From the NCBI GenBank assembly GCA_902499925.1, contig GCA_902499925.1_4130.1: a stretch of 64,000 nt of DNA; one strand, written 5' to 3'. The position numbers were made by a program, and so were the translations under genes. Below are positions 1 through 64,000 of this stretch, piece after piece. Every line of letters begins with the position of its first letter. Positions within the stretch are counted from its first letter, which is position 1. A model generated the notes under the pieces. It worked only from the letters and a program-made list of their open reading frames with translations, made no database searches and was not told the origin of the DNA. The DNA is from Escherichia coli. GTDB lineage: Bacteria; Pseudomonadota; Gammaproteobacteria; Enterobacterales; Enterobacteriaceae.

Positions 1-337
1 GATATCACCCGAACCCAGTAACTTGTCACGGAATTGTTTAAACTCGATTTCTTCATCGGATAATGAAAAACCCAAATCCATAAAGCACATACCACCAGCA
101 CTGAAGCATGACCCAGATGATGTACCAATTAAAATATCATCCATCCCATATAAGCCGTAAAAAATATTGGAGTACCAAGTACTAAGTTTACTTCGGTGAT
201 GATATTTAAGAACATTCTTCTTGATATTTACATCTAATGAATTAGCTGTTGATATCACTTTTTTGGTTAAAATAATAGTTTTGTTCAAATTACTCAACCA
301 TACTTTAGTATCAGTTGGGCTAAGAGCAGTGTATTTC
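1..337 (-). CDS. hypothetical protein, N-terminal part only (gene runs off left edge)
   Basis: Open minus frame from ATG near 337 to window edge; contains GTSSG (GxSxG-like) motif; no family assignment. Confidence 0.4.
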
Positions 338-340
338 ATA

Positions 341-865
341 TTAATCCTCTAAATTCCATTCATCAACCATAGTTGAGCATAATTCCATGTGTCGGAAATA
401 TTTCTCATTAAGTGAATATGGACTCTTATAAAATTGTCGTACATCAGTGAATATATCATAGTTTCTATATATAAATGACATATTTTTATTCATGAATTCT
501 ATAATCTTCCATAACTTTTCTGTATCGTTTTGTATAGTTTCTGCACTCAATCCCGTCAATTTCATTAGACGCTTGATTTTAAAGCCAGACTCTATTGACG
601 TATTATTATGCTTGGTTAAGTAACTATAGCCAATGGAACTATATATTAGTTCAATACTATCAGTACTGGTTATTGTTCCTAGAAATGATTTTAAATTTCT
701 ATTCAACCAATACCATTTTTTGTTCTTGTTATAGCAAGAATACCACTTTTTAACTATAGCTATTGCCTCTGAATTTAAACTTTCGGCAAATTCATCAATT
801 AAAAACATGTGATTGAAAAATACATCACTTTGATCTTCAGATAATTTATATTGCTGCATATCCAC
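341..865 (-). CDS. hypothetical protein
   Basis: 174-aa ORF, tightly packed with neighbours on same strand. Confidence 0.55.
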   Translation of the reverse strand: MDMQQYKLSEDQSDVFFNHMFLIDEFAESLNSEAIAIVKKWYSCYNKNKKWYWLNRNLKSFLGTITSTDSIELIYSSIGYSYLTKHNNTSIESGFKIKRLMKLTGLSAETIQNDTEKLWKIIEFMNKNMSFIYRNYDIFTDVRQFYKSPYSLNEKYFRHMELCSTMVDEWNLED

Positions 866-978
866 CTACCCTATTAACAATTACACCTTGGGTATTTACC
901 TTGTATGGATCAATTTTTGATCAATATTTTTTGATATGCAGCAAATAAAATGGGAATCATGAAAGATTCCCTAAGTAA

Positions 979-1425
979 TTATTTCTGGAATGGAGTGTAC
1001 TGGTACTGCTCACAATCGGAAACAGTTAGTACACCTTCATCATAACCGTACTGGAGAATAAGATCAAATGCTTTATCAACCATAGCTACAACGTCTTTGT
1101 AACGAACAATAGTATGTGCCTGTTTCTCAACTGCTTTCATAATACCCATCAACATCCAGCGACCTTCATCAGTGTGAAGTTTAGCAAAACGAGGACGTTT
1201 AGTTGCTGCCATAATGTCAGTCCATTCTGCTTTAAACACTGATGGACGTTTAGGAATATCATACAGAGTTGTTGGGAATGTTACGTTGTTTTTCTTCATA
1301 GCTTCAGCTTGTGCAGCACGATAACCTTGACGGAATAGTGGGTGCTGTGATTTTAGCTGTTCATTGTTAAAAACTACTTTGTTTTTAAACGCGGCAGAAC
1401 CTTCTTTGTATTGTGCATTAGACAT
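979..1425 (-). CDS. hypothetical protein
   Basis: 148-aa ORF, start/stop checked against sequence (cat at 1423-1425, tta at 979-981). Confidence 0.55.
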   Translation of the reverse strand: MSNAQYKEGSAAFKNKVVFNNEQLKSQHPLFRQGYRAAQAEAMKKNNVTFPTTLYDIPKRPSVFKAEWTDIMAATKRPRFAKLHTDEGRWMLMGIMKAVEKQAHTIVRYKDVVAMVDKAFDLILQYGYDEGVLTVSDCEQYQYTPFQK

Positions 1426-1426
1426 A

Positions 1427-1756
1427 TTATTCTTTCCCCTCGTCAGTACTGATGAATTTTTTATCTGAGAATGTGCCGTGTTCTTGACGCATAGCTTCTG
1501 CGTGTTGAACTGCGTTAATTGGATTAATGTTCTTTTTAATAAGAACTTCTTGCATTAATTCGAGAACAATAGAAAAACCATTGAGTACTCGCTCTGCCTC
1601 GTCAACACCTTTCAATTCAATAGCCACTGCACTAATCTGATCTAATGCGGTATTAATAAACTCTGAATCATCTAACACATCATTGACTTCAGTATTATTA
1701 CGTACAAGAACTTTCATATAATCTCCAGAAATAAGATGCCCCAAATGAGGCATCAA
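1427..1756 (-). CDS. hypothetical protein
   Basis: 109-aa ORF immediately upstream of 979..1425. Confidence 0.5.
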   Translation of the reverse strand: MMPHLGHLISGDYMKVLVRNNTEVNDVLDDSEFINTALDQISAVAIELKGVDEAERVLNGFSIVLELMQEVLIKKNINPINAVQHAEAMRQEHGTFSDKKFISTDEGKE

Positions 1757-1768
1757 ATGAAATTCAAA

Positions 1769-2464
1769 TTAGACCCACTCTTCAACGCCACCGCGACGTT
1801 TGACGAGATACTTACCTTCTTCGTTGCGTGGTCCGAGGATGATACCATCAATGAAACCATGTTCACCGTATTCGAGTGCTTCTTCAGCGTTCAACCACAG
1901 GTCACGATCCGCATCTTTCAGTAGTTGTTCGTGTGATACACCAACTGCTTCAGCAATTTCTTTCGTCAATAGTGTGTTCAATGCATCAGAGTGTTTCAAA
2001 GAAATCTTCTGATCGGTAATCAGACCCTGAGTACCGGAACTTACTTGGTGGCACATGAAGTAAGAACGCTTACCACCTAGACGGAAACCTTTAGTACCAA
2101 CAACTGATTGAGTATAGCAACCCATTGATGCTGCATAACCCATTACTACTGTACGGATAGGAGATACACAAGACTTAGCAATGTCAGCGATACCCAAACC
2201 TGCGTGTACTGAACCACCAGGAGAACTAATGTAGAAGGTAATTGGTTCCGAACCCTGAGAATCCAACCACACCAATTGTTGCTTGATGATATGTGCCATT
2301 TGGTCATTGAAGTCAGTATCAAGGAAAATGATACGGTCTTGCATCATACGAGATGCTAGGTCATAAGTACGTTCTGCACCATTAACTTTTTCAACTACAT
2401 AAGGAATAGAAATGTTGCGAACTTCACCACCAGCATAACCACCAAAATTGAATTGTTCAACCAT
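1769..2464 (-). CDS. clpP: ClpP-like ATP-dependent protease proteolytic subunit (S14 peptidase)
   Basis: ISSPGGSV, catalytic Ser in GYAASMG, His in MCHQ, Asp in DADRD; overall colinear with bacterial ClpP. Confidence 0.85.
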   Translation of the reverse strand: MVEQFNFGGYAGGEVRNISIPYVVEKVNGAERTYDLASRMMQDRIIFLDTDFNDQMAHIIKQQLVWLDSQGSEPITFYISSPGGSVHAGLGIADIAKSCVSPIRTVVMGYAASMGCYTQSVVGTKGFRLGGKRSYFMCHQVSSGTQGLITDQKISLKHSDALNTLLTKEIAEAVGVSHEQLLKDADRDLWLNAEEALEYGEHGFIDGIILGPRNEEGKYLVKRRGGVEEWV

Positions 2465-2523
2465 TGTTATTTTCCTCTATTGTTTCATTGATGTGAGTAT
2501 TATATCACAGTGTTCGTATTTGT

Positions 2524-2907
2524 CTACAAGTTTCTTAAAAAATCTAGTAAACCGCAAATTGTATGTTTATTAAACATATCGTGGTCAATCTTTAACAACT
2601 TAACCATAGCATTATCATACACCGTAGAGTCGGTAATGTCAAACAAAGAATTTGTGTAATAACGTTCATTTTCTACATAAATGTATAAGTCATTTGATTT
2701 GTCAAGATCTTCATAGAAGTCAGCATCAAAGTACTCTGCAAATCCATCAATCCAAACCTCAACTGAATCATCATCTAAGCAGTAGTTTCTTGCTTCTTTT
2801 GAATATATTTCCAGCTTTCTGGCTGCACTGGAGTAATGTGTATACGCATTAATTACGTACTTTATTTCATCATTGTACTCAATTACATACACAACGATAT
2901 TTTCCAT
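2524..2907 (-). CDS. hypothetical protein
   Basis: 127-aa ORF. Confidence 0.5.
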   Translation of the reverse strand: MENIVVYVIEYNDEIKYVINAYTHYSSAARKLEIYSKEARNYCLDDDSVEVWIDGFAEYFDADFYEDLDKSNDLYIYVENERYYTNSLFDITDSTVYDNAMVKLLKIDHDMFNKHTICGLLDFLRNL

Positions 2908-3302
2908 CAGTACACCCCTATTGATGTAAGAGCGTATAGAAATTCATAGCGTGTACCAACTGGAATGTCATCAAAATCAATCTCAATCATTCTTAGTGAA
3001 TTTGAAAATTGTTCGTATCTAAAGAACATATTAATTGATAAAGTACTGAATGGCAACACATCACCACGACTATCATCATGAACAAGAACATACACCTTTC
3101 CCACAAATGAATCTAAATCGTCTGCTTGTTTTACATCACGGGTGAAGTGATATCTATCTTTCATCACAGTACCAGTACCATCTGGATTGTAGTATTGGGT
3201 TTTGTCACAAGAGGATAGCATACGCATACCCCATCGTTGATACATATGACAGCTACCCAATATAACAAGCATTTTGTCATCAATGTGAAATGTATGTATC
3301 AT
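2907..3302 (-). CDS. hypothetical protein
   Basis: 131-aa ORF, 1-nt overlap with downstream gene. Confidence 0.5.
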   Translation of the reverse strand: MIHTFHIDDKMLVILGSCHMYQRWGMRMLSSCDKTQYYNPDGTGTVMKDRYHFTRDVKQADDLDSFVGKVYVLVHDDSRGDVLPFSTLSINMFFRYEQFSNSLRMIEIDFDDIPVGTRYEFLYALTSIGVY

Positions 3303-3311
3303 AACCTCACC

Positions 3312-4103
3312 TTAGATTTCAAATACAAATTTAGGATCGTAATCGAAGTTCTCACATGCACCACTGTAAGATTCATAACCTCTTGGGTTACAAATGATAC
3401 GAGTTTTTCCAATGTTGTAGTCAAAACTACTATGAACATGACCATGAATCCAAACATCAGCACCCAAATCTTCGATGTACTGGTCCATATCAGAACAATA
3501 ACATCCATTCAGTGAGTCATTCTTGTATCTCGGAGATACACTCTGATAACTTGGTGCATGATGTGTTACCACCACAACCTTGATATCATTATCATTCATT
3601 AGACGAACTGTGTCAACTGAATTTTTGATAAATTGTTTATCCTGATAATGCATGAACTCAACATCATCAGGTTTGAGCTTACGTTTCCACGGTTCTGATG
3701 TTGTTCCATGACGAATGTGTTTATAATCATTCATCTTTTGTTGAGCATCAAACTTAACCAGTGCATTGCCTTTATCAAAGTCAGTCCACAGTGTACTGCC
3801 AACCAGCAGTACACCATCCAGCCATACAAATTTGTTTTGCAAAAAGATGAAATTTGGAATCTCATCTTGCATATCGGATAGTACTTTATTAGTCTTGTGA
3901 ATGTTTGAACCGTAGTACTCATGATTACCAGGAACCAGTACTACATTCTTGAACTGCTTGCACAGGGATTCGATACCAGTACGATAACGACTGCGTTTAG
4001 CTTCATCAAAGTCCCCTGCAATAATCAGCACTGTATCACTGTAATCACCACTATGGAGGTAATCAGTGCCACCGTGTACGTCTGACGTTACAACAAATTT
4101 CAT
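3312..4103 (-). CDS. calcineurin-like metallophosphoesterase
   Basis: Metallophosphoesterase signature blocks DVHG, GDFD, GNHE, HGHVH; AGGAGG RBS upstream of ATG. Confidence 0.75.
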   Translation of the reverse strand: MKFVVTSDVHGGTDYLHSGDYSDTVLIIAGDFDEAKRSRYRTGIESLCKQFKNVVLVPGNHEYYGSNIHKTNKVLSDMQDEIPNFIFLQNKFVWLDGVLLVGSTLWTDFDKGNALVKFDAQQKMNDYKHIRHGTTSEPWKRKLKPDDVEFMHYQDKQFIKNSVDTVRLMNDNDIKVVVVTHHAPSYQSVSPRYKNDSLNGCYCSDMDQYIEDLGADVWIHGHVHSSFDYNIGKTRIICNPRGYESYSGACENFDYDPKFVFEI

Positions 4104-4122
4104 AATTACCTCCTATAAATGA

Positions 4123-5541
4123 TTAACCGAGTGATTCAAGAATACTATTAGAGAACACCTCAACCGCACTATCACGAATTTCTAAGATACGAGTATAGTC
4201 GTCACAAGTGTTTTTGTCAAATCTAAATTCAATAAACACTGGTAAAAATAGTGATGGCTCGCCAGTACGCTTATCGAATACAATATCATTGCACTCTACT
4301 GTTACTACTTGACCGATGAGTTCTTGCATTCTTTCCCAAATGGTTTTAAACGTCCATTCTGCGTCTTTCTCTTTAATTCCAGTACCTACATTAACTTTTA
4401 ATGTACCACAAGCACTTTCCAGTTGTAAAGAACCAAGGCTACCTTTACGCTTACCTTCACCTTCATTGAAACCAACAATACGCAAGTCCAATTGCATCTT
4501 AAGTTTCATTTTCAATTGCTTAGGAGAAGTGTGAGATTTCCAGATACCATCTTCACATTTCAGTACTGAACCCTCTTCACCTTCGTTCATTAGTTCACTA
4601 TTGTACTCAAATGCTTCTTTGATGTTTAGAACTTTACGGAATCCAACCATACGAACAAAATCACTACCGAGTTCGTTAATTGCATCTACTAAGATCTCAC
4701 GGCGTTCTTTACGTTTTACATCCCATACACCTTCACAAAATGCATCATATGGAACAACATCCCATAGAACGAATACAGTACGCATTGCTTCATTCTGACT
4801 GATGCTATCTTTACCAGCTTTCTGGATAATACCGTTACCAGTAGTGCGTGGGAGAATGGTTTCTCCATCATTGTCCAGTACTACACCTTCACCCATAAAG
4901 ACTACACCACTACTAAAACGTTCATCTTTACTTTGGATGATGTGAGCAAGACCTGCCATTTCACCATCACGACAACCCAGGAAGTCGTATAGTTTACCAT
5001 TACGGGATGTAGAAGTTAATGAACCATTAATGACAACGTGGTTCAAGTACTGACCATCCATTTTCACTTCTGATATAGCATAACCATAATCTTTGAAGTT
5101 AATGTTCTTTGCAGTCTTTTTGTCAATCAAAGAACAACGCATGTATGGTTCGTCTTTGATGAAACCTTTCCCGAACACATCATTGCAGTTCTTTTCTTGG
5201 ATACCACAATCAAGGTTCTTCGTGAGCATTTTACGAAGAACTTCTTGGTCATCTTCTGATACAGAACCCAGTACTGAAGCAATGAAGTCACGTCCAGCAT
5301 TTCCGGTCACACCACGTTTGTAAATGCATTCTAGCTTATCAATAGCTTCATCTAATGTCATATGTTGGTATACATCATCAGCTTGTGGTAGCTTTTTATA
5401 CCCACTTACAATTGAAGGGTCTAGTGTATATTTCAGTACTTTTTGTAATGTTTGGTTATCTTTGTTTTGTTCAAGGATAGCTTTTTTACCCAGAGTACTG
5501 CTAGTATTTTTAATGCTTTCAAGAATTGCTAAAATGCTCAT
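4123..5541 (-). CDS. 30: ATP-dependent DNA ligase (T4 gp30-like)
   Basis: N-terminus MSILAILESIK...KKAILEQNKDNQTLQKVLKYTL closely parallels T4 DNA ligase N-terminus; KxDG adenylation motif EVKMDGQ. Confidence 0.9.
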   Translation of the reverse strand: MSILAILESIKNTSSTLGKKAILEQNKDNQTLQKVLKYTLDPSIVSGYKKLPQADDVYQHMTLDEAIDKLECIYKRGVTGNAGRDFIASVLGSVSEDDQEVLRKMLTKNLDCGIQEKNCNDVFGKGFIKDEPYMRCSLIDKKTAKNINFKDYGYAISEVKMDGQYLNHVVINGSLTSTSRNGKLYDFLGCRDGEMAGLAHIIQSKDERFSSGVVFMGEGVVLDNDGETILPRTTGNGIIQKAGKDSISQNEAMRTVFVLWDVVPYDAFCEGVWDVKRKERREILVDAINELGSDFVRMVGFRKVLNIKEAFEYNSELMNEGEEGSVLKCEDGIWKSHTSPKQLKMKLKMQLDLRIVGFNEGEGKRKGSLGSLQLESACGTLKVNVGTGIKEKDAEWTFKTIWERMQELIGQVVTVECNDIVFDKRTGEPSLFLPVFIEFRFDKNTCDDYTRILEIRDSAVEVFSNSILESLG

Positions 5542-5552
5542 TGTATATTCCC

Positions 5553-6755
5553 TTATAGATAATACTTTCCAATGTAAAGTTTATTACTTAGTGATAGCTG
5601 GACGTGACAAGGTTTTTCTTGGTAGTAACGAGTTGATGATGTTTTATTTTCTGTTGGTGGGAAGAAAGGAGAACGGTATCCGTTCCATGTACCAAATGAT
5701 ACATGCTCGTTTAAATCCACATCCATTGTCATAATACCATTAGCATCAATTTCAACTGGATATGCACTGTATCGTTCAAATACATCAGTGTATTGAAGAA
5801 TATAATCACCATTACGACCATAATAACTTCTGGTTGTATTGTTCTTTACACCAAAGAAAACACGATATGCCTGTTCATCAACTTTACACATGAACGGAAC
5901 GTTCTCGTTGAATCGTCCATTACTCATTATATCATCAGGATTGATTTCTTCGTACTTTACTTTCAAATCTTGTGCTTTAAACGACTTATCACTTATCAGT
6001 ACTGGTATATTGCTTTCACATAATGGGTTACTGCGATTTCGTTGGATATTTTGCCAAAATGCATTAGCTTTAACAATTTCATCTTGAACTGTTGTTTTCA
6101 CATTCAGTGCAGCACTTGGTTCTAATGCATAAGTTTCAAGACGAGCATTAAGAGCATATGTCCCACGAGTAGTATTATATACTAAGTGATACTTGGAACT
6201 CTTATCAGAAAATGAAAACTCTTTAGTTTTCTTGATACAAATAGCATTTACTTTACCACAATAATAGTAATCTTCTTTATTGTGTCTAAAACCATCACCT
6301 ACTTTCAATTTAGAAACAACTTCTTTTTGTTGTTCTTTCTTATTCTCCTTCTCAACCAATTTAGCAAAGGTTTTAGTTTTACCGTTAATTAGTTCTAAAC
6401 TATTATTAAAGAACATAGGTTCAACAAATACACCCTTAACAATATCATTGTTGATGATAAGGTCGTTCATGTTTTTAGCACTCACCAAGAACTCGAAACC
6501 TTCAGGGTGACGTATGGTGAAGTATGTTTCACGAGCATGAACAGTGAGCTTATGTACCACAGAAAATCCAATTGTAGGCACATTATCAATCCATAGTGAA
6601 GGTAGATTGTTTTTCTTAGCCCAGTACTCGGCCTTTTCTTTTTTAGTCTCAAACGCTTTTGTGTGTGATTTTGTAGCATCTATAATGTAACCAGTAACTT
6701 GGTTATGATTTACATATGAACGAGCCACAAATAACTTCTCTGGAAAATCCATCAA
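5553..6755 (-). CDS. hypothetical protein
   Basis: 400-aa ORF, no recognisable motif. Confidence 0.6.
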   Translation of the reverse strand: MMDFPEKLFVARSYVNHNQVTGYIIDATKSHTKAFETKKEKAEYWAKKNNLPSLWIDNVPTIGFSVVHKLTVHARETYFTIRHPEGFEFLVSAKNMNDLIINNDIVKGVFVEPMFFNNSLELINGKTKTFAKLVEKENKKEQQKEVVSKLKVGDGFRHNKEDYYYCGKVNAICIKKTKEFSFSDKSSKYHLVYNTTRGTYALNARLETYALEPSAALNVKTTVQDEIVKANAFWQNIQRNRSNPLCESNIPVLISDKSFKAQDLKVKYEEINPDDIMSNGRFNENVPFMCKVDEQAYRVFFGVKNNTTRSYYGRNGDYILQYTDVFERYSAYPVEIDANGIMTMDVDLNEHVSFGTWNGYRSPFFPPTENKTSSTRYYQEKPCHVQLSLSNKLYIGKYYL

Positions 6756-7171
6756 ACAGTCCTCATTGTACTAATTGCTTTTAATGTGTTAAACAATGAA
6801 CCATATTTTACTTGCATTAGTTGATCCCCAGCAGGAAGATTCATACGCATAACAGACATGTCTTCAACCATTTCAGATGTACACAGTACTGCTACACATG
6901 TAGTTGCATCATTTAATCCGGCTTCATTGAATTTAGCGAATGGCACTTTTCCCTGCTTACAAAGGTCATCATAATAAGAATTTAACTTATCATGACCACC
7001 AGCATTTAGTACTACAATAGTTTCGTGGTCATAATACCATTCATCAATAATAGTACTGAAAGCAGTACCTTCATATTCTTTAATTAGTTTTACGCCAGCA
7101 TGAAATGCTTGAATTCCAGCTTGTACACCTTGGCAGTACATGTTTGTTAAGCAATATAATTTCATTTCCAT
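6752..7171 (-). CDS. hypothetical protein
   Basis: 139-aa ORF, 4-nt overlap with upstream gene. Confidence 0.55.
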   Translation of the reverse strand: MEMKLYCLTNMYCQGVQAGIQAFHAGVKLIKEYEGTAFSTIIDEWYYDHETIVVLNAGGHDKLNSYYDDLCKQGKVPFAKFNEAGLNDATTCVAVLCTSEMVEDMSVMRMNLPAGDQLMQVKYGSLFNTLKAISTMRTV

Positions 7172-7389
7172 ACCTCTTGTTTTTCTACAAACCCTTTACC
7201 ATCACAATGTGGACAAGCATAATAACTGCGATAGTCTTCAGATGGTACTTGTTGTGTTCCATTACATGTAGGGCATACTTTACGTGCACCAGAAATAATA
7301 CGTTCATGATGTTCAGCTTGTTTAGCTGAATCAAAAATACGACCATCTTCAGTTTGGTATTTTTCTACCATAACTTGAATTACTTTCAT
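7162..7389 (-). CDS. small zinc-ribbon protein
   Basis: 75 aa with CPTCNG...CPHCDG (two CxxC pairs). Confidence 0.5.
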   Translation of the reverse strand: MKVIQVMVEKYQTEDGRIFDSAKQAEHHERIISGARKVCPTCNGTQQVPSEDYRSYYACPHCDGKGFVEKQEVWK

Positions 7390-7399
7390 TTCTATTTCC

Positions 7400-7705
7400 T
7401 TATAAAAATGTTAAATCTTCAGTACTTAATTGTGATAATTTACCATCATATTCAACTTCAACATATATTGTTTGGTCTGAAATTGTAACTACTCTTCTAA
7501 TAACACCATCAACCACGACATTTTTTTTGTAATAGAATTTAACCTCTGCACCAATAAGTTTTTTTGATAGGAAGTTACGTACCTGTTTGATCTGGTCGGC
7601 AAGTATAGAATTGATGGTTTTTTTCATAATATATAAATCATACAATGATTTTTTAATATCATCATGCATATTATTACCTTTTGAAGCGGTTAAATGAATA
7701 CTCAT
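7400..7705 (-). CDS. small hypothetical protein (loose family D, KxIGxxV core)
   Basis: 101 aa; LSKKLIGAEVKFYY segment resembles other small ORFs in 7-15 kb. Confidence 0.45.
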   Translation of the reverse strand: MSIHLTASKGNNMHDDIKKSLYDLYIMKKTINSILADQIKQVRNFLSKKLIGAEVKFYYKKNVVVDGVIRRVVTISDQTIYVEVEYDGKLSQLSTEDLTFL

Positions 7706-8432
7706 CTTTTTCTTTACGTAAGTATCTCATCCCGTCACTTTGGGGAGTTGCAAGAGTTAAATCACCAGTTAAAAACTGACTATCAATCCAGATACGATTA
7801 CCGTAGATGAGTGGGTCTGATACTGCGGTATGACCACTAAAGACGCAATGGATACCATCAAGTCTAGGGACGTAATATGTGTTATTTTTCTTGCAGTAGT
7901 CGAATGTATCACGGTCCCACAAGCACTTATCAATTATATCAGCACTAAGTGATTTTGTCCCACTAACGAAACGTTCCCATGTGGTATATTCCAAAGGAAC
8001 ACCAGCATGAACCAGTCCAATCTTCAATCCTCGGTGATTGATTTGGATAATCATAGGGAGATCCTTTAAGTACTGACGAAAGAACTGTATACCAGTCTCA
8101 CCAACTTCATCAAGGAACTTGTCGCCACCATTGGACATCCAGCAGTGATACCAGTCACGGTGAGTTTCAGAATCAACACACATGATCTCATGGTTCCCAG
8201 CAATCATAAAACGGTTTTCACCGAAAAGGAATTCAAATAGTAGTTTGGAATTCTGGTCACCACGGTCAATAACATCACCTACACAAAAAACATAGTCATT
8301 ATTGGTGATACCAAATTCTTTCTTGGTAGCATCCCACAGTTTTCCGTTGCCGTGTAAATCACCAACGATATATAAATCTTTATCATCCGGTACTGTAACT
8401 TCCAAAAAATGTTTCATTATTGTTCCAACCAT
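7674..8432 (-). CDS. Ser/Thr protein phosphatase-like metallophosphoesterase (PP-lambda/ApaH-like)
   Basis: GDLHGN, GDVIDRG, GNHE motifs; alternative start at MKHFLEV (8417). Confidence 0.75.
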   Translation of the reverse strand: MVGTIMKHFLEVTVPDDKDLYIVGDLHGNGKLWDATKKEFGITNNDYVFCVGDVIDRGDQNSKLLFEFLFGENRFMIAGNHEIMCVDSETHRDWYHCWMSNGGDKFLDEVGETGIQFFRQYLKDLPMIIQINHRGLKIGLVHAGVPLEYTTWERFVSGTKSLSADIIDKCLWDRDTFDYCKKNNTYYVPRLDGIHCVFSGHTAVSDPLIYGNRIWIDSQFLTGDLTLATPQSDGMRYLRKEKDEYSFNRFKR

Positions 8433-8671
8433 ATAATGTTAGTGTGTTTTGTAACTTGTGTTCCTGCAAAAGAACCATCTTTAAGATACGTATTAACTTT
8501 GAAACGCCATTCACCACCGCTAATATACATATCAGCGATAATGTACTTCCCATAACCCCTTGAGTTTATCAAACGTACTTCTTGTCCAATATACTTCGGC
8601 TTCAAATCATTAATAAAATCATCAGCCAAAGACATAAGATATCGCAAATGTGAATAGTCGGTGTTGAACAT
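8417..8671 (-). CDS. small hypothetical protein (loose family D)
   Basis: Track ORF 8417..8746 trimmed to internal Met (MFNTDY) giving TAATG junction with upstream ORF; KYIGQEVRLIN segment. Confidence 0.4.
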   Translation of the reverse strand: MFNTDYSHLRYLMSLADDFINDLKPKYIGQEVRLINSRGYGKYIIADMYISGGEWRFKVNTYLKDGSFAGTQVTKHTNIIWLEQ

Positions 8672-8886
8672 TATTTCTTTCTCTTGAAGTGGGATATAAT
8701 ATCTTTTATTATTGAGATAAAAAGATACACCATAGTTACAGGCCAAATTATAGCCATCAGTGCTGCTGATTGTAGACTCATTGCAGTTATGATTTCATCT
8801 TTGAAACATTTCCAATTCAGTACTAGAAAGTTACATATAAATGAGCAAAACGCTACGAACCCATATATTGCAAAAAATGTAGTCAT
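8671..8886 (-). CDS. small membrane protein
   Basis: 71 aa, two hydrophobic helices, C-terminal KRKK. Confidence 0.4.
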   Translation of the reverse strand: MTTFFAIYGFVAFCSFICNFLVLNWKCFKDEIITAMSLQSAALMAIIWPVTMVYLFISIIKDIISHFKRKK

Positions 8887-8888
8887 TA

Positions 8889-9221
8889 TTATTCCTCATC
8901 AACTTGAATAAGATATTCTAAACTTATTTCATCACCAAAGGCAGCGGCATCAATTGCATCGTGATTGATGTATTCTACTTGTGCAATTAAACGTATACCG
9001 TATTTCATAATTTCAATAATTCTCATTCTTGTATTGGAATTTATGTACTGGTAGTATGATTCATACTCTGGATCATCGTCAATTTCCGCATATCGGTTGA
9101 TGTACTCGTCAGTAAATTTTACTATCTTACCGACGAGTTCTGTTTCTGCACTTTTATAGAAATCATCTTTCATTTGATGCAACGCAATCAAGTACTGATT
9201 ATATTGTGCAAGATGTTTCAT
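8889..9221 (-). CDS. hypothetical protein
   Basis: 110-aa acidic ORF. Confidence 0.5.
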   Translation of the reverse strand: MKHLAQYNQYLIALHQMKDDFYKSAETELVGKIVKFTDEYINRYAEIDDDPEYESYYQYINSNTRMRIIEIMKYGIRLIAQVEYINHDAIDAAAFGDEISLEYLIQVDEE

Positions 9222-9223
9222 TG

Positions 9224-9820
9224 TTAATCACAGCTACCGGAACTGGAACTTGAGCTTGAATCACAGCTAGAGCTATCATATGAACCAGTATCAGCAGAAG
9301 AGATATATGGCGTTACGATTGCTGCGGTGGTGGCTGCTGTAATAATATGGGAAGTATGGTCGTGTGTACCTTGTTGTGGTTCATCTTGGACTTTGTTTTT
9401 ATTCTTCCCTTTAGTATAGCGAGCTTTCTTTGTAGTTTTGGTGTTCTTTGGTGCTTTAGTACTTTTCGGTGCTGCTTTAGGCTTTACTTCATTAACTACA
9501 GGAACAACAGTAACATTAACTTTAGGGTCAGATTCATCAAGTGCATTGTGAACATTCACTTGCATTTGAACTTCAACTTTAAGTTCTTCTTGTTCTTCAG
9601 GAATAACTTTTTCAGGTTCTGGTGTAACCTGATCACGTTTATCATTAATCATGAAGTTGATATTACGTTCACCTAGTACTAATAAAGTAACAATGGTGAG
9701 TACTGGGGTCAGTACTAGACTAAGTAGTACATAACCGATAACACTACGGTTGTAATTGTATGCAAGCATACCTGCAATGACTACACCTAGTACACTAATA
9801 ACTGCTGCGATTGTTAACAT
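9224..9820 (-). CDS. membrane-anchored protein with Lys-rich and Ser/Cys/Asp-rich tail
   Basis: N-terminal TM helices, KxK-rich middle, C-terminal SSSSSSSSGSCD low-complexity. Confidence 0.5.
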   Translation of the reverse strand: MLTIAAVISVLGVVIAGMLAYNYNRSVIGYVLLSLVLTPVLTIVTLLVLGERNINFMINDKRDQVTPEPEKVIPEEQEELKVEVQMQVNVHNALDESDPKVNVTVVPVVNEVKPKAAPKSTKAPKNTKTTKKARYTKGKNKNKVQDEPQQGTHDHTSHIITAATTAAIVTPYISSADTGSYDSSSCDSSSSSSSGSCD

Positions 9821-10133
9821 ATTCTACTCCTTTGTATATAAATTTACCAATATCTTCGATGTATAAACAGATTCCACCTCGTTCATTTAACACAACCCAA
9901 TCACCAAAACCGCAACGAATGTTTTGTATATTAAATTCTTCAATACCATCCGGTGAATACGCAATGAATGGACATAAATCATCTGATATCCCATTTACAT
10001 AGTTATTACATATTAAATCAAATGTATGTGAACTATAAGAATTATCAGTACTGAAAATGTGCATTAATGAACTAGATAGAATTACTATTGTTTTTTCCCA
10101 CATTTTTAAAAAATCGTTATTCACAACAACCAC
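9795..10133 (-). CDS. hypothetical protein
   Basis: 112-aa ORF. Confidence 0.45.
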   Translation of the reverse strand: MVVVNNDFLKMWEKTIVILSSSLMHIFSTDNSYSSHTFDLICNNYVNGISDDLCPFIAYSPDGIEEFNIQNIRCGFGDWVVLNERGGICLYIEDIGKFIYKGVEYVNNRSSY

Positions 10134-10181
10134 TCCATGTCAGTGTCGTAATGAAATTATATCACCGAATCAAGATATGTC

Positions 10182-10487
10182 TCATGAGATTCGCATTTCA
10201 TCCAGATATAAACTACATGCTTCGAAATTGTTGTCAGCACTTAAACCTAAATCAACCATCAGACCACAATGCGTTCCCCAGAATTTCTTTATGTATAGTT
10301 TTTTGCTACTATTACCTAAATCATAAACATATTCATTTTTAAATATACTTTTTAATTCTTCACATATACATTTTATTATCTTCATTAATTGATTATGATA
10401 TTCGTATGGTATTCCATCAAGTTCGTTAATTATTAATGCAAAACCATCATCATAGTACTTAAGTTTATTGAATGTTTGTATATCCAT
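10182..10487 (-). CDS. hypothetical protein
   Basis: 101-aa ORF. Confidence 0.45.
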   Translation of the reverse strand: MDIQTFNKLKYYDDGFALIINELDGIPYEYHNQLMKIIKCICEELKSIFKNEYVYDLGNSSKKLYIKKFWGTHCGLMVDLGLSADNNFEACSLYLDEMRIS

Positions 10488-10784
10488 TTAATATATAATC
10501 TCACTAGCTTCTATTGTGTAGACACCATCATCAGTCATTAATCTTACTGCAACTTTAATATTACTAGACATTCGTGTAACTATCAATCCAATAATTATAC
10601 CATTCTTTAAAGTACCATTATGGTATCTAACTTTTACTTCAGTTTTATTATCAATTAAGTATCTTCTAATTATGTGTATTTCATTTCTGAATAATTCTAA
10701 AAAAGCTTCACTATTTTCTTTATCTGACCCGTCTGAACACCAGTACAATAAATTTACTTGTTCAAATAATTTTTTTATATTCAT
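10488..10784 (-). CDS. small hypothetical protein (loose family D)
   Basis: 98 aa; EVKVRYHNGTLKNGIIIG segment. Confidence 0.45.
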   Translation of the reverse strand: MNIKKLFEQVNLLYWCSDGSDKENSEAFLELFRNEIHIIRRYLIDNKTEVKVRYHNGTLKNGIIIGLIVTRMSSNIKVAVRLMTDDGVYTIEASEIIY

Positions 10785-11083
10785 AAAAATCTCACAGATT
10801 TAATATTACTGGTTACATGATTTACCCAAGTGTTATCGAACTTGTAAACAATTGTATTAAGTGATTTATGAAAATTAACCTCGCACACTAATGCCTTGGA
10901 ACCATTGATTGTACAGACCGTGGATGGTAAGTTGTTTGCTAATATCTCTTTTTCATCTAAACAAAGTGAACTAATACAATCATAATAGAGAGGTTCAAGA
11001 ACTTTTTCAGTACTGAGAAAGTCAAAAGAAAGATCATCTATTAGTTTTATGTAATTGAATAAATTTTGATAGTACTCATTCAT
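10781..11083 (-). CDS. hypothetical protein
   Basis: Track ORF 10781..11140 trimmed to internal Met (MNEYYQ) to avoid overlap with upstream ORF. Confidence 0.4.
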   Translation of the reverse strand: MNEYYQNLFNYIKLIDDLSFDFLSTEKVLEPLYYDCISSLCLDEKEILANNLPSTVCTINGSKALVCEVNFHKSLNTIVYKFDNTWVNHVTSNIKSVRFL

Positions 11084-11327
11084 TGTCAATCCTCTTGAAT
11101 TTAGCATTATTCGAATAAGTATATGAATGTCCAAAATCATTTACACCATGCACATTCAATACACCGTCGATGAAATAGATTCGGTCAATGGTGAGTTCAC
11201 GTTTATAATCCGAATCATCATACCAGCACAGAACACGAATACCTTTGTACTTTGTCGTTAGCTCTTTTTCTAATGTAATTAAGTACTCGATATAACTTTT
11301 GAATAGCTCTAAGTCCTGCTCAAACAT
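11076..11327 (-). CDS. small hypothetical protein (loose family D)
   Basis: 83 aa; TTKYKGIRVLCWYD segment. Confidence 0.45.
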   Translation of the reverse strand: MFEQDLELFKSYIEYLITLEKELTTKYKGIRVLCWYDDSDYKRELTIDRIYFIDGVLNVHGVNDFGHSYTYSNNAKFKRIDNE

Positions 11328-11587
11328 CAGTGTTCCTCGTATAATTCTATGTCATCAACTCCAACTTGGCGAATTGCAGTACTTCTTTTAAATGTACCTT
11401 TTTCATATAAACATACAGTTAAACGTATTTCACACTTCAATGCACTGTAATAAATCATATCAATAACACCATATGTTTCATACATTTCTACGTATACATT
11501 TCGTCCTAAGTACTTTTCTTCTAAATCAGTAATTAGACTATTGATAAGATTACCTATCTGTGTTATATCTGTGTGAAATTTATCCAT
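11327..11587 (-). CDS. small hypothetical protein (loose family D)
   Basis: 86 aa; LEEKYLGRNVYVEMYE segment. Confidence 0.45.
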   Translation of the reverse strand: MDKFHTDITQIGNLINSLITDLEEKYLGRNVYVEMYETYGVIDMIYYSALKCEIRLTVCLYEKGTFKRSTAIRQVGVDDIELYEEH

Positions 11588-11812
11588 TACAATAATCCTC
11601 TCACATAAAACATTGATGAAAATAGATAATCTTCAGTACTAGAATTTAGTAGTTTATCAAAACTATAATTTTTATGCTTATTTTCATACAAAGACATTCT
11701 GTAGTATCTTTCTATATTTTCTAAGTAGTCTTTTCGTAATAACATCTGTGTTGTTACATTCACTATAATGTACCTTAAAAGAAAAAGGGACCAATATATG
11801 ATCCCTTTTGTA

Positions 11813-12745
11813 TTAGAAATTTCCTTCTGCCACTTGGAAAACTTTCATCCCAAGTAGCTTACGCCACATGAATACAACTTGATTGCGGTCATCATAAACC
11901 TTTTTAACATCGTAATGATCAACCACATTTTTCATGTACAGGTCGAATTTGACAACATCATCAGGACGTTTATCATCAATGTCTCGCATAAACAATGCAT
12001 CGTAAGGAATACCCCAATTCTTAAGCCACTGTTCGGTATCAGCACGACACCCTTCAGTACGCCCACTCATGACGATAATCTTGCGTTTATGAAAAACTGC
12101 TTCTGCGATAATAGACAAAATAACTTCTTCGTCTGGTGTATCCTGGAGTACAGTACTTTCATCGAACGGATTACGCCCCCATTTATGAGCAAGAGTTCCA
12201 TCGATATCAACGATGATAGCAGCTTCGCGTGAATTACCATAGTAACCAATGTGTAATGCCTTACTATAATAGTACGTATCTGCCATTGTGTCAATGATAT
12301 CATCTTGTACTGAACGCTCACGCTGGAGATTATATTTCTTACAAAGTTTTACGAACTCTTTAATCTTAAAGAATTCATGAACATCTGCACCACGGTCTTC
12401 ATTAGGTACAAAATCATCATAGAAGTTCTTTTCTTTGTAATCATAACCATTATCTTTAGCCCACATTTTCCATTGATCACGGAAATGTGGTTTAAGGTTC
12501 GTATCGGATACGATGATGTTCCAACCATTCTCTGCTGCTGAATTTGCTGCACTGAACTGTAAATTAGTTACGTACTTCTCATTAGCATCATTGAATTTGT
12601 AAGCATCATGTGAACCAGCCATAGATTCACGAATATCATCACGGTTGATGTTGATAGTCTTGGATTTGGCTTTTTTAATCTCTTGCACTGCCCATGTAGT
12701 TTTACCACACCCAGGCAATCCAACTGTTAGTGTGATAGTTGGCAT
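11813..12745 (-). CDS. pseT: polynucleotide 5'-kinase / 3'-phosphatase (T4 PseT-like)
   Basis: Walker A GLPGCGKT, NINRDD, phosphatase DxDGT motif IVDIDGTLA, C-terminal DDR..VV.MW block; colinear with T4 Pnk. Confidence 0.9.
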   Translation of the reverse strand: MPTITLTVGLPGCGKTTWAVQEIKKAKSKTININRDDIRESMAGSHDAYKFNDANEKYVTNLQFSAANSAAENGWNIIVSDTNLKPHFRDQWKMWAKDNGYDYKEKNFYDDFVPNEDRGADVHEFFKIKEFVKLCKKYNLQRERSVQDDIIDTMADTYYYSKALHIGYYGNSREAAIIVDIDGTLAHKWGRNPFDESTVLQDTPDEEVILSIIAEAVFHKRKIIVMSGRTEGCRADTEQWLKNWGIPYDALFMRDIDDKRPDDVVKFDLYMKNVVDHYDVKKVYDDRNQVVFMWRKLLGMKVFQVAEGNF

Positions 12746-12748
12746 ACT

Positions 12749-13078
12749 TTAATCCTCTAAAAATTTAACATGCTCTATATTATGATAGGTGAGCCATTCC
12801 TGTGGCGTTCCCTTGCGTATTAAAACACCAATATACGCAATACCATTAATTAGACCATTACTATCAGTATTCACATCAACTTTCACAATCTCAGAATCAT
12901 ACCAGTGTTTGAATGTGTAATCCCAACATCTGACTTTCTTTCCAATAAGATTGTTCTTGTATTTGTCAATCATTTCATCAACGATTGTTTGTACTGAATT
13001 TTTAATTTCAGCTTCTACTGACTTTATATACAGTAAATTACTTTGTGCATTGTTTATCATTGTATTTCCCAATCCCAA
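12749..13078 (-). CDS. small hypothetical protein (loose family D)
   Basis: 109 aa; KNNLIGKKVRCWDY segment. Confidence 0.45.
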   Translation of the reverse strand: MGLGNTMINNAQSNLLYIKSVEAEIKNSVQTIVDEMIDKYKNNLIGKKVRCWDYTFKHWYDSEIVKVDVNTDSNGLINGIAYIGVLIRKGTPQEWLTYHNIEHVKFLED

Positions 13079-13274
13079 ATCGCTTGGAGATTTTCACAAG
13101 TACAGATTCATCACAACGAATACTAGCAGTATCATTGGATGAACTGTACTTTAATGGGGTCCACTGTAATTGAGATTCTTCTAGGAACTTGATACATCTG
13201 AAATAATCTTTCAAGGAAAGAAATTTAACTACTGACATATCCTGAACAATACTATGCTGAACTTCAACTTTCAT
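13038..13274 (-). CDS. hypothetical protein
   Basis: 78-aa ORF overlapping neighbour 3' end; weakly supported. Confidence 0.3.
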   Translation of the reverse strand: MKVEVQHSIVQDMSVVKFLSLKDYFRCIKFLEESQLQWTPLKYSSSNDTASIRCDESVLVKISKRFGIGKYNDKQCTK

Positions 13275-13283
13275 ATGAACTCC

Positions 13284-13541
13284 TTATAGTGGGTCGAATT
13301 TATTTTCACGTTTCGATGTATAGCGAGTTACATCATGTATTCTCGGCTTAACACCTTTTGGTTTCCTTTTCTTCTTGTATTCAGTACTACTACACCCGAA
13401 AGTATTCTCGATTCGTTTCTTACTAATCTTCACACCTTTCTTAGAGCGTTTGTGCTGTAATTCATCGATTTCTTCTTGTATTTTCCTGAATTCTGTCGGA
13501 GAAAGGGAACCGTCATTTTTATACTTAGGTTTAGCCATCAC
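13284..13541 (-). CDS. small basic protein
   Basis: 85 aa, Lys/Arg-rich. Confidence 0.4.
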   Translation of the reverse strand: MMAKPKYKNDGSLSPTEFRKIQEEIDELQHKRSKKGVKISKKRIENTFGCSSTEYKKKRKPKGVKPRIHDVTRYTSKRENKFDPL

Positions 13542-13567
13542 TTCTCCTTGTGCTAGGCTAGATAGTA

Positions 13568-14710
13568 CTAAAAATCCTTTAGTACAATTTTCATGTACTT
13601 AATAAGAGTCTCTTTGTAATCGACTTTCTTATTGTTGTACATTGCAAAGGCCAAGCCCTGACGATTCAGTTCATTAGTTAAACACTCCTGAACCTTCTTA
13701 GCGAATTCCTTTCGCTCCAAGTGCTTGTGTTCCTTGACGAAGCTTTCAACTTCATCTTGTAAAGCATTATAGCACGAAAAGACTAGTTGTTCCATTCTTA
13801 ATATCTTTTGAGTAGCATATTCGTCAGTACTGAACAACTGTTTTAAATCATCACTCGAACCATTTAATACAGCTTCATATAAATGGGAATCGATTATAAT
13901 ACTGTCTTTCGTTAAATGCAAAGAACAATACCAGTCGGTTTTGATTTTGCACATTGTACCATTATTTAGGATGCACACAAAACCTTCAATGTCAAGCATT
14001 TTCTTAACTTCTTCAACACTTTCTTTGAATGTAGCACGAACAGGGAAAGTGTAATGAATATCTTTACCTGTCATATTAGTACTGTACTGTGCAAGGCATG
14101 GAAACTTATTACGTAATGCAGAACCACATAATAGTTCACCACTCTTGCGATGGCGAACGTTTAGTACAAATAATTGTTCAACCTGGTATGGTAATACAAT
14201 ACGGTACTCTGGACTTGTATACTCCAGATTAACAGTATAGCCCAAACGGTCTGCTTCGTCAATGTATTGATACAAATTTTGGTTCTCATTGAGAAGACGA
14301 GTACTGTTAATCGCATGGTCTGAATACAATGCAGTATGTGATTTACAACGAATTACACCATCATTATCACGGTAAGTACTGATTACTGAACCATCCAACT
14401 TAGGCATCACTACTGCAATGTCATCGAATGTGGTATCAGCAGGGAACATTGTAGCAGGATTTTCATAAGCATTGAAGAACTTTTTCATAGTACGAGCAGC
14501 ACAACGAATCATATCACCGTCTTCATCAATTTCCCACATAGAACCACGGGTTTCTAATGCATTGGGTTGCATGAAATCGGTATATGATGCTAGACGATAA
14601 CTGAATACACGATATGTTCCACCAGCAGGACTTTTATGATCCACATAAAAGAAAGCCTCACGGGTATTACATAAGTGCATTAAATCTTCATATATTTGTA
14701 AAAGGGTCAT
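13568..14710 (-). CDS. rnlA: RNA ligase 1 (T4 Rnl1/gp63-like)
   Basis: Colinear with T4 Rnl1: TYRVFSY, RGSMWE, adenylation motif KLDGSVISTY, later blocks EGFV and KIKTDWY. Confidence 0.9.
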   Translation of the reverse strand: MTLLQIYEDLMHLCNTREAFFYVDHKSPAGGTYRVFSYRLASYTDFMQPNALETRGSMWEIDEDGDMIRCAARTMKKFFNAYENPATMFPADTTFDDIAVVMPKLDGSVISTYRDNDGVIRCKSHTALYSDHAINSTRLLNENQNLYQYIDEADRLGYTVNLEYTSPEYRIVLPYQVEQLFVLNVRHRKSGELLCGSALRNKFPCLAQYSTNMTGKDIHYTFPVRATFKESVEEVKKMLDIEGFVCILNNGTMCKIKTDWYCSLHLTKDSIIIDSHLYEAVLNGSSDDLKQLFSTDEYATQKILRMEQLVFSCYNALQDEVESFVKEHKHLERKEFAKKVQECLTNELNRQGLAFAMYNNKKVDYKETLIKYMKIVLKDF

Positions 14711-14970
14711 TTTATTACCTCTATATCTACATCTGTGCCATAGTAGGAAACGTAACCATTATCTGAATTACATTGAATTGATAACTCTGATTCATAGTAT
14801 GTTACTTTGAACACTGTTAGAACTTTTTCATCAATTTTTCCCGTTAAATAATCCATTTCACGAACACGAACTTTGGTTCCTTTTGGGAGTTCTTGTGCAA
14901 TTTTATTAACAAGTTCAAAAGCAGCTTCTTCAAGTGTGTGCAACAATTGCAATCTATCTTGGATATTCAT
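14707..14970 (-). CDS. small hypothetical protein (loose family D)
   Basis: Track ORF 14707..15015 trimmed to internal Met (MNIQDR); PKGTKVRVREMD segment. Confidence 0.4.
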   Translation of the reverse strand: MNIQDRLQLLHTLEEAAFELVNKIAQELPKGTKVRVREMDYLTGKIDEKVLTVFKVTYYESELSIQCNSDNGYVSYYGTDVDIEVIK

Positions 14971-14971
14971 A

Positions 14972-15661
14972 TTATTTCCACCAAGTTGTATCACGACCAC
15001 CAGACAAAGATTCATTGTACTGATGTCTGAAATTAGTATTTGGATTATTTGTCATTGTACTAATAAAATCAAATTTAACATTCTCTTGAATGTAATTAAT
15101 AACATTATCTTTAAATTTAATAGTACTGAAGTCTAAATCTAAATGTTCATACAATACAGGATGACAAAACTCATGTGTACGCAATGATGGCATGGTATCC
15201 TTAATGTATTGCACAGTGTTAATCATTGCATTGTACTCAGGCATAGCACGCATCATCATTAGCTGAAAGTGTTCTTCCTCTGACATTGACTCATCCAAAT
15301 CAATAACTACTTCATCATTTTTAGAGTCATATACTTTAATGGAACTCTTTGTTGGATCAAGCATAGCCCACTCTGGATACAGGCATGTTTTCCAAAAAGG
15401 ATTATTGCACTGAAACATACTAATGAGATTTTGATTTTTATCAAAAATAGCAAATCCAAGATCCGAACTTGGCTGTACTTCACATACACAAATATCATAA
15501 GGGGAGTCTTCAGTACTGAATGAACCAACTACATTTGATATATGTGAATATGGAGTTTCTCTTGATTTTAATTCAAAGGCTCTCTCCATACGATTAACCT
15601 GTGGTTGTAATGTAATTACACCCCTCAGTACATATAAAATTCTATCTAAATCTTTAATCAA
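14972..15661 (-). CDS. hypothetical protein
   Basis: 229-aa ORF. Confidence 0.5.
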   Translation of the reverse strand: MIKDLDRILYVLRGVITLQPQVNRMERAFELKSRETPYSHISNVVGSFSTEDSPYDICVCEVQPSSDLGFAIFDKNQNLISMFQCNNPFWKTCLYPEWAMLDPTKSSIKVYDSKNDEVVIDLDESMSEEEHFQLMMMRAMPEYNAMINTVQYIKDTMPSLRTHEFCHPVLYEHLDLDFSTIKFKDNVINYIQENVKFDFISTMTNNPNTNFRHQYNESLSGGRDTTWWK

Positions 15662-16236
15662 AATTCTATCCTCGTATCGGTTAATTTCGTTCCGTCCATG
15701 TACTTAACAGTTATTTCAATGCGACGATCAGTACTCAATTTTTGAAGATCATTGTAGTACAATTTAAATTCTTCAAAGAACTCAAGTGGGGGAATATCGT
15801 ATAAAGTACCAATCTGGAAGTGCTCAGGTAATCCAAATTCCAATATATCAATCTTAGGCATAAGTCCATCTGCTGCTGCACCTTCTGGAGTACTGCTGTC
15901 TGCTATATAAAACATAGAATTACCATGACGCTGGATAACGAATATGCAATCATCTTCACTTACATAAATCATATTTCCAAGGTATGGATCGTTATCACAC
16001 AAATTATCATGGACGAGTTGTTGAACTTGAAGTAAATCTTTTATAATTCCCTGACCACTATCGTCAACTAGAATATGTAAACCAGAACAATCTTTGCTCA
16101 ACCAGCGGTATCTTGCATCACATCCTGATTCCATAAATGGATATTTTGAAAAATCCATATCAGTACCATTATAAAACCAATCGTACCACTCATTACGCAT
16201 AGTAATCAGCTTAGTACATAATTCTAATACATTCAT
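15658..16236 (-). CDS. hypothetical protein
   Basis: 192-aa ORF, 4-nt overlap with downstream gene. Confidence 0.5.
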   Translation of the reverse strand: MNVLELCTKLITMRNEWYDWFYNGTDMDFSKYPFMESGCDARYRWLSKDCSGLHILVDDSGQGIIKDLLQVQQLVHDNLCDNDPYLGNMIYVSEDDCIFVIQRHGNSMFYIADSSTPEGAAADGLMPKIDILEFGLPEHFQIGTLYDIPPLEFFEEFKLYYNDLQKLSTDRRIEITVKYMDGTKLTDTRIEF

Positions 16237-16243
16237 TTTAGTT

Positions 16244-16546
16244 TTATCCTCTTAGTTTAATAATACTGGCTGGATAATCTACCATAGTACTATCTGGTAA
16301 TCCTATACAGTAATAAGGAAAATATCCCATCTTTATATTAATACCAATTAACATTCCAGTTTTATATGAAGTATTAATTTCATAGTGGTCGTCTATATCA
16401 ACCGCCAGTCCATATAAGGATATGTTACAATCCTTGATGTATCGTTCAAAGATTTTATACATTGATGGGTATAAAGTTCCATTGGATTCTCTTACTATAT
16501 CAGCCAACAACTTTATAGTACTGTTAATTAAATCTATACTAATCAT
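16244..16546 (-). CDS. hypothetical protein
   Basis: 100-aa ORF. Confidence 0.45.
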   Translation of the reverse strand: MISIDLINSTIKLLADIVRESNGTLYPSMYKIFERYIKDCNISLYGLAVDIDDHYEINTSYKTGMLIGINIKMGYFPYYCIGLPDSTMVDYPASIIKLRG

Positions 16547-16590
16547 CTTTGTACCTGCGAAAAAAGACCAGCAAACGCTGGCCTTAACAT

Positions 16591-16872
16591 TTAAATTATT
16601 TCATACAGACAATATACACCATCAACGCCATCACAAGGAAAATCAACATAGAAATTCACACTAACAGTATCATAATCAATCTCAGTGATGCGTCCGGTTT
16701 TACCTACACTCTTCACGAATAGGTCAGAGCCAAGATATACAAACTCAAACTCATCTGCATACTCTTTTATAATATCAGCAAAATCACAACCATATCTGGG
16801 ATCAGTATTAATAATCTCAAGATATAATGTAATGTATTGTTCGTATGACCATGTGTGTAGGTAAAAATCCAT
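16591..16872 (-). CDS. hypothetical protein
   Basis: 93-aa ORF. Confidence 0.45.
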   Translation of the reverse strand: MDFYLHTWSYEQYITLYLEIINTDPRYGCDFADIIKEYADEFEFVYLGSDLFVKSVGKTGRITEIDYDTVSVNFYVDFPCDGVDGVYCLYEII

Positions 16873-16881
16873 AACAGTTCC

Positions 16882-17619
16882 TTAGAAATATACCATACCC
16901 ATCAATTCTGAATCTTCAGGGCGAGTATAGCCTTGTTTCTTAACTTTAAAGTAGAAGGATTCATTGTCTTCTAAATTATAACGTTTCTTCAAGCAACGGG
17001 TATATGTCTGGCAATTAGGATGAACCCATTCATATATATGAACACCATCTTCATTATAACCATTTATACTACAACGGTTGCCTTCATGTTTCTTGTAGTT
17101 CTTGCTTTTCTCGGTAAATTCTTTTACAGCAGTAGTACTTGGTGATTTATATTCAAAAGGAACTTCAGTCATACGGAAATAATAATATTGATCGTCTTCA
17201 TCATATCCCAAGAGCACTGTGTTAGTTTCACGTACATTGTAATGATTCTTACTTTTCAATTCATTTTCATATATATCTTGAAGTACTTCTTCAAATACTG
17301 TAGTACTGTCAGCATTTGGGTTGGATACACCTGATACTCTTCGTTCAATAATAAAATCAGTATATTTGCGGTCTTCTGCAATGTCTTCATTCATATAAAG
17401 ACTAACGAACTTATCCTTGTACGTCTTTACACTGTATTGTTTACTTTGAACTTCGCTATATACATCTGCTAACATATTCTCCTGACCGCACTGCACACCA
17501 CTTACAGAATAAGCACATGCATGTTCAGCCATCACTGATGTTAACATTTGAAAATTTGCCATGTTTAATTCATTCGCCATCTCTGTAGCGAAACGGATAC
17601 GGTCAAGCACTTTCCACAC
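16882..17619 (-). CDS. hypothetical protein
   Basis: 245-aa ORF. Confidence 0.5.
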   Translation of the reverse strand: MWKVLDRIRFATEMANELNMANFQMLTSVMAEHACAYSVSGVQCGQENMLADVYSEVQSKQYSVKTYKDKFVSLYMNEDIAEDRKYTDFIIERRVSGVSNPNADSTTVFEEVLQDIYENELKSKNHYNVRETNTVLLGYDEDDQYYYFRMTEVPFEYKSPSTTAVKEFTEKSKNYKKHEGNRCSINGYNEDGVHIYEWVHPNCQTYTRCLKKRYNLEDNESFYFKVKKQGYTRPEDSELMGMVYF

Positions 17620-17668
17620 TCCTTGTGTTAGTTATTGTTCCTTATCCATTATTATATCACTACTTGAG

Positions 17669-17971
17669 CTATCGTCCCGCTTTGTAACAATAAAGATTCT
17701 CAAATTTAAAGTTCTCTATATCACATTCCTCACGAACTCGGTTCTTGTTCCAGAACAGAATACGAATCCTTTCATAATCACGATAAACACTAATAATACT
17801 TCTGTGTTTAGATTTGTAGTACTGCTGTATAACCTGAAGAGTTATATCCCTCAGCTTGGACTTAATTGGGTAAGACATATCATTACTAGTTGTTATGGTA
17901 TAAACCATCTTCATTGTTTCAGCAACAAGTACTTCATTCGATTTATTTGCCATTAAAATCCTTACAAACAC
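17669..17971 (-). CDS. hypothetical protein
   Basis: 100-aa ORF. Confidence 0.45.
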   Translation of the reverse strand: MFVRILMANKSNEVLVAETMKMVYTITTSNDMSYPIKSKLRDITLQVIQQYYKSKHRSIISVYRDYERIRILFWNKNRVREECDIENFKFENLYCYKAGR

Positions 17972-18112
17972 TATGTAAAGTAAATCCTAAACCTACACCT
18001 ACGAATGGGAATAGTAAATTAATGTACCAGACATTCATTGTCGATAAGAAACAAATCCCACTTACGGTTAGTACTGCCAGTGAGAAAAGACTCCAGATAA
18101 AAAATAATGCTC

Positions 18113-18403
18113 TCATAAAAATGTTACCTCGTTAGATGAGTAGTTACGATATATTTGTGAATTATGTTCCACACCATGAATTGTTATATGCCCGTTGTAG
18201 AAAAAAGTAACATCTACTACTTTTAGTTCTTTGCGTTTTTTAGTACTGAAATATCTACCAACTAACGCAGCATATATATAATCCCTGTACTCTTGAGTAA
18301 TGAATTTATACATATTATGATTTGCACTACACTTTTCATCATAAGTATTAGTATATTCTTTCATCAGTAGAGCATATGTTTTTTGTATTAATATGATATT
18401 CAT
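18113..18403 (-). CDS. hypothetical protein
   Basis: 96-aa ORF. Confidence 0.45.
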   Translation of the reverse strand: MNIILIQKTYALLMKEYTNTYDEKCSANHNMYKFITQEYRDYIYAALVGRYFSTKKRKELKVVDVTFFYNGHITIHGVEHNSQIYRNYSSNEVTFL

Positions 18404-18663
18404 CTGTAGTTTAATATTGAAATGGGAAGACTATATATATGTGCGTAAAGTTTATCAACTCTTTCCATATTCACTTTTAAAGTACTTCCATAACGACTAA
18501 TGCTATCTATACGATAAAGCACGTCATTCAGCATCATTACGGTATCGGTGTAATCTTCACTAAGAGATTCAATGTAGATATCTTCAAGTTTCACATCCAT
18601 GCGTGGTATATCTAAATCCCTCAATAAACGCAGTGTTTGCACGATCAGTTCAGCTTTAGTCAT
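18400..18663 (-). CDS. hypothetical protein
   Basis: Track ORF 18400..18786 trimmed to internal Met (MTKAEL); ATGACTAA overlap with upstream zinc-ribbon ORF. Confidence 0.4.
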   Translation of the reverse strand: MTKAELIVQTLRLLRDLDIPRMDVKLEDIYIESLSEDYTDTVMMLNDVLYRIDSISRYGSTLKVNMERVDKLYAHIYSLPISILNYR

Positions 18664-18856
18664 GAATACGCTCACATGCCAGACAATAAATGCACTCAAT
18701 GTCAGGTCGCCATGATTTATCGAAATCTTTGTGCTGTTCTTCAGTGTATTCCGCATCATCATTGATAGGAAAGAAATCCCCAGCACCAGAGGCCCAGTCT
18801 GAATCTAAACGGAAACGAGCTAATTGAGTACTGTTGCAATATGGACATTTATTCAA
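18656..18856 (-). CDS. small zinc-ribbon protein
   Basis: 66 aa with CPYC ... CIYCLAC. Confidence 0.45.
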   Translation of the reverse strand: MNKCPYCNSTQLARFRLDSDWASGAGDFFPINDDAEYTEEQHKDFDKSWRPDIECIYCLACERIHD

Positions 18857-19133
18857 AATTTATTCCTTCTAACTGATATACGTTTAATGAAAATGACCCA
18901 CTATTATTATCGCATCTGAAACACAGTGTTAAAGAACCATTAAAACTAACAACATCAGTACATATACATTTTTCACCATTGGATATGATAGATTTTCCTA
19001 TATATAAATCTCTTACTATAGTACGGTAATGTTGCCATAAAAAATAATACACACTTTCATAGTACTCATCTTTTACATATGACAAGTATAAGAATTTATA
19101 AAATACTTGTATTTCCTTTAAGTTGTTTTTCAT
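18849..19133 (-). CDS. paralog family C member
   Basis: N-terminus MKNNLKEIQVFYKFLYLSY shared with four adjacent ORFs. Confidence 0.55.
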   Translation of the reverse strand: MKNNLKEIQVFYKFLYLSYVKDEYYESVYYFLWQHYRTIVRDLYIGKSIISNGEKCICTDVVSFNGSLTLCFRCDNNSGSFSLNVYQLEGINFE

Positions 19134-19407
19134 TCTCCAACTCCAGTAAATTTACACCAATCCAATCAACATCACTATCAGTACTTAATTCCAATCGTAG
19201 CTTACCGCTATGACTAACAATATCGCGGAATTTGTATATTTTATTATCACGAACTATACACAAATCATGGTAATATTCATGTAATTCATCCAAAAACTTT
19301 ATCCATACCGAACGATAGATTTCACCGTAGAGATATTCTCCAGCATCAACCGTAGCGTATTGGATATACAAAAATTTGTATGTGAATTGTATATCATTAA
19401 TATTCAT
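19096..19407 (-). CDS. paralog family C member
   Basis: MNINDIQFTYKFLYIQY. Confidence 0.55.
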   Translation of the reverse strand: MNINDIQFTYKFLYIQYATVDAGEYLYGEIYRSVWIKFLDELHEYYHDLCIVRDNKIYKFRDIVSHSGKLRLELSTDSDVDWIGVNLLELENEKQLKGNTSIL

Positions 19408-19417
19408 ATGTCAACTC

Positions 19418-19729
19418 TTATAGGTCCGTTAACTTCATAACTTTAATCTCCATAAATTCCCTATCAGTTTTTTCAAGAAATTCTACATGGATAATACCTT
19501 GATAAGATTTTACACCTGAATATTCAAATATGTCATCTCCATCAGTGTAAGTACTGTAATTCTTTTTTATATATTCAGCAATAGAATCTAAGTAATCATA
19601 GTAATTATTAATAAATGGTGATTCTTTTGATTCGACATGTTCACCAATCTTCCCACTAAAAAGATACATGTCATACAAACCATATATATTTTTATACGTG
19701 AATTGAACATCATTCAAATTTAATTTCAA
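19418..19729 (-). CDS. paralog family C member
   Basis: MKLNLNDVQFTYKNIYGLY. Confidence 0.55.
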   Translation of the reverse strand: MKLNLNDVQFTYKNIYGLYDMYLFSGKIGEHVESKESPFINNYYDYLDSIAEYIKKNYSTYTDGDDIFEYSGVKSYQGIIHVEFLEKTDREFMEIKVMKLTDL

Positions 19730-19986
19730 GGGAATATCTCCAGAGGAACACTCGTAAATCCAAAATCAGTGAAGAACTGTACCTCGACTTTACCATCGAG
19801 CTTAATGATTATATCTGAAAATTCTGCATGATCGTTGTTAATAATTACAGTACTGAATTTTTCTTTAATCCTCTCACGCACAATATTAATCATTTCAATA
19901 CATGTATCTTCTAAAAACACACTATTATTTTTATTTGCTAGGTCACGAATGCACTTGAATGTTAATTGGAAATCTTTATAATTCAT
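19726..19986 (-). CDS. paralog family C member
   Basis: MNYKDFQLTFKCIRDL; 4-nt overlaps on both sides. Confidence 0.55.
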   Translation of the reverse strand: MNYKDFQLTFKCIRDLANKNNSVFLEDTCIEMINIVRERIKEKFSTVIINNDHAEFSDIIIKLDGKVEVQFFTDFGFTSVPLEIFP

Positions 19987-20252
19987 ATATTCACCAAATC
20001 AACAGAGAATAAGTCGTTATCAAATTTATATGAAAGTACTAATCTACCACCAAAACTATCGACTCTAAGTATCTTTCGTTTTTTCCCATTAATGAAAATT
20101 TCAGTATTAATAAAATACTCACGTAATTCTTCTAGGTAATTTGACCATAATTTATGAGTAAACGCATTTTTATTAATTGTGTTAGTACTTCTGTGATTAT
20201 GGTGTAATTTAAATAATTCCATATAAGTGAATTGTATATGTTTGTAATTCAT
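19983..20252 (-). CDS. paralog family C member
   Basis: MNYKHIQFTYMELFKL. Confidence 0.55.
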   Translation of the reverse strand: MNYKHIQFTYMELFKLHHNHRSTNTINKNAFTHKLWSNYLEELREYFINTEIFINGKKRKILRVDSFGGRLVLSYKFDNDLFSVDLVNI

Positions 20253-20298
20253 ATTTCCCCTTACAAAAATAGCCCGAACTTATGTCGGGCTATATGTA

Positions 20299-20958
20299 TT
20301 ATTCATCGTCATCATCGTCGTCGAGATCTAGGTAAATGTCAGCATCACCATCATCAAAGTACTCAACAACTACACCAGGAATGTTCAGTGCTGTAAACAT
20401 CGCATCATATTTTTCATCAGATGGGATAAGAACAAACTCATCAATGCTTTGAATTTCAGGCATACGATCTTCAGGAATACCCATTTGCAACAAGGATTGG
20501 ATGATTTTTTCCTTGTATTCTTGGAACTTCTCTTCTGATTCGAAATCCATAATAAGTTGTGCTACATAACCATCTTCGTTACCAAATGCGATTGACATTT
20601 GTGCATCAGTACCGACATATGACCATGTACGCTTGCCAGTATTTTTCTCAATGAAGTTCTGAATTTCAAGAACGATTTCATGACGAGAACTATTGGCAAT
20701 GTTGTTAAGGTTAGCAACACCAGCAATAATTTCTGAACTATCATTGGATTCTTCGAATGTACCATAGTCACCTAATACATATTGAACACCATCACAATGT
20801 AATGCATATGCATAATCCAAATCAGCAAGTGAATCACACTTACCACGGATTGGGCGTAGGGAAAGCCCTAGGCGAAGATAACGAAAGTATGTATTAGTAT
20901 TTGTATTTGTCAACGTAATGCTCCTTAACAATATAAAAGTAGTTGCTGTTGTTGTCAA
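20299..20958 (-). CDS. acidic protein with poly-Asp C-terminus
   Basis: Ends DLDDDDDDE; true start uncertain (long N-terminal extension, next Met at residue 121). Confidence 0.45.
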   Translation of the reverse strand: MTTTATTFILLRSITLTNTNTNTYFRYLRLGLSLRPIRGKCDSLADLDYAYALHCDGVQYVLGDYGTFEESNDSSEIIAGVANLNNIANSSRHEIVLEIQNFIEKNTGKRTWSYVGTDAQMSIAFGNEDGYVAQLIMDFESEEKFQEYKEKIIQSLLQMGIPEDRMPEIQSIDEFVLIPSDEKYDAMFTALNIPGVVVEYFDDGDADIYLDLDDDDDDE

Positions 20959-21202
20959 AAAAGATGACTAATCCTTTGTAGACATTTACACCAATCTTGA
21001 TTTGGCATATTTTATTCGATTTACAAGCCTCAGTCAATAACATCTTGTGCTCTTTACTGAAAGTGTGGAATAGTGGTTTTACATGCCACATCTCCACACC
21101 ATCTAGTACTGGAAAATGTTCACTGAATTTGATCATTGATTCTTGTAAAAAATAACCTGTTAGATTCGAATCATCAGACATGTAAGTTCGCCAGGAAGTC
21201 AA
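20894..21202 (-). CDS. hypothetical protein
   Basis: 102-aa ORF. Confidence 0.4.
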   Translation of the reverse strand: MTSWRTYMSDDSNLTGYFLQESMIKFSEHFPVLDGVEMWHVKPLFHTFSKEHKMLLTEACKSNKICQIKIGVNVYKGLVIFFDNNSNYFYIVKEHYVDKYKY

Positions 21203-21467
21203 TTACTTCGTCATGTGTTAACTTATCACTACGCTCTAGAACATTGATGATGAATGGTGTTTGACTATATAATTCAGCCAGAAAAGCAACTTCATCAGAT
21301 GTATAAGAATATCCCATAGGAACAACTTGTGCAGTCCAGTTTCCTAAAGTTTTGTTTGCAATGATTGCAACCACCGTATTACCTTTGAATTCAACATGGA
21401 TTGAACGGAAACCCGAATCCTCATTCTGATCCCAAAGTACTGGGTTAGTTTTAAACAGTACTGACAT
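21174..21467 (-). CDS. hypothetical protein
   Basis: 97-aa ORF. Confidence 0.45.
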   Translation of the reverse strand: MSVLFKTNPVLWDQNEDSGFRSIHVEFKGNTVVAIIANKTLGNWTAQVVPMGYSYTSDEVAFLAELYSQTPFIINVLERSDKLTHDEVIDFLANLHV

Positions 21468-21469
21468 AG

Positions 21470-22003
21470 TTATTTCCTCATGTATTTTATTACATCTTCA
21501 AATAGTTTAGTTTTCAGTGCATCATCATTACCAGGTAGAAAAGTACTGAAGCTATTAAAATCTTCATTCTTGGCAAACTCACGCATCTGTGTGGAACTGT
21601 AGCGACTTACATTTCGGTCAATTCCAGCTTGAACTGCCTTGATTGAACAAAAATTATATAACTTCCCATTGTACGTGTCAAGTGTTTTTTGGAATGGTTC
21701 AAGTCTGTCTGAACCACATATGAAAAGAACATCTAAGTACTTTCCATCCAGTTCTCTCATTATATCAAACAGATTATCTTCTGTATAGATATTTTCTTGT
21801 ACAGATGGGTAAAATCCTTCTGTATAGTACATTTTCAGTTCAGGAGGTAATGGGTTTTTGACGGCATCAGTACTGGTACTAAGGAATATTTTCAAATCAG
21901 CATTGTACTGTTCTTGTAGTGCTTGAGCTTTTTCAAACACTAAACCATGACCTCGATGTACAGGGTTAATTCTTCCGAATGTCACTACGCATGTTTCTTT
22001 CAT
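21470..22003 (-). CDS. cytidylyltransferase-like nucleotidyltransferase (PPAT/NMNAT-like)
   Basis: N-terminal FGRINPVHRGH (GxFxPxHxGH) and C-terminal YSSTQMR (ISSTxxR-like) signatures. Confidence 0.65.
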   Translation of the reverse strand: MKETCVVTFGRINPVHRGHGLVFEKAQALQEQYNADLKIFLSTSTDAVKNPLPPELKMYYTEGFYPSVQENIYTEDNLFDIMRELDGKYLDVLFICGSDRLEPFQKTLDTYNGKLYNFCSIKAVQAGIDRNVSRYSSTQMREFAKNEDFNSFSTFLPGNDDALKTKLFEDVIKYMRK

Positions 22004-22524
22004 ATGTTCTTCATCACCTGACCAATAGATTTAAGATGGTTGATTTTAGCTGGAGTCAAATACTTATCCAGTACTATTAAACAACTAGGGAATGGAGCAC
22101 TGTCAGTCTTTTTATCTGGTTCTTCAGGGATACCGAACTTTAAGCGACCTTTTATAAAACAAATACAGTCGCATAACTTAGACGCATAGTCCTGGAACGC
22201 AATAGTATCAGTTCTTGATGGTACGAGAATCAGTACTGTAGCACCTTTGTTATATGCATCAACTGCCTTAGATAACCACGTTTTCAAATCACTGTACGGT
22301 GGGTTGAGCCACACGATATTGTTTCCCCAGTCCTGTTCAAGTGAATTGTCTTCTGGTGTAAAGAACTTATCACACAATGCAGTTTCTTTGACACAAGCTG
22401 CATCTAGTGTAAATTCCCAGAGTTCATCCAAATCTTCAAAGAAATCCTTTGGAGTAGTCCAGTTATCTTTTCCAGTACTGAAATGTACTGATTGTTTTTT
22501 CTTCGAAGCATCCTTCTTCGACAT
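22000..22524 (-). CDS. phage-type DNA N6-adenine methyltransferase (Dam-like)
   Basis: Catalytic NPPY (WLNPPYS) in a ~170-aa protein; 4-nt overlap with nucleotidyltransferase gene. Confidence 0.75.
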   Translation of the reverse strand: MSKKDASKKKQSVHFSTGKDNWTTPKDFFEDLDELWEFTLDAACVKETALCDKFFTPEDNSLEQDWGNNIVWLNPPYSDLKTWLSKAVDAYNKGATVLILVPSRTDTIAFQDYASKLCDCICFIKGRLKFGIPEEPDKKTDSAPFPSCLIVLDKYLTPAKINHLKSIGQVMKNI

Positions 22525-22540
22525 ACATAATTTCCTTTGA

Positions 22541-23137
22541 TTATAGACAGTTAAGTACTATGTCATCAAAAGTACTACTGTCAATGTTGTATTCATATAA
22601 AAATTTAAAATGTGATCCATAACGCATCATCAGATTAAACTCTTCTTCAGTATTAAATTTGTAATCATGAAGAGTTTCAAGGGTACATGTTAAACCTAAA
22701 AACTCAATAATTTCTGATGTTACATCATTTCCTGAATTGAAGTATTTAACCCAAACACATTTTCCTTGTGGGTTGAATTTTCTATATTCTCCTTCTAGTT
22801 CTCCATTGACGATATGTGCTTTCGCACTGATTAGATTATTACTATAACGCTCTTCGTAGTAGTTCCCATAACGAGCTTTAAGAATTGTAGGCTTCTTGGT
22901 TGGGAATAACTTAATGGAAGTTAATTCAAAACCGCACTGCAACTCTTTGATGTACGAAATACATCCCTTTTCTTTAATCACAACAAAACCAGTAAAATTC
23001 TCTTGGTCTTGGTTCTGATTGTCTGAATCAACAAATTCTAGTGTTTTATAAGTGACGCTTTTAGATTTTTTAATAAATGACATCATTATTCCTATGGAAA
23101 CATCAATGACTGTACATGGCGTTGACTTCATCAACAC
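22541..23137 (-). CDS. hypothetical protein
   Basis: 198-aa ORF. Confidence 0.5.
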   Translation of the reverse strand: MLMKSTPCTVIDVSIGIMMSFIKKSKSVTYKTLEFVDSDNQNQDQENFTGFVVIKEKGCISYIKELQCGFELTSIKLFPTKKPTILKARYGNYYEERYSNNLISAKAHIVNGELEGEYRKFNPQGKCVWVKYFNSGNDVTSEIIEFLGLTCTLETLHDYKFNTEEEFNLMMRYGSHFKFLYEYNIDSSTFDDIVLNCL

Positions 23138-23704
23138 CAGTCGAATTATACACGCTTCGCATGTCTAATTCAACGAAAGTACTATGATTTGTTTTAATTA
23201 ATATTGACGGGGTTTGCTTGAGCATATTTCATCCCCCCGCAGGGGAAAGAACAAAAAAAGTTTGACGCTGGTGGCCTTCACATAGTTCATATCACGAATT
23301 CTCTTACGAGGCGAAAGCGGGTTGCTCTGTTTCTCTCTATCGCGGTTCTTGTAGCAACGGTCGTCGGTCTTAAACATCCCGACACATAATACAAATACCA
23401 TATGACCAGTACTTGTATTTGATTTCACGAATTTTGGACGCAACTATATTGTATAAATTACGACCGCAAATTTCTCATGAAATCTCCCTTAGATAATTGG
23501 TAAGGTGCGATCCTTATATGTCTATCGAGGAACTCTCTTTATCCTATTGGAGTTCTTTATACAGCCGCATTGCCGTGAGTGGTTCAAACTATGCCATCAT
23601 CTAACGGGTTTCATTTGCTGTTCGTACTGAAAGGACTACTCATCTACCCTCTACTTTTCGAGTGGATTAGGCTTTAATCATTTCCATATGGAACCTTTCA
23701 GGAT

Positions 23705-23735
23705 TAAAAAAGGCGACAACATATTCTGCTGTCAC
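23705..23735 (-). terminator. rho-independent terminator candidate
   Basis: Minus-sense GGUGACAGCA-gaauau-GUUGUCGCC (9-bp stem, 2 GU) followed by UUUUUU, ~30 nt after stop of 23767..24615. Confidence 0.55.
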
Positions 23736-23766
23736 CTTACATTATATCATAAACTTATGGTATGTC

Positions 23767-24615
23767 TCAGTTGTATTCTGTTTTTTCAGTGAAATTAGTT
23801 AAGATATCTGCACTTAAGCTTCTCATAACCTCAATCTTACTTGGCATGAATCTGTGCTTGTTTTTTACATACAACTCGTCATCTTCAATGAAAGATGTGA
23901 ACATGAATACCATATCTTCACGTGGGATTGAGAGAATATTACAGTTTTCATTTTCAGCAACAGGGGAATCATTGTAGTACTTAGAGAATGCAGTACTTTG
24001 ACGACCGATTATGATAGAATTACGGATTAGAAAATTACTACAGTACTGAAAATCTTTGTAGTACTTGTCAAGGATATATGGCATTATCGCTTCTTTCACT
24101 TCTTCATATCCATTGGTACTATCAATTTCAGTACAATAATCTTCTCGGTCTTTATTCCCTCGATGATTATCAAACTCGTACTCAAAGAATAAATTTTCAT
24201 TTAATGAATTATTTGAACCAACTGATCCACTATAGTATGATTTTCTATCATTCATTCGATCATCGGGGCATGATGCATACATAGAAATGTCATGTGTTGA
24301 CGTACCGATATAAATTTTCTTAGTAATGTGATTGTACGCGATGTAATCATAATCTTGTACTCCAGTGAGCATTAACTGGAACATCAATTCATCAGGAACA
24401 TCAATCAACGGGTACTCAAACTTCGAATATCTACTACGACAGAAATTCTTTTCAAATGCTCGATATGCGATGAAATCTTTTAGGTTTGTAATAGATTCAT
24501 GCTCATGTGTATTACTGGTGCGTACATTGACATTAGTAGACGAGCAATACCCTTCAGATTCTTCTGCGTAGTCATAATAACCCTTACTGTAGTCAACGAT
24601 TAGATAAAGTTTCAT
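23767..24615 (-). CDS. hypothetical protein
   Basis: 282-aa ORF. Confidence 0.5.
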   Translation of the reverse strand: MKLYLIVDYSKGYYDYAEESEGYCSSTNVNVRTSNTHEHESITNLKDFIAYRAFEKNFCRSRYSKFEYPLIDVPDELMFQLMLTGVQDYDYIAYNHITKKIYIGTSTHDISMYASCPDDRMNDRKSYYSGSVGSNNSLNENLFFEYEFDNHRGNKDREDYCTEIDSTNGYEEVKEAIMPYILDKYYKDFQYCSNFLIRNSIIIGRQSTAFSKYYNDSPVAENENCNILSIPREDMVFMFTSFIEDDELYVKNKHRFMPSKIEVMRSLSADILTNFTEKTEYN

Positions 24616-24627
24616 ATATCTCCAGAC

Positions 24628-24656
24628 AAAAAAAAGACGAGATATTATATCCCGTC
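24628..24656 (-). terminator. rho-independent terminator candidate
   Basis: Minus-sense GACGGGA-uauaaua-UCUCGUC hairpin followed by U8; sits between 24667..24972 and 23767..24615. Confidence 0.5.
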
Positions 24657-24666
24657 CTTTGGTTTA

Positions 24667-24972
24667 TTAGTGGCTTGCCCAGCAGTAAACAGGACGTAGA
24701 TTTTCCATTGGGTTTACTTCAGGCTTCAGTACTGTAACACGAACTTCATACGGAGTACCATCTGCATGATGGAACGTTTCGTAATGAATACTCTCAATGA
24801 AGGTTTCATATTCTTCTTGAGAACGTGAACGAACTGATGGGGAATATTTCTTTTTGGTATCTGATTTTAGTGTAACACTTACTAGTTCTGATTCTTCACC
24901 ATTTTCAAGATTATTGAAATCGAACTCTGGTACACCTTCAAACATATCAAATTTCATTCCGTTGTCTTCCAT
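24667..24972 (-). CDS. hypothetical protein
   Basis: 101-aa ORF. Confidence 0.45.
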   Translation of the reverse strand: MEDNGMKFDMFEGVPEFDFNNLENGEESELVSVTLKSDTKKKYSPSVRSRSQEEYETFIESIHYETFHHADGTPYEVRVTVLKPEVNPMENLRPVYCWASH

Positions 24973-25023
24973 TTTAAATTCCTTTTTATATAATGTTAGT
25001 TAGATAGTTTTTAATAAATCAGA

Positions 25024-25410
25024 TTAGATTACGTCATACGGTAGAGTACCGTGACGGAATTTATCAAGTTGTGCAAGAACTTCTTTACGTTCTACAATCT
25101 CTGGCACATCTTCTTGCAGTTGGTCACATACTTCAACGATGAAATCCCAATCGCTCTCACAACTCACACGTACTGCTTCAATTGTTTTCCAATCAGCACT
25201 AATTTCACCTTCAGGATTTACATACGAAGGCCATACCTTTCCATAGTCTTGTACTGATTTGTCGTTAAGAACACGAATAGCATTGAAAATCTGTCCAGTA
25301 CTGAAGTGTTTAGTATTCTTCATGTCTTCTAAGCAACATAGCTTAGGTTCACCCTGGACTTCAATCAGAAGTACACCACCAATCGCTTTTAGAACAGAAC
25401 TTGTATTCAT
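25024..25410 (-). CDS. hypothetical protein
   Basis: 128-aa ORF. Confidence 0.5.
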   Translation of the reverse strand: MNTSSVLKAIGGVLLIEVQGEPKLCCLEDMKNTKHFSTGQIFNAIRVLNDKSVQDYGKVWPSYVNPEGEISADWKTIEAVRVSCESDWDFIVEVCDQLQEDVPEIVERKEVLAQLDKFRHGTLPYDVI

Positions 25411-25481
25411 CTATATCTCCATTTATCAAAAAAAGATGTGAACATTATATCACAAGGAATTGTCATGTCCACAATATTTTA

Positions 25482-25775
25482 TCAAATAGTCAAACTTTCG
25501 TGCCAGTTATTGAAATCGTTAATAGCCAGCATAAACATATTCTCATCATTAAATTCTAGAATGTGTTCATTGTATAAGTAGCTAATGTACTTATTACTAC
25601 AGTGTTTGCTATTCATAATTAGCATTTCAACTGCACGTTCATATGAACATGGGCTGAGATACAATTTTGTTCCATCAGGATGCTCAATCTCCACTGCACC
25701 AGGTGGAATAAAACGTTCACCAGTATAAGGGATATACGGCTCTGTTTTGAAAATAAGTTTGAATTTAGTATCCAT
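25482..25775 (-). CDS. hypothetical protein
   Basis: 97-aa ORF. Confidence 0.45.
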   Translation of the reverse strand: MDTKFKLIFKTEPYIPYTGERFIPPGAVEIEHPDGTKLYLSPCSYERAVEMLIMNSKHCSNKYISYLYNEHILEFNDENMFMLAINDFNNWHESLTI

Positions 25776-25791
25776 ACCAAATCCTCCATAA

Positions 25792-26649
25792 TTACATTGT
25801 TTCTTTTATGTTGCGTAACATAGTATTAACTATGTTCATCTTCCCGCCTAACTTGAAGTAATATTCCAATTTATTAATAATATTACTTTTTAATATCTCA
25901 AATATTTGATATTCATTTGTTTCGAAACTAAGTTCGAATTGGAAAGTATATAAATTGTTGAATAGATGTACCAACGATGCATCAGGTGATTCCATTGTAA
26001 ATGTGTAGTTGGCACGATAACCAGTACTAATCACTACTTCCGATGATTCACCTTTCATGGATATGTCAATATTATACATCATTGGGCGACCAGTTGCAAT
26101 ATCTTTCATTCGGAAGAATGCAGTACTACGATACACAACACCATCTTCGGTAACCTGTTCTTGTATAGTGATATTTGAAACTTCACTCTCTTTGAATTTG
26201 GATTCGAATGAATGAATACGATTTGATGTTTCATCATCCGTATACATAGTGCATGTATATTTTCCAAAATCATCTCTAGATGTATAAGATTTATCACTGG
26301 CGGTTTTATAAAACGAAACCCCATTGACGTGTTCTTCTTTGTACATCATAGTGTCATGTGATTTGTAGTATGAACAATTAGGTGTTGAAAGAGATTCAAA
26401 ATTGTTCACATCATGACAGTAAGAAATAGAAGAATCGCTATACAGTACTACATCACGAATTGCAACTTCTTTTGAAGTACCTTTTTTGACAGAAATTTGA
26501 AAGTCATTGCATGGGAAGATTCTATATCCATCGTATGTATCTGATGTACTGATACCAAATGGTGTTGGGGAATTTAGAAATTCGTTGATATGTTCAAGTA
26601 CTGAATACTTTTTGAAATTGCGAAAGTCAGTGCTATCTAACATATACAA
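25792..26649 (-). CDS. hypothetical protein
   Basis: 285-aa ORF. Confidence 0.5.
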   Translation of the reverse strand: MYMLDSTDFRNFKKYSVLEHINEFLNSPTPFGISTSDTYDGYRIFPCNDFQISVKKGTSKEVAIRDVVLYSDSSISYCHDVNNFESLSTPNCSYYKSHDTMMYKEEHVNGVSFYKTASDKSYTSRDDFGKYTCTMYTDDETSNRIHSFESKFKESEVSNITIQEQVTEDGVVYRSTAFFRMKDIATGRPMMYNIDISMKGESSEVVISTGYRANYTFTMESPDASLVHLFNNLYTFQFELSFETNEYQIFEILKSNIINKLEYYFKLGGKMNIVNTMLRNIKETM

Positions 26650-26806
26650 TCTCCATAAATTTGGACAAAAAATTAGTCGAGAATAAATCTCGACTTGTGT
26701 TTTACTTTACCATTCTTCATTGCTTTTTTACGGTCCACATGTGTTTGAGGTTTATTAAACTCATTCATATGCTTTTGTACAAAGTTGTTTACATTTTTAG
26801 CCATAC

Positions 26807-27280
26807 TTACTCCAAATCGGGATCTTTAACTGTTAGGCTTTCAATATCACTTGCGTAAAGAACTACATTAGTTTGTGTCTCTGATACTTTAAAATCATGA
26901 TAACTATCTTTCACTTTAAAATTATCCAAAATAAACCCTTTACTACAACACATCATGATTTTATCATCTTTGATGGTGTATGTATTCTTTTTCTTACGTA
27001 CTTCAGATTGTGGGGTAATATTATCATTGTTACGAATAACACAATCAATGTACTCGTCATTTGTACTCATAGGCATACCCATGATAAACGAATTACTAGT
27101 ACTGATTGTTAGTATAAAAACATTAGTATTTGGATTGTGAAAGAAGTCGTGCATAGTTTTACTGCATAAAAACAAGCACTGAATTATGTCCTTTACATTG
27201 AACATTATATCATGAACTTTGAATGCGTCCAACTCTAAAATGTCATCTATCTTTCCATTCTCAACAGTTTTAATCTCCAT
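26807..27280 (-). CDS. hypothetical protein
   Basis: 157-aa ORF. Confidence 0.45.
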   Translation of the reverse strand: MEIKTVENGKIDDILELDAFKVHDIMFNVKDIIQCLFLCSKTMHDFFHNPNTNVFILTISTSNSFIMGMPMSTNDEYIDCVIRNNDNITPQSEVRKKKNTYTIKDDKIMMCCSKGFILDNFKVKDSYHDFKVSETQTNVVLYASDIESLTVKDPDLE

Positions 27281-27322
27281 GATCTATCCTTGATCTTCAA
27301 AGGCACTCCATGTGCACATATA

Positions 27323-27823
27323 TTAGGTCACAGCTTTGTATTTCTCCATTGCTTCGGTGATATTCAATACTGCTTGCGGTACGTCACTTTTGTTGTATGC
27401 AGTGTTTAGTTTTTCCATGTTATTGAGAAGACTTAGAAACAATGGAAGTACTTCTGCATTGTCACTGAAGTTACAATCATTGACAGTACTCAATTGAAAT
27501 AACTCACCCGCATCAACATTGAGTGTGTTGTATTCTTTAACAATGTTTTCTTCAGTATTGAAGATGTAGAATACAGTCCCCATGTGGTGTAAGTATACAC
27601 CAGTTTCATTCTGAATATGACATGGGGTGATTACAATTGCTGTGTTATCAATATTATTTACTATTGTCAAACGCAGACTATGTAACCCAAAGATTACAGT
27701 ACAATCCTTTGTACTGTGTTGGATCTGGTCACTAGTAAAGGAAGACCCACTATGATTTTTAGAACCATTTAGTATTTCTTTGATAATTTTAAATGAATTC
27801 TTCATCGAATTAGTTAAAAGCAT
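27323..27823 (-). CDS. paralog family A member
   Basis: core GELFQLSTVN. Confidence 0.55.
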   Translation of the reverse strand: MLLTNSMKNSFKIIKEILNGSKNHSGSSFTSDQIQHSTKDCTVIFGLHSLRLTIVNNIDNTAIVITPCHIQNETGVYLHHMGTVFYIFNTEENIVKEYNTLNVDAGELFQLSTVNDCNFSDNAEVLPLFLSLLNNMEKLNTAYNKSDVPQAVLNITEAMEKYKAVT

Positions 27824-28223
27824 GAACTTTACCTTTAAGTAGATTAATTAATGTTCGCATAGATTCAGTACTGACAGTACCAAAATCAACACCTAAGCAC
27901 TCGTATTGAAAGAACTCAATAGAATCAATTGAGTCCAAAGGAATCTCAACAACCTGATTCCCTATACCAGACATAGTAACATTGCTTTTATTAATCGTCA
28001 AGAAGTTTTTTGAATAAGTATTAAATTTTAGTGAAATCGCGTCGGGGTGCTTTGTAACAATGCAGTACTGGGAACCATACACATATAGTACTTTACTTTC
28101 ACTAAGATCCGTTTTAAAAAAATGAATCCCATTGAAGTATTTCTCATTGGCTCCCATCGCCGCGATTAGTTCATCTGTTGTTGTTAACCTTGTTTCGTTC
28201 TTCGTTAAACTGTTGAAAAGCAT
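27810..28223 (-). CDS. paralog family A-like (divergent)
   Basis: IEFFQYECLG. Confidence 0.45.
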   Translation of the reverse strand: MLFNSLTKNETRLTTTDELIAAMGANEKYFNGIHFFKTDLSESKVLYVYGSQYCIVTKHPDAISLKFNTYSKNFLTINKSNVTMSGIGNQVVEIPLDSIDSIEFFQYECLGVDFGTVSTESMRTLINLLKGKVHAFN

Positions 28224-28644
28224 AGAATACTACCTTAACCATTTGTAGTGTTTCAGACATTACTTCTGATGAAAATTCAACATCATTGAATTTCAGCATA
28301 GTGTTCTGTGTAAAGAAAGTTGCTTCTAAGTCTTCCAGATTGAAGGGTTCATCAAACAAATTAGTACTGAACATGTCAGTCTTCTTCTTGTATGTGAACA
28401 AGAATTTGGAATTATAACGAAGAACTACTTCATCTTTATTGACCAAAATACGTGCAATGTTCTGACGTGCTAATGTTGTAATGTTTAAATTGAACACGTT
28501 CTTGCGTGTTTCAGTGATATCAACAAAATACCCATCTCCCTGATGGATATTACATCGTACATCCAACCCTTTCTGTACTGTATTGAACAGTGCATCTTGA
28601 ATAAAATAATTTGCTGTATCGATGTTTCCTAAAATATCTAACAT
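28171..28644 (-). CDS. paralog family A-like (divergent)
   Basis: EATFFTQNTML. Confidence 0.4.
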   Translation of the reverse strand: MLDILGNIDTANYFIQDALFNTVQKGLDVRCNIHQGDGYFVDITETRKNVFNLNITTLARQNIARILVNKDEVVLRYNSKFLFTYKKKTDMFSTNLFDEPFNLEDLEATFFTQNTMLKFNDVEFSSEVMSETLQMVKVVFYAFQQFNEERNKVNNNR

Positions 28645-29156
28645 AACTTCTCCTTGATTGCTGTCATATTTAGAAGAAATTCTTCAAGCAATTCCTCTGT
28701 AACATACTCAACATACCAGAATATCACAATATCTTTTGAAAGTCGAGTATTAATAAAAATATCTACTAACTCTTTGTAGTACTTTAAATCATTAAGATCT
28801 TTTAAAATCAATGAGTACTGAAATATTAATTCTTCTGTTAACTTAAATTCTGGATATAGTAGATCATTAAATTCCTTTGACCCAATTAGGACTTTAATTT
28901 CTTTAAAATTATTTGTTATACCACCATTGCTTCCATATAACGCCGCATATTCCATGAATTTGGCTTTGGGGTTCCAGTCCAGAACCGTTTCCCCTTTATA
29001 TGATAAACGATAGAACGCAGAGAACTTGGTTATTTCCCACGGTTGCTTAATGCCTAATTCATGTATATCAATCCCACTGTACAAAATATCAGTGAATATC
29101 TCACCAATCTTCAATAATAATTTAGTACGTGCTAGTACTGTCATAGGTTCAATCAT
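28638..29156 (-). CDS. paralog family A member
   Basis: EELIFQYSLIL. Confidence 0.55.
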   Translation of the reverse strand: MIEPMTVLARTKLLLKIGEIFTDILYSGIDIHELGIKQPWEITKFSAFYRLSYKGETVLDWNPKAKFMEYAALYGSNGGITNNFKEIKVLIGSKEFNDLLYPEFKLTEELIFQYSLILKDLNDLKYYKELVDIFINTRLSKDIVIFWYVEYVTEELLEEFLLNMTAIKEKLC

Positions 29157-29569
29157 TATACACCTTCATATTCATCAAGGAAATCTTCGATGATCATTTC
29201 TGCGTCATCCATGTGCATAGCATCAACTTCAACAATGCGAACCTTAGACGTATCCCAAATCATATAGCTAGGAACTGTATCTGGTTCGTAATCGTTTTGG
29301 TACTGAACTGCATCATAGCCGTTAATCTCGCAGTACTCAATCACTCCACGCCATTCATCATCACTGCCCATATCCGTCCATAGAAGCACGTTATCAACAT
29401 CAACTTCTAAGGTATGCAAGTATACTGTATCAGCGTCAACGACGTTTAGTGGGCTTCTCAGTTTGCGTAATGCAGCTTCTAAAGCACTGTGTTTACCTCC
29501 CATATGAAGGCCACCATACGGGATATAAAAGTTATCAATTTTTACAGTACTCGCATGATACAGTTTCAT
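29156..29569 (-). CDS. hypothetical protein
   Basis: 137-aa ORF without family A core. Confidence 0.45.
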   Translation of the reverse strand: MKLYHASTVKIDNFYIPYGGLHMGGKHSALEAALRKLRSPLNVVDADTVYLHTLEVDVDNVLLWTDMGSDDEWRGVIEYCEINGYDAVQYQNDYEPDTVPSYMIWDTSKVRIVEVDAMHMDDAEMIIEDFLDEYEGV

Positions 29570-29578
29570 TATTCATTC

Positions 29579-30163
29579 CTATTTCAGTACTTTGACCAGG
29601 GCTTTAACCGCTGTTTCAAGTTGTGCAAAGTCGTTGATTGTAAGATAATGAATACCCAATGTACTCATTTCTGAATCTATTTTACTATACAAATCGAACA
29701 TGTCAAGTAGATATTGATATGTATATGACTCCGATGACACACATGATTCTTGAAATAGACGTTCTTCCATATCATTTACTACTTCATCATTTACGTCTCG
29801 AATCACACCATCTTTGTATGTGTAGTAAATCTCATCCCATTCATCTGATAAGCGGAATAGTAAAGGTTTACCATTAAACATCTCAAGGTCATATGCATTG
29901 ACTTCACTCAATAACATATCATCAGGATCAGGTGTGAAATCGAATTGAGCGAGTGAAGAACCATCATAATCCTTAAGGAATACACCAATAGCATTCAATT
30001 TAACTTCGCCATAATTGCCATTCTTGAACTTCACACGAATATTAATATCAATGCTTTGAACCGTATCATCATCTTGGAACTGATAATCAATTTTATACTT
30101 TTCCCAAAGTTTTTTAATATCTTTGAAGTACTTAATTTTACTTTCTATTTCTTTAAAGTTCAT
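29579..30163 (-). CDS. paralog family A member
   Basis: EERLFQESCV. Confidence 0.55.
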   Translation of the reverse strand: MNFKEIESKIKYFKDIKKLWEKYKIDYQFQDDDTVQSIDINIRVKFKNGNYGEVKLNAIGVFLKDYDGSSLAQFDFTPDPDDMLLSEVNAYDLEMFNGKPLLFRLSDEWDEIYYTYKDGVIRDVNDEVVNDMEERLFQESCVSSESYTYQYLLDMFDLYSKIDSEMSTLGIHYLTINDFAQLETAVKALVKVLK

Positions 30164-30791
30164 CTGGAACCACCATCTCTTGTATGTTCTTGCATTTTAT
30201 CATTGCACAATTAGTATGTAAAATGATAGAGTACTTATGTAATGATTTAATTTTATAACACTCATTAAGTACTGAAATGATGCCCCATAACTCTTCTACA
30301 TCAATAGTGATAGGTTCACTAGTACTAAGTTGCATTAGTGCTGCTTCCACATCATCTTTATTATTGATTTTGAACTGCATACCATGTTTCAGTATTTTGG
30401 TTTTTGGATTATACTCTGCCATTACATCACCTTCAGGGTAACCCTCGTGTAATAATAATGTTGTATCATAATCTCCACAATTGAAATTAATTTCATCATA
30501 GTCAGGAACACAAATCATTCCTTCACCATATTGATTATCTACTGATTCGATTGTTAAAATACGCTGATGTTCATTACTCAGGATAATAGAATCGTGCCAG
30601 TACTGCGTAGTAAATTTACTACGTTTCTTTTGACAGCACATACTTGACATAGAGCCATACTTTTTATATAGGGACTTCTTGAATGCTATCGCACCAGGAG
30701 CCACCTTAATAACTTCTCGAATTAGGTCAATAGCTTCTTGATAACTTTTTCTCATTTGTCGTACCCATATAAAATATGATCTAGTGTGCAT
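30153..30791 (-). CDS. paralog family A-like (divergent)
   Basis: ALMQLSTSEP; start may be internal Met. Confidence 0.45.
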   Translation of the reverse strand: MHTRSYFIWVRQMRKSYQEAIDLIREVIKVAPGAIAFKKSLYKKYGSMSSMCCQKKRSKFTTQYWHDSIILSNEHQRILTIESVDNQYGEGMICVPDYDEINFNCGDYDTTLLLHEGYPEGDVMAEYNPKTKILKHGMQFKINNKDDVEAALMQLSTSEPITIDVEELWGIISVLNECYKIKSLHKYSIILHTNCAMIKCKNIQEMVVPDEL

Positions 30792-31303
30792 TGTACTTCT
30801 TCATGGAAGAACAATGGGTAAATTTGTATCAATTTTTCTTTAAGTTCAAGTGAATGGCATAATTCTAATGCTTTGATACAATCTTCATATTGAACTAAGC
30901 TATGTATTGTACTTAACTGGAAATGTTGTTCTTCAGAGTAAGCTAAATCATATACCAAATTATCATCTAAAAGGTTTGATTTCTTTGAAGGATCAAGTAC
31001 TGTGTTGCTATGACCTACCCAGAAAAAAGCATTGGTGTTCATATTATTACAACCCCAACCTTCCCCCATTTTCTGGTGAATAGCAAAGACACAACTATCA
31101 TAGAGATTAATACCAAGACGTTCTTCGTTGACATAAATCGTAACACCATCGATTGTCATGGTTATTTGGAAACGCATTGAACCTTCACTTCGTGAACGTG
31201 CACAGAAGCCAAGATAACGGTTAATAATTGTATTGATTTTATCTGCCCATCCTTCCACATCTTTGGATGCACATAATTTAAAAAGATCATGACTTTGATT
31301 CAT
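30752..31303 (-). CDS. paralog family A member
   Basis: EEQHFQLSTIH. Confidence 0.6.
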   Translation of the reverse strand: MNQSHDLFKLCASKDVEGWADKINTIINRYLGFCARSRSEGSMRFQITMTIDGVTIYVNEERLGINLYDSCVFAIHQKMGEGWGCNNMNTNAFFWVGHSNTVLDPSKKSNLLDDNLVYDLAYSEEQHFQLSTIHSLVQYEDCIKALELCHSLELKEKLIQIYPLFFHEEVQCTLDHILYGYDK

Positions 31304-31314
31304 GTAGTTCTCCG

Positions 31315-31896
31315 TTAATCAAGCATAAGTGGGATCATCGCCCATATCTTTTTCATAATCATATCTTCAGTAAAAACAAACGTTTTAGGTGCAGTATATG
31401 ATATTGACAACCCAAATGGAAGTACGATTGCATCATCAATTATATTATGAATATCAAACCATGTTTTTACACAATCATATGGTGGAAGTTCATGTATTGT
31501 ACTTAACTGAAAGTATTGTTCTTCACCAAATGTACTGCAATCAATATCACAAATTTTAGTGAATTGATGATTCCATTTAGATATAATACTGTTTTTATTA
31601 TTGAACATATTAGTTCTATGCATGAAACCATTTCTGCTAATATGATTTGATATTGCGTTTTCTTCAATATCATTGCTTATTTTAAAATTCATGTCAAAGT
31701 TGTAGTACGAACTCGACGATTCTTTGAATTTTAAATGAAAATAACGATTGTTATTAATTTCCATTTCAATACAAAACACATCTGAATCAAAACGATTAAA
31801 CTTGTAATCGTTGTCTTCAGGTAGATTCTGTAATTTTTTCATAACACCAAGCATAGGGTGAACTAAACTTCTAATAAAATCATTAGTTATTTTCAT
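31315..31896 (-). CDS. paralog family A member
   Basis: EEQYFQLSTIH (near-twin core of previous gene). Confidence 0.6.
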   Translation of the reverse strand: MKITNDFIRSLVHPMLGVMKKLQNLPEDNDYKFNRFDSDVFCIEMEINNNRYFHLKFKESSSSYYNFDMNFKISNDIEENAISNHISRNGFMHRTNMFNNKNSIISKWNHQFTKICDIDCSTFGEEQYFQLSTIHELPPYDCVKTWFDIHNIIDDAIVLPFGLSISYTAPKTFVFTEDMIMKKIWAMIPLMLD

Positions 31897-32389
31897 AGTA
31901 TTCCTTTAGAACTTTAAATGATTCAACAATACTATCTTGTGTGTAATTAGAACTATATACAATTGCATTTGATTTGATTGACCACAGATATGACATAAAG
32001 GTTATAACACTACTACATGAACTTAATGTATTGTTTTGGAATTCATTTTCTTCAATGTTATCAGTACTGGTATTGATGAATTGGATAGTATCTTGTTTCT
32101 GATTAGACATTGAAACTAAAGTACAATCAGTATAAGGAGTGTACAAAAACGTCTCATTACTAATTGAACTATCATTAGTATATGATGGTTTGGTAATATA
32201 AATCAAACGCATGATATCACGCTCAATACCCGATTTACGACTTTCCACTAAAGAAATCATATCTATATTTTTCATATGATCAACATTGACATGGAACTTT
32301 TTGTTGAGAATTACATCTTTTGGAGAATTTTTATATGAAGATAAGATCTCATACATCTCAACTAATTCTCGTGCATTTAATAAACTCAT
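31883..32389 (-). CDS. paralog family A-like (divergent)
   Basis: EENEFQNNTL. Confidence 0.45.
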   Translation of the reverse strand: MSLLNARELVEMYEILSSYKNSPKDVILNKKFHVNVDHMKNIDMISLVESRKSGIERDIMRLIYITKPSYTNDSSISNETFLYTPYTDCTLVSMSNQKQDTIQFINTSTDNIEENEFQNNTLSSCSSVITFMSYLWSIKSNAIVYSSNYTQDSIVESFKVLKEYYENN

Positions 32390-32814
32390 GTTTTGTCTCT
32401 TAATGAAAGAATATCCTTAGTATAAACTGAAACTGAAATATGATTATATTTCATCATTAATTTATACACATAAGAAGCTAGTACTAAATCGTAAATTAAT
32501 TTAGTATCATACAGTACTCCGTATTGTAAAGCAAGTGAATCAATATCATCTTTACTTTCAATATCCAGAAATGTGCCGAAATATGTAGTACCGTAGAGAT
32601 GAAAAGTGGAATTAATGCAATCAATGCATTCATTGTCCAATAGAGTAGATGCTGATGCCCTCGGTGAATCCCAAATAGTCACTGCGTGTATGCCCTCAAC
32701 GAACAAATCTATCCATATTTTGTGTCGTTGTCTTTTTTGTTTTTTATATTTTTCTGGATTTGAAAGTGTAGTGTCAATTATATCCCATATGTATAAGCAT
32801 TCATCTCTTGTCAT
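32386..32814 (-). CDS. hypothetical protein (possible degenerate family A)
   Basis: 142-aa ORF within array; LALQYGVLY. Confidence 0.4.
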   Translation of the reverse strand: MTRDECLYIWDIIDTTLSNPEKYKKQKRQRHKIWIDLFVEGIHAVTIWDSPRASASTLLDNECIDCINSTFHLYGTTYFGTFLDIESKDDIDSLALQYGVLYDTKLIYDLVLASYVYKLMMKYNHISVSVYTKDILSLRDKT

Positions 32815-33392
32815 TATAGCACCTTATCCATTGCTGCATTTAATGCTTTTAAACGATCAACATTCAAAGTATTGAAGATGTACGTTCCTAAAATGTGGAA
32901 ATCGAACTGGTTCTTTTTGTATGTGTGATAAATTAAACTACAAAAAACAACAGTACTAAGAACCTCTTCCGGTATAACGGTGCTCATCTGAAACAGTTCT
33001 TCATCAACTGTACTTGATTCTGGATTGATAGCTTTTAACTTATACTCTTCATCACCGAATAGTACTTTAATATTATATAAAACACCAACAGTACTAATAT
33101 GAAATGGATGGTGTGAAAAACTTCCATCATCATTAATTTGGATATCGGATCTAATCTCGCACTCTTCATTACTTTTACTATTATTTTTTACAATACAAAT
33201 ATTCCTGGCACCAGAAATAGTAAGAATACCGTGATCGTAATATTCTTTGGACATACATTTAGATGAAAATGACACATCACGGATGAGGTAATGTTTGTTA
33301 ATTTCTTTGGTACTACCAACAATGGATAACATTTTTGTACTGATATCATATAGCTGTTGGTGTCGGGCTGTCATATAACTATAAGCGTTCAT
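32814..33392 (-). CDS. paralog family A member
   Basis: DEELFQMSTVI. Confidence 0.55.
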   Translation of the reverse strand: MNAYSYMTARHQQLYDISTKMLSIVGSTKEINKHYLIRDVSFSSKCMSKEYYDHGILTISGARNICIVKNNSKSNEECEIRSDIQINDDGSFSHHPFHISTVGVLYNIKVLFGDEEYKLKAINPESSTVDEELFQMSTVIPEEVLSTVVFCSLIYHTYKKNQFDFHILGTYIFNTLNVDRLKALNAAMDKVL

Positions 33393-33963
33393 ATGTATCC
33401 TTGATGTTTTTGATTGCCGTGTGTAGCTCTTTTAATGTATCGGATTCACAGTTAATGAACTTACTATACATTACCAATTCACCAGTGTCAATAGCTTTTG
33501 CAGTTTCATAGCAAAGCATCATGTACTCAAACTCCTTGAAGTTGTCAAGTACTGATCTCTGGAAAATGTATGCTTCACGAATGTCTTCACTTTGATCTAG
33601 TTCTGGTGGAATTTCCAAATATGTATCATTCTCTACGTCATCAAAATTGGATTCGACAATTCGATTAATATCTTCGTGTAAAGCATTGACAAATATCATG
33701 TTTGGAGTAATGGAACCGATTTGCTCACTATGCCTTGATGTGCGGATATACATTGCCATAGTATCCCATGAACCTTTTTTCGTCGTTCCATAATCGTAAA
33801 CTTTATAAGACTCCAGTACTACTGAACCAAAACGATATGGTGATTTGCATTCAACTTTAAGACGATAATTTCCAATAGGCTCATGTTCAGTAATGTTGTG
33901 CTTTTCAGATAGTTCTGCAATGTCATGCATCAATTTCATAATTTGAATGTGTTCAGCTTGCAT
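33379..33963 (-). CDS. paralog family A member
   Basis: EAYIFQRSVL. Confidence 0.55.
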   Translation of the reverse strand: MQAEHIQIMKLMHDIAELSEKHNITEHEPIGNYRLKVECKSPYRFGSVVLESYKVYDYGTTKKGSWDTMAMYIRTSRHSEQIGSITPNMIFVNALHEDINRIVESNFDDVENDTYLEIPPELDQSEDIREAYIFQRSVLDNFKEFEYMMLCYETAKAIDTGELVMYSKFINCESDTLKELHTAIKNIKDTYERL

Positions 33964-34526
33964 TATAAGTCCTCTAATTTAACAGGTACATGTTCATTGA
34001 TGAACGTCTTAAGAGCCAGTACTAGATCTTCTAATTCTTCTGTACTGAATTTTAATATAGTTTTAAAGATTATCAATTCATTTCTTTCTATAATCTTTGG
34101 AATTTCATATGCTAACATAAGATTGCGAACAGTACCAGCGTTGTGTATGAGGTTCGCATTGAATAAAAGTACATCGTACTCGTCTTTTTTAATTTTATAA
34201 TTGTACTCTTCAATTACTTCATGTGTGTATGTATTCTTATAAGCAATTTTATTTTTATGAAATTTATAACCAACAGTAACACTATCATCATAAAATGTAG
34301 AACGATAATCTTGTTTTCTATCGCCGGACGAAATGATGTGTAATGCTGTGTATTTGTCCTCAACATCTAACTCAATGTTTGCATAACTGTTAACAGTTTC
34401 ATTCTTTAGGACGTTAATGTTATATTTCTCATTAACTTTAATGTACTGGCGTGAACCATTATCATCAATGAACTTAAAACAATGCTTTACCAACAATGTG
34501 ATTTCTTTAATTAATTCAGTACTCAT
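33963..34526 (-). CDS. hypothetical protein (possible degenerate family A)
   Basis: 187-aa ORF within array. Confidence 0.45.
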   Translation of the reverse strand: MSTELIKEITLLVKHCFKFIDDNGSRQYIKVNEKYNINVLKNETVNSYANIELDVEDKYTALHIISSGDRKQDYRSTFYDDSVTVGYKFHKNKIAYKNTYTHEVIEEYNYKIKKDEYDVLLFNANLIHNAGTVRNLMLAYEIPKIIERNELIIFKTILKFSTEELEDLVLALKTFINEHVPVKLEDL

Positions 34527-34553
34527 ATCTTCTCCTGTACTCTGTTAAAAGCG

Positions 34554-34582
34554 ATTATAACACACCTGAATGCTCATGTAAA
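34554..34582 (-). promoter_or_regulatory. sigma70-like promoter candidate
   Basis: Minus-sense TTTACA-17nt-TATAAT with TGn extension, ~25 nt upstream of ATG of 33963..34526. Confidence 0.5.
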
Positions 34583-34584
34583 GC

Positions 34585-34613
34585 ACTAAACACAAAAAGA
34601 CCCATAAGGGTCT
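34585..34613 (-). terminator. rho-independent terminator candidate
   Basis: Minus-sense AGACCC-uuau-GGGUCU followed by UUUUUGUGUUU immediately after stop of 34614..35198. Confidence 0.55.
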
Positions 34614-35132
34614 TTATTTTGGTAAAACGCTGTCAATGTACGCTAGAGCCTCATCTCGGAGGTACGTTCCATCTATCGTTATGTAATAGTTCTTAGGGAT
34701 ATCACTACCAATCTTCTCGTAAATTTTCATACATGATATCACATCTTCATCACAAATGGTACTCAATTGAAACTGTACTTCATCAGTTAAAGGTACGATA
34801 TCATGTTTAGATGGGGGGTTGGTATTTTCATTCAAAACAATATCAAACAAATTAGGAGTATTCTTTGACGAAATGTAACGATGTTTACTACGAATTACCA
34901 TTCTCGACAGAGAAATACTGGAACTCCATCTTGGGTCCACATCTTCGTATGTTAACGCAATTAACATTTCATAATAATCTTGGAATTTCATTGATGCATA
35001 ATATGTTTTGTCCTCACCGTACATTCCAAATGATTTGAATTCAATGTCACCTACATTGTGTGTATCACTATCACTATTCACGAATTTTAACAGACTGTTG
35101 ATTAGTCTGATTAGAATATCATCTTTATTCAT
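34614..35132 (-). CDS. paralog family A member
   Basis: DEVQFQLSTI; track ORF 34614..35198 trimmed to internal Met (MNKDDIL). Confidence 0.5.
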   Translation of the reverse strand: MNKDDILIRLINSLLKFVNSDSDTHNVGDIEFKSFGMYGEDKTYYASMKFQDYYEMLIALTYEDVDPRWSSSISLSRMVIRSKHRYISSKNTPNLFDIVLNENTNPPSKHDIVPLTDEVQFQLSTICDEDVISCMKIYEKIGSDIPKNYYITIDGTYLRDEALAYIDSVLPK

Positions 35133-35682
35133 TATCAGATAGCTCCCTGTGCATGTTGTATAAATCTCTAAAGTCCTGATAGAAATCTTTTTCTTCAAGA
35201 ATATCTTTTAAACTAGGAATCTCATCCATAATCTCATCGATATCAGTTTCAATAGTAAAACCTGATTTATAATTTTGTAAGAGATAACTAAAAGCAACAA
35301 TGTAAAGAATTTCATTTGGTTTATGGATTAACATGTGTTGGAACATAACTGATTCTAAATCAGATTCAGTACAAAGGTCAGCATAACATGTATCGTTTGT
35401 GTCAATTCGTACTTTACTTGAATTTGGATTCCATGTAAAGCAATGTGTTCCAACTGTTCCCAAACATCCTACTCTTGTACTATCATTTGTTCCCAAAAAG
35501 ATATCAAAATACGTTTCATCTGTATAATCGTATTTTTGTACTTTACCTTTTTTAAGGCACAAATCATTATCCTTTCGAAAAGTTTTAGATGATAATGTAT
35601 CAATGATGCACATTAATGTTTTTGCAAATGCAATACAATGACGTAATTCAAGTCTATGGAAATTATAATTAGTAAAATTCAT
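35125..35682 (-). CDS. paralog family A member
   Basis: ESVMFQHMLI. Confidence 0.5.
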   Translation of the reverse strand: MNFTNYNFHRLELRHCIAFAKTLMCIIDTLSSKTFRKDNDLCLKKGKVQKYDYTDETYFDIFLGTNDSTRVGCLGTVGTHCFTWNPNSSKVRIDTNDTCYADLCTESDLESVMFQHMLIHKPNEILYIVAFSYLLQNYKSGFTIETDIDEIMDEIPSLKDILEEKDFYQDFRDLYNMHRELSDNE

Positions 35683-36224
35683 AATTGTACCTTCAATATT
35701 TTATCAGCAATTGATATAACCTTCTCACTGAATACATTACCAATCTCAATCCTTATATACATAGCAGGTGGAATCTTTCCTTGAAGTGCATAATATGTTT
35801 GTATACCTAAGTACTCATTATTTGATAATGAAAATTTGATTCTCTCCATATCTATGTCTGATTTTGGTAAATCTAGTAGTTCATGGTGGTAGTCAACATT
35901 TTCAGTGTATATTTGATTTAAGTAATTTGAATGATCACTACTAATGTAGATGCTATCATCACGAATAATTACTTTATAATCAGAAGGTTCAAACTTATCT
36001 TTAGGCGAAAAGAAGACATCATCTATCTTCTCTTCTCGTATACCGAATAACAATTTGCCATCGTACTTTACATCAAGCATACCACCTAGAATAGTAATTA
36101 CACAATGTTCATCAATGTCATGACGTAAAGAACGAGTCTTGTATTTTGGGTTAATGAAAATTTTCATTAATTTTATACAAATGTCGGCAATGCATTTTAC
36201 ATTATCATTTTCTATGTACATCAA
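35679..36224 (-). CDS. hypothetical protein (possible degenerate family A)
   Basis: 181-aa ORF in array. Confidence 0.45.
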   Translation of the reverse strand: MMYIENDNVKCIADICIKLMKIFINPKYKTRSLRHDIDEHCVITILGGMLDVKYDGKLLFGIREEKIDDVFFSPKDKFEPSDYKVIIRDDSIYISSDHSNYLNQIYTENVDYHHELLDLPKSDIDMERIKFSLSNNEYLGIQTYYALQGKIPPAMYIRIEIGNVFSEKVISIADKILKVQL

Positions 36225-36699
36225 AAACCCTCTTTAATTCTTTTACATTTTTAATGAATACTTTCATTGCAGAGATCTCAAAAGATAATGATTTAAAATT
36301 GCAGTACTTTTTAAAGTACGACATAATGAATAGCATCTTGAGTTCTTTTTCTGTGTAAATTAAACTATTTTGAAAGTAACTTTCTTCTGATAAATCATCA
36401 AGAAACGGATATAAAACTCCATTTGTTCTCAAGAACATGATACCTTCACTCCATGATCTAAATGAAAGGTAATCAGTCTTACCACATTCATATAAGGAGT
36501 TTATCATTCCATCAATCATTAAGGAGAACTCAATACTGTATCCTAATCTTTGACACTTGTATCTCTTATCTTCTTTCTTTGTAATTACGAAGTGATGACC
36601 CAGTGAGTCTTTGTTATCGAAAATGAAATCAACTGTCTCTAAACACTCCTTAGCGAACTTCATAGTTTCTCTGTACTTTCGGTTCATTAGTCTCTCCAA
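36205..36699 (-). CDS. paralog family A member
   Basis: EESYFQNSLIY. Confidence 0.55.
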   Translation of the reverse strand: MERLMNRKYRETMKFAKECLETVDFIFDNKDSLGHHFVITKKEDKRYKCQRLGYSIEFSLMIDGMINSLYECGKTDYLSFRSWSEGIMFLRTNGVLYPFLDDLSEESYFQNSLIYTEKELKMLFIMSYFKKYCNFKSLSFEISAMKVFIKNVKELKRVFDVHRK

Positions 36700-37100
36700 A
36701 CTTTACCAGGGAAGTGTTTCTCGTAGAACTCATCATCACTTAACATATAATCAGGTGTTTCTACTTCTATGGGTTTGTAGAATGTTTCTGGAATGTGTGT
36801 GATTTTATTTGGTTGTACTTTATGTTCGCGTAAAACCTTCTGTATAGCTCCTAGACGTTGTAAATCAATACAGGTGGGCAGAACTAAGCTGTACTGAAAT
36901 AGCTCATCAGGGGTCATTATAGATACATCCTTGGCTTGTTTGATTTTATTGTTGGCATCAATGAATATATCAAATCCAAGTACTGCATTATAGCTTACAT
37001 ATGTTGTTTTGTTTTTGTCAATAGCTGCACTTAAACTATATCCATATATTCCATGTTGGTCAACAATGCATCGTTGCATAATTTTAATCATTTCGAACAT
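36687..37100 (-). CDS. paralog family A member
   Basis: PDELFQYSLVL. Confidence 0.55.
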   Translation of the reverse strand: MFEMIKIMQRCIVDQHGIYGYSLSAAIDKNKTTYVSYNAVLGFDIFIDANNKIKQAKDVSIMTPDELFQYSLVLPTCIDLQRLGAIQKVLREHKVQPNKITHIPETFYKPIEVETPDYMLSDDEFYEKHFPGKVWRD

Positions 37101-37446
37101 AATTTACCTCGTATGTGTTATAATTCCACGTTTTAACACTATCCATTTGTATATCCTGAACTTCATGGAAATATTTAAGTACCTTCTGGTATTCCATTAG
37201 TTCGTATACATCTTCAGTATTGACAGTGCTCTCCTGAAACAATTCCTCTTCTGATAAAGTACTATAATCAGGGATTTTTATTTCAGAATATATCTCATTC
37301 ATATATGAATCATTTTGGTAAATCTGTAGATAAAACTGATTATATTCAGGGATATAGGTTACGAAATGGTTCTTGATGAATTCATATCTTGAAGCAAAGC
37401 AATCATTGCCATCCGTCATGTACTGAATTGTTGTTGTATTATGCAT
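37084..37446 (-). CDS. paralog family A member
   Basis: STLSEEELFQESTV. Confidence 0.55.
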   Translation of the reverse strand: MHNTTTIQYMTDGNDCFASRYEFIKNHFVTYIPEYNQFYLQIYQNDSYMNEIYSEIKIPDYSTLSEEELFQESTVNTEDVYELMEYQKVLKYFHEVQDIQMDSVKTWNYNTYEVNYVRND

Positions 37447-37921
37447 TCAAATAATCCACGCATTTATGGTATACATCTAAATCTAAAAAGAATCGTTGTT
37501 TGTATTTGTAATGATGAAGTAGTGCACCATAAAGTAATATAGCATTAAGTACTTTTGCATCATGAATACAAGACCCTTGGAAGTACATTTCTTCAGTCAT
37601 GAAAACTAACTCATTGTAAGGGATAAGCACTGAATCTCTAAATGTATCAATGTTAATCTTCAAATCGGACCCTTGGCAATATGAAATATATTCACCTCTG
37701 TAATGAAAGTCATTATCGTCAAAGTACTCAGCATATACTTGATTGTCCCTATTATTTTTAAAGGCAAGTCTTCCTTTGGTTGAACTGAATTGGTCATATT
37801 GGAACATTCCACCAAAAGGAATTCCACCGAAAGGTTGGGGACTTCTGAACTCCTTTGCAATGCGATGAATGTTAGATGCAAATTCTAAAACACCATCGTA
37901 ATCATATTCTGTTGTAATCAT
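37439..37921 (-). CDS. paralog family A member
   Basis: EEMYFQGSCI. Confidence 0.55.
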   Translation of the reverse strand: MITTEYDYDGVLEFASNIHRIAKEFRSPQPFGGIPFGGMFQYDQFSSTKGRLAFKNNRDNQVYAEYFDDNDFHYRGEYISYCQGSDLKINIDTFRDSVLIPYNELVFMTEEMYFQGSCIHDAKVLNAILLYGALLHHYKYKQRFFLDLDVYHKCVDYLNA

Positions 37922-38397
37922 AGACCATTTTTCTCCATGTACTCAATGATTTCATCTACGAAGTTTAAATCCATATAGAATCTATCATTTGCGTCATTGA
38001 GTTCATCTTTAAGTACTGTAAAAATTGTAGAACTAAACACGATTCTCTCATTGTACAAAGTACTGTACTGGAAGAATTCTTCTTCTGATCTAACATTAAA
38101 TGTGTCATATTCATCATCAACATCAGATCTAGGATGATAGTACTTAAAACTATCAGATGTATGGAAACAATATGAGATAAAATCCCCTGATGGTGCATCG
38201 TCAAGTACACGAATACCACAGAAATTCTCATCTGTAGTATGCAACAAATTGCTATTCATTGACAAATAATTTTTGTACGCATAAAGTGTGCATCGTGGGA
38301 GAATTATATTCTCTTTAACTGTTACAAGGAACTTATGAAGTTTAATGATATTTTGTGCGATTTTTTGTGCATTGCTAAATGATAGGTCTTTGGACAT
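37918..38397 (-). CDS. paralog family A member
   Basis: EEEFFQYSTLY. Confidence 0.55.
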   Translation of the reverse strand: MSKDLSFSNAQKIAQNIIKLHKFLVTVKENIILPRCTLYAYKNYLSMNSNLLHTTDENFCGIRVLDDAPSGDFISYCFHTSDSFKYYHPRSDVDDEYDTFNVRSEEEFFQYSTLYNERIVFSSTIFTVLKDELNDANDRFYMDLNFVDEIIEYMEKNGL

Positions 38398-38456
38398 TGT
38401 GATATAACCCTTTACAATTAATATAAAGAGATTATATCACAAAGATTTGGAGGGTG

Positions 38457-38990
38457 TCAAGAGTTCTCACGAAGTTCTACCATTTCTTTCCATACTAAAT
38501 GGTAATCTTCTAAGTCCAGATAGAAGTCTTCATTTAAGTGCTCATATAAGTACTTGTACATGAATAGTACACCTAAATTGTATTCAGTAGTAAGCAATGA
38601 TTGTTGGAAGTAGTTTTCTTCATTTAGTTCTATATCCATGAACTCAAATCTACCTAGACCTTTTAATGTACGTATCTCAACATGTGAAGTATCTGTTTTA
38701 CTGAAGCACATGAATCCACCTCTAAATTCGGGATCATATTCACATTCATACTGTCCACTGTTATTATAGAAATCTCTATTACCATCCTTATCTTTTGGCT
38801 TAACAACTGATACGTGAAGGTCGTCATCTTTGTACATTGTACGTTCTGGCGTTTTCACACATTTTAACTTATTTTCTTTAATGTACTTGATAATATCAAT
38901 TATATCTTGTGCAGTACTGATTGCTGCCTCGAACGTATCCAACTTAAGATGATTGTATAGAGTTCCCTCGTTCTTTATTTTATCTAACAT
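38457..38990 (-). CDS. paralog family A member
   Basis: EENYFQQSLL; track ORF 38457..39047 trimmed to internal Met. Confidence 0.5.
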   Translation of the reverse strand: MLDKIKNEGTLYNHLKLDTFEAAISTAQDIIDIIKYIKENKLKCVKTPERTMYKDDDLHVSVVKPKDKDGNRDFYNNSGQYECEYDPEFRGGFMCFSKTDTSHVEIRTLKGLGRFEFMDIELNEENYFQQSLLTTEYNLGVLFMYKYLYEHLNEDFYLDLEDYHLVWKEMVELRENS

Positions 38991-38997
38991 ACTAACC

Positions 38998-39336
38998 TCA
39001 TAGTTCATACATCTTTGATTTGAATTGCATTGGTCCACCAACTTCACATGGATAATTTTCCATAATACGATTCAAAAGTATCTGGTACTGTTGTAGTACT
39101 TCAATTTCCAAATGTATACTACTATCCAGTACTAATGACTCCTGAAACAATTCACCTCTATCTAAACCTGAAAAATCATTTATAGTTAGCATTGGCTTAT
39201 CATTTGTACGCAATGTAAATGATTCCTCATTTCGGATTAATGTACAGAATTCATTATGTTTTCTGTTGTAATCCATTTTAACCAATAATAACTTGGTGTG
39301 AGTTGCGTACATTATTTTTACTAATTCAGTCTTCAT
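38998..39336 (-). CDS. paralog family A member
   Basis: RGELFQESLVL. Confidence 0.55.
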   Translation of the reverse strand: MKTELVKIMYATHTKLLLVKMDYNRKHNEFCTLIRNEESFTLRTNDKPMLTINDFSGLDRGELFQESLVLDSSIHLEIEVLQQYQILLNRIMENYPCEVGGPMQFKSKMYEL

Positions 39337-39685
39337 AACGGAATAAAATTCTCCTGTACTGCTCCGGCTTAGTACTCAATCTCTTCACTGGATAATTGTC
39401 GAAGATCCTTTTCATTTCTTTCTGGATTAAACAAAGAAAATCAAAATCACAATAGTATTTTTTATCCCATACTAAACTTTCTTGAAACAACTCATCTTCT
39501 TGCATTAGCGTAGTATCAATTGTATCTTCACGTGTATTTGAGTACGCTTCATGACATTGAAAACCATCCTCGGATAATCCTAATGTATATGCCGCCATTT
39601 CAAACATATCATCATTTGTCTTTAACGAAAGTAAACAACAAACGTATTTTTTCGTTGTGTAGTAAGTAATGCTAATGGTATTCAT
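39326..39685 (-). CDS. paralog family A member
   Basis: EDELFQESLVWDKKY. Confidence 0.55.
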   Translation of the reverse strand: MNTISITYYTTKKYVCCLLSLKTNDDMFEMAAYTLGLSEDGFQCHEAYSNTREDTIDTTLMQEDELFQESLVWDKKYYCDFDFLCLIQKEMKRIFDNYPVKRLSTKPEQYRRILFRYED

Positions 39686-39690
39686 TGGAT

Positions 39691-40293
39691 TTAAACCTCA
39701 GTATAAAGCTTACAATAGCTTTCATCGAAATCAAAAATACTTCTCAAGAACTGACAAAGGTCAGTAAAAATATTTACATTTGCTATATACACATTATCAA
39801 ATTCTGTTCTTTCGAAGAATGTATGCATAGAATTTGTAATATATCTCATTGCAGATTCACGCTGCATTGTTATATCATTTGTGAACATCGCATCTTCATC
39901 AGTACTGACTAATTCAATATCAAATGATTGCATATATGGGATACTCTTCCCTAGTGCAAAGCTATCACCGTATGATGCTTCAACTGCATCTTTAGAATAC
40001 ACCAATTGATATAAGTCCGAAATAGGGTTATAAAAAGTACGACATATTGATGAACATAATTTATTATCTATCCAAAAGAAAACCCTATTTGTATTACCGT
40101 CAAATGCTATACGCAATCCATCACCATCTAACGATATATCACCATCGAGATTAAAAGAGAACTGAACTAATGCTTTTTCTAAGTCCATTCTTTTGTGATA
40201 AATGATTTCTTGCATATAGATAATATCATTTACTAATTTCTTAAAATACAAATGAACCTCAGTACTACAACATTTATTTGCATTTAATAACAT
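39691..40293 (-). CDS. hypothetical protein (possible degenerate family A)
   Basis: 200-aa ORF in array. Confidence 0.45.
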   Translation of the reverse strand: MLLNANKCCSTEVHLYFKKLVNDIIYMQEIIYHKRMDLEKALVQFSFNLDGDISLDGDGLRIAFDGNTNRVFFWIDNKLCSSICRTFYNPISDLYQLVYSKDAVEASYGDSFALGKSIPYMQSFDIELVSTDEDAMFTNDITMQRESAMRYITNSMHTFFERTEFDNVYIANVNIFTDLCQFLRSIFDFDESYCKLYTEV

Positions 40294-40880
40294 AGTAGAT
40301 CCTTATACATTGCATGTATTCTTACAATGTCTCTGTAATAACTCATATCTTCACGATTATCATTAAAAACAGTAACACTGAATACAGCAGTACTAATTGA
40401 ACTATCAACAATGTACTCTTTTAATTTATTATAAAGATATATGCACTTAGTAGATGTATCATCCCACATAAGACTATTTTGAAAGATGTTTTCTTCTGTG
40501 TTAGGATATAAGTACTGATCAATCTTGTACCCCAATGAACTATCACAGTTTTTATATACAGAAATAGATGGGACATTCATATTGCACATAATACTAATAA
40601 CATTATCATTGTATGTAGAAATTAAACTGGTACTGGATGCTACACTTTCATCATAATTCAGTACTGAAATTCTTGCATTATCTGTGCAGTACAGATGTTT
40701 CATTCCACCTCTCATAGCCATAGTAAGAAATTTATCAGTGAACCATATTCCTTTTGTTTTCAGTATAGTTTCATGCATAAGATAAGTTTCAATGAAGATT
40801 TTTACACGCTCAAATGCCAAGTCAAGTTCATTGTACATAACGGATATCCTTCTGTAAAGAATCAATATATTCTTTAACAA
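40284..40880 (-). CDS. paralog family A member
   Basis: EENIFQNSLMW. Confidence 0.55.
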   Translation of the reverse strand: MLKNILILYRRISVMYNELDLAFERVKIFIETYLMHETILKTKGIWFTDKFLTMAMRGGMKHLYCTDNARISVLNYDESVASSTSLISTYNDNVISIMCNMNVPSISVYKNCDSSLGYKIDQYLYPNTEENIFQNSLMWDDTSTKCIYLYNKLKEYIVDSSISTAVFSVTVFNDNREDMSYYRDIVRIHAMYKDLLCY

Positions 40881-41019
40881 CTTGTTCCTGATACTGTGTA
40901 CCCAAATACATCAGTACTTTTAATTCTTTGAATTCAGTACCATATGAGTCGATTTGCATCATTCTTTTAGAGTATATACCGAATAGTTTATCAATATCAT
41001 CTTGGTTTATTATTTTCAT
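40828..41019 (-). CDS. paralog family B member (dispersed copy)
   Basis: LGTQYQEQVVKEYIDSL. Confidence 0.5.
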   Translation of the reverse strand: MKIINQDDIDKLFGIYSKRMMQIDSYGTEFKELKVLMYLGTQYQEQVVKEYIDSLQKDIRYVQ

Positions 41020-41224
41020 AAACCCTCTTCTGGATTAGTTCCTGTAAGTGCTGAATATAACCCTTCATTGCAACATCCTGTTTGTTAGAGCCAACGAAGA
41101 ACAATAGCTTAAAGTCATGGTAATCCATTTTTGGTTTAGTAGTGAACCATATGTCCCACACTGCACTCACAGTTCTCATGTATTCAATTCGATTAAATGT
41201 TTTTGAATACTTCATCGAAATCAA
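40997..41224 (-). CDS. paralog family B-like (dispersed copy)
   Basis: VGSNKQDVAMKGYIQHL. Confidence 0.45.
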   Translation of the reverse strand: MISMKYSKTFNRIEYMRTVSAVWDIWFTTKPKMDYHDFKLLFFVGSNKQDVAMKGYIQHLQELIQKRVYENNKPR

Positions 41225-41726
41225 CCTTTAATAAATTGATATTTAAATTACTGTTAAATGCCATCTGTAATTCCATATAGAACTGAATAATAGCATAGTC
41301 AGGATCAGTACAAGATAGTTGAAAGCACTGTTCTTCAAATGAATTGTAATTGTACTTAGGAATATTAATAGTACGATATAACTCTGGATAACCCCATATC
41401 ATAGTGTACACGTCAATTTCAGTACACTTTTTCTTAAAAGTCATCTGTCGAATAGTTTCAGATCTGGATTCAAGGTATACAACATTCTTATGAACGGCTG
41501 AACCAATTGAAAGCAATGATGTATCAATGACGTGTTTCTCACGTATATCACACTTCTGGAATGCACCATTCCCTTGTAACAGTTTATGGAAATCGTACTT
41601 CTCACTAATAACTGTACTAGGATCAATTAATCCAGTACTGCATTTTTTCAGTACTGGTACGATAGTGCGAATCTTTTTTGATAAATCTTGTAATGCATCA
41701 TAATCATTAATGTTAATTTTTCTCAA
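41193..41726 (-). CDS. paralog family A member
   Basis: EEQCFQLSCT. Confidence 0.55.
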   Translation of the reverse strand: MRKININDYDALQDLSKKIRTIVPVLKKCSTGLIDPSTVISEKYDFHKLLQGNGAFQKCDIREKHVIDTSLLSIGSAVHKNVVYLESRSETIRQMTFKKKCTEIDVYTMIWGYPELYRTINIPKYNYNSFEEQCFQLSCTDPDYAIIQFYMELQMAFNSNLNINLLKVDFDEVFKNI

Positions 41727-42169
41727 ACGGATGCCTCTTCTATAGTAACGAAATCAACTAACCTATCAAGTTTTTCAGTGTCTAGATAAAATATATCCAG
41801 TACTGACTTCTGATATAGTACACTAAATGTACATAGATTGTCAAGTGTTCCTTCATTATAAACAGTACTTCCCTGGAAGTACCCTTCTTCTGTACTCAGA
41901 GATAAAATATCAGAAATTTTAAAAGATTCTTCATTCTCATGACGCTCTATCGTAACTTCATCATATTTTCTGTTCAATGAAATATAATCGTATGCTAATT
42001 CAATAGTACTACAGTTGTTGTTGCTAGTGTCAAATAAAGAATCAATTGTAATCTTCGTACCATTAGAAACTTCTCTGCGTTTATCATCTACGTATTCAGG
42101 ATTTTCTTTGAAGAACTTAACAACTTTTAGAATATCATTTGCTTTCTTGATTGCACTTTCGTAACTCAT
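41723..42169 (-). CDS. paralog family A member
   Basis: EEGYFQGSTVY. Confidence 0.55.
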   Translation of the reverse strand: MSYESAIKKANDILKVVKFFKENPEYVDDKRREVSNGTKITIDSLFDTSNNNCSTIELAYDYISLNRKYDEVTIERHENEESFKISDILSLSTEEGYFQGSTVYNEGTLDNLCTFSVLYQKSVLDIFYLDTEKLDRLVDFVTIEEASV

Positions 42170-42608
42170 TTTTTCTGGACTCCATATATATCACCTGATT
42201 TAGTTCATATACATAATCTAAATCAATGAATATAGAATTATTAAAGTTCTCTTTCAGAAATGCATTAAAAACTACTAAAGCTCTTAATGCACTATTTGGG
42301 TATATAGTACTGTACTGGAAGTAAGCATCTTCTGAATTTAAGAATAGTACTTCTTCTTCGGTGAATTCAAAATATTTTCCACTTTCATCGATTGAATAGA
42401 AAGTTCCAGAATCCCATACGAAGTACTTGAATTCCAAATCATAATCATGGGACTCGTACTTATATTCATTACCTAATCCTAGAATATCTGTACCAACACT
42501 TATAGTACTAATATATGCCCCTTTATGGTCTAAGTACTTTACATTATTTTGAAAGAACTTTACTATATTAACTAATTCTTCAGCGTGCTTAAGATCACTT
42601 TCGTACAT
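42135..42608 (-). CDS. paralog family A member
   Basis: EDAYFQYSTIY. Confidence 0.55.
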   Translation of the reverse strand: MYESDLKHAEELVNIVKFFQNNVKYLDHKGAYISTISVGTDILGLGNEYKYESHDYDLEFKYFVWDSGTFYSIDESGKYFEFTEEEVLFLNSEDAYFQYSTIYPNSALRALVVFNAFLKENFNNSIFIDLDYVYELNQVIYMESRKNELRKCNQESK

Positions 42609-42922
42609 TATATTTCAACCTCTATATATTCTTGGGTAATTAAGTAATCCCAGTAGTACTTCACTTGTTTTTGTATCTCAATTAAAGCATAAAAATTAAT
42701 TCTCTTATCCCATACAAGTGATTCCTGAAAAAGAAATGTTTCATGATCATCTCTGTAATCACATTCAAGGAAGTCAGGAATATAATCACAATCGTGAAGA
42801 TATTCAATCATTAAAGATTCATTACATCTCCTAACTGCAAGATGTTGGAAATTATCATGATCGAAGAAATACATTAGACTAATTGTTCCAGGAATGTACT
42901 GAATACTGTATAAGAATTTCAT
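42608..42922 (-). CDS. paralog family A member
   Basis: ETFLFQESLVWDKR. Confidence 0.55.
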   Translation of the reverse strand: MKFLYSIQYIPGTISLMYFFDHDNFQHLAVRRCNESLMIEYLHDCDYIPDFLECDYRDDHETFLFQESLVWDKRINFYALIEIQKQVKYYWDYLITQEYIEVEI

Positions 42923-43362
42923 CGTTTACCCTTATATACTTCACGTACATATTCATAATCCAAATAAAATCTTGTACTATCAATACTTTTAAAGTACCAC
43001 ATAATAACTAAAGTATCTAGTACTTCATCATCATACAAAGTACTATTCTGAAAGTAATACTCTTCACTATCCCACGGACCTTTCAGTACTTCAAAGTTCA
43101 ATTTTAAAGGTCTGCTGCGATTATAAAAACGGATTTCACCACCATAAGCATAACTGATAAATTCTGCATCTGGATTGTATTGTGAAAAATCTGCGGGACT
43201 TTTGGAATTCAACCCAAGAATAACTGTAGTTGTAGCAAAATCACTATCCTTGTAGTAGTTACCATTCTCGGCTTTGTATACTTCTTCGAACTTCCCAGCC
43301 TTAATGTCTTCAATATATGCCTGTAGTTCTTTTGCTTTATCAAGAGCACTTCGTAATGACAT
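42919..43362 (-). CDS. paralog family A member (EEYYFQ subfamily)
   Basis: WDSEEYYFQNSTLY ... VIMWYFKS. Confidence 0.6.
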   Translation of the reverse strand: MSLRSALDKAKELQAYIEDIKAGKFEEVYKAENGNYYKDSDFATTTVILGLNSKSPADFSQYNPDAEFISYAYGGEIRFYNRSRPLKLNFEVLKGPWDSEEYYFQNSTLYDDEVLDTLVIMWYFKSIDSTRFYLDYEYVREVYKGKR

Positions 43363-43828
43363 TATCTTCCCCTACAGTATTCTCTACGTATTCATAATCG
43401 AAATAGAAACTACCAGAACCAATACTTTTAAAGTACCACATAATTACAATAACATCTAATTCTTCTTCATTGTACACAGTACTGTTCTGGAAGTAATATT
43501 CTTCACTATCCCACGGACCTTCTAGTACTGAATACGGAATGATTGTGTCATCAACATCACTATCTGTGTTGTAGATGGTAATATCTTCATTACGGCAATA
43601 ACTAATGTACTGATTGTACATATGATATTCACAGTTATCACTATCACCCGTATCAGTGTGTAGTACTAACGTTTCTGCATGTATCTCTGACTCATCATAA
43701 TCGTCGCGGTCTTTTACAAAAAATTCAGTATCAGATGTTTTATACACCCCAGGAACTGAACCTTCTTGTACCATAATCATGTACTCATGAATCTTCTTTG
43801 CTTCTTTCAATGCACTTTCTAATGACAT
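43340..43828 (-). CDS. paralog family A member (EEYYFQ subfamily)
   Basis: WDSEEYYFQNSTVY ... VIMWYFKS. Confidence 0.6.
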   Translation of the reverse strand: MSLESALKEAKKIHEYMIMVQEGSVPGVYKTSDTEFFVKDRDDYDESEIHAETLVLHTDTGDSDNCEYHMYNQYISYCRNEDITIYNTDSDVDDTIIPYSVLEGPWDSEEYYFQNSTVYNEEELDVIVIMWYFKSIGSGSFYFDYEYVENTVGEDNVITKCS

Positions 43829-43830
43829 TA

Positions 43831-44271
43831 CTAATCCCCTGTACTTAAATATTCACATGCTCCCCAGTCAAGGAAGAAGGGTTCAAAATTCAATTCCTTA
43901 AAGTACCACAAAACAACCAAGGAATCAAGCATTTCTTGGTTAAAAATAAGACTCTGTTGGAAGTAATACTCTTCAGTACCCCACGGCCCATCAAGTACCC
44001 CGAAGTCAACAGGTGTATTTGATGTGTCAAAAGTAATCTTAGTACCTGGAATATATACAAAAAAACTAGTATATTGACTACATGAAGAGTACTGTATAGT
44101 ATTGTCTTTATCATGGCCCATAAGTAAAATATCATCAGAGTATGTCTTTATACCTGATAGATAATACTCATTACCAAATGCACTTACTTTATCACCATAG
44201 AAACCACTTTTTATGTTATCGTGGAAGTGATGTATTTTGTGTGCCAGTTTAAGTGCACTTGCTAAACTCAT
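43831..44271 (-). CDS. paralog family A member (EEYYFQ subfamily)
   Basis: WGTEEYYFQQSLIF ... VVLWYFKE. Confidence 0.6.
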   Translation of the reverse strand: MSLASALKLAHKIHHFHDNIKSGFYGDKVSAFGNEYYLSGIKTYSDDILLMGHDKDNTIQYSSCSQYTSFFVYIPGTKITFDTSNTPVDFGVLDGPWGTEEYYFQQSLIFNQEMLDSLVVLWYFKELNFEPFFLDWGACEYLSTGD

Positions 44272-44738
44272 ATATCCTCTTTTATAACTCGTAGTAGATC
44301 CAAGTCCAAATAGAAGCTAGGACAATCTGTATTATTAAAGTACCACAGAATGACAAGCTTGTCAAGTACATCTTCCTCGTAGATAGTATTCTGCTGGAAG
44401 TAGAACTCTTCACTTCCCCAGTCATTATCCAGTACTGAATACGGAAGATGTTTCTCTGCTGCACCAGTTATAATGTCAGTATCTTGTATTAAAATATCAG
44501 CATCACGACAGAAGTACATGTAATTATCTTCCAAATTAACATCACACCCATTGAGTGTTGTTTCAGAAGAATCTAAGTTTTCTTCATACATGTGAATGTA
44601 CTCACTACTGTCATCGTATATCATTCGACAATAAGCTTTACCTTCCTTGAATAGATACCCATTGAGTCGATTGAGTACTATTTCCTTTTTACATAAATCA
44701 ATTAACTTAGCAATTTCTAATGCTCTTTCAAAACTCAT
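44268..44738 (-). CDS. paralog family A member (EEYYFQ subfamily)
   Basis: WGSEEFYFQQNTIY ... VILWYFNN. Confidence 0.6.
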   Translation of the reverse strand: MSFERALEIAKLIDLCKKEIVLNRLNGYLFKEGKAYCRMIYDDSSEYIHMYEENLDSSETTLNGCDVNLEDNYMYFCRDADILIQDTDIITGAAEKHLPYSVLDNDWGSEEFYFQQNTIYEEDVLDKLVILWYFNNTDCPSFYLDLDLLRVIKEDI

Positions 44739-44739
44739 A

Positions 44740-44925
44740 TCAACTCCTGTGTTGTGTCTTGATATAATCTCGGTACACCATGTGAATATTAGCTATATAC
44801 AATTCACTAATATCATATGTACCGAAGTACATGTCATTCCTAATGCTGTTGTTATGTCTAATATCAATTACGAATCGTCGAAGTATTGTATTCATGAATG
44901 ATTCCATTTGTTCTTTTTTATTCAT
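44740..44925 (-). CDS. small hypothetical protein
   Basis: 61-aa ORF filling the gap between array members. Confidence 0.35.
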   Translation of the reverse strand: MNKKEQMESFMNTILRRFVIDIRHNNSIRNDMYFGTYDISELYIANIHMVYRDYIKTQHRS

Positions 44926-45266
44926 AGCTTAAAACGATACCTATCTTTGGAATCAGTCTCTATACAGATTCTTCTATATTCTTTCATCTTCTGTTGGAGT
45001 TCAATGACTTCCTCTAGTGTACACAAGTACTTCTTGTCAAATATTAATGACTCTTGAAATATTTCAGCCTCACCCTGTACTGTTGTATAGTCTTTCATAT
45101 TTTCTACAACTGTTCCTTTGGACTGATAATCAATGAAGCTAAAGTAAGCACCATTAAATTTAATGTACTGATCCATTTTGTGTTCATAATCACCTTTGTT
45201 AAGATTGCAATACACTTCCAGTGAAGTACTAATCTTAGGTATAAACATAGAAAAATCATATTCCAT
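44922..45266 (-). CDS. paralog family A member (CNLNKGD subfamily)
   Basis: AEIFQESLIFDKKYLCTLEEV; track ORF 44922..45338 trimmed to internal Met (MEYDF). Confidence 0.55.
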   Translation of the reverse strand: MEYDFSMFIPKISTSLEVYCNLNKGDYEHKMDQYIKFNGAYFSFIDYQSKGTVVENMKDYTTVQGEAEIFQESLIFDKKYLCTLEEVIELQQKMKEYRRICIETDSKDRYRFKL

Positions 45267-45267
45267 A

Positions 45268-45633
45268 TTACTCACCTGCATTGAAATAATAACTACTTGT
45301 TGTTGGTGTAGATGTATCAAAGGTGTTTTCTTTAACATATCTCTTCATTTCATTTTGTATAAAAATCATATCTTCTATTGTACATGAGTACTTATTCTTG
45401 TCAAACACCAAAGAAGCTTGAAATAGTTCAACATCATCCAGTACTGTATAATCTGTAATACTTTCAGAGTTATAGTCGAAGTCATCATGCAATACATCAA
45501 TGAAATTAAAACACAAATCCGAGTACTGAATATATAAACTCAACTCATGTTCCGAATCACCCTTGACAAGATTGCAGCACAAATCCCACCCCGTTCTGGA
45601 CTTACAAACGTACATCGAATAATCAAATGTCAT
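45268..45633 (-). CDS. paralog family A member (CNLNKGD subfamily)
   Basis: VELFQASLVFDKNKY. Confidence 0.6.
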   Translation of the reverse strand: MTFDYSMYVCKSRTGWDLCCNLVKGDSEHELSLYIQYSDLCFNFIDVLHDDFDYNSESITDYTVLDDVELFQASLVFDKNKYSCTIEDMIFIQNEMKRYVKENTFDTSTPTTSSYYFNAGE

Positions 45634-45986
45634 TCTGGTATTCCTATATTGAATTTGTATTCTTGATTAATACTGACATTGCCTTTATTCAAAGAGTCAT
45701 ACTCTTTCATTTCATTTTGTATTGCAATAACTTCTTCAAATGTACACAAGTACTTCTTATCAAATACTAATGACTCCTGAAATAGTTCAGCGGCATCCAT
45801 TACTGTATAATCCGGCATATCCTGATGCGGATACTGTAATGAATTATAATCAATGAATGTGAATTTACCCTGAGTGAAATGAATATACTCATTTGCACTG
45901 TGCATTAAATCACCTTTGTTTAAATTACAAAAGTACTGAAAACTGTTCTTAAAAGAATGTACTGATATTACAAAATCAAATTCCAT
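45630..45986 (-). CDS. paralog family A member (CNLNKGD subfamily)
   Basis: AELFQESLVFDKKYLCTFEEV. Confidence 0.6.
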   Translation of the reverse strand: MEFDFVISVHSFKNSFQYFCNLNKGDLMHSANEYIHFTQGKFTFIDYNSLQYPHQDMPDYTVMDAAELFQESLVFDKKYLCTFEEVIAIQNEMKEYDSLNKGNVSINQEYKFNIGIPE

Positions 45987-46354
45987 CAGTACTCAACCTC
46001 TAAATTAAAAGATTCAGGAAACTTAGTCATATAATCTTCAGGATAGTTCTGCATTGTTTTGATCATCTCTACCTGTGTAGCACGGACGTATTCAATTGGT
46101 GCTCCTGGTAAATTCCAGACAGTACTTTCCTGAAAGAATTCCTCTTCTGACAGTACTGTAAGATTTACAAAATCATTACGGTAATTTTTTGAATCATCAT
46201 ATGTGAAGATTTTAAAAGACCCATTTTCATATAGTACAAGAACAAAATGTGAGAATTTTTGTAATGCACCACCCATTTCCACGTCCGCATGATTCAGTGT
46301 ACAGATGACCTCTTTTTTCCTCATACCGAATTGAATTCTAATTTCTTTTTTCAT
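45986..46354 (-). CDS. paralog family A member
   Basis: EEEFFQESTVW. Confidence 0.55.
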   Translation of the reverse strand: MKKEIRIQFGMRKKEVICTLNHADVEMGGALQKFSHFVLVLYENGSFKIFTYDDSKNYRNDFVNLTVLSEEEFFQESTVWNLPGAPIEYVRATQVEMIKTMQNYPEDYMTKFPESFNLEVEY

Positions 46355-46357
46355 AAA

Positions 46358-46494
46358 ATCTCCTTCAGATTAGTACTGAATTTGTACAGAATATTAGAAC
46401 TGTATCCATAATCAAATCACCTTTGTTTAAATTACAAAAGTACTGAAAACTATTCTTGAAAGAATGTACTGATATTACAAAATCAAATTCCATC
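46358..46494 (-). pseudogene. truncated duplicate of the 5' end of family A gene 45630..45986
   Basis: ~85 nt near-identical to 45903-45986; encodes MEFDFVISVHSFKNSFQYFCNLNKGDL then diverges and stops after ~45 codons; coordinates approximate. Confidence 0.55.
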
Positions 46495-46966
46495 ACTCTT
46501 CCCCTAGATTGAAATAATTACTAAAATTAGTTTCACCAGTTTTACACCATTTATCGATACAATCCTTGTGAATAAATTTGATCCTACGCTGGATTTCAAC
46601 TATCTCTTCTAATGTACAGTTGTACTTCTTATCAAATACTAATGCCTCCTGAAACAGTGCAGCCTCATCCATTAATGTATAATCCAGCATATCGGTTGCT
46701 TTACCCCTAAACCCAGTACTAAAATCCATCAAATAAAATTGAGAATTTTCGAACTTTATAAGTTTGTCCCTTGCGTAGTTTAAATCACGCTTGCACAAAT
46801 TACAGCACGTAATAAACTCACCAGTGTACATCCATGTCCCTATATGAAAATCTTTATATTTCATTTGCATCTTCATTTCAATTGTAATCTTTACTGTAAT
46901 TAATAAGGTAAACTCCAATATAAGGAGCACGTTCGCGGCGGGGTATTTTTTTGTTTCAGGAAACAT
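46493..46966 (-). CDS. paralog family A member (CNLNKGD subfamily)
   Basis: AALFQEALVFDKKYNCTLEEIV; true start probably internal (MKYKDF, near 46864). Confidence 0.55.
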   Translation of the reverse strand: MFPETKKYPAANVLLILEFTLLITVKITIEMKMQMKYKDFHIGTWMYTGEFITCCNLCKRDLNYARDKLIKFENSQFYLMDFSTGFRGKATDMLDYTLMDEAALFQEALVFDKKYNCTLEEIVEIQRRIKFIHKDCIDKWCKTGETNFSNYFNLGEE

Positions 46967-47078
46967 GAACTGTACTCTGAAAACACATTTTAAAACTTTA
47001 TATTAAACATATACCTTAACATGTTTTTCAGCGAAAATTTTTTTGACCCCCCCAGCGGCCTGTGAAAACGAAACGTCT

Positions 47079-47324
47079 CTATTTATTCAGCCTAGAAAGC
47101 TTGATTTCTTCAATCCTTTTCATCGCACAAAGCCTTCGACTCGTCCTCTCGTACATATTCAATACTCGTTGTAATGCATTATCTGTATTATCTGTAACTG
47201 CAATCTGAACCAAATATGTATCCTTCAAAATCGAATCCATCATGAATTCAAAACCTTTCACACTAAAGCAATATACCACTTCCGGCTCTTCAAACGTAAT
47301 CATAATTCCAATCCCCTGTCCCAT
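47079..47324 (-). CDS. hypothetical protein
   Basis: 81-aa ORF without family core. Confidence 0.4.
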   Translation of the reverse strand: MGQGIGIMITFEEPEVVYCFSVKGFEFMMDSILKDTYLVQIAVTDNTDNALQRVLNMYERTSRRLCAMKRIEEIKLSRLNK

Positions 47325-47493
47325 CTAACCTTCTAAGATATCTTGCGTAAATTATTTCGAAATATCTGTGCAACGAAATTACGGATTGCTCATAATCATC
47401 ATTCCTGTACATTGTGCATGTAAGAAAATCATTTAAACCGTAATCTAAACTGCACTTGAACTTCTCCTTTGCAACATCTCTAAAATTATCCAT
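47290..47493 (-). CDS. hypothetical protein
   Basis: 67-aa ORF. Confidence 0.35.
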   Translation of the reverse strand: MDNFRDVAKEKFKCSLDYGLNDFLTCTMYRNDDYEQSVISLHRYFEIIYARYLRRLDGTGDWNYDYV

Positions 47494-47656
47494 AATATGT
47501 CCTCTGCACAGCGTAGGTGTACTGTGAACTCAGCACCGTTAATAGGTAATCTATGTTGTAAGCACGATTTCCTCGTTGACTAGCACGACTAGAATAAAGA
47601 ATATTATCCACATATGTATCGAACTGTTCTTCAAATAACTCTTTCATCAGCACCCT

Positions 47657-48283
47657 TTAGCACCCTTTAACAACTTTTGAAATGTAATCTTCTAATGCAC
47701 CAATGTTCTTTGTATTCGTTCGAACTAAAAGATAACTTAAATTCTCGAACTCCTGAACATAATGCTTAACAGCGTACATGCATCGTAATTCAAAATCTGT
47801 ATGAACCGTTTTGTACTGAAATAACATCTCTTCTGAAGCATCTAAAAGCTCTGTAGCTTGTTCTGTACTGAACTTAAAGGGATTCTGTACTCCTGAACTA
47901 AAACACTTTTGTACGTTCGTCTGGACACCCTGTGATAGATATAATCCTGTACTACCATCTTGTGTTGATATCGAATTGAAACCATTACTTGCAACCATTA
48001 AATCTGAACTCAATACAAATAATAATTTATCTTCCTTATGAATTAATAAATCTGACTTCAGGGATTTTATTCCTGTACTGGTTATATCACCTATACTAAG
48101 ATTGTCACTGAACTTCTCAGCGTTGTTCGCAATGCTCTGGACAAGATTTTTTAATCTCTTAATGGCACTTCTGTCTTTTTCTAATGTATCTAATAAACTC
48201 ATTGAACTCATTGTACTTTCCTTACATATTTGTACTGAACAAAACGGAACTTTGAATGCCATTAATCGACACTTCATGTACAT
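47657..48283 (-). CDS. paralog family A member
   Basis: EEMLFQYKTV. Confidence 0.5.
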   Translation of the reverse strand: MYMKCRLMAFKVPFCSVQICKESTMSSMSLLDTLEKDRSAIKRLKNLVQSIANNAEKFSDNLSIGDITSTGIKSLKSDLLIHKEDKLLFVLSSDLMVASNGFNSISTQDGSTGLYLSQGVQTNVQKCFSSGVQNPFKFSTEQATELLDASEEMLFQYKTVHTDFELRCMYAVKHYVQEFENLSYLLVRTNTKNIGALEDYISKVVKGC

Positions 48284-48566
48284 ATATATTTTGTCTGAAT
48301 ACCTGAAGCAATTGAACTAAACTCTGTTGCATAATAATATGCATCGCTAAATTATCAAAGGCCGTTTCGTATTGGAATCGTGCAGCATCATCTTCTATGA
48401 AATTCGGAACTTGGACTGGATTTTCAAAATTTGTCCTTGTACTGAACTGTACATCATTGTCCTGTACCTTAATACCATATGAATTATCTTTGTTATCAAC
48501 TACATCAAATTCAATTAAACTACCATCTTTACTGACGTTTACTATATAAACTGAAAATCTACTCAT
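48222..48566 (-). CDS. paralog family A-like (divergent)
   Basis: DAARFQYETAF. Confidence 0.45.
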   Translation of the reverse strand: MSRFSVYIVNVSKDGSLIEFDVVDNKDNSYGIKVQDNDVQFSTRTNFENPVQVPNFIEDDAARFQYETAFDNLAMHIIMQQSLVQLLQVFRQNIYVHEVSINGIQSSVLFSTNM

Positions 48567-49204
48567 AATCCTATTTCCTTTAAATCTTCCAAAAATGTTT
48601 CATAATCACTTAAGGAAAAAAAGATATCCGTATCGATGTTCGCATCTAATACATTATACAAATTCTGCATCTGTAACACATCAGGAGCATCAATCAATGA
48701 TTGCTGGAAATAGGCAGCTTCATCTTCCAAAATATCTCTGAATGTTCTCTCTCGTACTCTGTGGTGTACTGAATTGAATATTGATTTCTCATCCTTAAGC
48801 ATTGGTAGGTATCGAATGTACATGTGTTCTCTTAGCTCTGGACTGATGGAACCCCTGAACTGTAACACGTATTCGAAGCACATAGCAACATCCTGAAGGT
48901 AATTGGCACTGTAATTATTGCTGTAAACAATCTTATGACTTCTGAACTCATCATCATTTCTGAACCAATTGTCACCTACTTTGGTGTACTTATGACTAAG
49001 CAATCCACCCTCTAACGCTTTGATGATCTTCAAAATGTTGTGTGCAAATGCATATGATGTATTGTACTTGGCCTGATACATGTGTGCCTCATCTGCCTCA
49101 TTTGGCGTTAAAATATTCACTGAAATGATTATAACACAAAAGCACCACGATGTTAAGCACTCTGTTGTCAAAATCATCTTGTGATGCAGGATGCAAGGAC
49201 GCAT
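48563..49204 (-). CDS. paralog family A member
   Basis: EAAYFQQSLI. Confidence 0.55.
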   Translation of the reverse strand: MRPCILHHKMILTTECLTSWCFCVIIISVNILTPNEADEAHMYQAKYNTSYAFAHNILKIIKALEGGLLSHKYTKVGDNWFRNDDEFRSHKIVYSNNYSANYLQDVAMCFEYVLQFRGSISPELREHMYIRYLPMLKDEKSIFNSVHHRVRERTFRDILEDEAAYFQQSLIDAPDVLQMQNLYNVLDANIDTDIFFSLSDYETFLEDLKEIGL

Positions 49205-49293
49205 TGATGTTAAAATTCACTATATCATTGTGGAATTGGTATGTGAACAAATCAAACTTCGTATGCCTTTGTTTGATATCATCGGCGGTCATA

Positions 49294-49902
49294 TTATATA
49301 TTCAACCCTTTAACAATGGAAATAAATTCTTTGTATACATTTTCAGGTAAAGCTCTACTACCATAAAGAACACTAAATTCAGGTAACATATCCGAAATCT
49401 CTTTCGCTAAATTTATTTCATCCCTGAACATTTGCACAGGCATGATATCCTGTACCAATGATAACTGAAAGAAAAATGATTCAATATCTTCATGCACCTC
49501 TGAATTTAAATAAATCTCTTCTGGAAACTGGTCTGTACTGTAATAATAAAATACGTCAATTCTTTTTTCATTATTTTGTACAAGAGGTAAATTTCTTTCG
49601 TCTCTCTTATTAATATTTGTTTTCCATGACTCAATGTTATTCGGAACCCAAAACTCATAAGGTGTTTTCTCTCCTGAAATATTATCCAGCTTCAATCCAT
49701 AATATTCACCTTCGCCGTACTTCTGCTTCAAAACAATACCTGTACTACTGATGTTTACAATGTACGTATCAACAATCCCCTCTGCGGTAAAAGGAATATT
49801 TAACTCTGAACCTTCAGGGTACTTAGCATTGAATGCATCTAATGCTTTACTAAGCACTGGAATTGCACTTGTACTGTACTTCATTAATTGATCTATGTTC
49901 AT
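49294..49902 (-). CDS. paralog family A member
   Basis: ESFFFQLSLV. Confidence 0.55.
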   Translation of the reverse strand: MNIDQLMKYSTSAIPVLSKALDAFNAKYPEGSELNIPFTAEGIVDTYIVNISSTGIVLKQKYGEGEYYGLKLDNISGEKTPYEFWVPNNIESWKTNINKRDERNLPLVQNNEKRIDVFYYYSTDQFPEEIYLNSEVHEDIESFFFQLSLVQDIMPVQMFRDEINLAKEISDMLPEFSVLYGSRALPENVYKEFISIVKGLNI

Positions 49903-50483
49903 TTTAATGCCCCTGTAATCATACTGAAATTTGAACGATACATATCGTACACTGTACTTTCTTTCTTGTGCACAATGAAATCATAAAGATCGACGAATGC
50001 AGGAATAATAATCTTGAATGATTTATTCTTGTACGTCCCAAACTCAACGGTGCTCAATTTTGCAACGAGCATAGCAACAAAGATTTCTTCTGGACTATGC
50101 AATGTACTGTACTGAAAATAATCCTCTGCACTTATTTCACCCATTGCACTAATATCTTGTACTTGTAATGAAATTTTAAGATAATAATAAGAAAAATCAT
50201 TCTCTGATTTGTTTTGTATTTTGTATTGGTCTATGGGTACATCTCTCATGAACCATAAACGGTCCTGACCATAAAAAGGAATGATTGAATTTGGGGAACC
50301 CAAAAAAACTTCTTCTCTATCAATATCCTTTAACTCAATTTGCATACTGGATGAATTGGCAATAATTAATTCATTAAAAATGTAATGAACCTTGTGTACC
50401 ATCTCTTGTACTGAATTGAAATCATCTGGTATTTTAAAATTTTCCATAGGTATCTCCTTAAAAATGATTACACATTGTACCAT
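49899..50483 (-). CDS. paralog family A member
   Basis: AEDYFQYSTLH. Confidence 0.55.
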   Translation of the reverse strand: MVQCVIIFKEIPMENFKIPDDFNSVQEMVHKVHYIFNELIIANSSSMQIELKDIDREEVFLGSPNSIIPFYGQDRLWFMRDVPIDQYKIQNKSENDFSYYYLKISLQVQDISAMGEISAEDYFQYSTLHSPEEIFVAMLVAKLSTVEFGTYKNKSFKIIIPAFVDLYDFIVHKKESTVYDMYRSNFSMITGALK

Positions 50484-50519
50484 GCATTTGTACTGGTGTC
50501 AAACAAAAAAGCCCATATC

Positions 50520-51017
50520 TTACGATACAGGCATGTTTATTTGAATTTCATTGTACAAATCATCAATATATAGACATGAAAACGATAAACTTTCTTTAAC
50601 TATATTGTTGTGATAAAGCATTTTAAACACTATATAGAAAAATAAATCAATATCATCATGTACTAAATTCTGCTGGAACCACCACTCTTCTGTTAAATCT
50701 TGTGCATTAAAATCATCAGGAACTTCAATTGACGACATATCAACATCTTCTTTGTACTCAAACCACATGTCGTCATTCGGATAACGTTCATGTTTTTCTG
50801 GGTAACAATTGCTGGGATTAAATGCTAAAATATAAAATGTCGTCGCAGAATGTTCTTTATTAAAAAATGAATTATTCCACACCTGATACCTTTCACCAAC
50901 ATCAATCTCTTTTGATACTGATGTTATTGCACATAATGTACGATATATTGTTTCTATTTTGTGAACAAATTTAAAGGCTGCATCTAAACTGAACTCTAAA
51001 TCAGACATGCGGTGCAT
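50520..51017 (-). CDS. paralog family A member
   Basis: EEWWFQQNLV. Confidence 0.55.
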   Translation of the reverse strand: MHRMSDLEFSLDAAFKFVHKIETIYRTLCAITSVSKEIDVGERYQVWNNSFFNKEHSATTFYILAFNPSNCYPEKHERYPNDDMWFEYKEDVDMSSIEVPDDFNAQDLTEEWWFQQNLVHDDIDLFFYIVFKMLYHNNIVKESLSFSCLYIDDLYNEIQINMPVS

Positions 51018-51337
51018 AAAATTATCTCAACTAAAATAAGAACGGTATTGAATTCGAGGCAACCTTTGATACCTTGATTGTACATGTACTTTGCTACTAC
51101 ATATTTCTGTACTAAATTATAATTATTAAATTCCTCAAAATTGTAATTTAGAATGAAATTTGTACTCAAAAATAACTTATGCATCTCTAATGCACTCTGA
51201 TAATATTTGTACAACTCACTGATATCAATACTTTGTAAATCACTTTGTTCATATGTATGATAAGGAATGGCGTCAATTTCAATATTATTAAACCATTCTC
51301 TTAACTTATTAATATCAAATGTATTATTCAGCTTCAT
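50996..51337 (-). CDS. hypothetical protein
   Basis: 113-aa ORF in array, no clear core. Confidence 0.4.
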   Translation of the reverse strand: MKLNNTFDINKLREWFNNIEIDAIPYHTYEQSDLQSIDISELYKYYQSALEMHKLFLSTNFILNYNFEEFNNYNLVQKYVVAKYMYNQGIKGCLEFNTVLILVEIILCTACLI

Positions 51338-51890
51338 AACTCAATACCTCCATTAAGCACTCATAAACACCATCAATCGCATAAGCACAAAAACTGAAAT
51401 TAATTTTGTTATTCTTGTGTAATGGACTATTGTATACTGTACTCATTATGACATTATAAAATAACAAACGCACTGGTACAAGCATTGAACCTTGGAAAAA
51501 TTCTTCCTCTGATTTATATGTATTGTACTCTATTGCTTTGTTCGTTTCTGTATCATATTTTACCATTACTAACGGGGCATTTTTATTATACCATGCGTAC
51601 TCTAAATCATTCTTTCCAATAACAGCACCAGGGGCAAAATCCAAAAGACTAATAACACTACGGGCATTTGGGGTATCAGGTGTATTGAATCGTTTATCAA
51701 AATGTCTCGTGCACGCAATATATGTATTGTACTTCGATGGAATAATACCAATACATTTGTGGATGTGACGCTTGTAATCTTTCTGTGCATTATATAAGGC
51801 TGCAACAATACAAGCTAACTTTTGTCCCATAAGGATTGCATTAGCGTAGGTGTACTGAATTTCATTGTACTCACTGTACGTCGATGTCAT
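51324..51890 (-). CDS. paralog family A member
   Basis: SEEEFFQGSML. Confidence 0.55.
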   Translation of the reverse strand: MTSTYSEYNEIQYTYANAILMGQKLACIVAALYNAQKDYKRHIHKCIGIIPSKYNTYIACTRHFDKRFNTPDTPNARSVISLLDFAPGAVIGKNDLEYAWYNKNAPLVMVKYDTETNKAIEYNTYKSEEEFFQGSMLVPVRLLFYNVIMSTVYNSPLHKNNKINFSFCAYAIDGVYECLMEVLSYEAE

Positions 51891-52182
51891 AATACGCTCC
51901 TACCTCATAATCTTTCTTGCTTTGGAATTCATTAACGACTTTCTGTATATTTCTTAATGTTACCATGTCATGTCCGTACATGTCAACCACCAATTGCATT
52001 TGGAAAAATTCTTCTTCAGATAATGTATTAAAATCTATAAAATAATCCGTAACAACCTGTGCGTCTAAATTTGCCATGTACCATTGATTGGTATCGACCT
52101 CTTTAACCAAATTCCATGCATCTGAATCGGATTCTAATTCTACATATATTAATGTTAATGTATAAAGCATTTTATACTTCAT
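51871..52182 (-). CDS. paralog family A member
   Basis: LSEEEFFQMQLV. Confidence 0.55.
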   Translation of the reverse strand: MKYKMLYTLTLIYVELESDSDAWNLVKEVDTNQWYMANLDAQVVTDYFIDFNTLSEEEFFQMQLVVDMYGHDMVTLRNIQKVVNEFQSKKDYEVGAYYDIDVQ

Positions 52183-52732
52183 AACTGTATCCTTGCATTA
52201 AAAGATCATAAGCAATATCAACTAATTCTAAACGAATGAAAAATTTTAAATTATCTTTCAATGGATTCAAATGCATTGTACTAAACAACATAAGATACTT
52301 CATTTGATTTGTATTGTATATTAGGGATGTCTGAAATACTTCTGCTTCATTGTAAGGATCAATGAATTTTATACCTTCTTCACTGTAATCCGTTTTGGAA
52401 TTCTGATATATAAAATAATCATCACCAGCATTATACCACAAATAACCTTCAAAACTAGAATCAAATTCTGAATTTTCATTTCGCATTAAAGGTGATACTG
52501 AAATTGGATTTGAACCAACTGTTGCACAAACCTCAAGGAAAGCATCTTCACTTCCCTTAACTTCCTCTTTGATTTTATCATTGTACTGACCTGCAAAACC
52601 AGCTTTTACTTCCAAATATAAACTACTACCAACTTTATTAATTCTTAAAAGGGAACTCTGTACTGTATTCGCATTATTCAGCACAAACACTATTGTGCAA
52701 ATCTTATGTACCAATAACTGAATATCATTCAT
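52172..52732 (-). CDS. paralog family A member
   Basis: EAEVFQTSLIY. Confidence 0.55.
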   Translation of the reverse strand: MNDIQLLVHKICTIVFVLNNANTVQSSLLRINKVGSSLYLEVKAGFAGQYNDKIKEEVKGSEDAFLEVCATVGSNPISVSPLMRNENSEFDSSFEGYLWYNAGDDYFIYQNSKTDYSEEGIKFIDPYNEAEVFQTSLIYNTNQMKYLMLFSTMHLNPLKDNLKFFIRLELVDIAYDLLMQGYSYEV

Positions 52733-52733
52733 A

Positions 52734-53063
52734 TTATACCCTTGTGCATTTAAGCACTGTAACTAAACCTTTTGCGTTCTTGAAATGCATTAACGATAAT
52801 GATGCATCAACGTATTGTAATGATACAATTACATCTTCTGATGTGTTCTTGAATAAAAATTCCTGTACTGAATTCTCACCAAAATAAATGTACTTTGTGG
52901 ACTCAATTTGCAAATACGGAATTTCTGTACTATGTAAAAAGATATCAATTTTATCATTGTTTTGTAATCTGCAATCAAATTGATATACTTCATAATCAGC
53001 GGCCTGTACTGTATTAGAGAACATTGATAAAATAAATGTTAGAGCTAAAATAATTTTATTCAT
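52734..53063 (-). CDS. small secreted/periplasmic protein candidate
   Basis: N-terminal signal-peptide-like MNKIILALTFILSMFSNTVQA followed by AD; 109 aa. Confidence 0.5.
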   Translation of the reverse strand: MNKIILALTFILSMFSNTVQAADYEVYQFDCRLQNNDKIDIFLHSTEIPYLQIESTKYIYFGENSVQEFLFKNTSEDVIVSLQYVDASLSLMHFKNAKGLVTVLKCTRV

Positions 53064-53396
53064 ATTGGTATTCCTTAATTTGGTGGATTTGGATGTAATA
53101 AATGATCTATATAATTTAAATGTTCTATTGTAACTAATGAAAGATAATAATTGTAATCATCAATACCACCCTTTAAATGTATATTGTAATACATCTTGAT
53201 ACTTACTAATAAAGAATCATTTAAATCATTTATTGCTTTTGTATTAACGTCTTTCATTAATGTTCTTCTCTTAAAAAACGCTTAATGGCACAATCTAAAT
53301 AAAAATCATAATACATCATATCTCGATTCTTAACCCATACACAATAATCTGCATTAATATTTCTTAATAATATATTCATATTATAATCTTCACTCC

Positions 53397-53786
53397 CTAA
53401 TCGTGCCATTTAATAGGATACTCCGTTCCATTTATTGTATAAGATATAATCCATCCGTAATGAATAGGACTATTCTTTTCTCCTTTAGGAATAAAATATA
53501 AAGATGTACTAGGATTATAACTGAATAAATCTTTATTGTCAAATGTAAAATGAGATAACGTTATCTTCCTTGAACTTGGACTAATAACATTCTTAACACC
53601 AAACACGGTATCTTGATATTTCTCTGAAAATTCAAACAATGCATCTGTAATTAAATCATTGAATTCTATACATAATGGTTTAAAAGAACCATCATTATCT
53701 TTGAATTCCTTATATAAAGAGCTTCTTGTATTCAAAAGAAATATTACTTTTTTAAGATCCTGAACTATTTCTGGATTCATATTCAT
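53397..53786 (-). CDS. hypothetical protein
   Basis: 129-aa ORF. Confidence 0.45.
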   Translation of the reverse strand: MNMNPEIVQDLKKVIFLLNTRSSLYKEFKDNDGSFKPLCIEFNDLITDALFEFSEKYQDTVFGVKNVISPSSRKITLSHFTFDNKDLFSYNPSTSLYFIPKGEKNSPIHYGWIISYTINGTEYPIKWHD

Positions 53787-54003
53787 TTATCTCATCCTGT
53801 AACTTAAGCATCAAAATTTGCATATTAATTTTTTGTACAAGGTGATTGAGAAATTTCTGTACTGTATCTTCTTGTTCTTTTGACCCAAGATAAAATAACA
53901 TATTAAATTCCGATAACCTCAGAGCAAAATCGTCATCTCCCCCTTGTAAACAAAAATCCCTGTACTTTGATGCATACAAATAACGGTTTATTTTTTTGTA
54001 CAT
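53752..54003 (-). CDS. paralog family B-like (dispersed copy)
   Basis: LGSKEQEDTVQKFLNHL. Confidence 0.45.
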   Translation of the reverse strand: MYKKINRYLYASKYRDFCLQGGDDDFALRLSEFNMLFYLGSKEQEDTVQKFLNHLVQKINMQILMLKLQDEINEYESRNSSGS

Positions 54004-54031
54004 TTATATTGCATCTCCTTTAGGTATATTC

Positions 54032-54343
54032 TTATATGTCAATTTCAATGATCCTCCCTGACATACCTTGTATTAGCTTATCATACATATCGAGCATCAC
54101 TTTTTGAATACTAATTAATACTGGCATCGTGCAAATATCAATGTCGTATATTAAGCTGTACTGGAATAATTCCTCTTCCTGCATTTGTACTAAATTAGGT
54201 AAAAGATAATTGTCTGCCTCTTCATCCTGGTACTTGAAATGCATAACGCCATCCTTTTTGTACAAAAGAATGTCAATATCACCTAACTCTTCTGCATAAC
54301 CAAAAATACATATACTCGATGTTTTTGCTATATTAAATTTCAT
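54032..54343 (-). CDS. paralog family A member
   Basis: EEELFQYSLIY. Confidence 0.55.
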   Translation of the reverse strand: MKFNIAKTSSICIFGYAEELGDIDILLYKKDGVMHFKYQDEEADNYLLPNLVQMQEEELFQYSLIYDIDICTMPVLISIQKVMLDMYDKLIQGMSGRIIEIDI

Positions 54344-54352
54344 ATTCTTCTC

Positions 54353-54703
54353 TTATATGTGGAATTCACATACGTGTTGAACAAAATTCTTTGGAAGATG
54401 ACAATGTGTAATCATCTGCTTTTGTACTTCCTTCATATCTTCGAATGTAAATCCTAAAGAATCATCATGTACTAACAAGTACTGAAACTCTTCTTCTTCA
54501 GAGATAGAACATAAATTCGGTACTGAAATTGTTTTTGTTTTTCTTGCACCTAATTTCCAATGAAAAGAATTATTGCATTTTCTGTACTCAAATATCTTCA
54601 ACCCAGAACCTGTATTAAAATCAGCTACTACAATGTAACATGAATTCTTACGTACAATACAATTGAACTTACGCATTATCTCCACCTCTCTCCGTCTGTA
54701 CAA
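54353..54703 (-). CDS. paralog family A member
   Basis: SISEEEEFQYLLV. Confidence 0.55.
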   Translation of the reverse strand: MYRRREVEIMRKFNCIVRKNSCYIVVADFNTGSGLKIFEYRKCNNSFHWKLGARKTKTISVPNLCSISEEEEFQYLLVHDDSLGFTFEDMKEVQKQMITHCHLPKNFVQHVCEFHI

Positions 54704-54921
54704 GAGTACTGGTACGTTGTCGTTAGGGTAGGAACCATGTTTGTAATGGGCATATTGTTAACAATAACCGTAACAGGCATAAGAATCGTCTCTTCTCTAC
54801 TCTGTCCTGTCCTTGTGCAATTCATCTTCTGCATTTCATCTGAATCCATGAAATACAATACAAATGGTGCAATCCCAAGAACAATACACAAGACGATAAG
54901 GAAATTTAAAAAATTTAACAT
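54676..54921 (-). CDS. small membrane protein
   Basis: 81 aa, hydrophobic N-terminal helix MLNFLNFLIVLCIVLGIAPFVLYF. Confidence 0.4.
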   Translation of the reverse strand: MLNFLNFLIVLCIVLGIAPFVLYFMDSDEMQKMNCTRTGQSREETILMPVTVIVNNMPITNMVPTLTTTYQYSCTDGERWR

Positions 54922-54990
54922 AATTTTTACCCTCTATTTGAACGCTCAAAAAGTACAGGTACTATAGCACTAAAGAAAAGTACTGTCAAG

Positions 54991-55356
54991 CTAGTATTGC
55001 ACTGTTCTAATGAAAGTACCTGAACTCATGGATTTAAGCTTATGAACCTCTTCCTGTATACCCTTGAGCAACTCTAAAGGCATTGGTACATCATGTACTA
55101 AGCTGTACTGAAAGTATTCTTCTTCAGATAAAGTACTAACATCTGGGACGCCAATTTTAGTTAGATAATCTTGATGTGTTGACCAATAAATTATATCTTC
55201 AGTACAATTGTACTCCCCATATACTGAACAATATTGATGAATATCTTTCCTGTACCCTTGAGCAATAAAGAACTTATCTACGGCATTAATAGAACTCACT
55301 TCGATTGTTACAGTACTTGAGCTTGTTTTTCCTTTATTATGCATATTAATCCCCAA
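54991..55356 (-). CDS. paralog family A member
   Basis: STLSEEEYFQYSLV. Confidence 0.55.
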   Translation of the reverse strand: MGINMHNKGKTSSSTVTIEVSSINAVDKFFIAQGYRKDIHQYCSVYGEYNCTEDIIYWSTHQDYLTKIGVPDVSTLSEEEYFQYSLVHDVPMPLELLKGIQEEVHKLKSMSSGTFIRTVQY

Positions 55357-55532
55357 ATTAGATATCGAACACTATCAGCTTGATAGTTAGTTCCTACTGT
55401 GTGTTTTAATATTAACTCATCTTTCAGTACTGAACATTCTGCATTAGATATAGGAAGTGAATTAATTCTTTGAATTTCTGGTCGCAACATACCGCGAATC
55501 TTGCGATAATCTTCGTATGATAATCTTTTCAT
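55308..55532 (-). CDS. paralog family B member (dispersed copy)
   Basis: VGTNYQADSVRYLIWGL. Confidence 0.5.
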   Translation of the reverse strand: MKRLSYEDYRKIRGMLRPEIQRINSLPISNAECSVLKDELILKHTVGTNYQADSVRYLIWGLICIIKEKQAQVL

Positions 55533-55535
55533 GGT

Positions 55536-55880
55536 TTAATACTCAATAATGTGTTCTTCATAATCACCATTAGGCTCCTGTTTAGCTTCTTTCATTAGTA
55601 CTATCATCTTATGTACTAATGGCATAGGAAACTCTAAATCCCATACTAATGATTCCTGAAAGTATTCCTCTGGTGATAAAGTACTTAAATCTTTAATATC
55701 AACGTGCTTGTATATTTTATTTTCGTAATTAACAAATGATATATATAAATCATTAATATAAGAATCATACGTAATTGTGAATGGCTTACCCTTGTAGTCC
55801 ATTACATCTCTACATAGACTACTTTTGATATATATATGTTCATAGGATTTATATACCTTGAGTTGTATATTAGTTTTCAT
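55536..55880 (-). CDS. paralog family A member
   Basis: STLSPEEYFQESLVW. Confidence 0.55.
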   Translation of the reverse strand: MKTNIQLKVYKSYEHIYIKSSLCRDVMDYKGKPFTITYDSYINDLYISFVNYENKIYKHVDIKDLSTLSPEEYFQESLVWDLEFPMPLVHKMIVLMKEAKQEPNGDYEEHIIEY

Positions 55881-56121
55881 ATTTCTCTTTATTAGCTTGT
55901 TTGGTTTTATAGTGAATTAAATCTATTAATGTAATCAAGTACAACTTCAAAAAGTACTCTTGATGGTTCGTACCTAATGATACAAAGAACTTATGCTCAT
56001 AAATCAAAACCTGTTTCACTTCAAAGGGACACTTAATCCTCTGTATAGGTTTAAGTAAATGATAGTACTTATTAAATCTATGATACATTTCTAGTTCTGT
56101 CAGTACTTTCATATTAAACAA
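55870..56121 (-). CDS. paralog family B member
   Basis: LGTNHQEYFLKLYL. Confidence 0.55.
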   Translation of the reverse strand: MFNMKVLTELEMYHRFNKYYHLLKPIQRIKCPFEVKQVLIYEHKFFVSLGTNHQEYFLKLYLITLIDLIHYKTKQANKEKYEN

Positions 56122-56335
56122 TCACTCCATTAGCTGTAGCATCACGTAAAGCTCTCAAATACTTCTGTACTGCTTGCTCTTGCTTATTTGTACCTAAAAG
56201 TATATACATCCATAATTCACTGTAATGTACATCTTGTGTATAAGGGTTGTTGTAACTTTTTGATAATATAGCATCAAATTCAGATGCATGAACCCTTGTG
56301 AACTTAAGAATATCTTGTTGTGTTATGATTCTCAT
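56114..56335 (-). CDS. paralog family B member
   Basis: LGTNKQEQAVQKYL. Confidence 0.55.
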   Translation of the reverse strand: MRIITQQDILKFTRVHASEFDAILSKSYNNPYTQDVHYSELWMYILLGTNKQEQAVQKYLRALRDATANGVIV

Positions 56336-56547
56336 ATCTTTTCCTGTACTATCTGTATAAGAATCCCTATGTGTGAATTAACAGTTCTCTCTTGATGCTG
56401 TGTTCCTAAGAGTGTCAGTACTATCATCTCTGAACGCAAAAGATTTTTCTGAAGTTCACTTATATCAGTCCTCATATCAAGATTCAGAAATTCTTGACTA
56501 TTTTTTCTGAATAGTGCCAAGTACTCTTGATTTGATATTTCCTTCAT
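56332..56547 (-). CDS. paralog family B member
   Basis: LGTQHQERTVNSHI. Confidence 0.55.
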   Translation of the reverse strand: MKEISNQEYLALFRKNSQEFLNLDMRTDISELQKNLLRSEMIVLTLLGTQHQERTVNSHIGILIQIVQEKI

Positions 56548-56774
56548 AGTTTATCCCTGATGCCATTTAAAAGTGCTCTAATATGCTCCTGTACGAATTT
56601 GTACTGACTGTCTGTTCCTAGAGTGAGTAGCAATCTTAAATCTGAACTTTTGATGTGATATTCTAAATCATTATTTGATTCTTGCATCAGTTTCTTAAAG
56701 GATGAGAAGTTTGCAGCCATTAGTTCAATGTATTCTGCTGTTCCTAGTGGTTTGTGTATTGGCTGTTTGTGCAT
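56544..56774 (-). CDS. paralog family B member
   Basis: LGTDSQYKFVQEHI. Confidence 0.55.
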   Translation of the reverse strand: MHKQPIHKPLGTAEYIELMAANFSSFKKLMQESNNDLEYHIKSSDLRLLLTLGTDSQYKFVQEHIRALLNGIRDKL

Positions 56775-56986
56775 TTTAATTTTATTACCCTTTTGAGTGT
56801 ATTAATGTAATTATACACATTGGCTTCTTGATAGTTAGTTCCCAGTGTAGCTTGAACATAGATTTCATTTAACTTAATAATTTTATCAGTATCTGGTAGT
56901 TTTGATGTGTTAATGGCAAATAACTTCAAAAACAGTCCATTTAAGATTGTTAGGTATTCTTCGTCGGTAATGATTCGCATTTGCAT
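56744..56986 (-). CDS. paralog family B member
   Basis: LGTNYQEANVYNYI. Confidence 0.6.
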   Translation of the reverse strand: MQMRIITDEEYLTILNGLFLKLFAINTSKLPDTDKIIKLNEIYVQATLGTNYQEANVYNYINTLKRVIKLKCTNSQYTNH

Positions 56987-57192
56987 TGGATAAACCTTTT
57001 TAGTTCTTTGATGTAATCATTAATATTGCATTCTTGATAGTTAGTCCCTAGGGTAGCTTGAACATAGATTTCACTCATTAGAATATTTTTTTCTTCATCA
57101 GGTAAATCTGTGGTCTTTGCTATATACAATTTTAGAATTAAACTACTTAATAGTTCGTGGTATTCACTTGGTGAAAGGATTTTCATTTGCAT
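56950..57192 (-). CDS. paralog family B member
   Basis: LGTNYQECNINDYI; near-duplicate of 56744..56986 at DNA level. Confidence 0.6.
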   Translation of the reverse strand: MQMKILSPSEYHELLSSLILKLYIAKTTDLPDEEKNILMSEIYVQATLGTNYQECNINDYIKELKRFIQCKCESLPTKNT

Positions 57193-57398
57193 GTTCTCAG
57201 TACAGATTCTTTAAGTTCATCGATGTAGTCCTCAACGAATTGCTCTTGGAAGTTAGTTCCAATATATAAAAGAACTCTTAAATCTGCTCTAAGTAACTCT
57301 TTTTCATCATCATCTATATCAGACAATGTTATGTTTAAGAATTTACTTGTATTAAAGATTAACAATTCTGTTTGTTCACTGTGGCTTAAAATTTTCAT
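57183..57398 (-). CDS. paralog family B member
   Basis: IGTNFQEQFVEDYI. Confidence 0.55.
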   Translation of the reverse strand: MKILSHSEQTELLIFNTSKFLNITLSDIDDDEKELLRADLRVLLYIGTNFQEQFVEDYIDELKESVLRTCK

Positions 57399-57606
57399 AA
57401 TCTCTTTTTGCTTTCCTCGACAGTAGGTACAAATACGATTCTTCGTATTGTGCTTGGAAGTTTGTGTTTAAGAGTCGAAACAACTTCTGTTCTTCTAGAA
57501 CGAGTTGCTTATCTTCATAACAACGGTAGCGTATCAACTTTTTGTATTCGATGTTGATTACATCCATTACTATAAGCCCATGTTCATCATCTGTCAAGTG
57601 CTTCAT
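57376..57606 (-). CDS. paralog family B member
   Basis: LNTNFQAQYEESYL. Confidence 0.5.
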   Translation of the reverse strand: MKHLTDDEHGLIVMDVINIEYKKLIRYRCYEDKQLVLEEQKLFRLLNTNFQAQYEESYLYLLSRKAKRDYENFKPQ

Positions 57607-57845
57607 GCTTTTTTTCTTTTCCTGATGTGTTTAGTTAAAAGGTATATTAGTTTTCTGATGTATTCTTCCTGATAGTTTGTTCCTAATAGTGCAAGAAGTT
57701 TTGCTTCAACTAAAGCTAATTGACGTTCTTCAAATGTGTGTTCCAGTATGTACTTTGGGTTTGATTTTTTAGAAATTGCACTATTAGTTTTCATTACAAT
57801 CTTATGATATTCATTAACTGTTAGGATTTTTAAATTCTTGAGCAT
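57603..57845 (-). CDS. paralog family B member
   Basis: LGTNYQEEYIRKLI. Confidence 0.55.
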   Translation of the reverse strand: MLKNLKILTVNEYHKIVMKTNSAISKKSNPKYILEHTFEERQLALVEAKLLALLGTNYQEEYIRKLIYLLTKHIRKRKKA

Positions 57846-58071
57846 GTACCTTTTCCTTTATAGAGAATTTAAGATATCGAAGCATACTTTCAATGTAATA
57901 CTCTTGTCTGTCAGTTCCAAGAAAGTACAGGAGTTGAATGTATAAAACTTCTGCACTCCTTTCGGCATGTGACTTGTTTGTGTCGTTTGGAAGTTGATTT
58001 GTAAGTTTTCTGGATTTAATTAATCGTTCTTTTAACTCATCGTCTGTTAAGTATTTCATTTGCATTTGCAT
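57814..58071 (-). CDS. paralog family B member
   Basis: LGTDRQEYYIESML. Confidence 0.55.
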   Translation of the reverse strand: MQMQMKYLTDDELKERLIKSRKLTNQLPNDTNKSHAERSAEVLYIQLLYFLGTDRQEYYIESMLRYLKFSIKEKVHAQEFKNPNS

Positions 58072-58297
58072 TTACTTTTTCCTTAATAGTGATTTTAAGA
58101 TATCTAATCATACGTGCAACATATTCCTCTTGTCTATCAGTTCCCAGAAGATATGGTAGTGATTGGAATAATACTTCTGCACTCCTTTCTGCTGGGGTTT
58201 GGTTTAGGTCAATTGGACGTTTATTGGTATATCTCTTGGCACGAACTAATCTCTCGACGTATTCATTATAGGTTAAGTATATCATTTCATTTTGCAT
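58037..58297 (-). CDS. paralog family B member
   Basis: LGTDRQEEYVARMI; twin of 57814..58071. Confidence 0.55.
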   Translation of the reverse strand: MQNEMIYLTYNEYVERLVRAKRYTNKRPIDLNQTPAERSAEVLFQSLPYLLGTDRQEEYVARMIRYLKITIKEKVNANANEILNRR

Positions 58298-58533
58298 TTA
58301 ATGTTTCTTACGTAAATTGTCTGGATTAAACAATCAATCCAAGTTTGAATATATTGGTTTTGATACTGTGTGCCTAAGAGACTCTGCATTTTAAACTCTG
58401 CTTCAAGTTCATATCTCTTTTCTATAGAAAAGCTCAAATGACCATATTCTTTATCGTATCTTCTCAGTGCTTCCCCAATTCTATCAAATCTTTCTGCTAA
58501 TCTGATGTTATTCACAATATTCATCGCATTCAT
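58282..58533 (-). CDS. paralog family B member
   Basis: LGTQYQNQYIQTWI. Confidence 0.55.
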   Translation of the reverse strand: MNAMNIVNNIRLAERFDRIGEALRRYDKEYGHLSFSIEKRYELEAEFKMQSLLGTQYQNQYIQTWIDCLIQTIYVRNIKCKMK

Positions 58534-58808
58534 CGATCAGTACACCTCAGTGGTTGGGTCATTTGATGAAAGTACAGCTTACCTCTGATTTCCAGTAGTA
58601 ACTCCGCGATTAAGCGATTTACTTCTGTATCTTGATAGTTTGTTCCTAAGAATACACCCATCTTTAACTCACGCATCATAATCATTTTCTTACTGTGTTG
58701 AATTTCTGGGTTGTGATAGATTGTATTACGTTTGTGCGTAATTTTTGTCATACGCTCGGTATATTCATCTTTACTTAAATTAATCATTTTTATTCTCCAA
58801 AGCATCAC
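58530..58808 (-). CDS. paralog family B member
   Basis: LGTNYQDTEVNRLI. Confidence 0.55.
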   Translation of the reverse strand: MMLWRIKMINLSKDEYTERMTKITHKRNTIYHNPEIQHSKKMIMMRELKMGVFLGTNYQDTEVNRLIAELLLEIRGKLYFHQMTQPLRCTDR

Positions 58809-59019
58809 ATTTATTTTCGATACAAATCATTAGTTCTCTAAGATAGTTTTTTATCTTACCTTCCTGATGGTTCGTCCCCAGGAAGTTGCATAACTCTGCT
58901 TCTATTATTTTGATTCTTCTGGTGTCAGGTTTCAATTTTTTGTTATTGAAGATTTGAATCCTTATATCCCTTGATGCATTTAAACGTTTTTGATATTCAT
59001 GGAAAGATAAATTAATCAT
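58780..59019 (-). CDS. paralog family B member
   Basis: LGTNHQEGKIKNYL. Confidence 0.55.
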   Translation of the reverse strand: MINLSFHEYQKRLNASRDIRIQIFNNKKLKPDTRRIKIIEAELCNFLGTNHQEGKIKNYLRELMICIENKCDALENKND

Positions 59020-59234
59020 TTACTTTGTATCTCTCTCTTGAGGGCATCAATTAACAACAGTACAGCATTCTCTTGATAGTTTGTTCCTAAGACTGAAAGC
59101 ATCTTAATCTCATTTACTACAATCAACTTCTTTGAGCGTTCAATAATGTTACTATTATAAACGGCGTTACGTGCTGGATAAGTTTTTGCAAGACGAACAT
59201 AATATTCATCTTTACTTAAATTAATCATTTGCAT
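59016..59234 (-). CDS. paralog family B member
   Basis: LGTNYQENAVLLLI. Confidence 0.55.
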   Translation of the reverse strand: MQMINLSKDEYYVRLAKTYPARNAVYNSNIIERSKKLIVVNEIKMLSVLGTNYQENAVLLLIDALKREIQSK

Positions 59235-59443
59235 TTACTTTGGATCTCCTTGACTAATGCATCAACCCACATGTCTATATACATTTGTTGATAGTTTGTC
59301 CCTATGAGTGCCCCTGCATAGAGTTCAGCTACCATTGCATGTTTTAGGTTGGCAGGGATGCTCTTATCAGATTGAATCTTTACTCTTCTGTTGGCACATG
59401 TTTTCAGAAGCTTAACATATTCGTAACCTATTAATTTTCTCAT
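59225..59443 (-). CDS. paralog family B member
   Basis: IGTNYQQMYIDMWV. Confidence 0.55.
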   Translation of the reverse strand: MRKLIGYEYVKLLKTCANRRVKIQSDKSIPANLKHAMVAELYAGALIGTNYQQMYIDMWVDALVKEIQSKCK

Positions 59444-59655
59444 TCTTTTGATATCACCTTGTTACGTAAGGCACTTAACAATACGTCAGTGTAGATGTTT
59501 TGATAGTTTGTTCCTACGAATACACCCAACTTCATTTCAGCTATTATAACACATTTGTCCTCTTGTGCAATAGACTTGTCTAAAGAAATACTAACAACTT
59601 TCCTTCTTATAGCTTGTAACCTCCAATGATACTGATACTCATTTAGGGTTATCAT
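59440..59655 (-). CDS. paralog family B member
   Basis: VGTNYQNIYTDVLL. Confidence 0.55.
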   Translation of the reverse strand: MITLNEYQYHWRLQAIRRKVVSISLDKSIAQEDKCVIIAEMKLGVFVGTNYQNIYTDVLLSALRNKVISKE

Positions 59656-59890
59656 TCTCTCGCCTCCATTTCTCGGTTCTAATGTGTTGACATTGTGCTT
59701 CGATGAACATATCTATTGATTTGGCAATTGCTTTTTTATCTGTGCCTGTCATCAGTACAAGCATCTCGGCCTCACAGTGAAGTAAACGCATGATATCATA
59801 GGGTAATATTCCAGATACCGTGTCATAGTGTTTCTGTGCCAGTGTCTGTAATAGTTTACAATACATTTTGTGATTTAGTCTGTGTCGCAT
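59639..59890 (-). CDS. paralog family B-like (divergent)
   Basis: TGTDKKAIAKSIDMFI. Confidence 0.45.
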   Translation of the reverse strand: MRHRLNHKMYCKLLQTLAQKHYDTVSGILPYDIMRLLHCEAEMLVLMTGTDKKAIAKSIDMFIEAQCQHIRTEKWRRENDNPK

Positions 59891-60147
59891 TGTTTATTCC
59901 ATTCTTTTTTGGCCTTGATGGTTTTATATTGGATTTGGTTTCTTAATGCTGATAAGTATCGTTGAATGAACAGATCTTGATAGTTTGTTCCAATGAATTT
60001 CATCAGATAAAGTTCACCGTTGATAACATCCACTTCAGGTGCACCATATAAGGCATTGTTTTTTCTAAGGGTATGGATTAAAGAGAATAGGGCAGTTTGA
60101 TACTCAACTCCTGATAAAGTCTTCATGTTTTGTGAGCCAATAATCAT
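59875..60147 (-). CDS. paralog family B member
   Basis: IGTNYQDLFIQRYL. Confidence 0.55.
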   Translation of the reverse strand: MIIGSQNMKTLSGVEYQTALFSLIHTLRKNNALYGAPEVDVINGELYLMKFIGTNYQDLFIQRYLSALRNQIQYKTIKAKKEWNKQCDTD

Positions 60148-60361
60148 CTAGTTTATCCTGTATAACATTCATTAATTGTTCGACATATTCTGTGCAAAAC
60201 TTATCTTGATATTGAGTCCCCATAAAGTACAACAACCATAGCTCATTAACTTTAGCTCGCATTTGGTTCCATGTAAGGCTGGGGTCATCGTAGACTATCC
60301 TTGCTATAGGGGTTAGTTTACGGACTATAGTTTCATATTCATCTAGTGTTAAGTGTTTCAT
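60104..60361 (-). CDS. paralog family B member
   Basis: MGTQYQDKFCTEYV. Confidence 0.55.
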   Translation of the reverse strand: MKHLTLDEYETIVRKLTPIARIVYDDPSLTWNQMRAKVNELWLLYFMGTQYQDKFCTEYVEQLMNVIQDKLDDYWLTKHEDFIRS

Positions 60362-60576
60362 TTACATTTGTCCCTTATTAGATCAGTGAGGGCAACTATG
60401 TGTGCAACAACATACTCTTCCTGAAAGTTCGTCCCCAGTACAGCCATCATGCGTATATCGGTGGTGTTTATCCTGTGTTCCCTTACACATAAACCTTCTG
60501 TGTGAGGAAGTGTAAAATATTTGTTTATTGCAGCAACGATAATTTTATTCTTCTCGGAGTTACTTAAATGTTTCAT
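60358..60576 (-). CDS. paralog family B member
   Basis: LGTNFQEEYVVAHI. Confidence 0.55.
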   Translation of the reverse strand: MKHLSNSEKNKIIVAAINKYFTLPHTEGLCVREHRINTTDIRMMAVLGTNFQEEYVVAHIVALTDLIRDKCK

Positions 60577-60785
60577 AGTTTGCTCTTAATGTATTTCTGG
60601 AGTGCAATTATATACTCATTCAAGAAATGCTCCTGATAGTCTGTGCCGAGGAATGCACCCAATAGTATATCATTTTCCAATACTAATGCTAAGTTTAAAT
60701 CATCAGTCTCTTCATATACTATGAGAATTTCAAGTTGTCTGGCAGCGACGCGTTCGGTATATAGATTTGAGTTAATGCTATTCAT
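60573..60785 (-). CDS. paralog family B member
   Basis: LGTDYQEHFLNEYIIALQKYIKSKL. Confidence 0.55.
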   Translation of the reverse strand: MNSINSNLYTERVAARQLEILIVYEETDDLNLALVLENDILLGAFLGTDYQEHFLNEYIIALQKYIKSKL

Positions 60786-60994
60786 AGTTTACTCTTAATG
60801 TAATTCTGGAGTGCAATTAAGTATTCCCCTACATAATACACCTGAAAGTCTGTATCCAAAAATGCACCCATAAGTAAATCTTTTTCTAATACCCTTGATA
60901 AGTTAAGGTCTGCATTTGAAAGGTATATAAGTAAGATTTCACCCTGTGCGGAATTGAAACGTTTCTTATATTCTTCTGGTGTTAAAAAAATCAT
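60782..60994 (-). CDS. paralog family B member
   Basis: LDTDFQVYYVGEYLIALQNYIKSKL; twin of 60573..60785. Confidence 0.55.
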   Translation of the reverse strand: MIFLTPEEYKKRFNSAQGEILLIYLSNADLNLSRVLEKDLLMGAFLDTDFQVYYVGEYLIALQNYIKSKL

Positions 60995-61200
60995 AGTTTC
61001 CTCTTAATATCTTCTATTAAAAATCGAATCCAATCGTCAACATACTCTTCCTGATGGTTTGTGTTCAGTACAGCCAACATGCGGATCTCTGCTCTTGCAA
61101 CTTCAATTGCAGTTTTAGGAAGGTCTTTTCTGATATCCAACATTAAGTCCATGTATCTCAAGATAAGACCGTATGATTGGGTTCGTGTTATAGTTTTCAT
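60991..61200 (-). CDS. paralog family B member
   Basis: LNTNHQEEYVDDWI. Confidence 0.5.
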   Translation of the reverse strand: MKTITRTQSYGLILRYMDLMLDIRKDLPKTAIEVARAEIRMLAVLNTNHQEEYVDDWIRFLIEDIKRKL

Positions 61201-61397
61201 TGTTTCCTCGTGGATAATATTTCATTTTTCAATGCATCCATATATTGAATCACCCATCTTCCCTGATAGCTTGTTCCCAATGTAATCAAAAGGTATAACT
61301 CAATTCGTTCTAAGTTTGTGTCTGTGTTATAAATCTTTACCATGTTTTTACGTAACAGTTCTTGATAATCTTCTTTATTTAAAATACGCATTTTCAT
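61197..61397 (-). CDS. paralog family B member
   Basis: LGTSYQGRWVIQYM. Confidence 0.5.
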   Translation of the reverse strand: MKMRILNKEDYQELLRKNMVKIYNTDTNLERIELYLLITLGTSYQGRWVIQYMDALKNEILSTRKQ

Positions 61398-61591
61398 AGT
61401 CTACCTTTTATGTCCCTTCGTAATTCTTGTAAGTATAGTTCGATATACTTTTCTTGATAGTTAGTTCCTATGAAAAGTTTCATAACCAATTCACGCTTAT
61501 ATGCAATACCACGGATATGTGACATATGTAGGATATATGCCATGTTGGATATGAGTGTGTGGTTGTGCTCTTCTTGAGTTAAAATACGCAT
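61394..61591 (-). CDS. paralog family B member (first gene of the tandem array in transcription order)
   Basis: IGTNYQEKYIELYL; track ORF 61394..61621 trimmed to internal Met (MRILTQ) preceded by GGAG. Confidence 0.55.
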   Translation of the reverse strand: MRILTQEEHNHTLISNMAYILHMSHIRGIAYKRELVMKLFIGTNYQEKYIELYLQELRRDIKGRL

Positions 61592-61619
61592 AGGGACTCC
61601 ATTAAAAATAATATCAATC

Positions 61620-61650
61620 ATATAATATACAATTCATATAAAAAGTCAAT
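61620..61650 (-). promoter_or_regulatory. sigma70-like promoter candidate upstream of family B array
   Basis: Minus-sense TTGACT-~16nt-TATTAT/ATATTA with TG upstream; approximate. Confidence 0.4.
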
Positions 61651-61840
61651 AACATTTTATTAGTAATACCCCTTTATCGAAGTCGCTAAGGTTACCCGCC
61701 CTTTAGCCCCCTACGCATTTTGCCATAGTCCAATCCCTTTTTATTCATAAAAGTCAAGGGATTACCTATGCATTTTTTTAACGCTGAAATTTAAAAATGC
61801 CTTGACTTTTTTATGATTCAGTACTAAATCCTTTTACGCA

Positions 61841-62050
61841 TTAATCCTTCGTTACGCTTACGATTATCTGTGTATCCCCATAGTCCTGCCATACTTCCAC
61901 GCCAGCCGCCGCCCTGGTTAGTCGTGCTGTCATCTGCTTAATGGTCTTAGGCTTTAGTGGAACCTGTTGCAGTACTGTACGCATAGCACTATCGACGTTA
62001 TCATGTACGCCTGCAATAGTGCCTAGAACGTTGTATACTGTATAGATCAT
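61841..62050 (-). CDS. hypothetical protein
   Basis: 69-aa ORF in GC-richer early-type block. Confidence 0.45.
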   Translation of the reverse strand: MIYTVYNVLGTIAGVHDNVDSAMRTVLQQVPLKPKTIKQMTARLTRAAAGVEVWQDYGDTQIIVSVTKD

Positions 62051-62118
62051 GTGTATGTACTCCTGATATAGTTAAGGCCGCTAGAGAGCGGCCTATGATG
62101 TTTGATGATGTGTAACGC

Positions 62119-62520
62119 TTACAACCCTAAGATAGTACGTGCTTCGTTGCGTTCCGTCCACAACTGCATGATGTGAGCAAGTAAGTCCTTGCTAATGTAT
62201 CCGGTGTTCATAGCTTCACGGATAGATACATCATAAGCACCGAAGCCAGTGCGAACGATACGCACATCATTCAGGTTAGTGTTATAGATACCGCCGAGAT
62301 CAACGGCTTCGAATACTGCATCAACAGAATATTCATTGTTGCCATCGTTGAAGTTTTCCAGTGCAATAGTATTGGATACCGCCCAACGTTTGCAGTTTCC
62401 AATGATGCGGCACTGTTCCGGTTGGATAGTGCCATTACTTACAGCGTACTCCAGTGCATCTTTACCAAAAGTCCGAGCCAGTACTAAAACGTCAGCGAAG
62501 GAAGTGATTGAGAAGGTCAT
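62119..62520 (-). CDS. hypothetical protein
   Basis: Track ORF 62119..62583 trimmed to Met (MTFSIT) that has AAGGAG RBS 8 nt upstream; the upstream codons overlap promoter/leader. Confidence 0.55.
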   Translation of the reverse strand: MTFSITSFADVLVLARTFGKDALEYAVSNGTIQPEQCRIIGNCKRWAVSNTIALENFNDGNNEYSVDAVFEAVDLGGIYNTNLNDVRIVRTGFGAYDVSIREAMNTGYISKDLLAHIMQLWTERNEARTILGL

Positions 62521-62537
62521 GATAAAACTCCTTAATT

Positions 62538-62602
62538 TAGGAGGGAGAACCATTTCCCCCTCTCTATGTAAAACATTATACATGAATCTAAGTACTATGC
62601 AA
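62538..62602 (-). promoter_or_regulatory. sigma70-like promoter plus conserved leader hairpin (copy 1)
   Basis: Minus-sense TTGCAT-16nt-TGTATAAT then leader GAGGGGGA-aauggu-UCUCCCUC hairpin before RBS. Confidence 0.6.
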
Positions 62603-62609
62603 GTACTTT

Positions 62610-62942
62610 TTACATTTTGATACCTGGATTCAGGTAGCGGTGAGATCCATATTCTGGATCGGTTTCGGCCCAGTACTGTAAATCTATAGTACCTTTAGCG
62701 TTAATCTTGTCTACCAGCTTATTCATCTTAGCGTATACTACATCAGCATCGATGCGTTTAAAGCCAGTGGCTTTAGTGAAGTAGTAGTGATTTGCTTCAC
62801 TATCATTAAGGATGTACCGAGCACCGTTTGCCGTTTGTGCAATAATGATTGAGTATTCTACGTTACGGTCGAGGCCGTCAATGAATACAGAGGAAACATT
62901 AGTACGGATGAAAGCTTTAACGATAGCGATTGAAGTAGTCAT
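62610..62942 (-). CDS. hypothetical protein
   Basis: 110-aa ORF; AGGAG RBS. Confidence 0.5.
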   Translation of the reverse strand: MTTSIAIVKAFIRTNVSSVFIDGLDRNVEYSIIIAQTANGARYILNDSEANHYYFTKATGFKRIDADVVYAKMNKLVDKINAKGTIDLQYWAETDPEYGSHRYLNPGIKM

Positions 62943-62996
62943 TTTGAATCTCCTAACTTTGTGGGCCGTCGCACCGTTGCCGCCCTACGAGATACA

Positions 62997-63025
62997 TTAT
63001 CGCAGTACTGATATACTTTGTCAAT
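62997..63025 (-). promoter_or_regulatory. sigma70-like promoter candidate
   Basis: Minus-sense TTGACA-17nt-GATAAT upstream of 62610..62942. Confidence 0.5.
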
Positions 63026-63147
63026 ACTTTTTTATTAATAGTTTCCACTCCACCAGCAGATAGTTACTCACCGTTATTAACTATATATTTTGGGTACACC
63101 TATGCACCCTGTGGGCTAGTTTTTGTCTATGCGTATATAATAGCAAA

Positions 63148-63177
63148 GGGACTGACCGGAGTCAATCCCTTTTTTTA
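63148..63177. terminator. terminator-like hairpin (strand ambiguous)
   Basis: GGGACUGAC-cgga-GUCAAUCCC; T7 run follows on plus strand, weaker U-tract on minus strand downstream of 63188..63388. Confidence 0.45.
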
Positions 63178-63187
63178 TTCTTTTTTG

Positions 63188-63388
63188 TTAGATGATTCTC
63201 CAATCATCAACGATCATGGTAAGATACCGAACCAGTGATCCGAGTGATTCGTGTTCTCGATAGTCTGCCGCTCCACCAGCGGTACAAGTACAGCCGATTA
63301 AGCCGTTTTGTAGTTCCTGGATCTTTACGTCGATCTGGTTGGCTTTAGCTTCTTTCAGTACTTCAACCAGGGCGATAGCGATAGACAT
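63188..63388 (-). CDS. hypothetical small protein
   Basis: 66-aa ORF with GGAG RBS, immediately downstream of consensus promoter. Confidence 0.5.
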   Translation of the reverse strand: MSIAIALVEVLKEAKANQIDVKIQELQNGLIGCTCTAGGAADYREHESLGSLVRYLTMIVDDWRII

Positions 63389-63410
63389 AATGTTTTACTC
63401 CAAACTATTG

Positions 63411-63471
63411 GCGGGAGAACTATTCCCCCGCTCTATGTAAAACATTATACATTACTGGTTAGTACTGTCAA
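63411..63471 (-). promoter_or_regulatory. sigma70-like promoter plus conserved leader hairpin (copy 2)
   Basis: Minus-sense TTGACA-16nt-TGTATAAT (perfect consensus) then leader GCGGGGGA-auagu-UCUCCCGC hairpin. Confidence 0.65.
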
Positions 63472-63478
63472 ATAGTTT

Positions 63479-63736
63479 TTATGAAATATCTTCGATGTAG
63501 TCGGCCCATTTCATTTTTTCAGTACTGTCAATGGCGACCGGATTATTTGGATCAAACCATTCACCATCACCGCAATACATACCCACGGCTACGGTTTTAT
63601 AGCCATCCTGGGCCGCACTCCACGACATTGCACGATAGATATGGCCTTTAACTGGTTGCAGTACTGGTAACGTTTTATGGTCTTCTACGTAGGCCATAGC
63701 TTGAGGATTTACCCGATATTGTGTGAACTGATCCAT
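63479..63736 (-). CDS. hypothetical protein
   Basis: 85-aa ORF. Confidence 0.5.
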   Translation of the reverse strand: MDQFTQYRVNPQAMAYVEDHKTLPVLQPVKGHIYRAMSWSAAQDGYKTVAVGMYCGDGEWFDPNNPVAIDSTEKMKWADYIEDIS

Positions 63737-63818
63737 TATGTTTCCCCTTGTAGTTAGTAAAGTTATTACATCAGTACTATCAAGCTATGTCAATAGTACT
63801 GAAATAAAACTTTTAGAT

Positions 63819-64000
63819 TAGATTATTGAGGCCGTCAATGGTAGACTCACTTTCTTCTTTCTCCCATTGTCGGTAGTACTTCCATGCTTCATGATAGGTG
63901 GCGATTAGTTCATCTTTTTGATCCTGGTTACATGCCAGTACTGAATCACGGTGAGCGGTGTTATAGATAGAATCGAATGATTTCTTCTCTTCTGCCAGGT
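63819..64000 (-). CDS. hypothetical protein, C-terminal part only (gene starts beyond right edge)
   Basis: Open minus frame entering from right edge and ending ...IDGLNNLI near 63819. Confidence 0.4.

Follow-up and report, generated by a model that had tools for sequence, protein, structure and literature searches.

Why some 0.6 kb between two minus-strand ORFs (22541..23137 and 23767..24615) should hold no credible gene while being richer in GC than its surroundings is the question raised by this locus, which lies in a 64,000-nt stretch of DNA (the window) from a 121Q/PBECO4-like jumbo coliphage. The ORF-poor stretch described in the first-pass annotation is present, although its boundary moves slightly: the downstream gene most likely starts at ATG 23086, with an AGGA ribosome-binding site, so that the true non-coding gap begins at 23087 rather than 23138 and covers 23087-23766 (~680 nt). 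The raised GC content was reproduced (41.6% over 23202-23701 versus 33.6% for the whole window, with a peak of 46% in 23200-23399), and both GC-rich strings quoted in support of it were located, at 23341 and 23233. Whether the gap is the longest in the window, as had been stated, depends on the yardstick: this holds for internal ORF-free stretches at an ORF cut-off of at least 60 aa, but once ORFs must reach 100 aa or more, it is exceeded in length by three regions, the largest being a block of small genes. The gap is also better conserved than its flanking genes, with 94.8% identity to 121Q for the gap alone versus 91.5% for a query including the flanks, and it can still be aligned in distant genera at ~70% identity. 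Neither blastn nor nhmmer detected a second copy of the unit within the window.

Conservation of this kind might reside at the protein level, in a small basic protein encoded by the 81-aa ORF 23198..23443 (minus strand) or in another short ORF, and about ten homologues do have a stop-free stretch of 75-97 codons on the same strand. We regard this as exceedingly improbable: indels shift the frame several times between homologues, in-phase stops occur within 1-41 codons in all of them except the two closest Asteriusvirus copies, substitutions track base-pairing and not codon structure, and the ORF has no Pfam match. The 81-aa ORF was therefore rejected as spurious, in agreement with the initial impression that the gap contains no convincing gene. 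The failure to recognize tRNA loop signatures by eye was likewise borne out, as ARAGORN found 0 genes (tRNA or tmRNA) in the whole 64-kb window. A scan of the window with Rfam 15 at gathering thresholds gave 0 matches to any family, among them group I and II introns, RNase P, HEARO/omega RNA, GOLLD, ROOL, OLE, raiA, riboswitches and 6S; when E values up to 10 were admitted for 22900-24000 and 12 homologous loci, only scattered terminator-like or sRNA noise appeared, none of it inside the core described below and none recurring across loci. By nhmmer, the element has no similarity to PA5oct ncRNA001 and ncRNA002 (PMC7318152). No description of it was found in the literature on jumbo-phage ncRNAs or on GOLLD/ROOL-like RNAs in jumbo phages, or in the papers on CBB, on phAPEC6 and on jumbo phages compared with one another.

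An nhmmer search yielded 152 family matches, 108 of them full length and 74 non-redundant. Comparison of these sequences strongly supports the view that the gap is the gene for a multiply pseudoknotted non-coding RNA of ~450 nt or longer belonging to an undescribed family. Among the options offered in the first-pass annotation, a structured small RNA is thus strongly supported, except that the RNA is large, pseudoknotted and present in several copies per genome. In alignment A2, comprising 34 diverse homologues, standard pairs fill 93.9% of pair cells versus 37-43% in slid controls, and double-sided compensatory changes are seen in 84 of the 109 pairs; none of 500 shuffles reached the observed pairing values, and the covariation score is 0.457 versus 0.06-0.08, figures to be read with the qualification that the helices were derived from the same alignment used for scoring them, and that covariation is blind to the distinction between intramolecular and homo-oligomeric pairing. 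G-U pairs fit the minus strand only, and the single-sequence fold z-score is -2.59 for the minus strand and -1.15 for the plus strand. Compensatory changes, strand-specific G-U pairs and conservation above that of the flanking genes, the generic hallmarks of a structured ncRNA, are all seen here. In addition, the RNA has unpaired invariant stretches (GACCGU, ACCCGC, GAUAGA, CGGCAAU and AAGGGAG), while variation is concentrated in the peripheral domains, namely the P6 insert, P9 and the Pl extension. Large RNAs with so much conserved tertiary-type structure are rare; to our knowledge, nearly all of them are ribozymes, riboswitches or ribonucleoprotein cores, or else open puzzles such as OLE, GOLLD, ROOL and raiA. 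The coordinates of all features are collected in Table 1.

Table 1. Features of the non-coding unit and its flanking genes, in window coordinates.
Feature	Position	Strand	Basis
Upstream flanking gene, 282 aa, 121Q gp415 family	23767..24615	-	PHROG 15199 match; annotated in G17 and 121Q
Predicted promoter P1: TGAGAC box 23769-23764, spacer, extended -10 TGATATAAT 23749-23741	23741..23769	-	consensus scan
5'-terminal hairpin GGUGACAGC...GUUGUCGCC, then U-run	23704..23738	-	terminator-like scan match
Conserved RNA core, ~415 nt, ~20 helices, five pseudoknots	23287..23701	-	covariation and mutual-information scans
PK1	23701-23694 with 23634-23627	-	covariation/mutual-information scans
P2	23693-23682	-	covariation/mutual-information scans
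P3, loop GAAAAGUA	23670-23644	-	covariation/mutual-information scans
P4	23639-23624	-	covariation/mutual-information scans
P5	23621-23617 with 23565-23561	-	covariation/mutual-information scans
P6	23607-23573	-	covariation/mutual-information scans
PK2	23570-23568 with 23520-23518	-	covariation/mutual-information scans
P7	23555-23530	-	covariation/mutual-information scans
PK3	23544-23542 with 23493-23491	-	covariation/mutual-information scans
P8	23516-23501	-	covariation/mutual-information scans
P9, variable domain	23484-23421	-	covariation/mutual-information scans
P10	23418-23389	-	covariation/mutual-information scans
PK4	23405-23400 with 23292-23287	-	covariation/mutual-information scans
P11	23383-23363	-	covariation/mutual-information scans
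Pi	23358-23354 with 23325-23321	-	covariation/mutual-information scans
Pj	23344-23340 with 23297-23293	-	covariation/mutual-information scans
Pk	23337-23333 with 23317-23313	-	covariation/mutual-information scans
Pl	23310-23301	-	covariation/mutual-information scans
Direct repeat DR1 ACCAGCGTCAA, 3' tail; family consensus AYC-N(1-2)-CGTCAR	23262..23272	-	alignments
GC hairpin X, UUCUUUCCCC-UGC-GGGGGGAUGAA, near-invariant G-run (CCCC/GGGGGG hairpin)	23228..23251	-	alignment A2
Direct repeat DR2 ACCCCGTCAA	23204..23213	-	identical to DR1 at variable positions
Conserved non-coding tail	23122..23203	-	promoter-like scan; homologue comparison
AT-rich stretch of tail	~23175-23203	-	
Tail hairpin H-A (ACAUGCGAAGCGUGU), inside sigma-70-like TTGAAT-17-TATAAT 23173-23145		-	promoter-like scan
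Tail hairpin GUUGAUGAAGUCAAC	23136-23122	-	
Downstream flanking gene, 181 aa, 121Q gp416 family	22541..23086	-	PHROG 16210 match end to end from ATG 23086

The predicted promoter P1 scored 10 of 12 matches in the consensus scan, with a TG extension, and places the transcription start at ~23734-23736. Its arrangement, TG(A/G)AAC-N12-TGgTATAAT, recurs at a fixed distance in 62 of the 74 non-redundant homologues and fits the 'divergent RpoD-like' class (-35 TGAAACG) reported for CBB and GAP32 (PMC5259590); in CBB, TGAAAC-box promoters are mostly found upstream of DNA-synthesis genes (PMC5259590). From its sequence, P1 is likely to act as a promoter. The minus-strand hairpin and T-run that had been read as a terminator closing the region are real (stem 23738-23710, with the T-run directly following), but they mark the beginning of the RNA, its 5' end, a short way past its own promoter. 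Many homologues also have a stable hairpin immediately after the -10 box. The hairpin is probably the terminator of the upstream 282-aa gene and at the same time a stabilizing 5' hairpin of the RNA. According to this layout, transcription of the unit by host RNA polymerase would begin at a phage 'middle-like' promoter composed of a TGAAAC box and an extended -10, and the transcript would open with the protective hairpin and either end at the T-run or terminator after DR1 or continue through the 3' module.

This module consists of two direct repeats separated by hairpin X. Downstream of DR1, most paralogues form a terminator hairpin (T1) ahead of a T-run, supported by covariation where present (helix 22); the window copy lacks T1 but has a T7 run at 23253-23259. 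Hairpin X (helix 23), which is the plus-strand ccccccgcagggg singled out in the first-pass annotation, is 95.6% paired in A2, its variation being solely C-to-U (G-U), with G511-G515 invariant. At four positions, a change in DR1 is matched by one in DR2. The base 7 nt upstream of GTCA is T in both repeats of 47 homologues and C in both repeats of the other 27, with 0 exceptions among 74; three loci (L084, L098 and L340) have CG replaced by TG in both repeats alike, and RaK2 carries CGTCA to CTTCA plus C to G in both. The two repeats thus co-evolve and stay identical, as far as can be judged from the aligned sequences. No covarying partner for them was found within the RNA core among the 74 sequences, the only candidate complement being GAYGA just 5' of each repeat. 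The two tail hairpins that GAYGA would form, Pm (58.8% paired on A2) and Pm' (92.4% paired), were discarded, neither showing compensatory changes. Past DR2, AT content rises to 77% in the first 30-40 nt versus a background of 64%. Other paralogue classes, other genera and the bacterial islands also have, after DR2, hairpins equivalent to those of the tail and capped by loops of the CGAAGUGA type, and compensatory changes in these downstream hairpins are visible by eye. The tail may belong to the RNA unit or serve the next gene as its leader.

Apart from the bacterial islands discussed below, the long contigs with matches are jumbo-phage genomes of ~350-380 kb, many further matches being located on shorter contigs or fragments. 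Loose sequence patterns run against IMG/VR and genome contigs gave mostly chance matches, with 3 of more than 120 genome matches being real, and plasmids gave no match to the unit. Every Rak2-like genome examined has four to five anciently diverged paralogues, all co-oriented and 60-84 kb apart; those of GAP32 lie at about 35, 99, 177, 261 and 341 kb, and the spacing is near-identical in BF, CBB and a 371-kb metagenomic genome. Co-orientation is kept in all genomes checked, including where the surrounding gene block is inverted. Spacing of this kind would arise by chance with a probability of ~0.002, by a test that was chosen after seeing the data, and the even spacing counts as one evolutionary observation because synteny is common to the genomes. 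For both paralogue classes checked, synteny is conserved across genera, and the 181-aa gene family that follows the window copy also follows members of the same class in CBB, fHe-Yen9-04 and metagenomic jumbo phages. All copies are intergenic, each with its own predicted promoter. The class C paralogues (of 121Q, GAP32, CBB and others) always face a convergent gene, with a bidirectional terminator ~165 nt downstream, and therefore lack any co-oriented ORF that they might regulate; the small conserved 'ORFs' that follow class C copies turned out to be antisense artefacts of the convergent gene.

Small integrative islands of Enterobacteriaceae likewise contain intact copies, namely in E. coli (strains LR-29-1 and EEC_W5), Silvania hatchlandensis H19S6 and a Buttiauxella MAG. 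Sharing between phage and island is limited to the RNA unit (~0.55 kb by blastn), and the island copies retain the promoter box, the core, the repeats and the downstream hairpins, whereas proteins flanking the E. coli island copy have no jumbo-phage homologues. On this sequence evidence, the islands appear to have captured the phage-type RNA unit as a discrete module. In three islands, a repressor gene of the CI/LexA type lies convergent to the unit. Island copies adjoin integrases, CI-like repressors and candidate defense genes, and the E. coli island also carries the candidate defense system PDC-M45.

Dispersed copies with short repeats might also be expected of a mobile element that has decayed or has no ORF, be it an IStron, a MITE, a group I or II intron or an IS200/IS605-type element with omega RNA, in which case the direct repeats would be target-site duplications. 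The multiple dispersed copies, the bracketing of a hairpin-containing segment by the repeats, the presence of the unit in unrelated bacterial islands and the frequency of homing endonuclease genes in these phages would be in line with this explanation. We nevertheless hold it to be very unlikely, and the remnant of a mobile insertion envisaged in the first-pass annotation did not stand up: the element is intact and evolves under purifying selection, members of the two paralogue classes checked are syntenic orthologues from genus to genus instead of being polymorphic, none of its copies lies inside a host gene, and its repeats are actively kept identical, unlike relic duplications. Models of group I and group II introns, HEARO and other Rfam families score nothing even at E 10. 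A group I intron was dismissed on account of the intergenic, separately promoted copies and the wrong core order; the strands run Pi, Pj, Pk, Pi', Pk', Pl, Pj', which misfits group I topology, and with only 9 nt between the Pi and Pj strands there is no equivalent of P4-P6 between the P3- and P7-like strands. The genes flanking the unit encode unrelated hypothetical proteins and no IS200/IS605 or IscB/TnpB nuclease. Pfam scans of the three 121Q proteins that carry an endonuclease or HNH endonuclease annotation and were examined revealed no TnpB, IscB or reverse transcriptase; their domains are CapR, metallopeptidase/VWA and zinc-finger, not RuvC/HNH of the TnpB/IscB type. Control of transcription, by an antitermination RNA of the HK022 put or Bacillus EAR type or by a very large riboswitch- or attenuator-like switch, has more in its favor but still appears unlikely to us. 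The element would then govern the fate of polymerase that starts at P1, either halting it at the terminator past the core or letting it run into the next ~70 kb of genes, and in the islands read-through would enter the convergent CI-like repressor gene. The order of promoter, structured RNA and terminator fits, as do the position of several copies ahead of different gene blocks, reminiscent of promoter-proximal put and EAR RNAs heading long co-directional gene arrays, and the convergence with repressor genes in three islands. The most divergent paralogue class uses DR1 itself for its terminator stem (GUCAGA...UCUGAC), so that the two structures are mutually exclusive; outside this class, the terminator is separate from DR1 or absent. 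DR1, DR2 and the GAYGA segments might, moreover, form two alternative pairing schemes. A precedent for an RNA with an identical target repeat on either side exists in P4 CI and P1 c4. Like the unit described here, P4 CI and P1/P7 c4 combine a cis-encoded structured RNA with two short direct repeats of identical sequence within one transcript, and they reside in phages, satellites and integrative elements beside repressor or integrase genes; however, they are ~70-80 nt long, tRNA-like and placed between their target repeats, whereas here both repeats lie 3' of a 415-nt core, and the one candidate complement of the repeats within the RNA, GAYGA, shows no compensatory changes. The repeats lack a covarying partner in the core, and Pm and Pm' lack covariation support. 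With more than 400 nt, the element exceeds every known put (~70 nt), EAR (~120 nt) or riboswitch RNA severalfold in size and shares no homology with put or EAR. Finally, class C copies have nothing downstream to antiterminate; for the same reason, the unit does not fit a cis-regulatory leader (riboswitch, attenuator or T-box), which always precedes a co-oriented ORF.

What is left to weigh is whether the RNA works in trans or at its own locus. If it acts in trans, the RNA could serve as the scaffold of a ribonucleoprotein, as a ribozyme, as a decoy or sponge, or as a ROOL/GOLLD-like self-assembler, and the four to five paralogues would provide dosage, specialized variants or a hetero-oligomer; we consider this a tentative possibility, about as likely as a replication origin. 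Its own promoter, the 5' hairpin and a canonical terminator right after the core in most copies would suit such an RNA, as would the tertiary-looking architecture with invariant unpaired stretches and loop-to-strand pseudoknots, the confinement of variation mostly to peripheral domains and the absence of a downstream gene in class C. An island copy could then be a dominant-negative decoy, the E. coli island carrying the candidate PDC-M45. ROOL (RF03087) and GOLLD (RF01998) are comparable in being phage-encoded stand-alone non-coding genes of more than 400 nt with many helices and pseudoknots, yet they match the element neither in sequence nor in structure; they are found in Firmicutes and lake metagenomes, usually in one copy and often near tRNAs, whereas the element occurs in Rak2-like Enterobacterales phages in four to five evenly spaced copies, has a 3' repeat module and was captured by islands. 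Homo-oligomeric cages assembled via intermolecular kissing loops are a feature of ROOL/GOLLD-like RNAs. A trans-acting role leaves unexplained the even spacing and uniform orientation, kept even against local gene direction, the ~250 nt conserved past the terminator, the concerted evolution of DR1 and DR2, and the retention by each checked paralogue of its own syntenic locus, neither lost nor homogenized. Regular 60-84 kb intervals in one orientation point to a chromosome-scale role (replication, transcription domains or genome organization), and our best guess, which we hold to be probable with due reserve, is that this self-contained non-coding unit yields a large structured RNA that would serve as a genome landmark where it is encoded or close by. 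In its most specific form, by analogy to ColE1 RNA II and T4 oriF/oriG, the unit may be a replication origin with the transcript serving as primer or R-loop RNA, a proposal we put forward with considerable hesitation; the origin or regulatory option of the first-pass annotation has circumstantial support from the even, co-oriented copies, the middle-like promoter type and island capture. T4 has several origins, among them oriF (uvsY) and oriG (gene 34), with a middle-mode, activator-dependent promoter and a transcript acting in cis, and T4 origin fragments cloned in plasmids replicate on infection. Several possibly origin-like loci per genome and a predicted middle-like promoter are present here too, and the plasmid replication parallels island capture of the unit; T4 origins differ, however, in being short (a promoter plus a DNA-unwinding element of ~50 bp), mutually non-homologous and in no need of RNA structure, whereas here the AT enrichment is modest and sits ~500 nt away from the promoter, and the RNA is both conserved and elaborate. 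With ColE1, the unit has in common that it is self-contained, non-coding, ~0.6-0.8 kb in size and mobile between replicons, with a promoter ~0.5 kb upstream of the transition zone, a structured RNA of ~500 nt, a G-run/C-run element near the RNA 3' region and hairpins downstream. The ColE1-type resemblances come down to the promoter, the ~480-nt transcript region and the invariant G5-6 run in hairpin X; a persistent RNA-DNA hybrid, RNase H processing, synthesis from the RNA 3' end and antisense RNA I are features of ColE1. RNA II, in turn, has no known pseudoknotted, sequence-invariant core, and only here does a terminator precede the G-run in most copies, an arrangement that puts an intrinsic terminator between the core and the proposed initiation zone and speaks against an origin. 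Identity of DR1 and DR2 is non-contiguous (AYC, 1-2 variable nt, CGTCAR), so simple RNA-DNA annealing is not a full explanation. We know of no primer RNA that combines five pseudoknots with invariant nucleotides at its junctions; ribozymes, riboswitches and ribonucleoprotein RNAs typically have such features, which thus favor a trans-acting or a ligand- or protein-binding role. Cumulative GC skew of 121Q tracks gene orientation without an inflection at the four copies, which is weak evidence because T4-like phages are not expected to show a skew switch.

Taken to its full extent, and still as a possibility we would not rate as high, the replication-origin model has the five evenly spaced, co-oriented units as the origins or the chromosome-scale cis landmark of Rak2-like phages, and islands that captured the 0.8-kb unit as satellite or decoy. 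What would define each origin is a primer or R-loop RNA, ribozyme-like and with multiple pseudoknots, whose transcription starts at a phage middle promoter, and the island copy would serve either replication or induction by an infecting jumbo phage (satellite) or the poisoning of phage replication (decoy defense). Many GenBank records leave these loci unannotated or carry spurious 'hypothetical protein' calls. As the family is present in cultivable E. coli phages (121Q, PBECO4, G17, phAPEC6 and relatives), the proposals made here are directly testable. Capture of the unit suggests a previously unseen interaction of satellite or defense islands with jumbo phages, and, if the origin model is true, Rak2-like phages would have a kind of replication origin without a described counterpart.

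The gap 23087-23766 of the window holds, on the minus strand, a gene for a large RNA with multiple pseudoknots, one of a new family whose members each lie within a non-coding unit of ~0.8 kb. In the alignment of its paralogues, invariant blocks alternate with stems showing obvious compensatory changes, and covariation and mutual-information scans of a 34-sequence homologue alignment (A2) yielded about 20 helices, among them four loop-to-strand or strand-to-strand pseudoknots (PK1-PK4) and, towards the 3' end, a compact double pseudoknot whose strands follow the order Pi, Pj, Pk, Pi', Pk', Pl, Pj'. Scored on A2, the alignment from which it was itself derived, a 109-pair model gave 93.9% standard-pair cells (37-43% in slid controls), changes on both sides at 84 of the 109 pairs (28-36 in the controls) and a covariation score of 0.457 (0.06-0.08); none of 500 column shuffles attained any of these values. 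That circularity cannot produce 84 pairs altered on both sides, single pairs occurring in up to five types. Several stems contain G-U pairs where the opposite strand would have A-C mismatches, and the single-sequence fold z-score is -2.59 for the minus strand versus -1.15 for the plus strand; the RNA is therefore assigned to the minus strand. The first-pass annotation had considered a structured small RNA: the compensatory changes bear out the structure, but the RNA is large. A protein-coding reading of the gap is effectively excluded. The 81-aa basic ORF (23198..23443), whose expression the first-pass annotation named as a finding that would refute its reading, has no Pfam match, and its frame is broken by repeated indels, with in-phase stops within 1-41 codons in all homologues except the two closest Asteriusvirus copies.

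The gap, originally delimited as 23138-23766, does lie between two minus-strand genes, matching PHROG 16210 (downstream) and PHROG 15199 (upstream), but its limits had to be revised: the downstream gene probably starts not at GTG 23137 of the mechanical ORF 22541-23137 but at ATG 23086, a start that is served by an AGGA ribosome-binding site and lets the product match PHROG 16210 over its full length, and the true gap would thus begin at 23087. Its locally raised GC content was confirmed (41.6% over 23202-23701 versus 33.6% for the window, with both quoted GC-rich strings found), as was the lack of tRNA signatures, tRNA and tmRNA genes being absent from the window. The source phage is a 121Q/PBECO4-type jumbo coliphage of the genus Asteriusvirus, and over the gap region identity is 99.6% with Escherichia phage EC.P1 and 91-95% with 121Q, G17 and phAPEC6. 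In GenBank records the RNA locus stands either without annotation or under spurious hypothetical proteins; some relatives have a longer form of the downstream gene, or extra small ORFs, annotated over it. Elsewhere in the window, ~6 kb (55881-62118) lack any ORF of at least 100 aa and apparently consist of very small genes in large number, comparable to the runs of 60-80-aa genes at 131-162 kb in 121Q.

Features of the RNA unit, its copies and compared RNAs (window coordinates unless a phage, locus or accession is named; L-numbers are fetched loci)
Feature	Position	Strand or remark
P1 promoter: TGAGAC box, spacer, TGATATAAT	23769-23741	minus
5' hairpin and U-run	23738-23704	minus
Pseudoknotted core	23701-23287	minus; from covariation
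DR1 ACCAGCGTCAA in tail, then T-run	23272-23262	minus
GC hairpin X, UUCUUUCCCC-UGC-GGGGGGAUGAA	23251-23228	minus; nearly invariant G-run
DR2 ACCCCGTCAA	23213-23204	minus
AT-rich stretch and two further hairpins	3' of DR2	minus
121Q paralogue 1	about 90.3 kb	window-minus sense; behind sigma-factor gene
121Q paralogue 2	192.8 kb	window-minus sense; orthologue of window copy
121Q paralogue 3	247.5 kb	window-minus sense
121Q paralogue 4	326.7 kb	window-minus sense; within minus-strand gene block
GAP32 copies	~35, 99, 177, 261, 341 kb	
Serratia BF copies	~30, 93, 174, 259, 335 kb	
CBB copies	~32, 94, 174, 258, 336 kb	
Copies in 371-kb metagenomic genome	~21, 106, 187, 251, 311 kb	
E. coli LR-29-1 island, ~10.7 kb, ffs-ybaA interval	L369:7959-18303 = NZ_AP027515.1 about 3473213-3483557	IS3-split tyrosine integrase; several uncharacterised proteins; DuOB/DUF488/mSLOG-DUF4326 set (PADLOC candidate system PDC-M45); resolvase; DUF2188 protein
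RNA unit in LR-29-1 island	about L369:11890-12545	intact
Silvania hatchlandensis H19S6	L238:1-8000	large serine recombinase, RNA unit, convergent CI/LexA-type S24 repressor, 286-aa protein, LprI
Buttiauxella MAG	L155:1-8000	cargo as in Silvania, tyrosine integrase instead
Enterobacteriaceae MAG	L186:5350-8000	RNA unit and convergent repressor, adjoining thiM/thiD
PA5oct ncRNA001 / ncRNA002	L295:1264-1499 / L295:14952-15402	

Transcription, RNA ends and function of the unit are inferred throughout. TG(A/G)AAC-N12-TGgTATAAT stands at a fixed distance in 62 of 74 homologues, and the arrangement of P1 agrees with the 'divergent RpoD-like' promoters (-35 TGAAACG, -10 TATA) of phage CBB, which lie mostly upstream of DNA-synthesis genes and occur in GAP32 as well (PMC5259590); P1 would be a middle-type, activator-dependent promoter. 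The minus-strand 'terminator' of the first-pass annotation is a real hairpin with a T-run, but by position it is the 5' hairpin of the RNA unit; a stable hairpin also opens many homologues. A canonical terminator hairpin (helix 22 of the model) follows DR1 in most other copies and is missing in all genera from class A, the paralogue class of the window copy. The AT stretch and hairpins after DR2 recur in other classes, genera and bacterial copies; in the window, they overlap a predicted sigma-70-like promoter of the next gene.

The direct repeats DR1 and DR2 co-evolve. Seven nt upstream of GTCA, both carry T in 47 and both carry C in 27 of the 74 non-redundant sequences, with no exception; an otherwise invariant C is changed to T in both repeats of three sequences; and in RaK2 both read CTTCAAG as against CGTCAR, the changes CGTCA to CTTCA and C to G having occurred in each. 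Paralogues within one genome differ at the variable positions, so the constraint acts within each locus separately. No covarying partner for either repeat was found in the core, and short tail hairpins proposed around them (Pm/Pm') lack covariation support. Since repeat identity is non-contiguous (AYC, then 1-2 free nt, then CGTCAR), annealing of the RNA tail to downstream DNA would not be a full explanation.

Conservation is higher in the gap than in the genes on either side (94.8% identity to 121Q for the gap alone, 91.5% for the query with flanks), and ~480-550 nt can still be aligned, with ~70% of positions identical, in Rak2-like phages of distant genera (GAP32, CBB, Serratia BF, Yersinia fHe-Yen9-04, Salmonella Munch/7t3, Erwinia- and Xanthomonas-named phages), with 4-5 matching places in each record. 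The whole 121Q genome contains four co-oriented paralogues of 70-73% mutual identity. Scanning IMG/VR, GTDB genomes and JGI metagenomes for motifs, with confirmation by nhmmer, gave 152 matches (108 full length, 74 non-redundant). The copies of Klebsiella phage RaK2 (L274:1730-2231 and L294:4368-4868; nhmmer E 1e-40 and 1e-32) are much more diverged and provide useful outgroups for structure modelling. The largest stretch without an annotated gene seen in 121Q, ~2 kb between gp265 and gp266 (135194-137161; L004:35195-37160), has no homology to the RNA unit.

According to contig coordinates and nhmmer positions, neighbouring copies are 60-84 kb apart, ~1/5 of the genome. Such evenness has a chance of ~0.002 for five random points in a test picked post hoc, and, the genomes having their synteny in common, it amounts to one observation. 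Copy orientation is uniform in every genome checked, and synteny extends across genera in both paralogue classes checked, a gp416-family gene always being next downstream in class A. Class C copies lie within an oppositely oriented gene block and face a convergent gene, yet keep the orientation of the other copies; a bidirectional terminator follows ~165 nt downstream, and small ORFs there were dismissed as antisense artefacts.

The unit also occurs in bacterial genomes, with no match in plasmids. Among 5,426 complete E. coli genomes searched by blastn, two strains, LR-29-1 and EEC_W5 (L370), carry it in the same island. This copy is complete (TGGGAT-box promoter, 5' hairpin, core, DR1, terminator, hairpin X, DR2) and is closest to the class C copy of Serratia phage BF (80.6% identity); the RNA unit is all that island and phages have in common, the flanking proteins having no jumbo-phage homologues. 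About 450 nt downstream, inside a 0.7-kb non-coding stretch, lies a GATC-rich palindromic/tandem repeat cluster (L369:12972-13023; ATTATCGATCGTT twice plus an inverted copy) that looks iteron- or operator-like. Three GTDB genomes yielded further copies, in which RNA unit, repressor, 286-aa protein and LprI form the cargo of a second island type, paired with integrases of different families in two of the three loci (Silvania, Buttiauxella). Two of the three have a perfect palindrome, TCCCTATAAATATC-GGTA-GATATTTATAGGGA, immediately upstream of the RNA promoter. The GTDB copies retain a TGAAAC-box promoter, the helices, both repeats and the downstream hairpins, and retention of the promoter box in island copies suggests that jumbo-phage infection turns the island RNA on.

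As to function, we tentatively put forward that the unit would act at its own locus, and most specifically as a replication origin primed by its RNA. Such a role would suit the even spacing, the uniform orientation independent of local genes, the middle-type promoter (compare T4 oriF/oriG), the self-contained non-coding unit with its G-run hairpin, AT-rich stretch and downstream hairpins, and the repeats held identical within each locus. Capture of exactly the RNA unit by integrative islands without visible replication genes recalls T4-origin plasmids, which are replicated upon infection. However, so elaborate a primer RNA has no known precedent, the putative start zone is preceded by a terminator in most copies, and cumulative GC skew in 121Q follows gene orientation, with no signal at the copies. 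An ornate RNA acting in trans, as a ribonucleoprotein or ribozyme, is about as likely: the promoter/hairpin/terminator gene structure and invariant junction nucleotides are consistent with it, but spacing, orientation, the conserved 3' module and the co-evolving repeats would be left unexplained. Co-transcriptional control by antitermination or a switch appears unlikely to us; it could draw on the order of promoter, RNA and terminator, on a class in which DR1 overlaps the terminator stem and on the repressor gene convergent with the unit in islands, but class C has nothing downstream to control. The relic of a mobile element, also considered, can effectively be dismissed.

Closest by behaviour are ROOL/GOLLD, ColE1 RNA II, T4 oriF/oriG, put, EAR, P4 CI and P1 c4, but as far as these can be read from sequence, the RNA unit does not share the full set of defining features of any of them. 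In the terminal repeat of PA5oct, a distant Pseudomonas phage relative, lie two highly expressed, RNA-seq-supported ncRNAs (236 and 451 nt; PMC7318152), neither of which resembles the family. The gap matched no Rfam 15 family, whether at gathering thresholds or with E relaxed to 10; the unit is not described in the CBB paper, the PA5oct omics study, a comparative jumbo-phage overview or a survey of 10,000 phage RNA candidates, and keyword searches of the jumbo-phage literature, with the phAPEC6 and fEgEco12 papers among the results, gave no account of it. We therefore consider the element to be of a new kind, and its presence in coliphages that can be cultivated, and thus tested directly, makes it highly interesting.

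What the first reader, a model, noticed from the sequence alone, without database searches (positions are those of the whole stretch)
27323..55880. Giant tandem array of family A paralogs sharing an E-E-x-[FY]-F-Q-x-[ST]-[LTV]-[VIL] core
Across ~28 kb, at least 43 consecutive minus-strand ORFs (100-210 aa) carry the same short core (for example EEYYFQNSTLY, EEEFFQYSTLY, EELFQESLVW, EEQHFQLSTIH). Each core is followed by a ~40-60 aa tail with a recurring hydrophobic pattern (for example VIMWYFKS...FYLDYEYV, FYLDLEDY, FYMDLNFV), while the region N-terminal to the core is highly variable. Neighbouring genes form sub-clusters (the EEYYFQ subfamily at 42.9-44.7 kb, the CNLNKGD-N-terminus subfamily at 44.9-46.9 kb, the HFQLSTIH pair at 30.7-31.9 kb), indicating repeated local duplication. 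A conserved module attached to diversified domains at this copy number looks like a modular adaptor, decoy or effector arsenal (host takeover or anti-defence), but I cannot assign it to any known family from sequence alone. This is my best candidate for an undescribed system in the window.
Basis: seen in the sequence. Interest (0 to 1): 0.9.

Follow-up and report, generated by a model that had tools for sequence, protein, structure and literature searches.

The report
Jumbo-phage array of 45 paralogous early genes
A 28-kb stretch of an E. coli jumbo phage genome holds 45 diverged copies of one small, acidic, uncharacterised protein, apparently made early in infection and not built into the virus particle; it is probably a toolkit for handling the host, but no function has been shown.

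The parts
27323..55880 (-). The whole family A array: 45 motif-bearing paralogs plus about 22 interspersed ORFs, with 97.6% coding density
45630..45986 (-). Representative short-type member (118 aa). The model has five beta-strands, helix 65-74 (= AAELFQESLV), helix 83-99 (which holds the invariant IQ) and a C-terminal strand.
   Evidence: pLDDT 83, pTM 0.80; no PDB relative; BFVD relatives in PBECO4, slurp01 and RaK2
42919..43362 (-). Representative long-type member (147 aa). It has N-terminal helix 3-21, a beta region, helix 100-106 (= EEYYFQN), helix 112-126, strand 132-135 (FYLD) and a C-terminal helix.
42919..44738 (-). EEYYFQ sub-cluster of four adjacent long-type paralogs (33-41% identical)
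44922..46966 (-). CNLxKGD sub-cluster of short-type paralogs (43-51% identical), plus member 45986-46354
30752..31896 (-). HFQLSTIH / YFQLSTIH pair
54032..55880 (-). Short-type members at the end of the array nearest the terminal repeat (54032, 54353, 54991, 55536)
33963..34526 (-). Paralog of 33379-33963 that has lost the motif
38431..38460 (-). Perfect sigma70-type promoter match (TTGACA-18-TATAAT with TG) in the gap upstream of 37918-38397
34554..34615 (-). Terminator-like hairpin (34615-34596) followed by an 11/12 promoter match with TG (34582-34554): a junction between transcription units
50474..50532 (-). Terminator-like hairpin (50532-50511) followed by an 11/12 promoter match with TG (50502-50474)
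54961..54989 (-). 11/12 promoter match with TG in the gap 54922-54990
49128..49156 (-). 11/12 promoter match with TG, upstream of the probable true start of 48563-49204. The PHROG match begins at residue 42, which puts that start near 49081.
26675..26695 (-). Terminator-like hairpin just downstream of the array
14972..15661 (-). Possible outlying relative (EEEHFQLMMM) 12 kb downstream of the array
   Evidence: (E 3.5e-3)

Best explanation
Family A is an old, tandemly expanded family of small (about 100-210 aa), mostly acidic, soluble proteins that are not virion components. It belongs to Rak2-like jumbo phages. Each member is a single compact alpha/beta domain: an antiparallel beta-sheet with two helices packed on it. 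The conserved [ST]-E-E-E-[LFY]-F-Q-x-S-L-V core is the N-cap and first turns of the central helix, so it acts as a structural keystone. The sheet and the terminal extensions differ between paralogs and give each copy a different surface. The genes follow the family B array, which starts about 100 bp inside the left direct terminal repeat, and all point away from the genome end. They appear to be transcribed early by host sigma70 RNA polymerase as several operons. I infer that the proteins act as stoichiometric binders of different host (or competitor) proteins, that is, a host-takeover or counter-defence repertoire. It is kept diverse by old duplications and by recombination among phages, while each copy stays under purifying selection. 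What is shown: family membership, protein-level conservation, purifying selection, local duplication, predicted fold and motif position, genome position, promoter-like sites, absence of the orthologs from one virion proteome, and phylogenetic spread. What is inferred: early expression, cytoplasmic binding, host targets and the counter-defence role.
For: Family and protein-level selection. One-to-one orthologs exist for 41 of 45 members in phAPEC6, which also has 45 copies. Omega has a median of 0.25 and a maximum of 0.78; it is 0.13 in the core and 0.26-0.32 in the N-terminal part. Fold: searches place the motif in the helix with the highest pLDDT. hhalign links the short and long types through the core (89.6% probability, E 2e-6). 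Early, non-structural character rests on four points. (1) All 12 sigma70 matches scoring at least 11/12 in 26-64 kb lie on the coding strand, and several sit in the few intergenic gaps with TG extensions and upstream hairpins. (2) TATAAATA occurs 0 times in 64 kb against 11.9 +/- 3.3 expected, and related phages encode a gp55-type late sigma factor. (3) In fEgEco12, whose termini were confirmed experimentally, the repeat ends at 20,993; family B starts at 21,091, family A starts at about 27,270, and all genes run rightward. (4) None of phAPEC6 gp404c-gp466c is among the 62 virion proteins found by mass spectrometry. Physical properties: median pI 4.9, median net charge -7, no transmembrane segments. 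Signs of an arms-race locus: between the window and phage A4 the terminal-repeat genes are 97% identical, but family A best hits are only 36% identical, with 42 copies retained. dS varies from gene to gene between 0.05 and 2.4, which indicates mosaic recombination. dN is twice that of the downstream genes. Age and spread: there are 110 clusters (50% identity level) in 1.84 billion proteins, and all 55 true hits inspected carry the same motif; one further hit, P0157, is an FN3-repeat false positive. Arrays occur in Erwinia phage Hallingskeid (8 short members plus at least 17 longer members), in a metagenomic contig (at least 7 members) and in a Cedecea prophage (2 members).
Against: There is no experimental or homology-based evidence for any binding partner or phenotype. 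Promoter matches are consensus hits only, and their total number is not above the shuffled expectation. No transcriptome exists for this phage genus. Absence from one mass-spectrometry dataset does not exclude low-abundance virion proteins. Copy number is stable (45, 45 and 42 copies) and the closest paralogs are no more than 51% identical, so this is not a recent 'accordion'. Gene-wide omega below 1 gives no positive evidence of an arms race.
Confidence: 0.55

Rival explanations
1. Modular adaptor arsenal. The conserved acidic FQ helix is a common docking element for one shared partner, for example the phage-encoded ClpP-based protease or host RNA polymerase. The variable remainder of each paralog would recruit or sequester a different target. 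This would be the bacterial-virus counterpart of the poxvirus Ank/PRANC (F-box-like) families.
For: F and Q are about 99% invariant, and an acidic EEE run is conserved across 110 clusters in which almost everything else varies. Q stays invariant in the long type even though the second conserved Gln of the short type is lost, which argues against a simple Q-Q structural pair. A bona fide ClpP (PF00574, E 1e-41) is encoded 25 kb downstream in the same transcription direction. Jumbo-phage ClpP, ClpS and ClpA are thought to be directed at host proteins, and RaK2 carries a ClpA-like gene near its family member.
Against: The models show a single compact domain, not a docking module plus a cargo domain. 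The motif lies in the most confidently packed helix, as expected of a core element. No co-occurrence test with ClpP was made, and the 20 kb inspected around the two-member Cedecea prophage shows no Clp gene. Nothing links the family to any partner.
Confidence: 0.15
2. Largely dispensable duplicated filler. Tandem duplication enlarged the genome to fit a larger capsid (the Hua et al. idea), and the copies have little individual function.
For: Hua et al. 2017 read a 121Q tandem array as evidence of genome growth by duplication, and the 2026 review repeats this. No function is known for any member.
Against: Every member tested is under purifying selection. Of the 45 members, 41 keep one-to-one orthologs at dS of about 0.6. 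About 42-45 copies are retained across the genus, and arrays persist in an Erwinia phage. Coding density is 97.6% with no disrupted copies.
Confidence: 0.08
3. The E-x-x-[YF]-F-Q-x-S core is a protease recognition site of the TEV NIa or 3C/3CL type (ENLYFQ|S/G, LEVLFQ|GP). Cleavage would release the N-terminal parts from a common C-terminal tail.
For: The core looks strikingly like ENLYFQS (EENYFQQS, EEMYFQGS, EEGYFQGS). This resemblance rests on my own knowledge of those protease sites.
Against: The P1' position is mostly large or charged (Y 38%, E 21%, L 11%), whereas those proteases need G, S or A there. The motif is predicted as a helix at pLDDT 94-96, not as an extended linker. No chymotrypsin-fold cysteine protease turned up among the ORFs scanned, although the rest of the genome was not searched.
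Confidence: 0.02
4. The proteins are packaged internal or ejected virion proteins (like T4 IPI-III) that are injected with the DNA to disarm the host.
For: They are small, acidic and polymorphic, and they are encoded near the genome end. phAPEC6 has an inner body.
Against: None of the orthologs gp404c-gp466c is in the 62-protein virion proteome, which contains no protein numbered between gp347 and gp549. The genes sit behind sigma70-type promoters in a region devoid of the late-promoter motif.
Confidence: 0.03

Closest known systems
[quoted passage not shown] 2017 (mBio, PMC5646251) and repeated in the phAPEC6 paper and a 2026 review
   Same: It concerns the same phage genus and the same genomic neighbourhood. 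It is interpreted as the product of tandem duplication.
   Different: The mention is a single sentence with no coordinates, family definition, motif, structure or function. It may refer to the neighbouring family B (29 near-uniform genes of about 75 aa) rather than to family A.
PHROG families phrog_9317, 12674, 13866, 15629, 28549, 28680, 34017, 19795 and others (all 'unknown function')
   Same: The window proteins are full-length members, and cross-hits between these PHROGs show that they form one superfamily.
   Different: PHROGs splits the family into many clusters and gives neither annotation nor a unifying signature.
Terminal multigene families of large eukaryotic DNA viruses (poxvirus 'genomic accordions'; the ASFV MGF360/505 families are recalled from my own knowledge; accordion concept as cited in PMC13359090)
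   Same: Both are tandem paralog arrays next to the genome terminus of a very large virus. Both are non-structural and diverge strongly between otherwise near-identical genomes.
   Different: There is no sequence or fold relationship. Copy number here is stable (42-45) and the paralogs are old (no more than 51% identical), so there is no sign of recent amplification. A role in host range is untested.
Early host-takeover modules of large lytic phages (SPO1 terminal-redundancy module, T5 pre-early genes, T4 early 'monkey-wrench' proteins; own knowledge)
   Same: These are also small non-structural genes at or next to a long terminal repeat, driven by strong host-type promoters and all pointing inward from the genome end.
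   Different: Those modules are collections of unrelated genes, not 45 copies of one fold, and their members have known targets.
Lineage-specific expansion of about 35 zinc-ribbon proteins in Bacillus phage G (Iyer et al. 2021, PMC7824862)
   Same: It is a jumbo-phage expansion of one small domain on a similar scale.
   Different: It involves a different fold with a recognisable nucleic-acid-binding domain. Family A has no recognisable domain.

Membership tests
Any curated protein family (Pfam-A, NCBIfam) or solved structure | Significant profile match or fold match | tested here: not met
PHROG unknown-function clusters (phrog_9317, 12674, 13866, 15629 and others) | Full-length HMM match | tested here: met
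   E values from 1e-32 to 1e-118 over the full length, with cross-hits between clusters.
TEV/3C-type protease cleavage site | Small P1' residue (G, S or A) after Q | tested here: not met
   The residue after Q is Y 38%, E 21% or L 11% in the broad alignment. In the window it is Y, E, Q, N, L or G.
TEV/3C-type protease cleavage site | Site lies in an exposed, extended or disordered segment | tested here: not met
   The site is predicted as a helix, and its pLDDT blocks of 94-96 are the highest in both models. This rests on prediction only.
TEV/3C-type protease cleavage site | Cognate chymotrypsin-fold cysteine protease encoded by the phage | not tested
   Only a ClpP serine protease was seen in the window. 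The rest of the genome was not scanned.
Packaged internal or ejected virion proteins (T4 IP-like) | Detected in purified virions | tested here: not met
   The phAPEC6 virion mass-spectrometry table lists no protein numbered between gp347 and gp549, and the orthologs are gp404c-gp466c.
Early host-takeover gene module | Host sigma70-type promoters on the coding strand and absence of late promoters | tested here: met
   All 12 of the strongest matches are on the minus strand, several of them in intergenic gaps with a TG extension. TATAAATA occurs 0 times against 11.9 expected. This is consensus-level evidence only.
Early host-takeover gene module | Position at the leading genome end or terminal repeat, oriented inward | tested here: met
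   Mapping to fEgEco12, whose termini are confirmed: the repeat spans 1-20,993, family B starts at 21,091, family A starts at about 27,270, and all genes run rightward.
Early host-takeover gene module | Transcribed within the first minutes of infection | not testable with these tools
   No Asteriusvirus transcriptome was found.
Viral multigene family evolving by genomic accordion | Tandem paralogs generated by local duplication | tested here: met
   For 19 of 45 members the best paralog lies within 2 ranks, p<1e-4.
Viral multigene family evolving by genomic accordion | Rapid copy-number change between close relatives | tested here: not met
   There are 45 copies in the window, 45 in phAPEC6 and 42 in phage A4. 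The closest paralogs are no more than 51% identical.
DNA-mimic anti-restriction proteins (Ocr/ArdA type) | Strongly acidic surface and a matching fold | tested here: inconclusive
   Median pI is 4.9 and median net charge is -7, but the pI range is 4.05-8.9. There is no fold match to any PDB entry.
Polyimmunity-type arrays (SUKH/Imm immunity proteins) | Match to SUKH/SMI1 or Imm Pfam families | tested here: not met
   No such family appears in the member-by-member Pfam scans.

The most novel reading that the evidence does not exclude
The invariant acidic FQ helix is a shared docking element, and the 45 paralogs are a bank of substrate adaptors or decoys. Each would couple a different host protein, for example a defence-system component, to one common machine such as the phage's own ClpP-based protease. 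This would be a phage counterpart of eukaryotic-virus F-box/PRANC adaptor families, built on a fold with no solved relative.
Probability: 0.1. Interest if true: 0.85.

Novelty: new member of a known kind. Interest (0 to 1): 0.55.

Why it matters
About 8% of a genome of roughly 350 kb is spent on 45 maintained copies of one uncharacterised domain with no solved structural relative. That makes it one of the largest single-family investments I am aware of in a phage. The family now has a usable definition: a signature, two architectures, HMM-detectable relatives in Escherichia, Salmonella, Klebsiella and Erwinia jumbo phages, a prophage and metagenomes. It also has a clear expression hypothesis. 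This turns a block of 'hypothetical proteins' into a tractable question: what does a jumbo phage need 45 variants of one early protein for? If the members prove to be inhibitors or adaptors aimed at host defences, the array would be a rich source of new counter-defence proteins and an example of multigene-family evolution in bacterial viruses. If they prove dispensable, that would support the view that jumbo genomes grow by duplication.

Tried and rejected
(1) TEV/3C cleavage-site reading: rejected on P1' composition and the predicted helical, high-confidence context.
(2) DNA-level repeat or gene-conversion tract: rejected because synonymous codons and both Ser codon families are used at the conserved positions.
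(3) Pseudogene array: rejected, since omega is below 1 for all members and no copy is disrupted.
(4) Virion proteins: rejected from the phAPEC6 proteome.
(5) Diversifying selection in the N-terminal part: no gene-wide signal. Site-level tests were not run.
(6) Assigning the roughly 10 motif-less ORFs inside the array to the family: jackhmmer and four HMMs failed, except for 33963-34526.
(9) The IMG/VR scan failed with A3. With A5 it recovered only 121Q itself, because confirmation uses the first sequence only.
(10) Literature searches found no Asteriusvirus transcriptome and no functional study.
Caveat: my relaxed regular expression picked an upstream chance FQ in 30752-31303 (GSMRFQ instead of EEQHFQ). 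This affects one gene of 45 and does not change the conclusions.


Full report
ORIGIN. The window is from an Asteriusvirus, an E. coli jumbo phage of the 121Q/PBECO4 type. Positions 42600-46400 are 97.8% identical to phages Turkey3 and fEgEco12 and 86% identical to 121Q. In every public record the underlying genes are annotated as hypothetical proteins.

THE OBSERVATION. ORF listing and motif scans find 45 minus-strand ORFs of 103-213 aa between 27323 and 55880. Each carries [ED][ED]xxFQx[ST]xx at a fixed 34-66 aa from the C-terminus. Outside the array the six-frame translation contains essentially one comparable core (15280).

A non-circular all-against-all phmmer search links 33 of the 45 at E<1e-3. 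PHROG cross-hits extend over full lengths. At the invariant residues, F is encoded by TTT 27 times and TTC 18 times, Q by CAG 27 and CAA 18, and Ser by both AGY (19) and TCN (16) codons. The conservation is therefore at the protein level and is not a DNA repeat.

For 19 of 45 members the best paralog lies within two positions, against a permutation mean of 4.0 (p<1e-4).

Some corrections are needed. The members are interspersed with about 22 other ORFs. These include four copies of a second family, one protein with a signal-peptide-like N-terminus, one membrane protein and about 10 ORFs that I could not assign. There are also two architectures, short and long.

NOT PSEUDOGENES, AND NO GENE-WIDE DIVERSIFYING SELECTION. 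phAPEC6 has 45 members in the syntenic region. Of the window's members, 41 have reciprocal best hits there. Nei-Gojobori omega ranges from 0.05 to 0.78 with a median of 0.25. The 53 downstream genes have a median of 0.12 and family B has 0.33. Pooled by position, omega is 0.13 in the core, 0.22-0.27 C-terminal to it and 0.26-0.32 N-terminal to it. Coding density is 97.6%.

STRUCTURE. AlphaFold2 was run with paralog and ortholog alignments. The short type (45630-45986) reaches pLDDT 83 and pTM 0.80. Its model has five beta-strands, helix 65-74 (which is AAELFQESLV), helix 83-99 and a C-terminal strand. The long type (42919-43362) reaches pLDDT 78 and pTM 0.77. It has the same core plus an N-terminal helix and a C-terminal helix, and EEYYFQN forms helix 100-106 in the blocks with pLDDT 95-96.

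The motif is thus the N-cap and first turns of the central helix of one compact domain. It is not a linker between modules. hhalign links the short and long profiles through this core only (89.6% probability, E 2e-6).

DISTRIBUTION. An exhaustive HMMER search of 1.84 billion representative proteins finds 110 clusters at E<=1e-3, essentially all of 90-160 aa. The 55 true hits I read share [IVL]-P-[DN]-[LFY]-[ST]-x-[LM]-[ST]-E-E-E-[LF]-F-Q-x-S-L-V-W-D followed by I-Q. F, Q and the second Q are 97-99% conserved. One further hit is an FN3-repeat false positive. Most of the hits are metagenomic.

Arrays recur in several places. Phage A4 has 42 members. Erwinia phage Hallingskeid has 8 short members followed by at least 17 longer members at the end of its record. 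One metagenomic contig has at least 7 in tandem, downstream of small, well-spaced genes. A lambda-like prophage of Cedecea lapagei carries two copies. RaK2 shows one copy in the 40 kb inspected.

GENOMIC AND REGULATORY CONTEXT. fEgEco12 has experimentally confirmed termini with 20,993-bp direct terminal repeats. In that genome family B begins at 21,091, family A begins at about 27,270, and everything is transcribed rightward from the left end. In the window this places the repeat boundary near 61.7 kb.

All 12 sigma70 consensus matches scoring at least 11/12 between 26 and 64 kb lie on the coding strand. The binomial probability of this is about 2e-4. Several of them occupy the few intergenic gaps, carry a TG extension and follow terminator-like hairpins: 38460, 34582, 54989, 50502 and 49156. 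The total number of matches is not enriched over shuffled sequence, so this remains consensus-level evidence.

The T4 late-promoter octamer TATAAATA is absent from all 64 kb, against 11.9 +/- 3.3 expected. Relatives encode a gp55-type late sigma factor.

None of the phAPEC6 orthologs (gp404c-gp466c) is among the 62 virion proteins found by mass spectrometry. The proteins are acidic (median pI 4.9, median net charge -7) and have no transmembrane segments.

EVOLUTIONARY DYNAMICS. Between the window and phage A4 the terminal-repeat genes are 97% identical and family B is 66% identical. Family A best hits are only 36% identical. Between the window and phAPEC6, dS differs from gene to gene between 0.05 and 2.4. 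That is a mosaic pattern typical of recombinational exchange of alleles.

Copy number, by contrast, is stable at 45, 45 and 42, and the closest paralogs are no more than 51% identical. The array is therefore old and maintained. It is not a recent amplification.

INTERPRETATION. The best-supported reading (confidence 0.55) is an ancient, tandemly expanded family of early, cytoplasmic, non-virion proteins built on one scaffold with varied surfaces. They most plausibly act as stoichiometric binders of different host proteins in takeover or counter-defence. The functional steps of this reading are inference.

A genuine ClpP lies 25 kb downstream, and jumbo-phage Clp components are thought to target host proteins. 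I give this reading 0.15.

The other readings are disfavoured by the tests above. They are filler duplication (0.08), internal virion proteins (0.03) and a TEV/3C-like cleavage site (0.02). Against the cleavage site, P1' is mostly Y, E or L and the motif is helical.

LITERATURE. Hua et al. [quoted passage not shown] The phAPEC6 paper and a 2026 review repeat the point. The RaK2 paper says that about 10% of its proteins are paralogues. None of these defines the family, its motif, its fold or its function. The large comparative study of jumbo phages does not mention it in the passages retrieved. No transcriptome exists for the genus.

VERDICT. The feature is real, strongly non-random and functionally unexplained. 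I rate it as a new member of a known kind, namely lineage-specific expansions of early accessory genes in giant viruses. Its interest is moderate to high because of its scale and because its fold has no solved relative.

Noticed in passing
window 55870-61621 (-), plus 40828-41019, 40997-41224, 53752-54003 and 55308-55532: A second tandem family ('B') of 29 paralogs of about 66-92 aa sharing an LGTN[YF]QE motif. All belong to phrog_4148 (unknown function). The array starts about 100 bp inside the terminal-repeat boundary. Its omega against phAPEC6 has a median of 0.33. [quoted passage not shown] 2017.
   Followed up: partly
window about 61.7 kb to 64000: Mapping to fEgEco12 (repeat 1-20,993, family B from 21,091) puts the inner boundary of the left direct terminal repeat near 61.7 kb. 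Beyond it the genes are small and well spaced, each with its own strong promoter-like site (63471, 63165, 63024), and G+C rises to 0.42.
   Followed up: partly
whole window, both strands: The octamer TATAAATA (T4 late-promoter consensus) is completely absent, with 0 matches against 11.9 +/- 3.3 expected. This suggests selection against late promoters across the whole 64-kb early region.
   Followed up: partly
window 1769-2464 (-): A bona fide ClpP protease subunit (PF00574, E 1e-41), encoded in the same orientation downstream of the array. It is not found in the phAPEC6 virion proteome. Nearby are a metallophosphatase (3312-4103), an ATP-dependent DNA ligase (4123-5541), an Rnl1-type RNA ligase (13568-14710) and Dam (22000-22524).
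   Followed up: partly
window 52734-53063 (-) and 54676-54921 (-): Two non-family genes lie inside the array. One has a Sec-signal-peptide-like N-terminus (MNKIILALTFILSMFSNTVQA/AD). The other has one hydrophobic transmembrane-like helix.
   Followed up: no
window 18849-20252 (-): A small third paralog family of four ORFs of about 90-100 aa, linked by phmmer.
   Followed up: no
window 14972-15661 (-); L003 18984-20248: A 229-aa protein with EEEHFQLMMM lies 12 kb outside the array and is weakly linked to family A (core HMM E 3.5e-3, plus a phmmer link). In phAPEC6 its ortholog and the adjacent gene also hit the core HMM.
   Followed up: partly
L004 10001-10354 and 10596-10907 (Cedecea lapagei GCA_018446855.1, contig JAFHZL010000001.1): Two short-type family members lie in a lambda-like prophage, between a serine recombinase and the GpA-type terminase. 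The domain therefore also exists outside jumbo phages, in low copy number.
   Followed up: partly
P0034: A 103-aa protein labelled Actinomadura adrarensis, on a 563-bp contig, is 88% identical to the E. coli phage protein. This is most likely assembly contamination.
   Followed up: no
window versus L001/L003 (phAPEC6), all genes: Synonymous divergence between orthologs varies abruptly from gene to gene (dS from about 0 to more than 2) along the whole 64 kb. This indicates a highly mosaic, recombining genome region.
   Followed up: partly
L009 36131-37543 (phage A4): A 470-aa gene annotated 'methyl-accepting chemotaxis protein' is inserted in the A4 version of the array. HNH endonuclease genes lie at its distal end.
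   Followed up: no

Follow-up and report, generated by a model that had tools for sequence, protein, structure and literature searches.

Four dispersed family B minigenes as probable long-standing members of the family A gene array in an Asteriusvirus jumbo phage

The four family B minigenes dispersed within the family A array of this phage are probably old members of the array, fixed at their positions and co-transcribed with their family A neighbours; under this preferred reading, interleaving of the two families would be ancestral, the large B array would have expanded later, turnover would act on both families, and they would serve as repertoires rather than as obligate pairs. The window, i.e., the whole 64,000-nt stretch of DNA analysed here, shares 95–97% DNA identity with fEgEco12 and vB_Ec-M-J, and its source is an Asteriusvirus, a PBECO4/121Q-like jumbo coliphage. 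Family A (43 genes) and family B (30 genes, 26 arrayed and four dispersed) together comprise 73 genes over ~34 kb, near one tenth of the unique genome. All genes of both families in this region lie on the minus strand, their ORFs abutting or overlapping in gapless runs. Of the unique DNA inward of the left terminal repeat (~21 kb), they occupy the initial ~34 kb; the B array comes first, its edge lying ~70–95 bp inward of the point that corresponds to this repeat's end in fEgEco12. Family A members, identified by an iterated HMM, share the consensus D..x..EExxFQxS, in which F and Q are invariant.

27323..55880, minus strand: family A span, 43 HMM-detected members of 103–213 aa, short and long forms
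55870..61621, minus strand: family B tandem array, 26 minigenes of 66–92 aa, mostly overlapping by 4–40 nt

A family B HMM trained on the 26 arrayed genes alone was scored against all 460 ORFs (≥35 aa) in the six reading frames. It retrieved precisely the four ORFs that an earlier note on this DNA had named as B copies embedded in the A array, all present on the minus strand as listed; the best ORF after them had E=0.34.

40828..41019, minus strand: second gene of an internal BB pair, 63 aa, motif LGTQYQE; full-length HMM match (E=5.8e-13), PHROG 4148 match (E=1.3e-16)
40997..41224, minus strand: first gene of the internal BB pair, motif VGSNKQD; HMM match over the C-terminal 34 residues (E=1.2e-5)
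53752..54003, minus strand: diverged dispersed B gene, 83 aa, motif LGSKEQE; HMM match over the C-terminal 37 residues (E=1.8e-5)
55308..55532, minus strand: dispersed B gene, 74 aa, pI 9.3, motif VGTNYQA; full-length HMM match (E=8.2e-11), PHROG 4148 match (E=1.3e-9)

All four proteins (63–83 aa) carry the near-invariant G-T/S-x-x-Q preceding the last helix. Aligned with arrayed members, 40828 and 55308 match end to end, and 40997 and 53752 over half the domain, well beyond the short LGTxxQ motif, the aligned 34–37 residues covering helix 3, the motif, and helix 4. PHROG 4148, matched by 40828 and 55308 (the only dispersed copies submitted), is likewise the one to which the tested array members belong.

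Positional orthologues of all four in other Asteriusvirus genomes (72–98% amino acid identity, except 44% for 40997 in A4), dN/dS of 0.18–0.84, and Shine–Dalgarno sequences before three of the four show that these are real genes, evolving under purifying selection. Orthologues of 40828 are 79–89% identical; those of 40997 (longest ORF, 75 aa) begin at Met4, are 94–97% identical at the amino acid level in four genomes, and yield dN/dS of 0.22–0.29. Gene 53752, preceded by a strong Shine–Dalgarno sequence (AAGGAG), has orthologues with 72–98% identity in four genomes and is deleted in SD-1_S14, and 55308 has orthologues in fEgEco12 (93%) and A4 (72%) and is missing from PBECO4, 121Q, and SD-1_S14. 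For families A and B, dN/dS is 0.23–0.41, compared to 0.12 for other genes of the window.

The family A genes near the dispersed copies are as follows.

40284..40880, minus strand: A gene, 198 aa, directly downstream of the BB pair, without a close paralogue (A HMM E=2.1e-18)
41193..41726, minus strand: A gene, 177 aa, directly upstream of the BB pair; cross-genus anchor of the A–B block
54032..54343, minus strand: short-form A gene upstream of 53752 (A HMM E=1e-13); reciprocal best hit of RaK2 28911–29246
54353..54703, minus strand: short-form A gene, a start-codon-to-start-codon cassette with presence/absence among relatives
54991..55356, minus strand: short-form A gene downstream of 55308 (A HMM E=4.2e-21), related to 54353 and 55536
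55536..55880, minus strand: short-form A gene with the B array on one side and 55308 on the other (A HMM E=6.9e-18); best paralogue 54991–55356, RaK2 counterpart 27954–28289

Genes 55536, 54991, 54032, 41193, and 40284 each match the A profile with E≤2.4e-10 and carry the EExxFQxS motif. The placement of dispersed copies between A genes thus holds for 55308, which lies between two short-form A genes in the gapless gene run of the B array, and for the 40997/40828 pair; it does not hold for 53752, as its downstream neighbour at 53397–53786 belongs to PHROG 29252 and has no family A match (E=4.5). The A genes flanking the BB pair and those flanking the border B genes proved mutually unrelated beyond the family level. 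Similarly, the suggestion that the families intermingle rather than form separate islands is correct as to the existence and genus-wide conservation of the mixing and overstates its extent: 26 of the 30 B genes remain in one block, A–B adjacencies number only six in the window, and the B genes form four runs, compared to 20.6 ± 2.1 in shuffled gene orders.

The same A/B layout is seen in all six mapped Asteriusvirus genomes, with the BB pair at the same place in each, and in divergent metagenome contigs, where the B proteins are ~30% identical. Mixing is greater still in Klebsiella phage RaK2 (gene map BBAAA..BB..AA..AAAAA..BB..AABBBB..BBB..AABAAA.AAAAAAAA), with many small B clusters between A clusters. 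Cross-genus reciprocal best hits in similar local contexts exist for A genes 41193, 54032, 54353, and 55536, and for B gene 53752, the latter with RaK2 30185–30409 via the 121Q orthologue; for the short B proteins, such orthology assignments have weak scores (E ~1e-4). The RaK2 counterpart of 41193 (L011, 33116–33649, also 177 aa) is 28% identical over the full length, including FQLS, and its identity with the 121Q orthologue is 31% over 172 aa (E=2e-13). Three B genes follow it directly. Of the three sites with dispersed B genes, two correspond to RaK2 sites next to an orthologous A gene. Since the RaK2 orthologue of 41193 also directly precedes B genes, the dispersed copies appear to be ancestral and the big B array, a derived expansion. 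Array members score 35–89 bits against paralogues in the same genome, compared to 22–35 bits against RaK2, and the pairs with the highest scores are direct neighbours or have a single gene between them. Interleaving of the families, with co-transcription, would thus be old and common to Asteriusvirus and the genus of RaK2, the 26-gene array having arisen by later tandem expansion in Asteriusvirus, and family B seems to accompany family A in at least two genera. In fENko-Kae01 and fHe-Yen9-04, the A array is present, and no family B gene was found in the 96 kb and 27 kb searched, respectively; a 41193-type gene is also missing from the fENko-Kae01 regions searched. In the three genera checked (RaK2 left out), the A array is syntenic, early, and upstream of methyltransferase and cytidylyltransferase genes.

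At the border of the two families, whole genes of both are gained or lost precisely, with microhomology at Shine–Dalgarno/ATG junctions. For example, A gene 54353 is present here and in fEgEco12 and A4 and cleanly absent from PBECO4, 121Q, and SD-1_S14, where the empty site joins GGTGGAGAT to GAAATTT. The closest paralogues are neighbours, and a truncated gene copy is likewise found in the A array.

46365..46496, minus strand: truncated duplicate derived from the 5′ end of family A gene 45630–45986 (85 nt at 96%; seen in repeat family D17 and the ORF translation), a remnant of recent unequal recombination

No duplicated A–B cassette exists in the window. Hence, the shared recombination mechanism proposed earlier is upheld in the general sense of gene-precise border gains and losses at microhomologies, and not as joint duplication of A and B. 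Copy number and order may shift in both families via tandem duplication and microhomology-mediated, gene-precise deletion or insertion at Shine–Dalgarno/start-codon junctions.

A shared expression context, also proposed in the earlier note, agrees with the sequence: the genes lie on one strand in abutting or overlapping ORFs, a sequence scan found no terminator separating any dispersed B gene from an A gene next to it, and sigma70 promoter/terminator cassettes are kept at orthologous sites across Asteriusvirus.

61622..61649, minus strand: sigma70-like promoter TTGACT-16-TATTAT before the first B gene, both hexamers kept in fEgEco12, 121Q, and PBECO4
54961..54989, minus strand: sigma70 promoter TTGACA-17-TATAGT with TG, in a 69-bp gap, kept in five out of five comparison genomes while the spacer diverges
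50474..50532, minus strand: intergenic cassette in the A array, with a sigma70 promoter after a terminator hairpin (sequence and conservation)
38431..38460, minus strand: consensus sigma70 promoter with 12/12 matches and an extended −10, in the A array (sequence and conservation)
34554..34615, minus strand: terminator hairpin and sigma70 promoter cassette in the A array (sequence and conservation)

Thirteen promoter matches reach at least 11/12 of the consensus, all on the coding strand and several in the few intergenic gaps, and two of them are paired with hairpin terminators. Promoter-like matches in total are not enriched relative to shuffled sequence, and weight is given to the strongest matches and their conservation alone. 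As the promoter at 61622..61649 abuts the longest-ORF start, the first B gene probably starts at the ATG at 61594. The promoter at 54961..54989 is predicted to drive an operon containing A genes 54353 and 54032 and B gene 53752. Conserved coding-strand −35/−10 promoters and co-directional genes without internal terminators are features of early operons read by the host RNA polymerase (sigma70), implying that both arrays may be read as shared early operons. In related phages, sigma70-type promoters and early transcription occur within or beside the terminal repeat, CBB (PMC5259590) and PA5oct (PMC7318152) being the analogues for the A/B region; we infer early timing and operon structure from the sequence and from these relatives. 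As transcription in one direction from host-type sigma70 promoters would yield long polycistronic early operons, each dispersed B gene would share its transcript with the A genes beside it, probably with coupled translation.

Family B consists of ~70-aa, mostly basic (pI 8–10), four-helix proteins; an AF2 model of array member 59225–59443, with the dispersed copies as alignment rows rather than targets, has four helices at pLDDT 97. Family A proteins are mostly acidic, with a predicted alpha/beta fold and the invariant FQ. The predicted family A fold has no PDB match, neither family has Pfam, NCBIfam, or PDB sequence matches, and fold comparison gave no informative match: family A shows no structural similarity to solved members of SUKH-type or other known immunity or inhibitor folds, nor family B to solved helix-turn-helix or other small DNA-binding domains. 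The families are unrelated to each other (profile–profile hhalign probability, 0.2%). Proteins of the window match PHROG 4148 (family B) and PHROGs 9317, 12674, 13866, 15629, and 28680 (pieces of family A), all annotated "unknown function"; splitting of family A over several profiles hides there the size of the single superfamily. RaK2 structural proteins all map to two other clusters, not to A or B (PMC3622015), and we infer that A and B proteins are non-virion, early, fast-evolving binders for host takeover or counter-defence.

That 40997 and 53752 are chance ORFs with a short motif, as might be thought from their C-terminal-only alignments at ~20 HMM bits, is a practically negligible prospect given E ~1e-5 against 0.34 for the next ORF, the alignment through both helices and the motif, conserved orthologues with dN/dS of 0.2–0.6, Shine–Dalgarno sequences, and a second B gene beside the 53752 orthologue in relatives, matching it at E=6e-9. 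The four ORFs would thus be genuine, old family B members at fixed positions in the A array. Recent escape of the dispersed genes from the big B array by recombination or transposition is hardly credible, even though conserved short motif-coding stretches provide within-family microhomology, gene-precise indels occur at the border, and 55308 is found in some genomes only. It is largely refuted, as the dispersed genes are much closer to their positional orthologues (72–98%) than to array members (30–50% for the best paralogues, over partial lengths), the BB pair is fixed in six out of six genomes, RaK2 counterparts exist, and 55308 is present in A4; since A4 is the most divergent genome, the absence of 55308 elsewhere is more simply explained by loss.

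The possible functional pairing of A and B, suggested in the earlier note, is not supported as a general one-to-one rule: there are 30 B genes for 43 A genes, 26 B genes lack an adjacent A gene, two genera have A without B in the stretches searched, and the co-occurrence and adjacency everywhere that would mark an obligate pair are not seen. A weaker variant, in which a dispersed B protein works with the product of the adjacent A gene (as a complex or chaperone/adaptor pair) and selection keeps them adjacent, is conceivable, though on balance unlikely. Its prime candidate is a 41193-type gene followed by B genes. This order is retained in RaK2 despite ~70% divergence and heavy turnover elsewhere, the 41193-type gene and family B are jointly missing from the fENko-Kae01 regions searched, most B proteins are basic and most A proteins acidic, overlapping ORFs permit translational coupling, and the B domain occurs in fusions (in EC.P1 and UB, a protein of 269 aa where the B and A genes meet; in RaK2, proteins of 115–128 aa). 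However, 26 of 30 B genes and 38 of 43 A genes have no neighbour from the other family, A arrays without B occur in the searched regions of two genera, loss of 55308 and 54353 in close relatives was independent of the adjacent genes, and the A genes flanking different B sites are mutually unrelated. Conservation of the 41193-type gene with its B block from Asteriusvirus to RaK2 is suggestive of a local functional link, and the adjacency could reflect functional coupling rather than inertia, while in general A and B would act as repertoires. A broader reading, rather improbable in our view, makes A and B two arms of one early counter-defence/host-takeover system of Rak2-like jumbo phages, with A proteins as new-fold acidic binders with an invariant FQ site, B as a helical adaptor fusible to other domains, and the 41193-type gene with its B block as the ancestral unit of both arrays; ~10% of the genome would then amount to a library of diversified effectors, akin to the ASFV/poxvirus multigene families. 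It seems highly improbable that B proteins, scattered through the early region, are nucleic-acid-binding regulators that each tune how nearby operons, A genes included, are transcribed or translated, though their small size, all-helical structure, and mostly basic nature (pI 8–10), and the location of their genes where the early region begins, would fit this.

Large eukaryotic DNA viruses carry multigene families at their genome ends (MGF110/360/505 of ASFV; terminal families of poxviruses, "genomic accordions"). These share with A and B tens of diverged, tandem, interleaved paralogues beside terminal repeats, copy number variation between close strains, and evolution faster than that of core genes; unlike them, A and B reside in a bacteriophage, have unrelated sequences and folds, and form polycistronic overlapping ORFs, and their role in host range or immune evasion is putative. 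In hyperplastic early regions of T4-type phages, promoter-early stem-loop (PeSL) cassettes reportedly mediate modular gene shuffling (Arbiol et al. in 2010). Shared features are small early ORFs on one strand, intergenic hairpin and sigma70 promoter cassettes, and whole-gene presence/absence between relatives, but each of A and B is a large family of paralogues, not a set of unrelated ORFans. Cassettes flanking the mobile genes, as expected for such shuffling, are not seen: the cassettes at 50474–50532 and 34554–34615 exist, none flanks a dispersed B gene, and the indel junctions are Shine–Dalgarno/ATG microhomologies. Polymorphic toxin systems include tandem arrays of immunity proteins, e.g., SUKH/SMI1-KNR4, which are likewise diverged small cytoplasmic proteins, and the acidic family A would fit inhibitor-like binders. 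In Bacillus phage G, a zinc ribbon has undergone lineage-specific expansion to about 35 copies (PMC7824862), similarly the multiplication, within one jumbo lineage, of a single small domain to tens of copies, but with a different fold, in one family rather than two interleaved ones, and with cross-genus conservation undescribed.

Genes listed in databases as unrelated hypothetical proteins thus fall into just two families, family A being shown to form one superfamily whose predicted fold is absent from the PDB, and the comparisons with relatives show interleaving that appears ancestral, not accidental. The two families make a defined target set for how nucleus-less jumbo phages take over or disarm Enterobacteriaceae, with gene 41193 and the BB block as the obvious first test case. 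Phages of this kind are in therapy development, and strain-to-strain gain and loss of A and B genes could bear on their host range.

The presence of family B-type genes inside the family A array, claimed by the earlier note, is confirmed. An HMM trained solely on the 26 B genes of the array (55870-61621) was run on all 460 ORFs of 35 aa or longer from the six reading frames; besides its training sequences, it matched only four ORFs (E=0.34 for the next ORF):

Dispersed family B genes and their matches to the B-array HMM
40828-41019, minus strand, E=5.8e-13, full-domain alignment
55308-55532, minus strand, E=8.2e-11, full-domain alignment
40997-41224, minus strand, E=1.2e-5, aligned from helix 3 through the motif to helix 4
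53752-54003, minus strand, E=1.8e-5, aligned from helix 3 through the motif to helix 4

With two copies aligned across the full domain and two across helix 3, the motif, and helix 4, the similarity between dispersed and arrayed B genes extends past the short motif to which, as the earlier note had allowed, it might have been confined. The family A members found by iterated HMM search, 43 in all, lie within 27323-55880. A genes are found on either side of B 55308 (genes are named by family and start coordinate) and of the tandem pair 40997/40828; the upstream neighbour of B 53752 belongs to family A, but its downstream neighbour does not (PHROG 29252). By sequence criteria, the four dispersed ORFs are real genes. 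Their positional orthologues in other Asteriusvirus genomes have 72-98% amino acid identity, with dN/dS of 0.18-0.84, a Shine-Dalgarno sequence is recognizable in three of the four, and the fEgEco12 and 121Q annotations list them as CDS. B 40997-41224 differs from its PBECO4 and 121Q counterparts by dS of only 0.05-0.08, far below the median A gene (0.5-0.6), which suggests a recent inter-lineage exchange of the segment or a constraint at the DNA level. The proposed intermingling of the families, as opposed to separate islands, is real but limited, as the B genes form four runs in the gene order vs. 20.6 +/- 2.1 runs in shuffled gene orders.

Megablast assigns the window to the genus Asteriusvirus, which comprises PBECO4/121Q-like jumbo coliphages and belongs to the Rak2-like group, with fEgEco12, vB_Ec-M-J, and Turkey3 being 95-97% identical to it along most of its length. 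The window minus strand, which carries every gene discussed here, corresponds to the plus strand of fEgEco12, whose direct terminal repeat of 20,993 bp has been confirmed by restriction mapping (PMC13070987). Window positions 61600-61700 align to fEgEco12 20,982-21,082, placing the repeat boundary at about 61,689, and hence the region 61,7xx-64,000 is the inner end of the left repeat. Its GC content is 0.42 vs. about 0.32 in the arrays, and the first family B gene begins 70-95 bp past the repeat boundary, in unique DNA. The inner repeat end (62943-63478) contains three strong matches to the sigma70 promoter consensus, one of them within a hairpin with a 12-bp stem:

Sigma70 consensus promoters at the inner end of the terminal repeat
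63471-63444, coding strand, 12/12 matches
63165-63137, coding strand
63024-62996, coding strand

A 323-bp gap at 23444-23766, devoid of coding-strand ORFs, opens with the promoter-like TATGATATAAT and a hairpin. Neither Rfam families nor tRNAs were found in the window.

The ORFs of both arrays abut or overlap, typically by 4-40 nt, ATGA overlaps being common. Promoter-like matches as a whole are no more numerous than expected from shuffled sequence. However, the 13 that fit the consensus at 11 or more of its 12 positions are all on the coding strand, several of them in the few intergenic gaps, where two promoters are coupled to a hairpin terminator:

Predicted promoters and terminators of the arrays
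61649-61622, minus strand, sigma70 promoter preceding the first B gene
54989-54961, minus strand, sigma70 promoter in an intergenic gap
50532-50474, minus strand, terminator and promoter in an intergenic gap
38460-38431, minus strand, sigma70 promoter in an intergenic gap
34615-34554, minus strand, terminator and promoter in an intergenic gap

The hexamers and hairpins are kept at orthologous positions in fEgEco12, PBECO4, 121Q, A4, and SD-1_S14, even where the spacers have diverged. Since the -10 element of promoter 61649 ends one base ahead of the longest-ORF start (61621), the ATG at 61594 (MRILTQEE...) is the more likely start codon of the first B gene, in agreement with the 65-aa annotation in fEgEco12. 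The promoter at 61649 would transcribe one gapless run, consisting of the B array followed by A 55536, B 55308, and A 54991; a second predicted operon, starting from promoter 54989, would comprise A 54353, A 54032, and B 53752, and the BB pair would lie within a continuous series of A genes. Thus, the suggestion of a shared expression context is supported at the level of overlapping ORFs and conserved coding-strand promoters. Early expression of the arrays is supported by analogy with phage CBB, where RpoD-type promoters cluster in the short-ORF region adjoining the terminal repeat (PMC5259590), and with PA5oct, where early transcription by the host RNA polymerase covers genes of the long terminal repeat (PMC7318152).

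Judging from family maps drawn in transcription order (A, B, or a dot for any other gene), the INTERLEAVING of families A and B is old. In the window, 26 B genes are followed by ABA.AAB....AAA.AAAAAA...AAAAA.AAAAAAAABBA.AAAAAAAA...; the corresponding maps read ...AABA.AAB... in fEgEco12, ...AA.ABB... in PBECO4, ...A.ABB... in 121Q, and ...AB.AABB... in A4. The internal AABBA block is found in five of the six mapped Asteriusvirus genomes, and in A4 the BB pair still follows an A run and precedes a non-family ORF (AABB.A). Divergent metagenome contigs show a similar mixture: one (L010) reads.BBBBBBBBBBB.BBBBBB.BABAAAA..A.B.AAAAAAAA, and another (L009) has an A gene within a B array. For every dispersed B gene, the positional orthologues are far more similar than any paralogue.

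Both families are also present in Klebsiella phage RaK2 (genus Alcyoneusvirus), far more mixed than in Asteriusvirus (...BBAAA......BB......AA..AAAAA..BB.......AABBBB....BBB..AABAAA.AAAAAAAA...). A 41193 (177 aa) and RaK2 33116-33649 (ORF398, 177 aa), which is immediately followed by three B genes, are reciprocal best hits with 28% identity over the full length, including FQLS (E=2e-13 via the 121Q orthologue). The same relationship holds for B 53752 and RaK2 B 30185-30409, and for the short-form border genes A 55536, 54032, and 54353 and RaK2 27954, 28911, and 32779. The arrayed B genes score 35-89 bits to paralogues from the same genome and only 22-35 bits to RaK2, and in their strongest pairs the two genes are direct neighbours or have a single gene between them. 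Taking together the mixing in RaK2, the cross-genus reciprocal best hits, and the array scores, we conclude that mixed A/B clusters are likely ancestral, the dispersed B genes being survivors of that state, and that the 26-gene B array appears to be a later tandem expansion. The last terminal-repeat gene before the B array (61841-62050) has a RaK2 orthologue (locus L011, 36542-36751; 34% identity, E=1e-9) situated between a BBB cluster and a long A array, and hence rearrangement has changed the position of this gene relative to the arrays.

In both families the nearest paralogues are neighbours, e.g., the A clusters 42919-44738 and 44922-46966 and the B pairs 60782/60573, 58037/57814, and 56950/56744. 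An 85-nt repeat (45904-45988 and 46411-46495, 96% identity) places a copy of the 5' end of A 45630-45986, encoding its N-terminus, in a truncated 43-aa ORF at 46365-46496 (upstream repeat copy), by all appearances a remnant of recent unequal recombination within the A array. Close relatives differ by whole genes at the B/A border: the window, fEgEco12, and A4 have both B 55308 and A 54353, and PBECO4, 121Q, and SD-1_S14 have neither. The A 54353 empty-site junction (GGTGGAGAT|GAAATTT) delimits a start-codon-to-start-codon cassette with microhomology at the SD/ATG. As A4, the most divergent genome, has both genes, loss in the PBECO4 lineage seems the simpler reading. B 53752 is deleted at an ATAT microhomology in SD-1_S14, and PBECO4, 121Q, and A4 have an extra B gene beside its orthologue. 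Such whole-gene gains and losses in both families indicate that the same process edits A and B, in line with the shared recombination mechanism proposed earlier. The flanking A genes of the three B sites turned out to be related to one another at the family level only; thus, no A-B unit was copied around, and a duplicated A-B cassette was rejected.

Neither family belongs to any named protein family tested, and sequence searches of Pfam, NCBIfam, and PDB were empty for both. In PHROGs, B corresponds to phrog_4148 and A is divided among at least five families, all annotated as of unknown function. A common origin of A and B via the shared [FY]Q motif was ruled out (hhalign profile-profile probability 0.2%). 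Single-sequence tblastn finds B only in Asteriusvirus and, separately, the RaK2 group, which understates its distribution, so that profile scans of individual loci are needed; an exhaustive HMM search of 1.84 billion proteins yielded only 96 B cluster representatives, about half of them just 20-50% identical to the sampled genomes. Foldseek matched the A model to BFVD entries for uncharacterized proteins of RaK2, GAP32, Serratia BF, Yersinia fHe-Yen9, and Erwinia jumbo phages, several at probability of about 1. Nine IMG/VR loci with the degenerate DNA pattern GTN[YF]QE...Y[IM] contain no A or B genes and were rejected as chance matches.

The invariant A motif (S/T)EE(G)YFQ(G/x)S (e.g., residues 108-116 of 43340-43828) resembles a TEV/3C-type protease site (ExxYxQ|G/S), most closely in RaK2 members such as L011 37976-38398. 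We treat this as coincidence, as Ser is at +2, not +1, in most A members, and the AF2 model has a short N-capped helix with F probably buried; the motif is probably a structural element. The A-like ENKO_077 of fENko-Kae01 (L021 24144-24629; HMM E=3e-4) carries the depositor note 'identified with LC-MS/MS analysis', which does not imply virion association, since enzymes such as DNA ligase bear an identical note. B domains also occur fused to other domains. A 269-aa fusion lies at the B/A border of EC.P1 and UB and at L006 10001-10810 (E. coli-associated ~350 kb contigs), its C-terminal ~170 aa being 40% identical to a RaK2 protein (record 251682-252212); the RaK2 fusions of 115-128 aa (L011 20148-20534, 23813-24160) have a common C-terminal extension of ~50 aa. 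Two non-family genes lie inside the array:

Non-family genes inside the array
54676-54921, minus strand, 81 aa, hydrophobic N-terminus, PHROG 8826, immediately downstream of conserved promoter 54989
52734-53063, minus strand, 109 aa, signal-peptide-like N-terminus (MNKIILALTFILSMFSNTVQA)

The functional pairing of A and B, also raised by the earlier note, lacks support as a general rule. Only six A-B adjacencies are seen among the 30 B and 43 A genes, neighbouring genes have been lost independently of each other, and A arrays occur without B in the searched stretches of two phages. The fENko-Kae01 array, of at least 24 A genes, starts 23 bp past the terminal repeat, and a search of 96 kb of this phage found no B gene, even when the profile combined Asteriusvirus and RaK2 sequences; in Yersinia phage fHe-Yen9-04, a smaller A-like array lies upstream of the same methyltransferase and cytidylyltransferase genes, with no B gene in 27 kb searched. 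A narrower link, in which an A 41193-type gene and the B genes form a local functional module, is conceivable and, in our opinion, rather unlikely. Consistent with it are the retention between genera of an A 41193-type gene followed by B genes, the joint absence of the A 41193 type and B from the searched fENko-Kae01 regions, the opposite net charges of the families, and the fusion of B domains (269 aa in EC.P1/UB, 115-128 aa in RaK2) to other domains.

RaK2 virion proteins identified by mass spectrometry all map to two other gene clusters (PMC3622015), and so A and B are presumably not structural proteins. The constraint on both families is relaxed (dN/dS 0.23-0.41 vs. 0.12 for other window genes). 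Given their position, promoters, non-virion status, family size, strain turnover, and relaxed constraint, A and B are most likely, with modest confidence, early host-takeover or counter-defence binders. In behaviour they seem to be most like the multigene families at the genome ends of ASFV and poxviruses and the hyperplastic early regions found in T4-type phages. The occurrence of B genes within the A array is thus a confirmed, modest organizational fact, whose earlier interpretation is partly supported by the sequence data. The wider context is more interesting: two large, anciently interleaved families, predicted to be co-transcribed, for which we found no description in the searchable literature, and one of which, family A, has a predicted fold that is absent from PDB and conserved across the Rak2-like jumbo phages.
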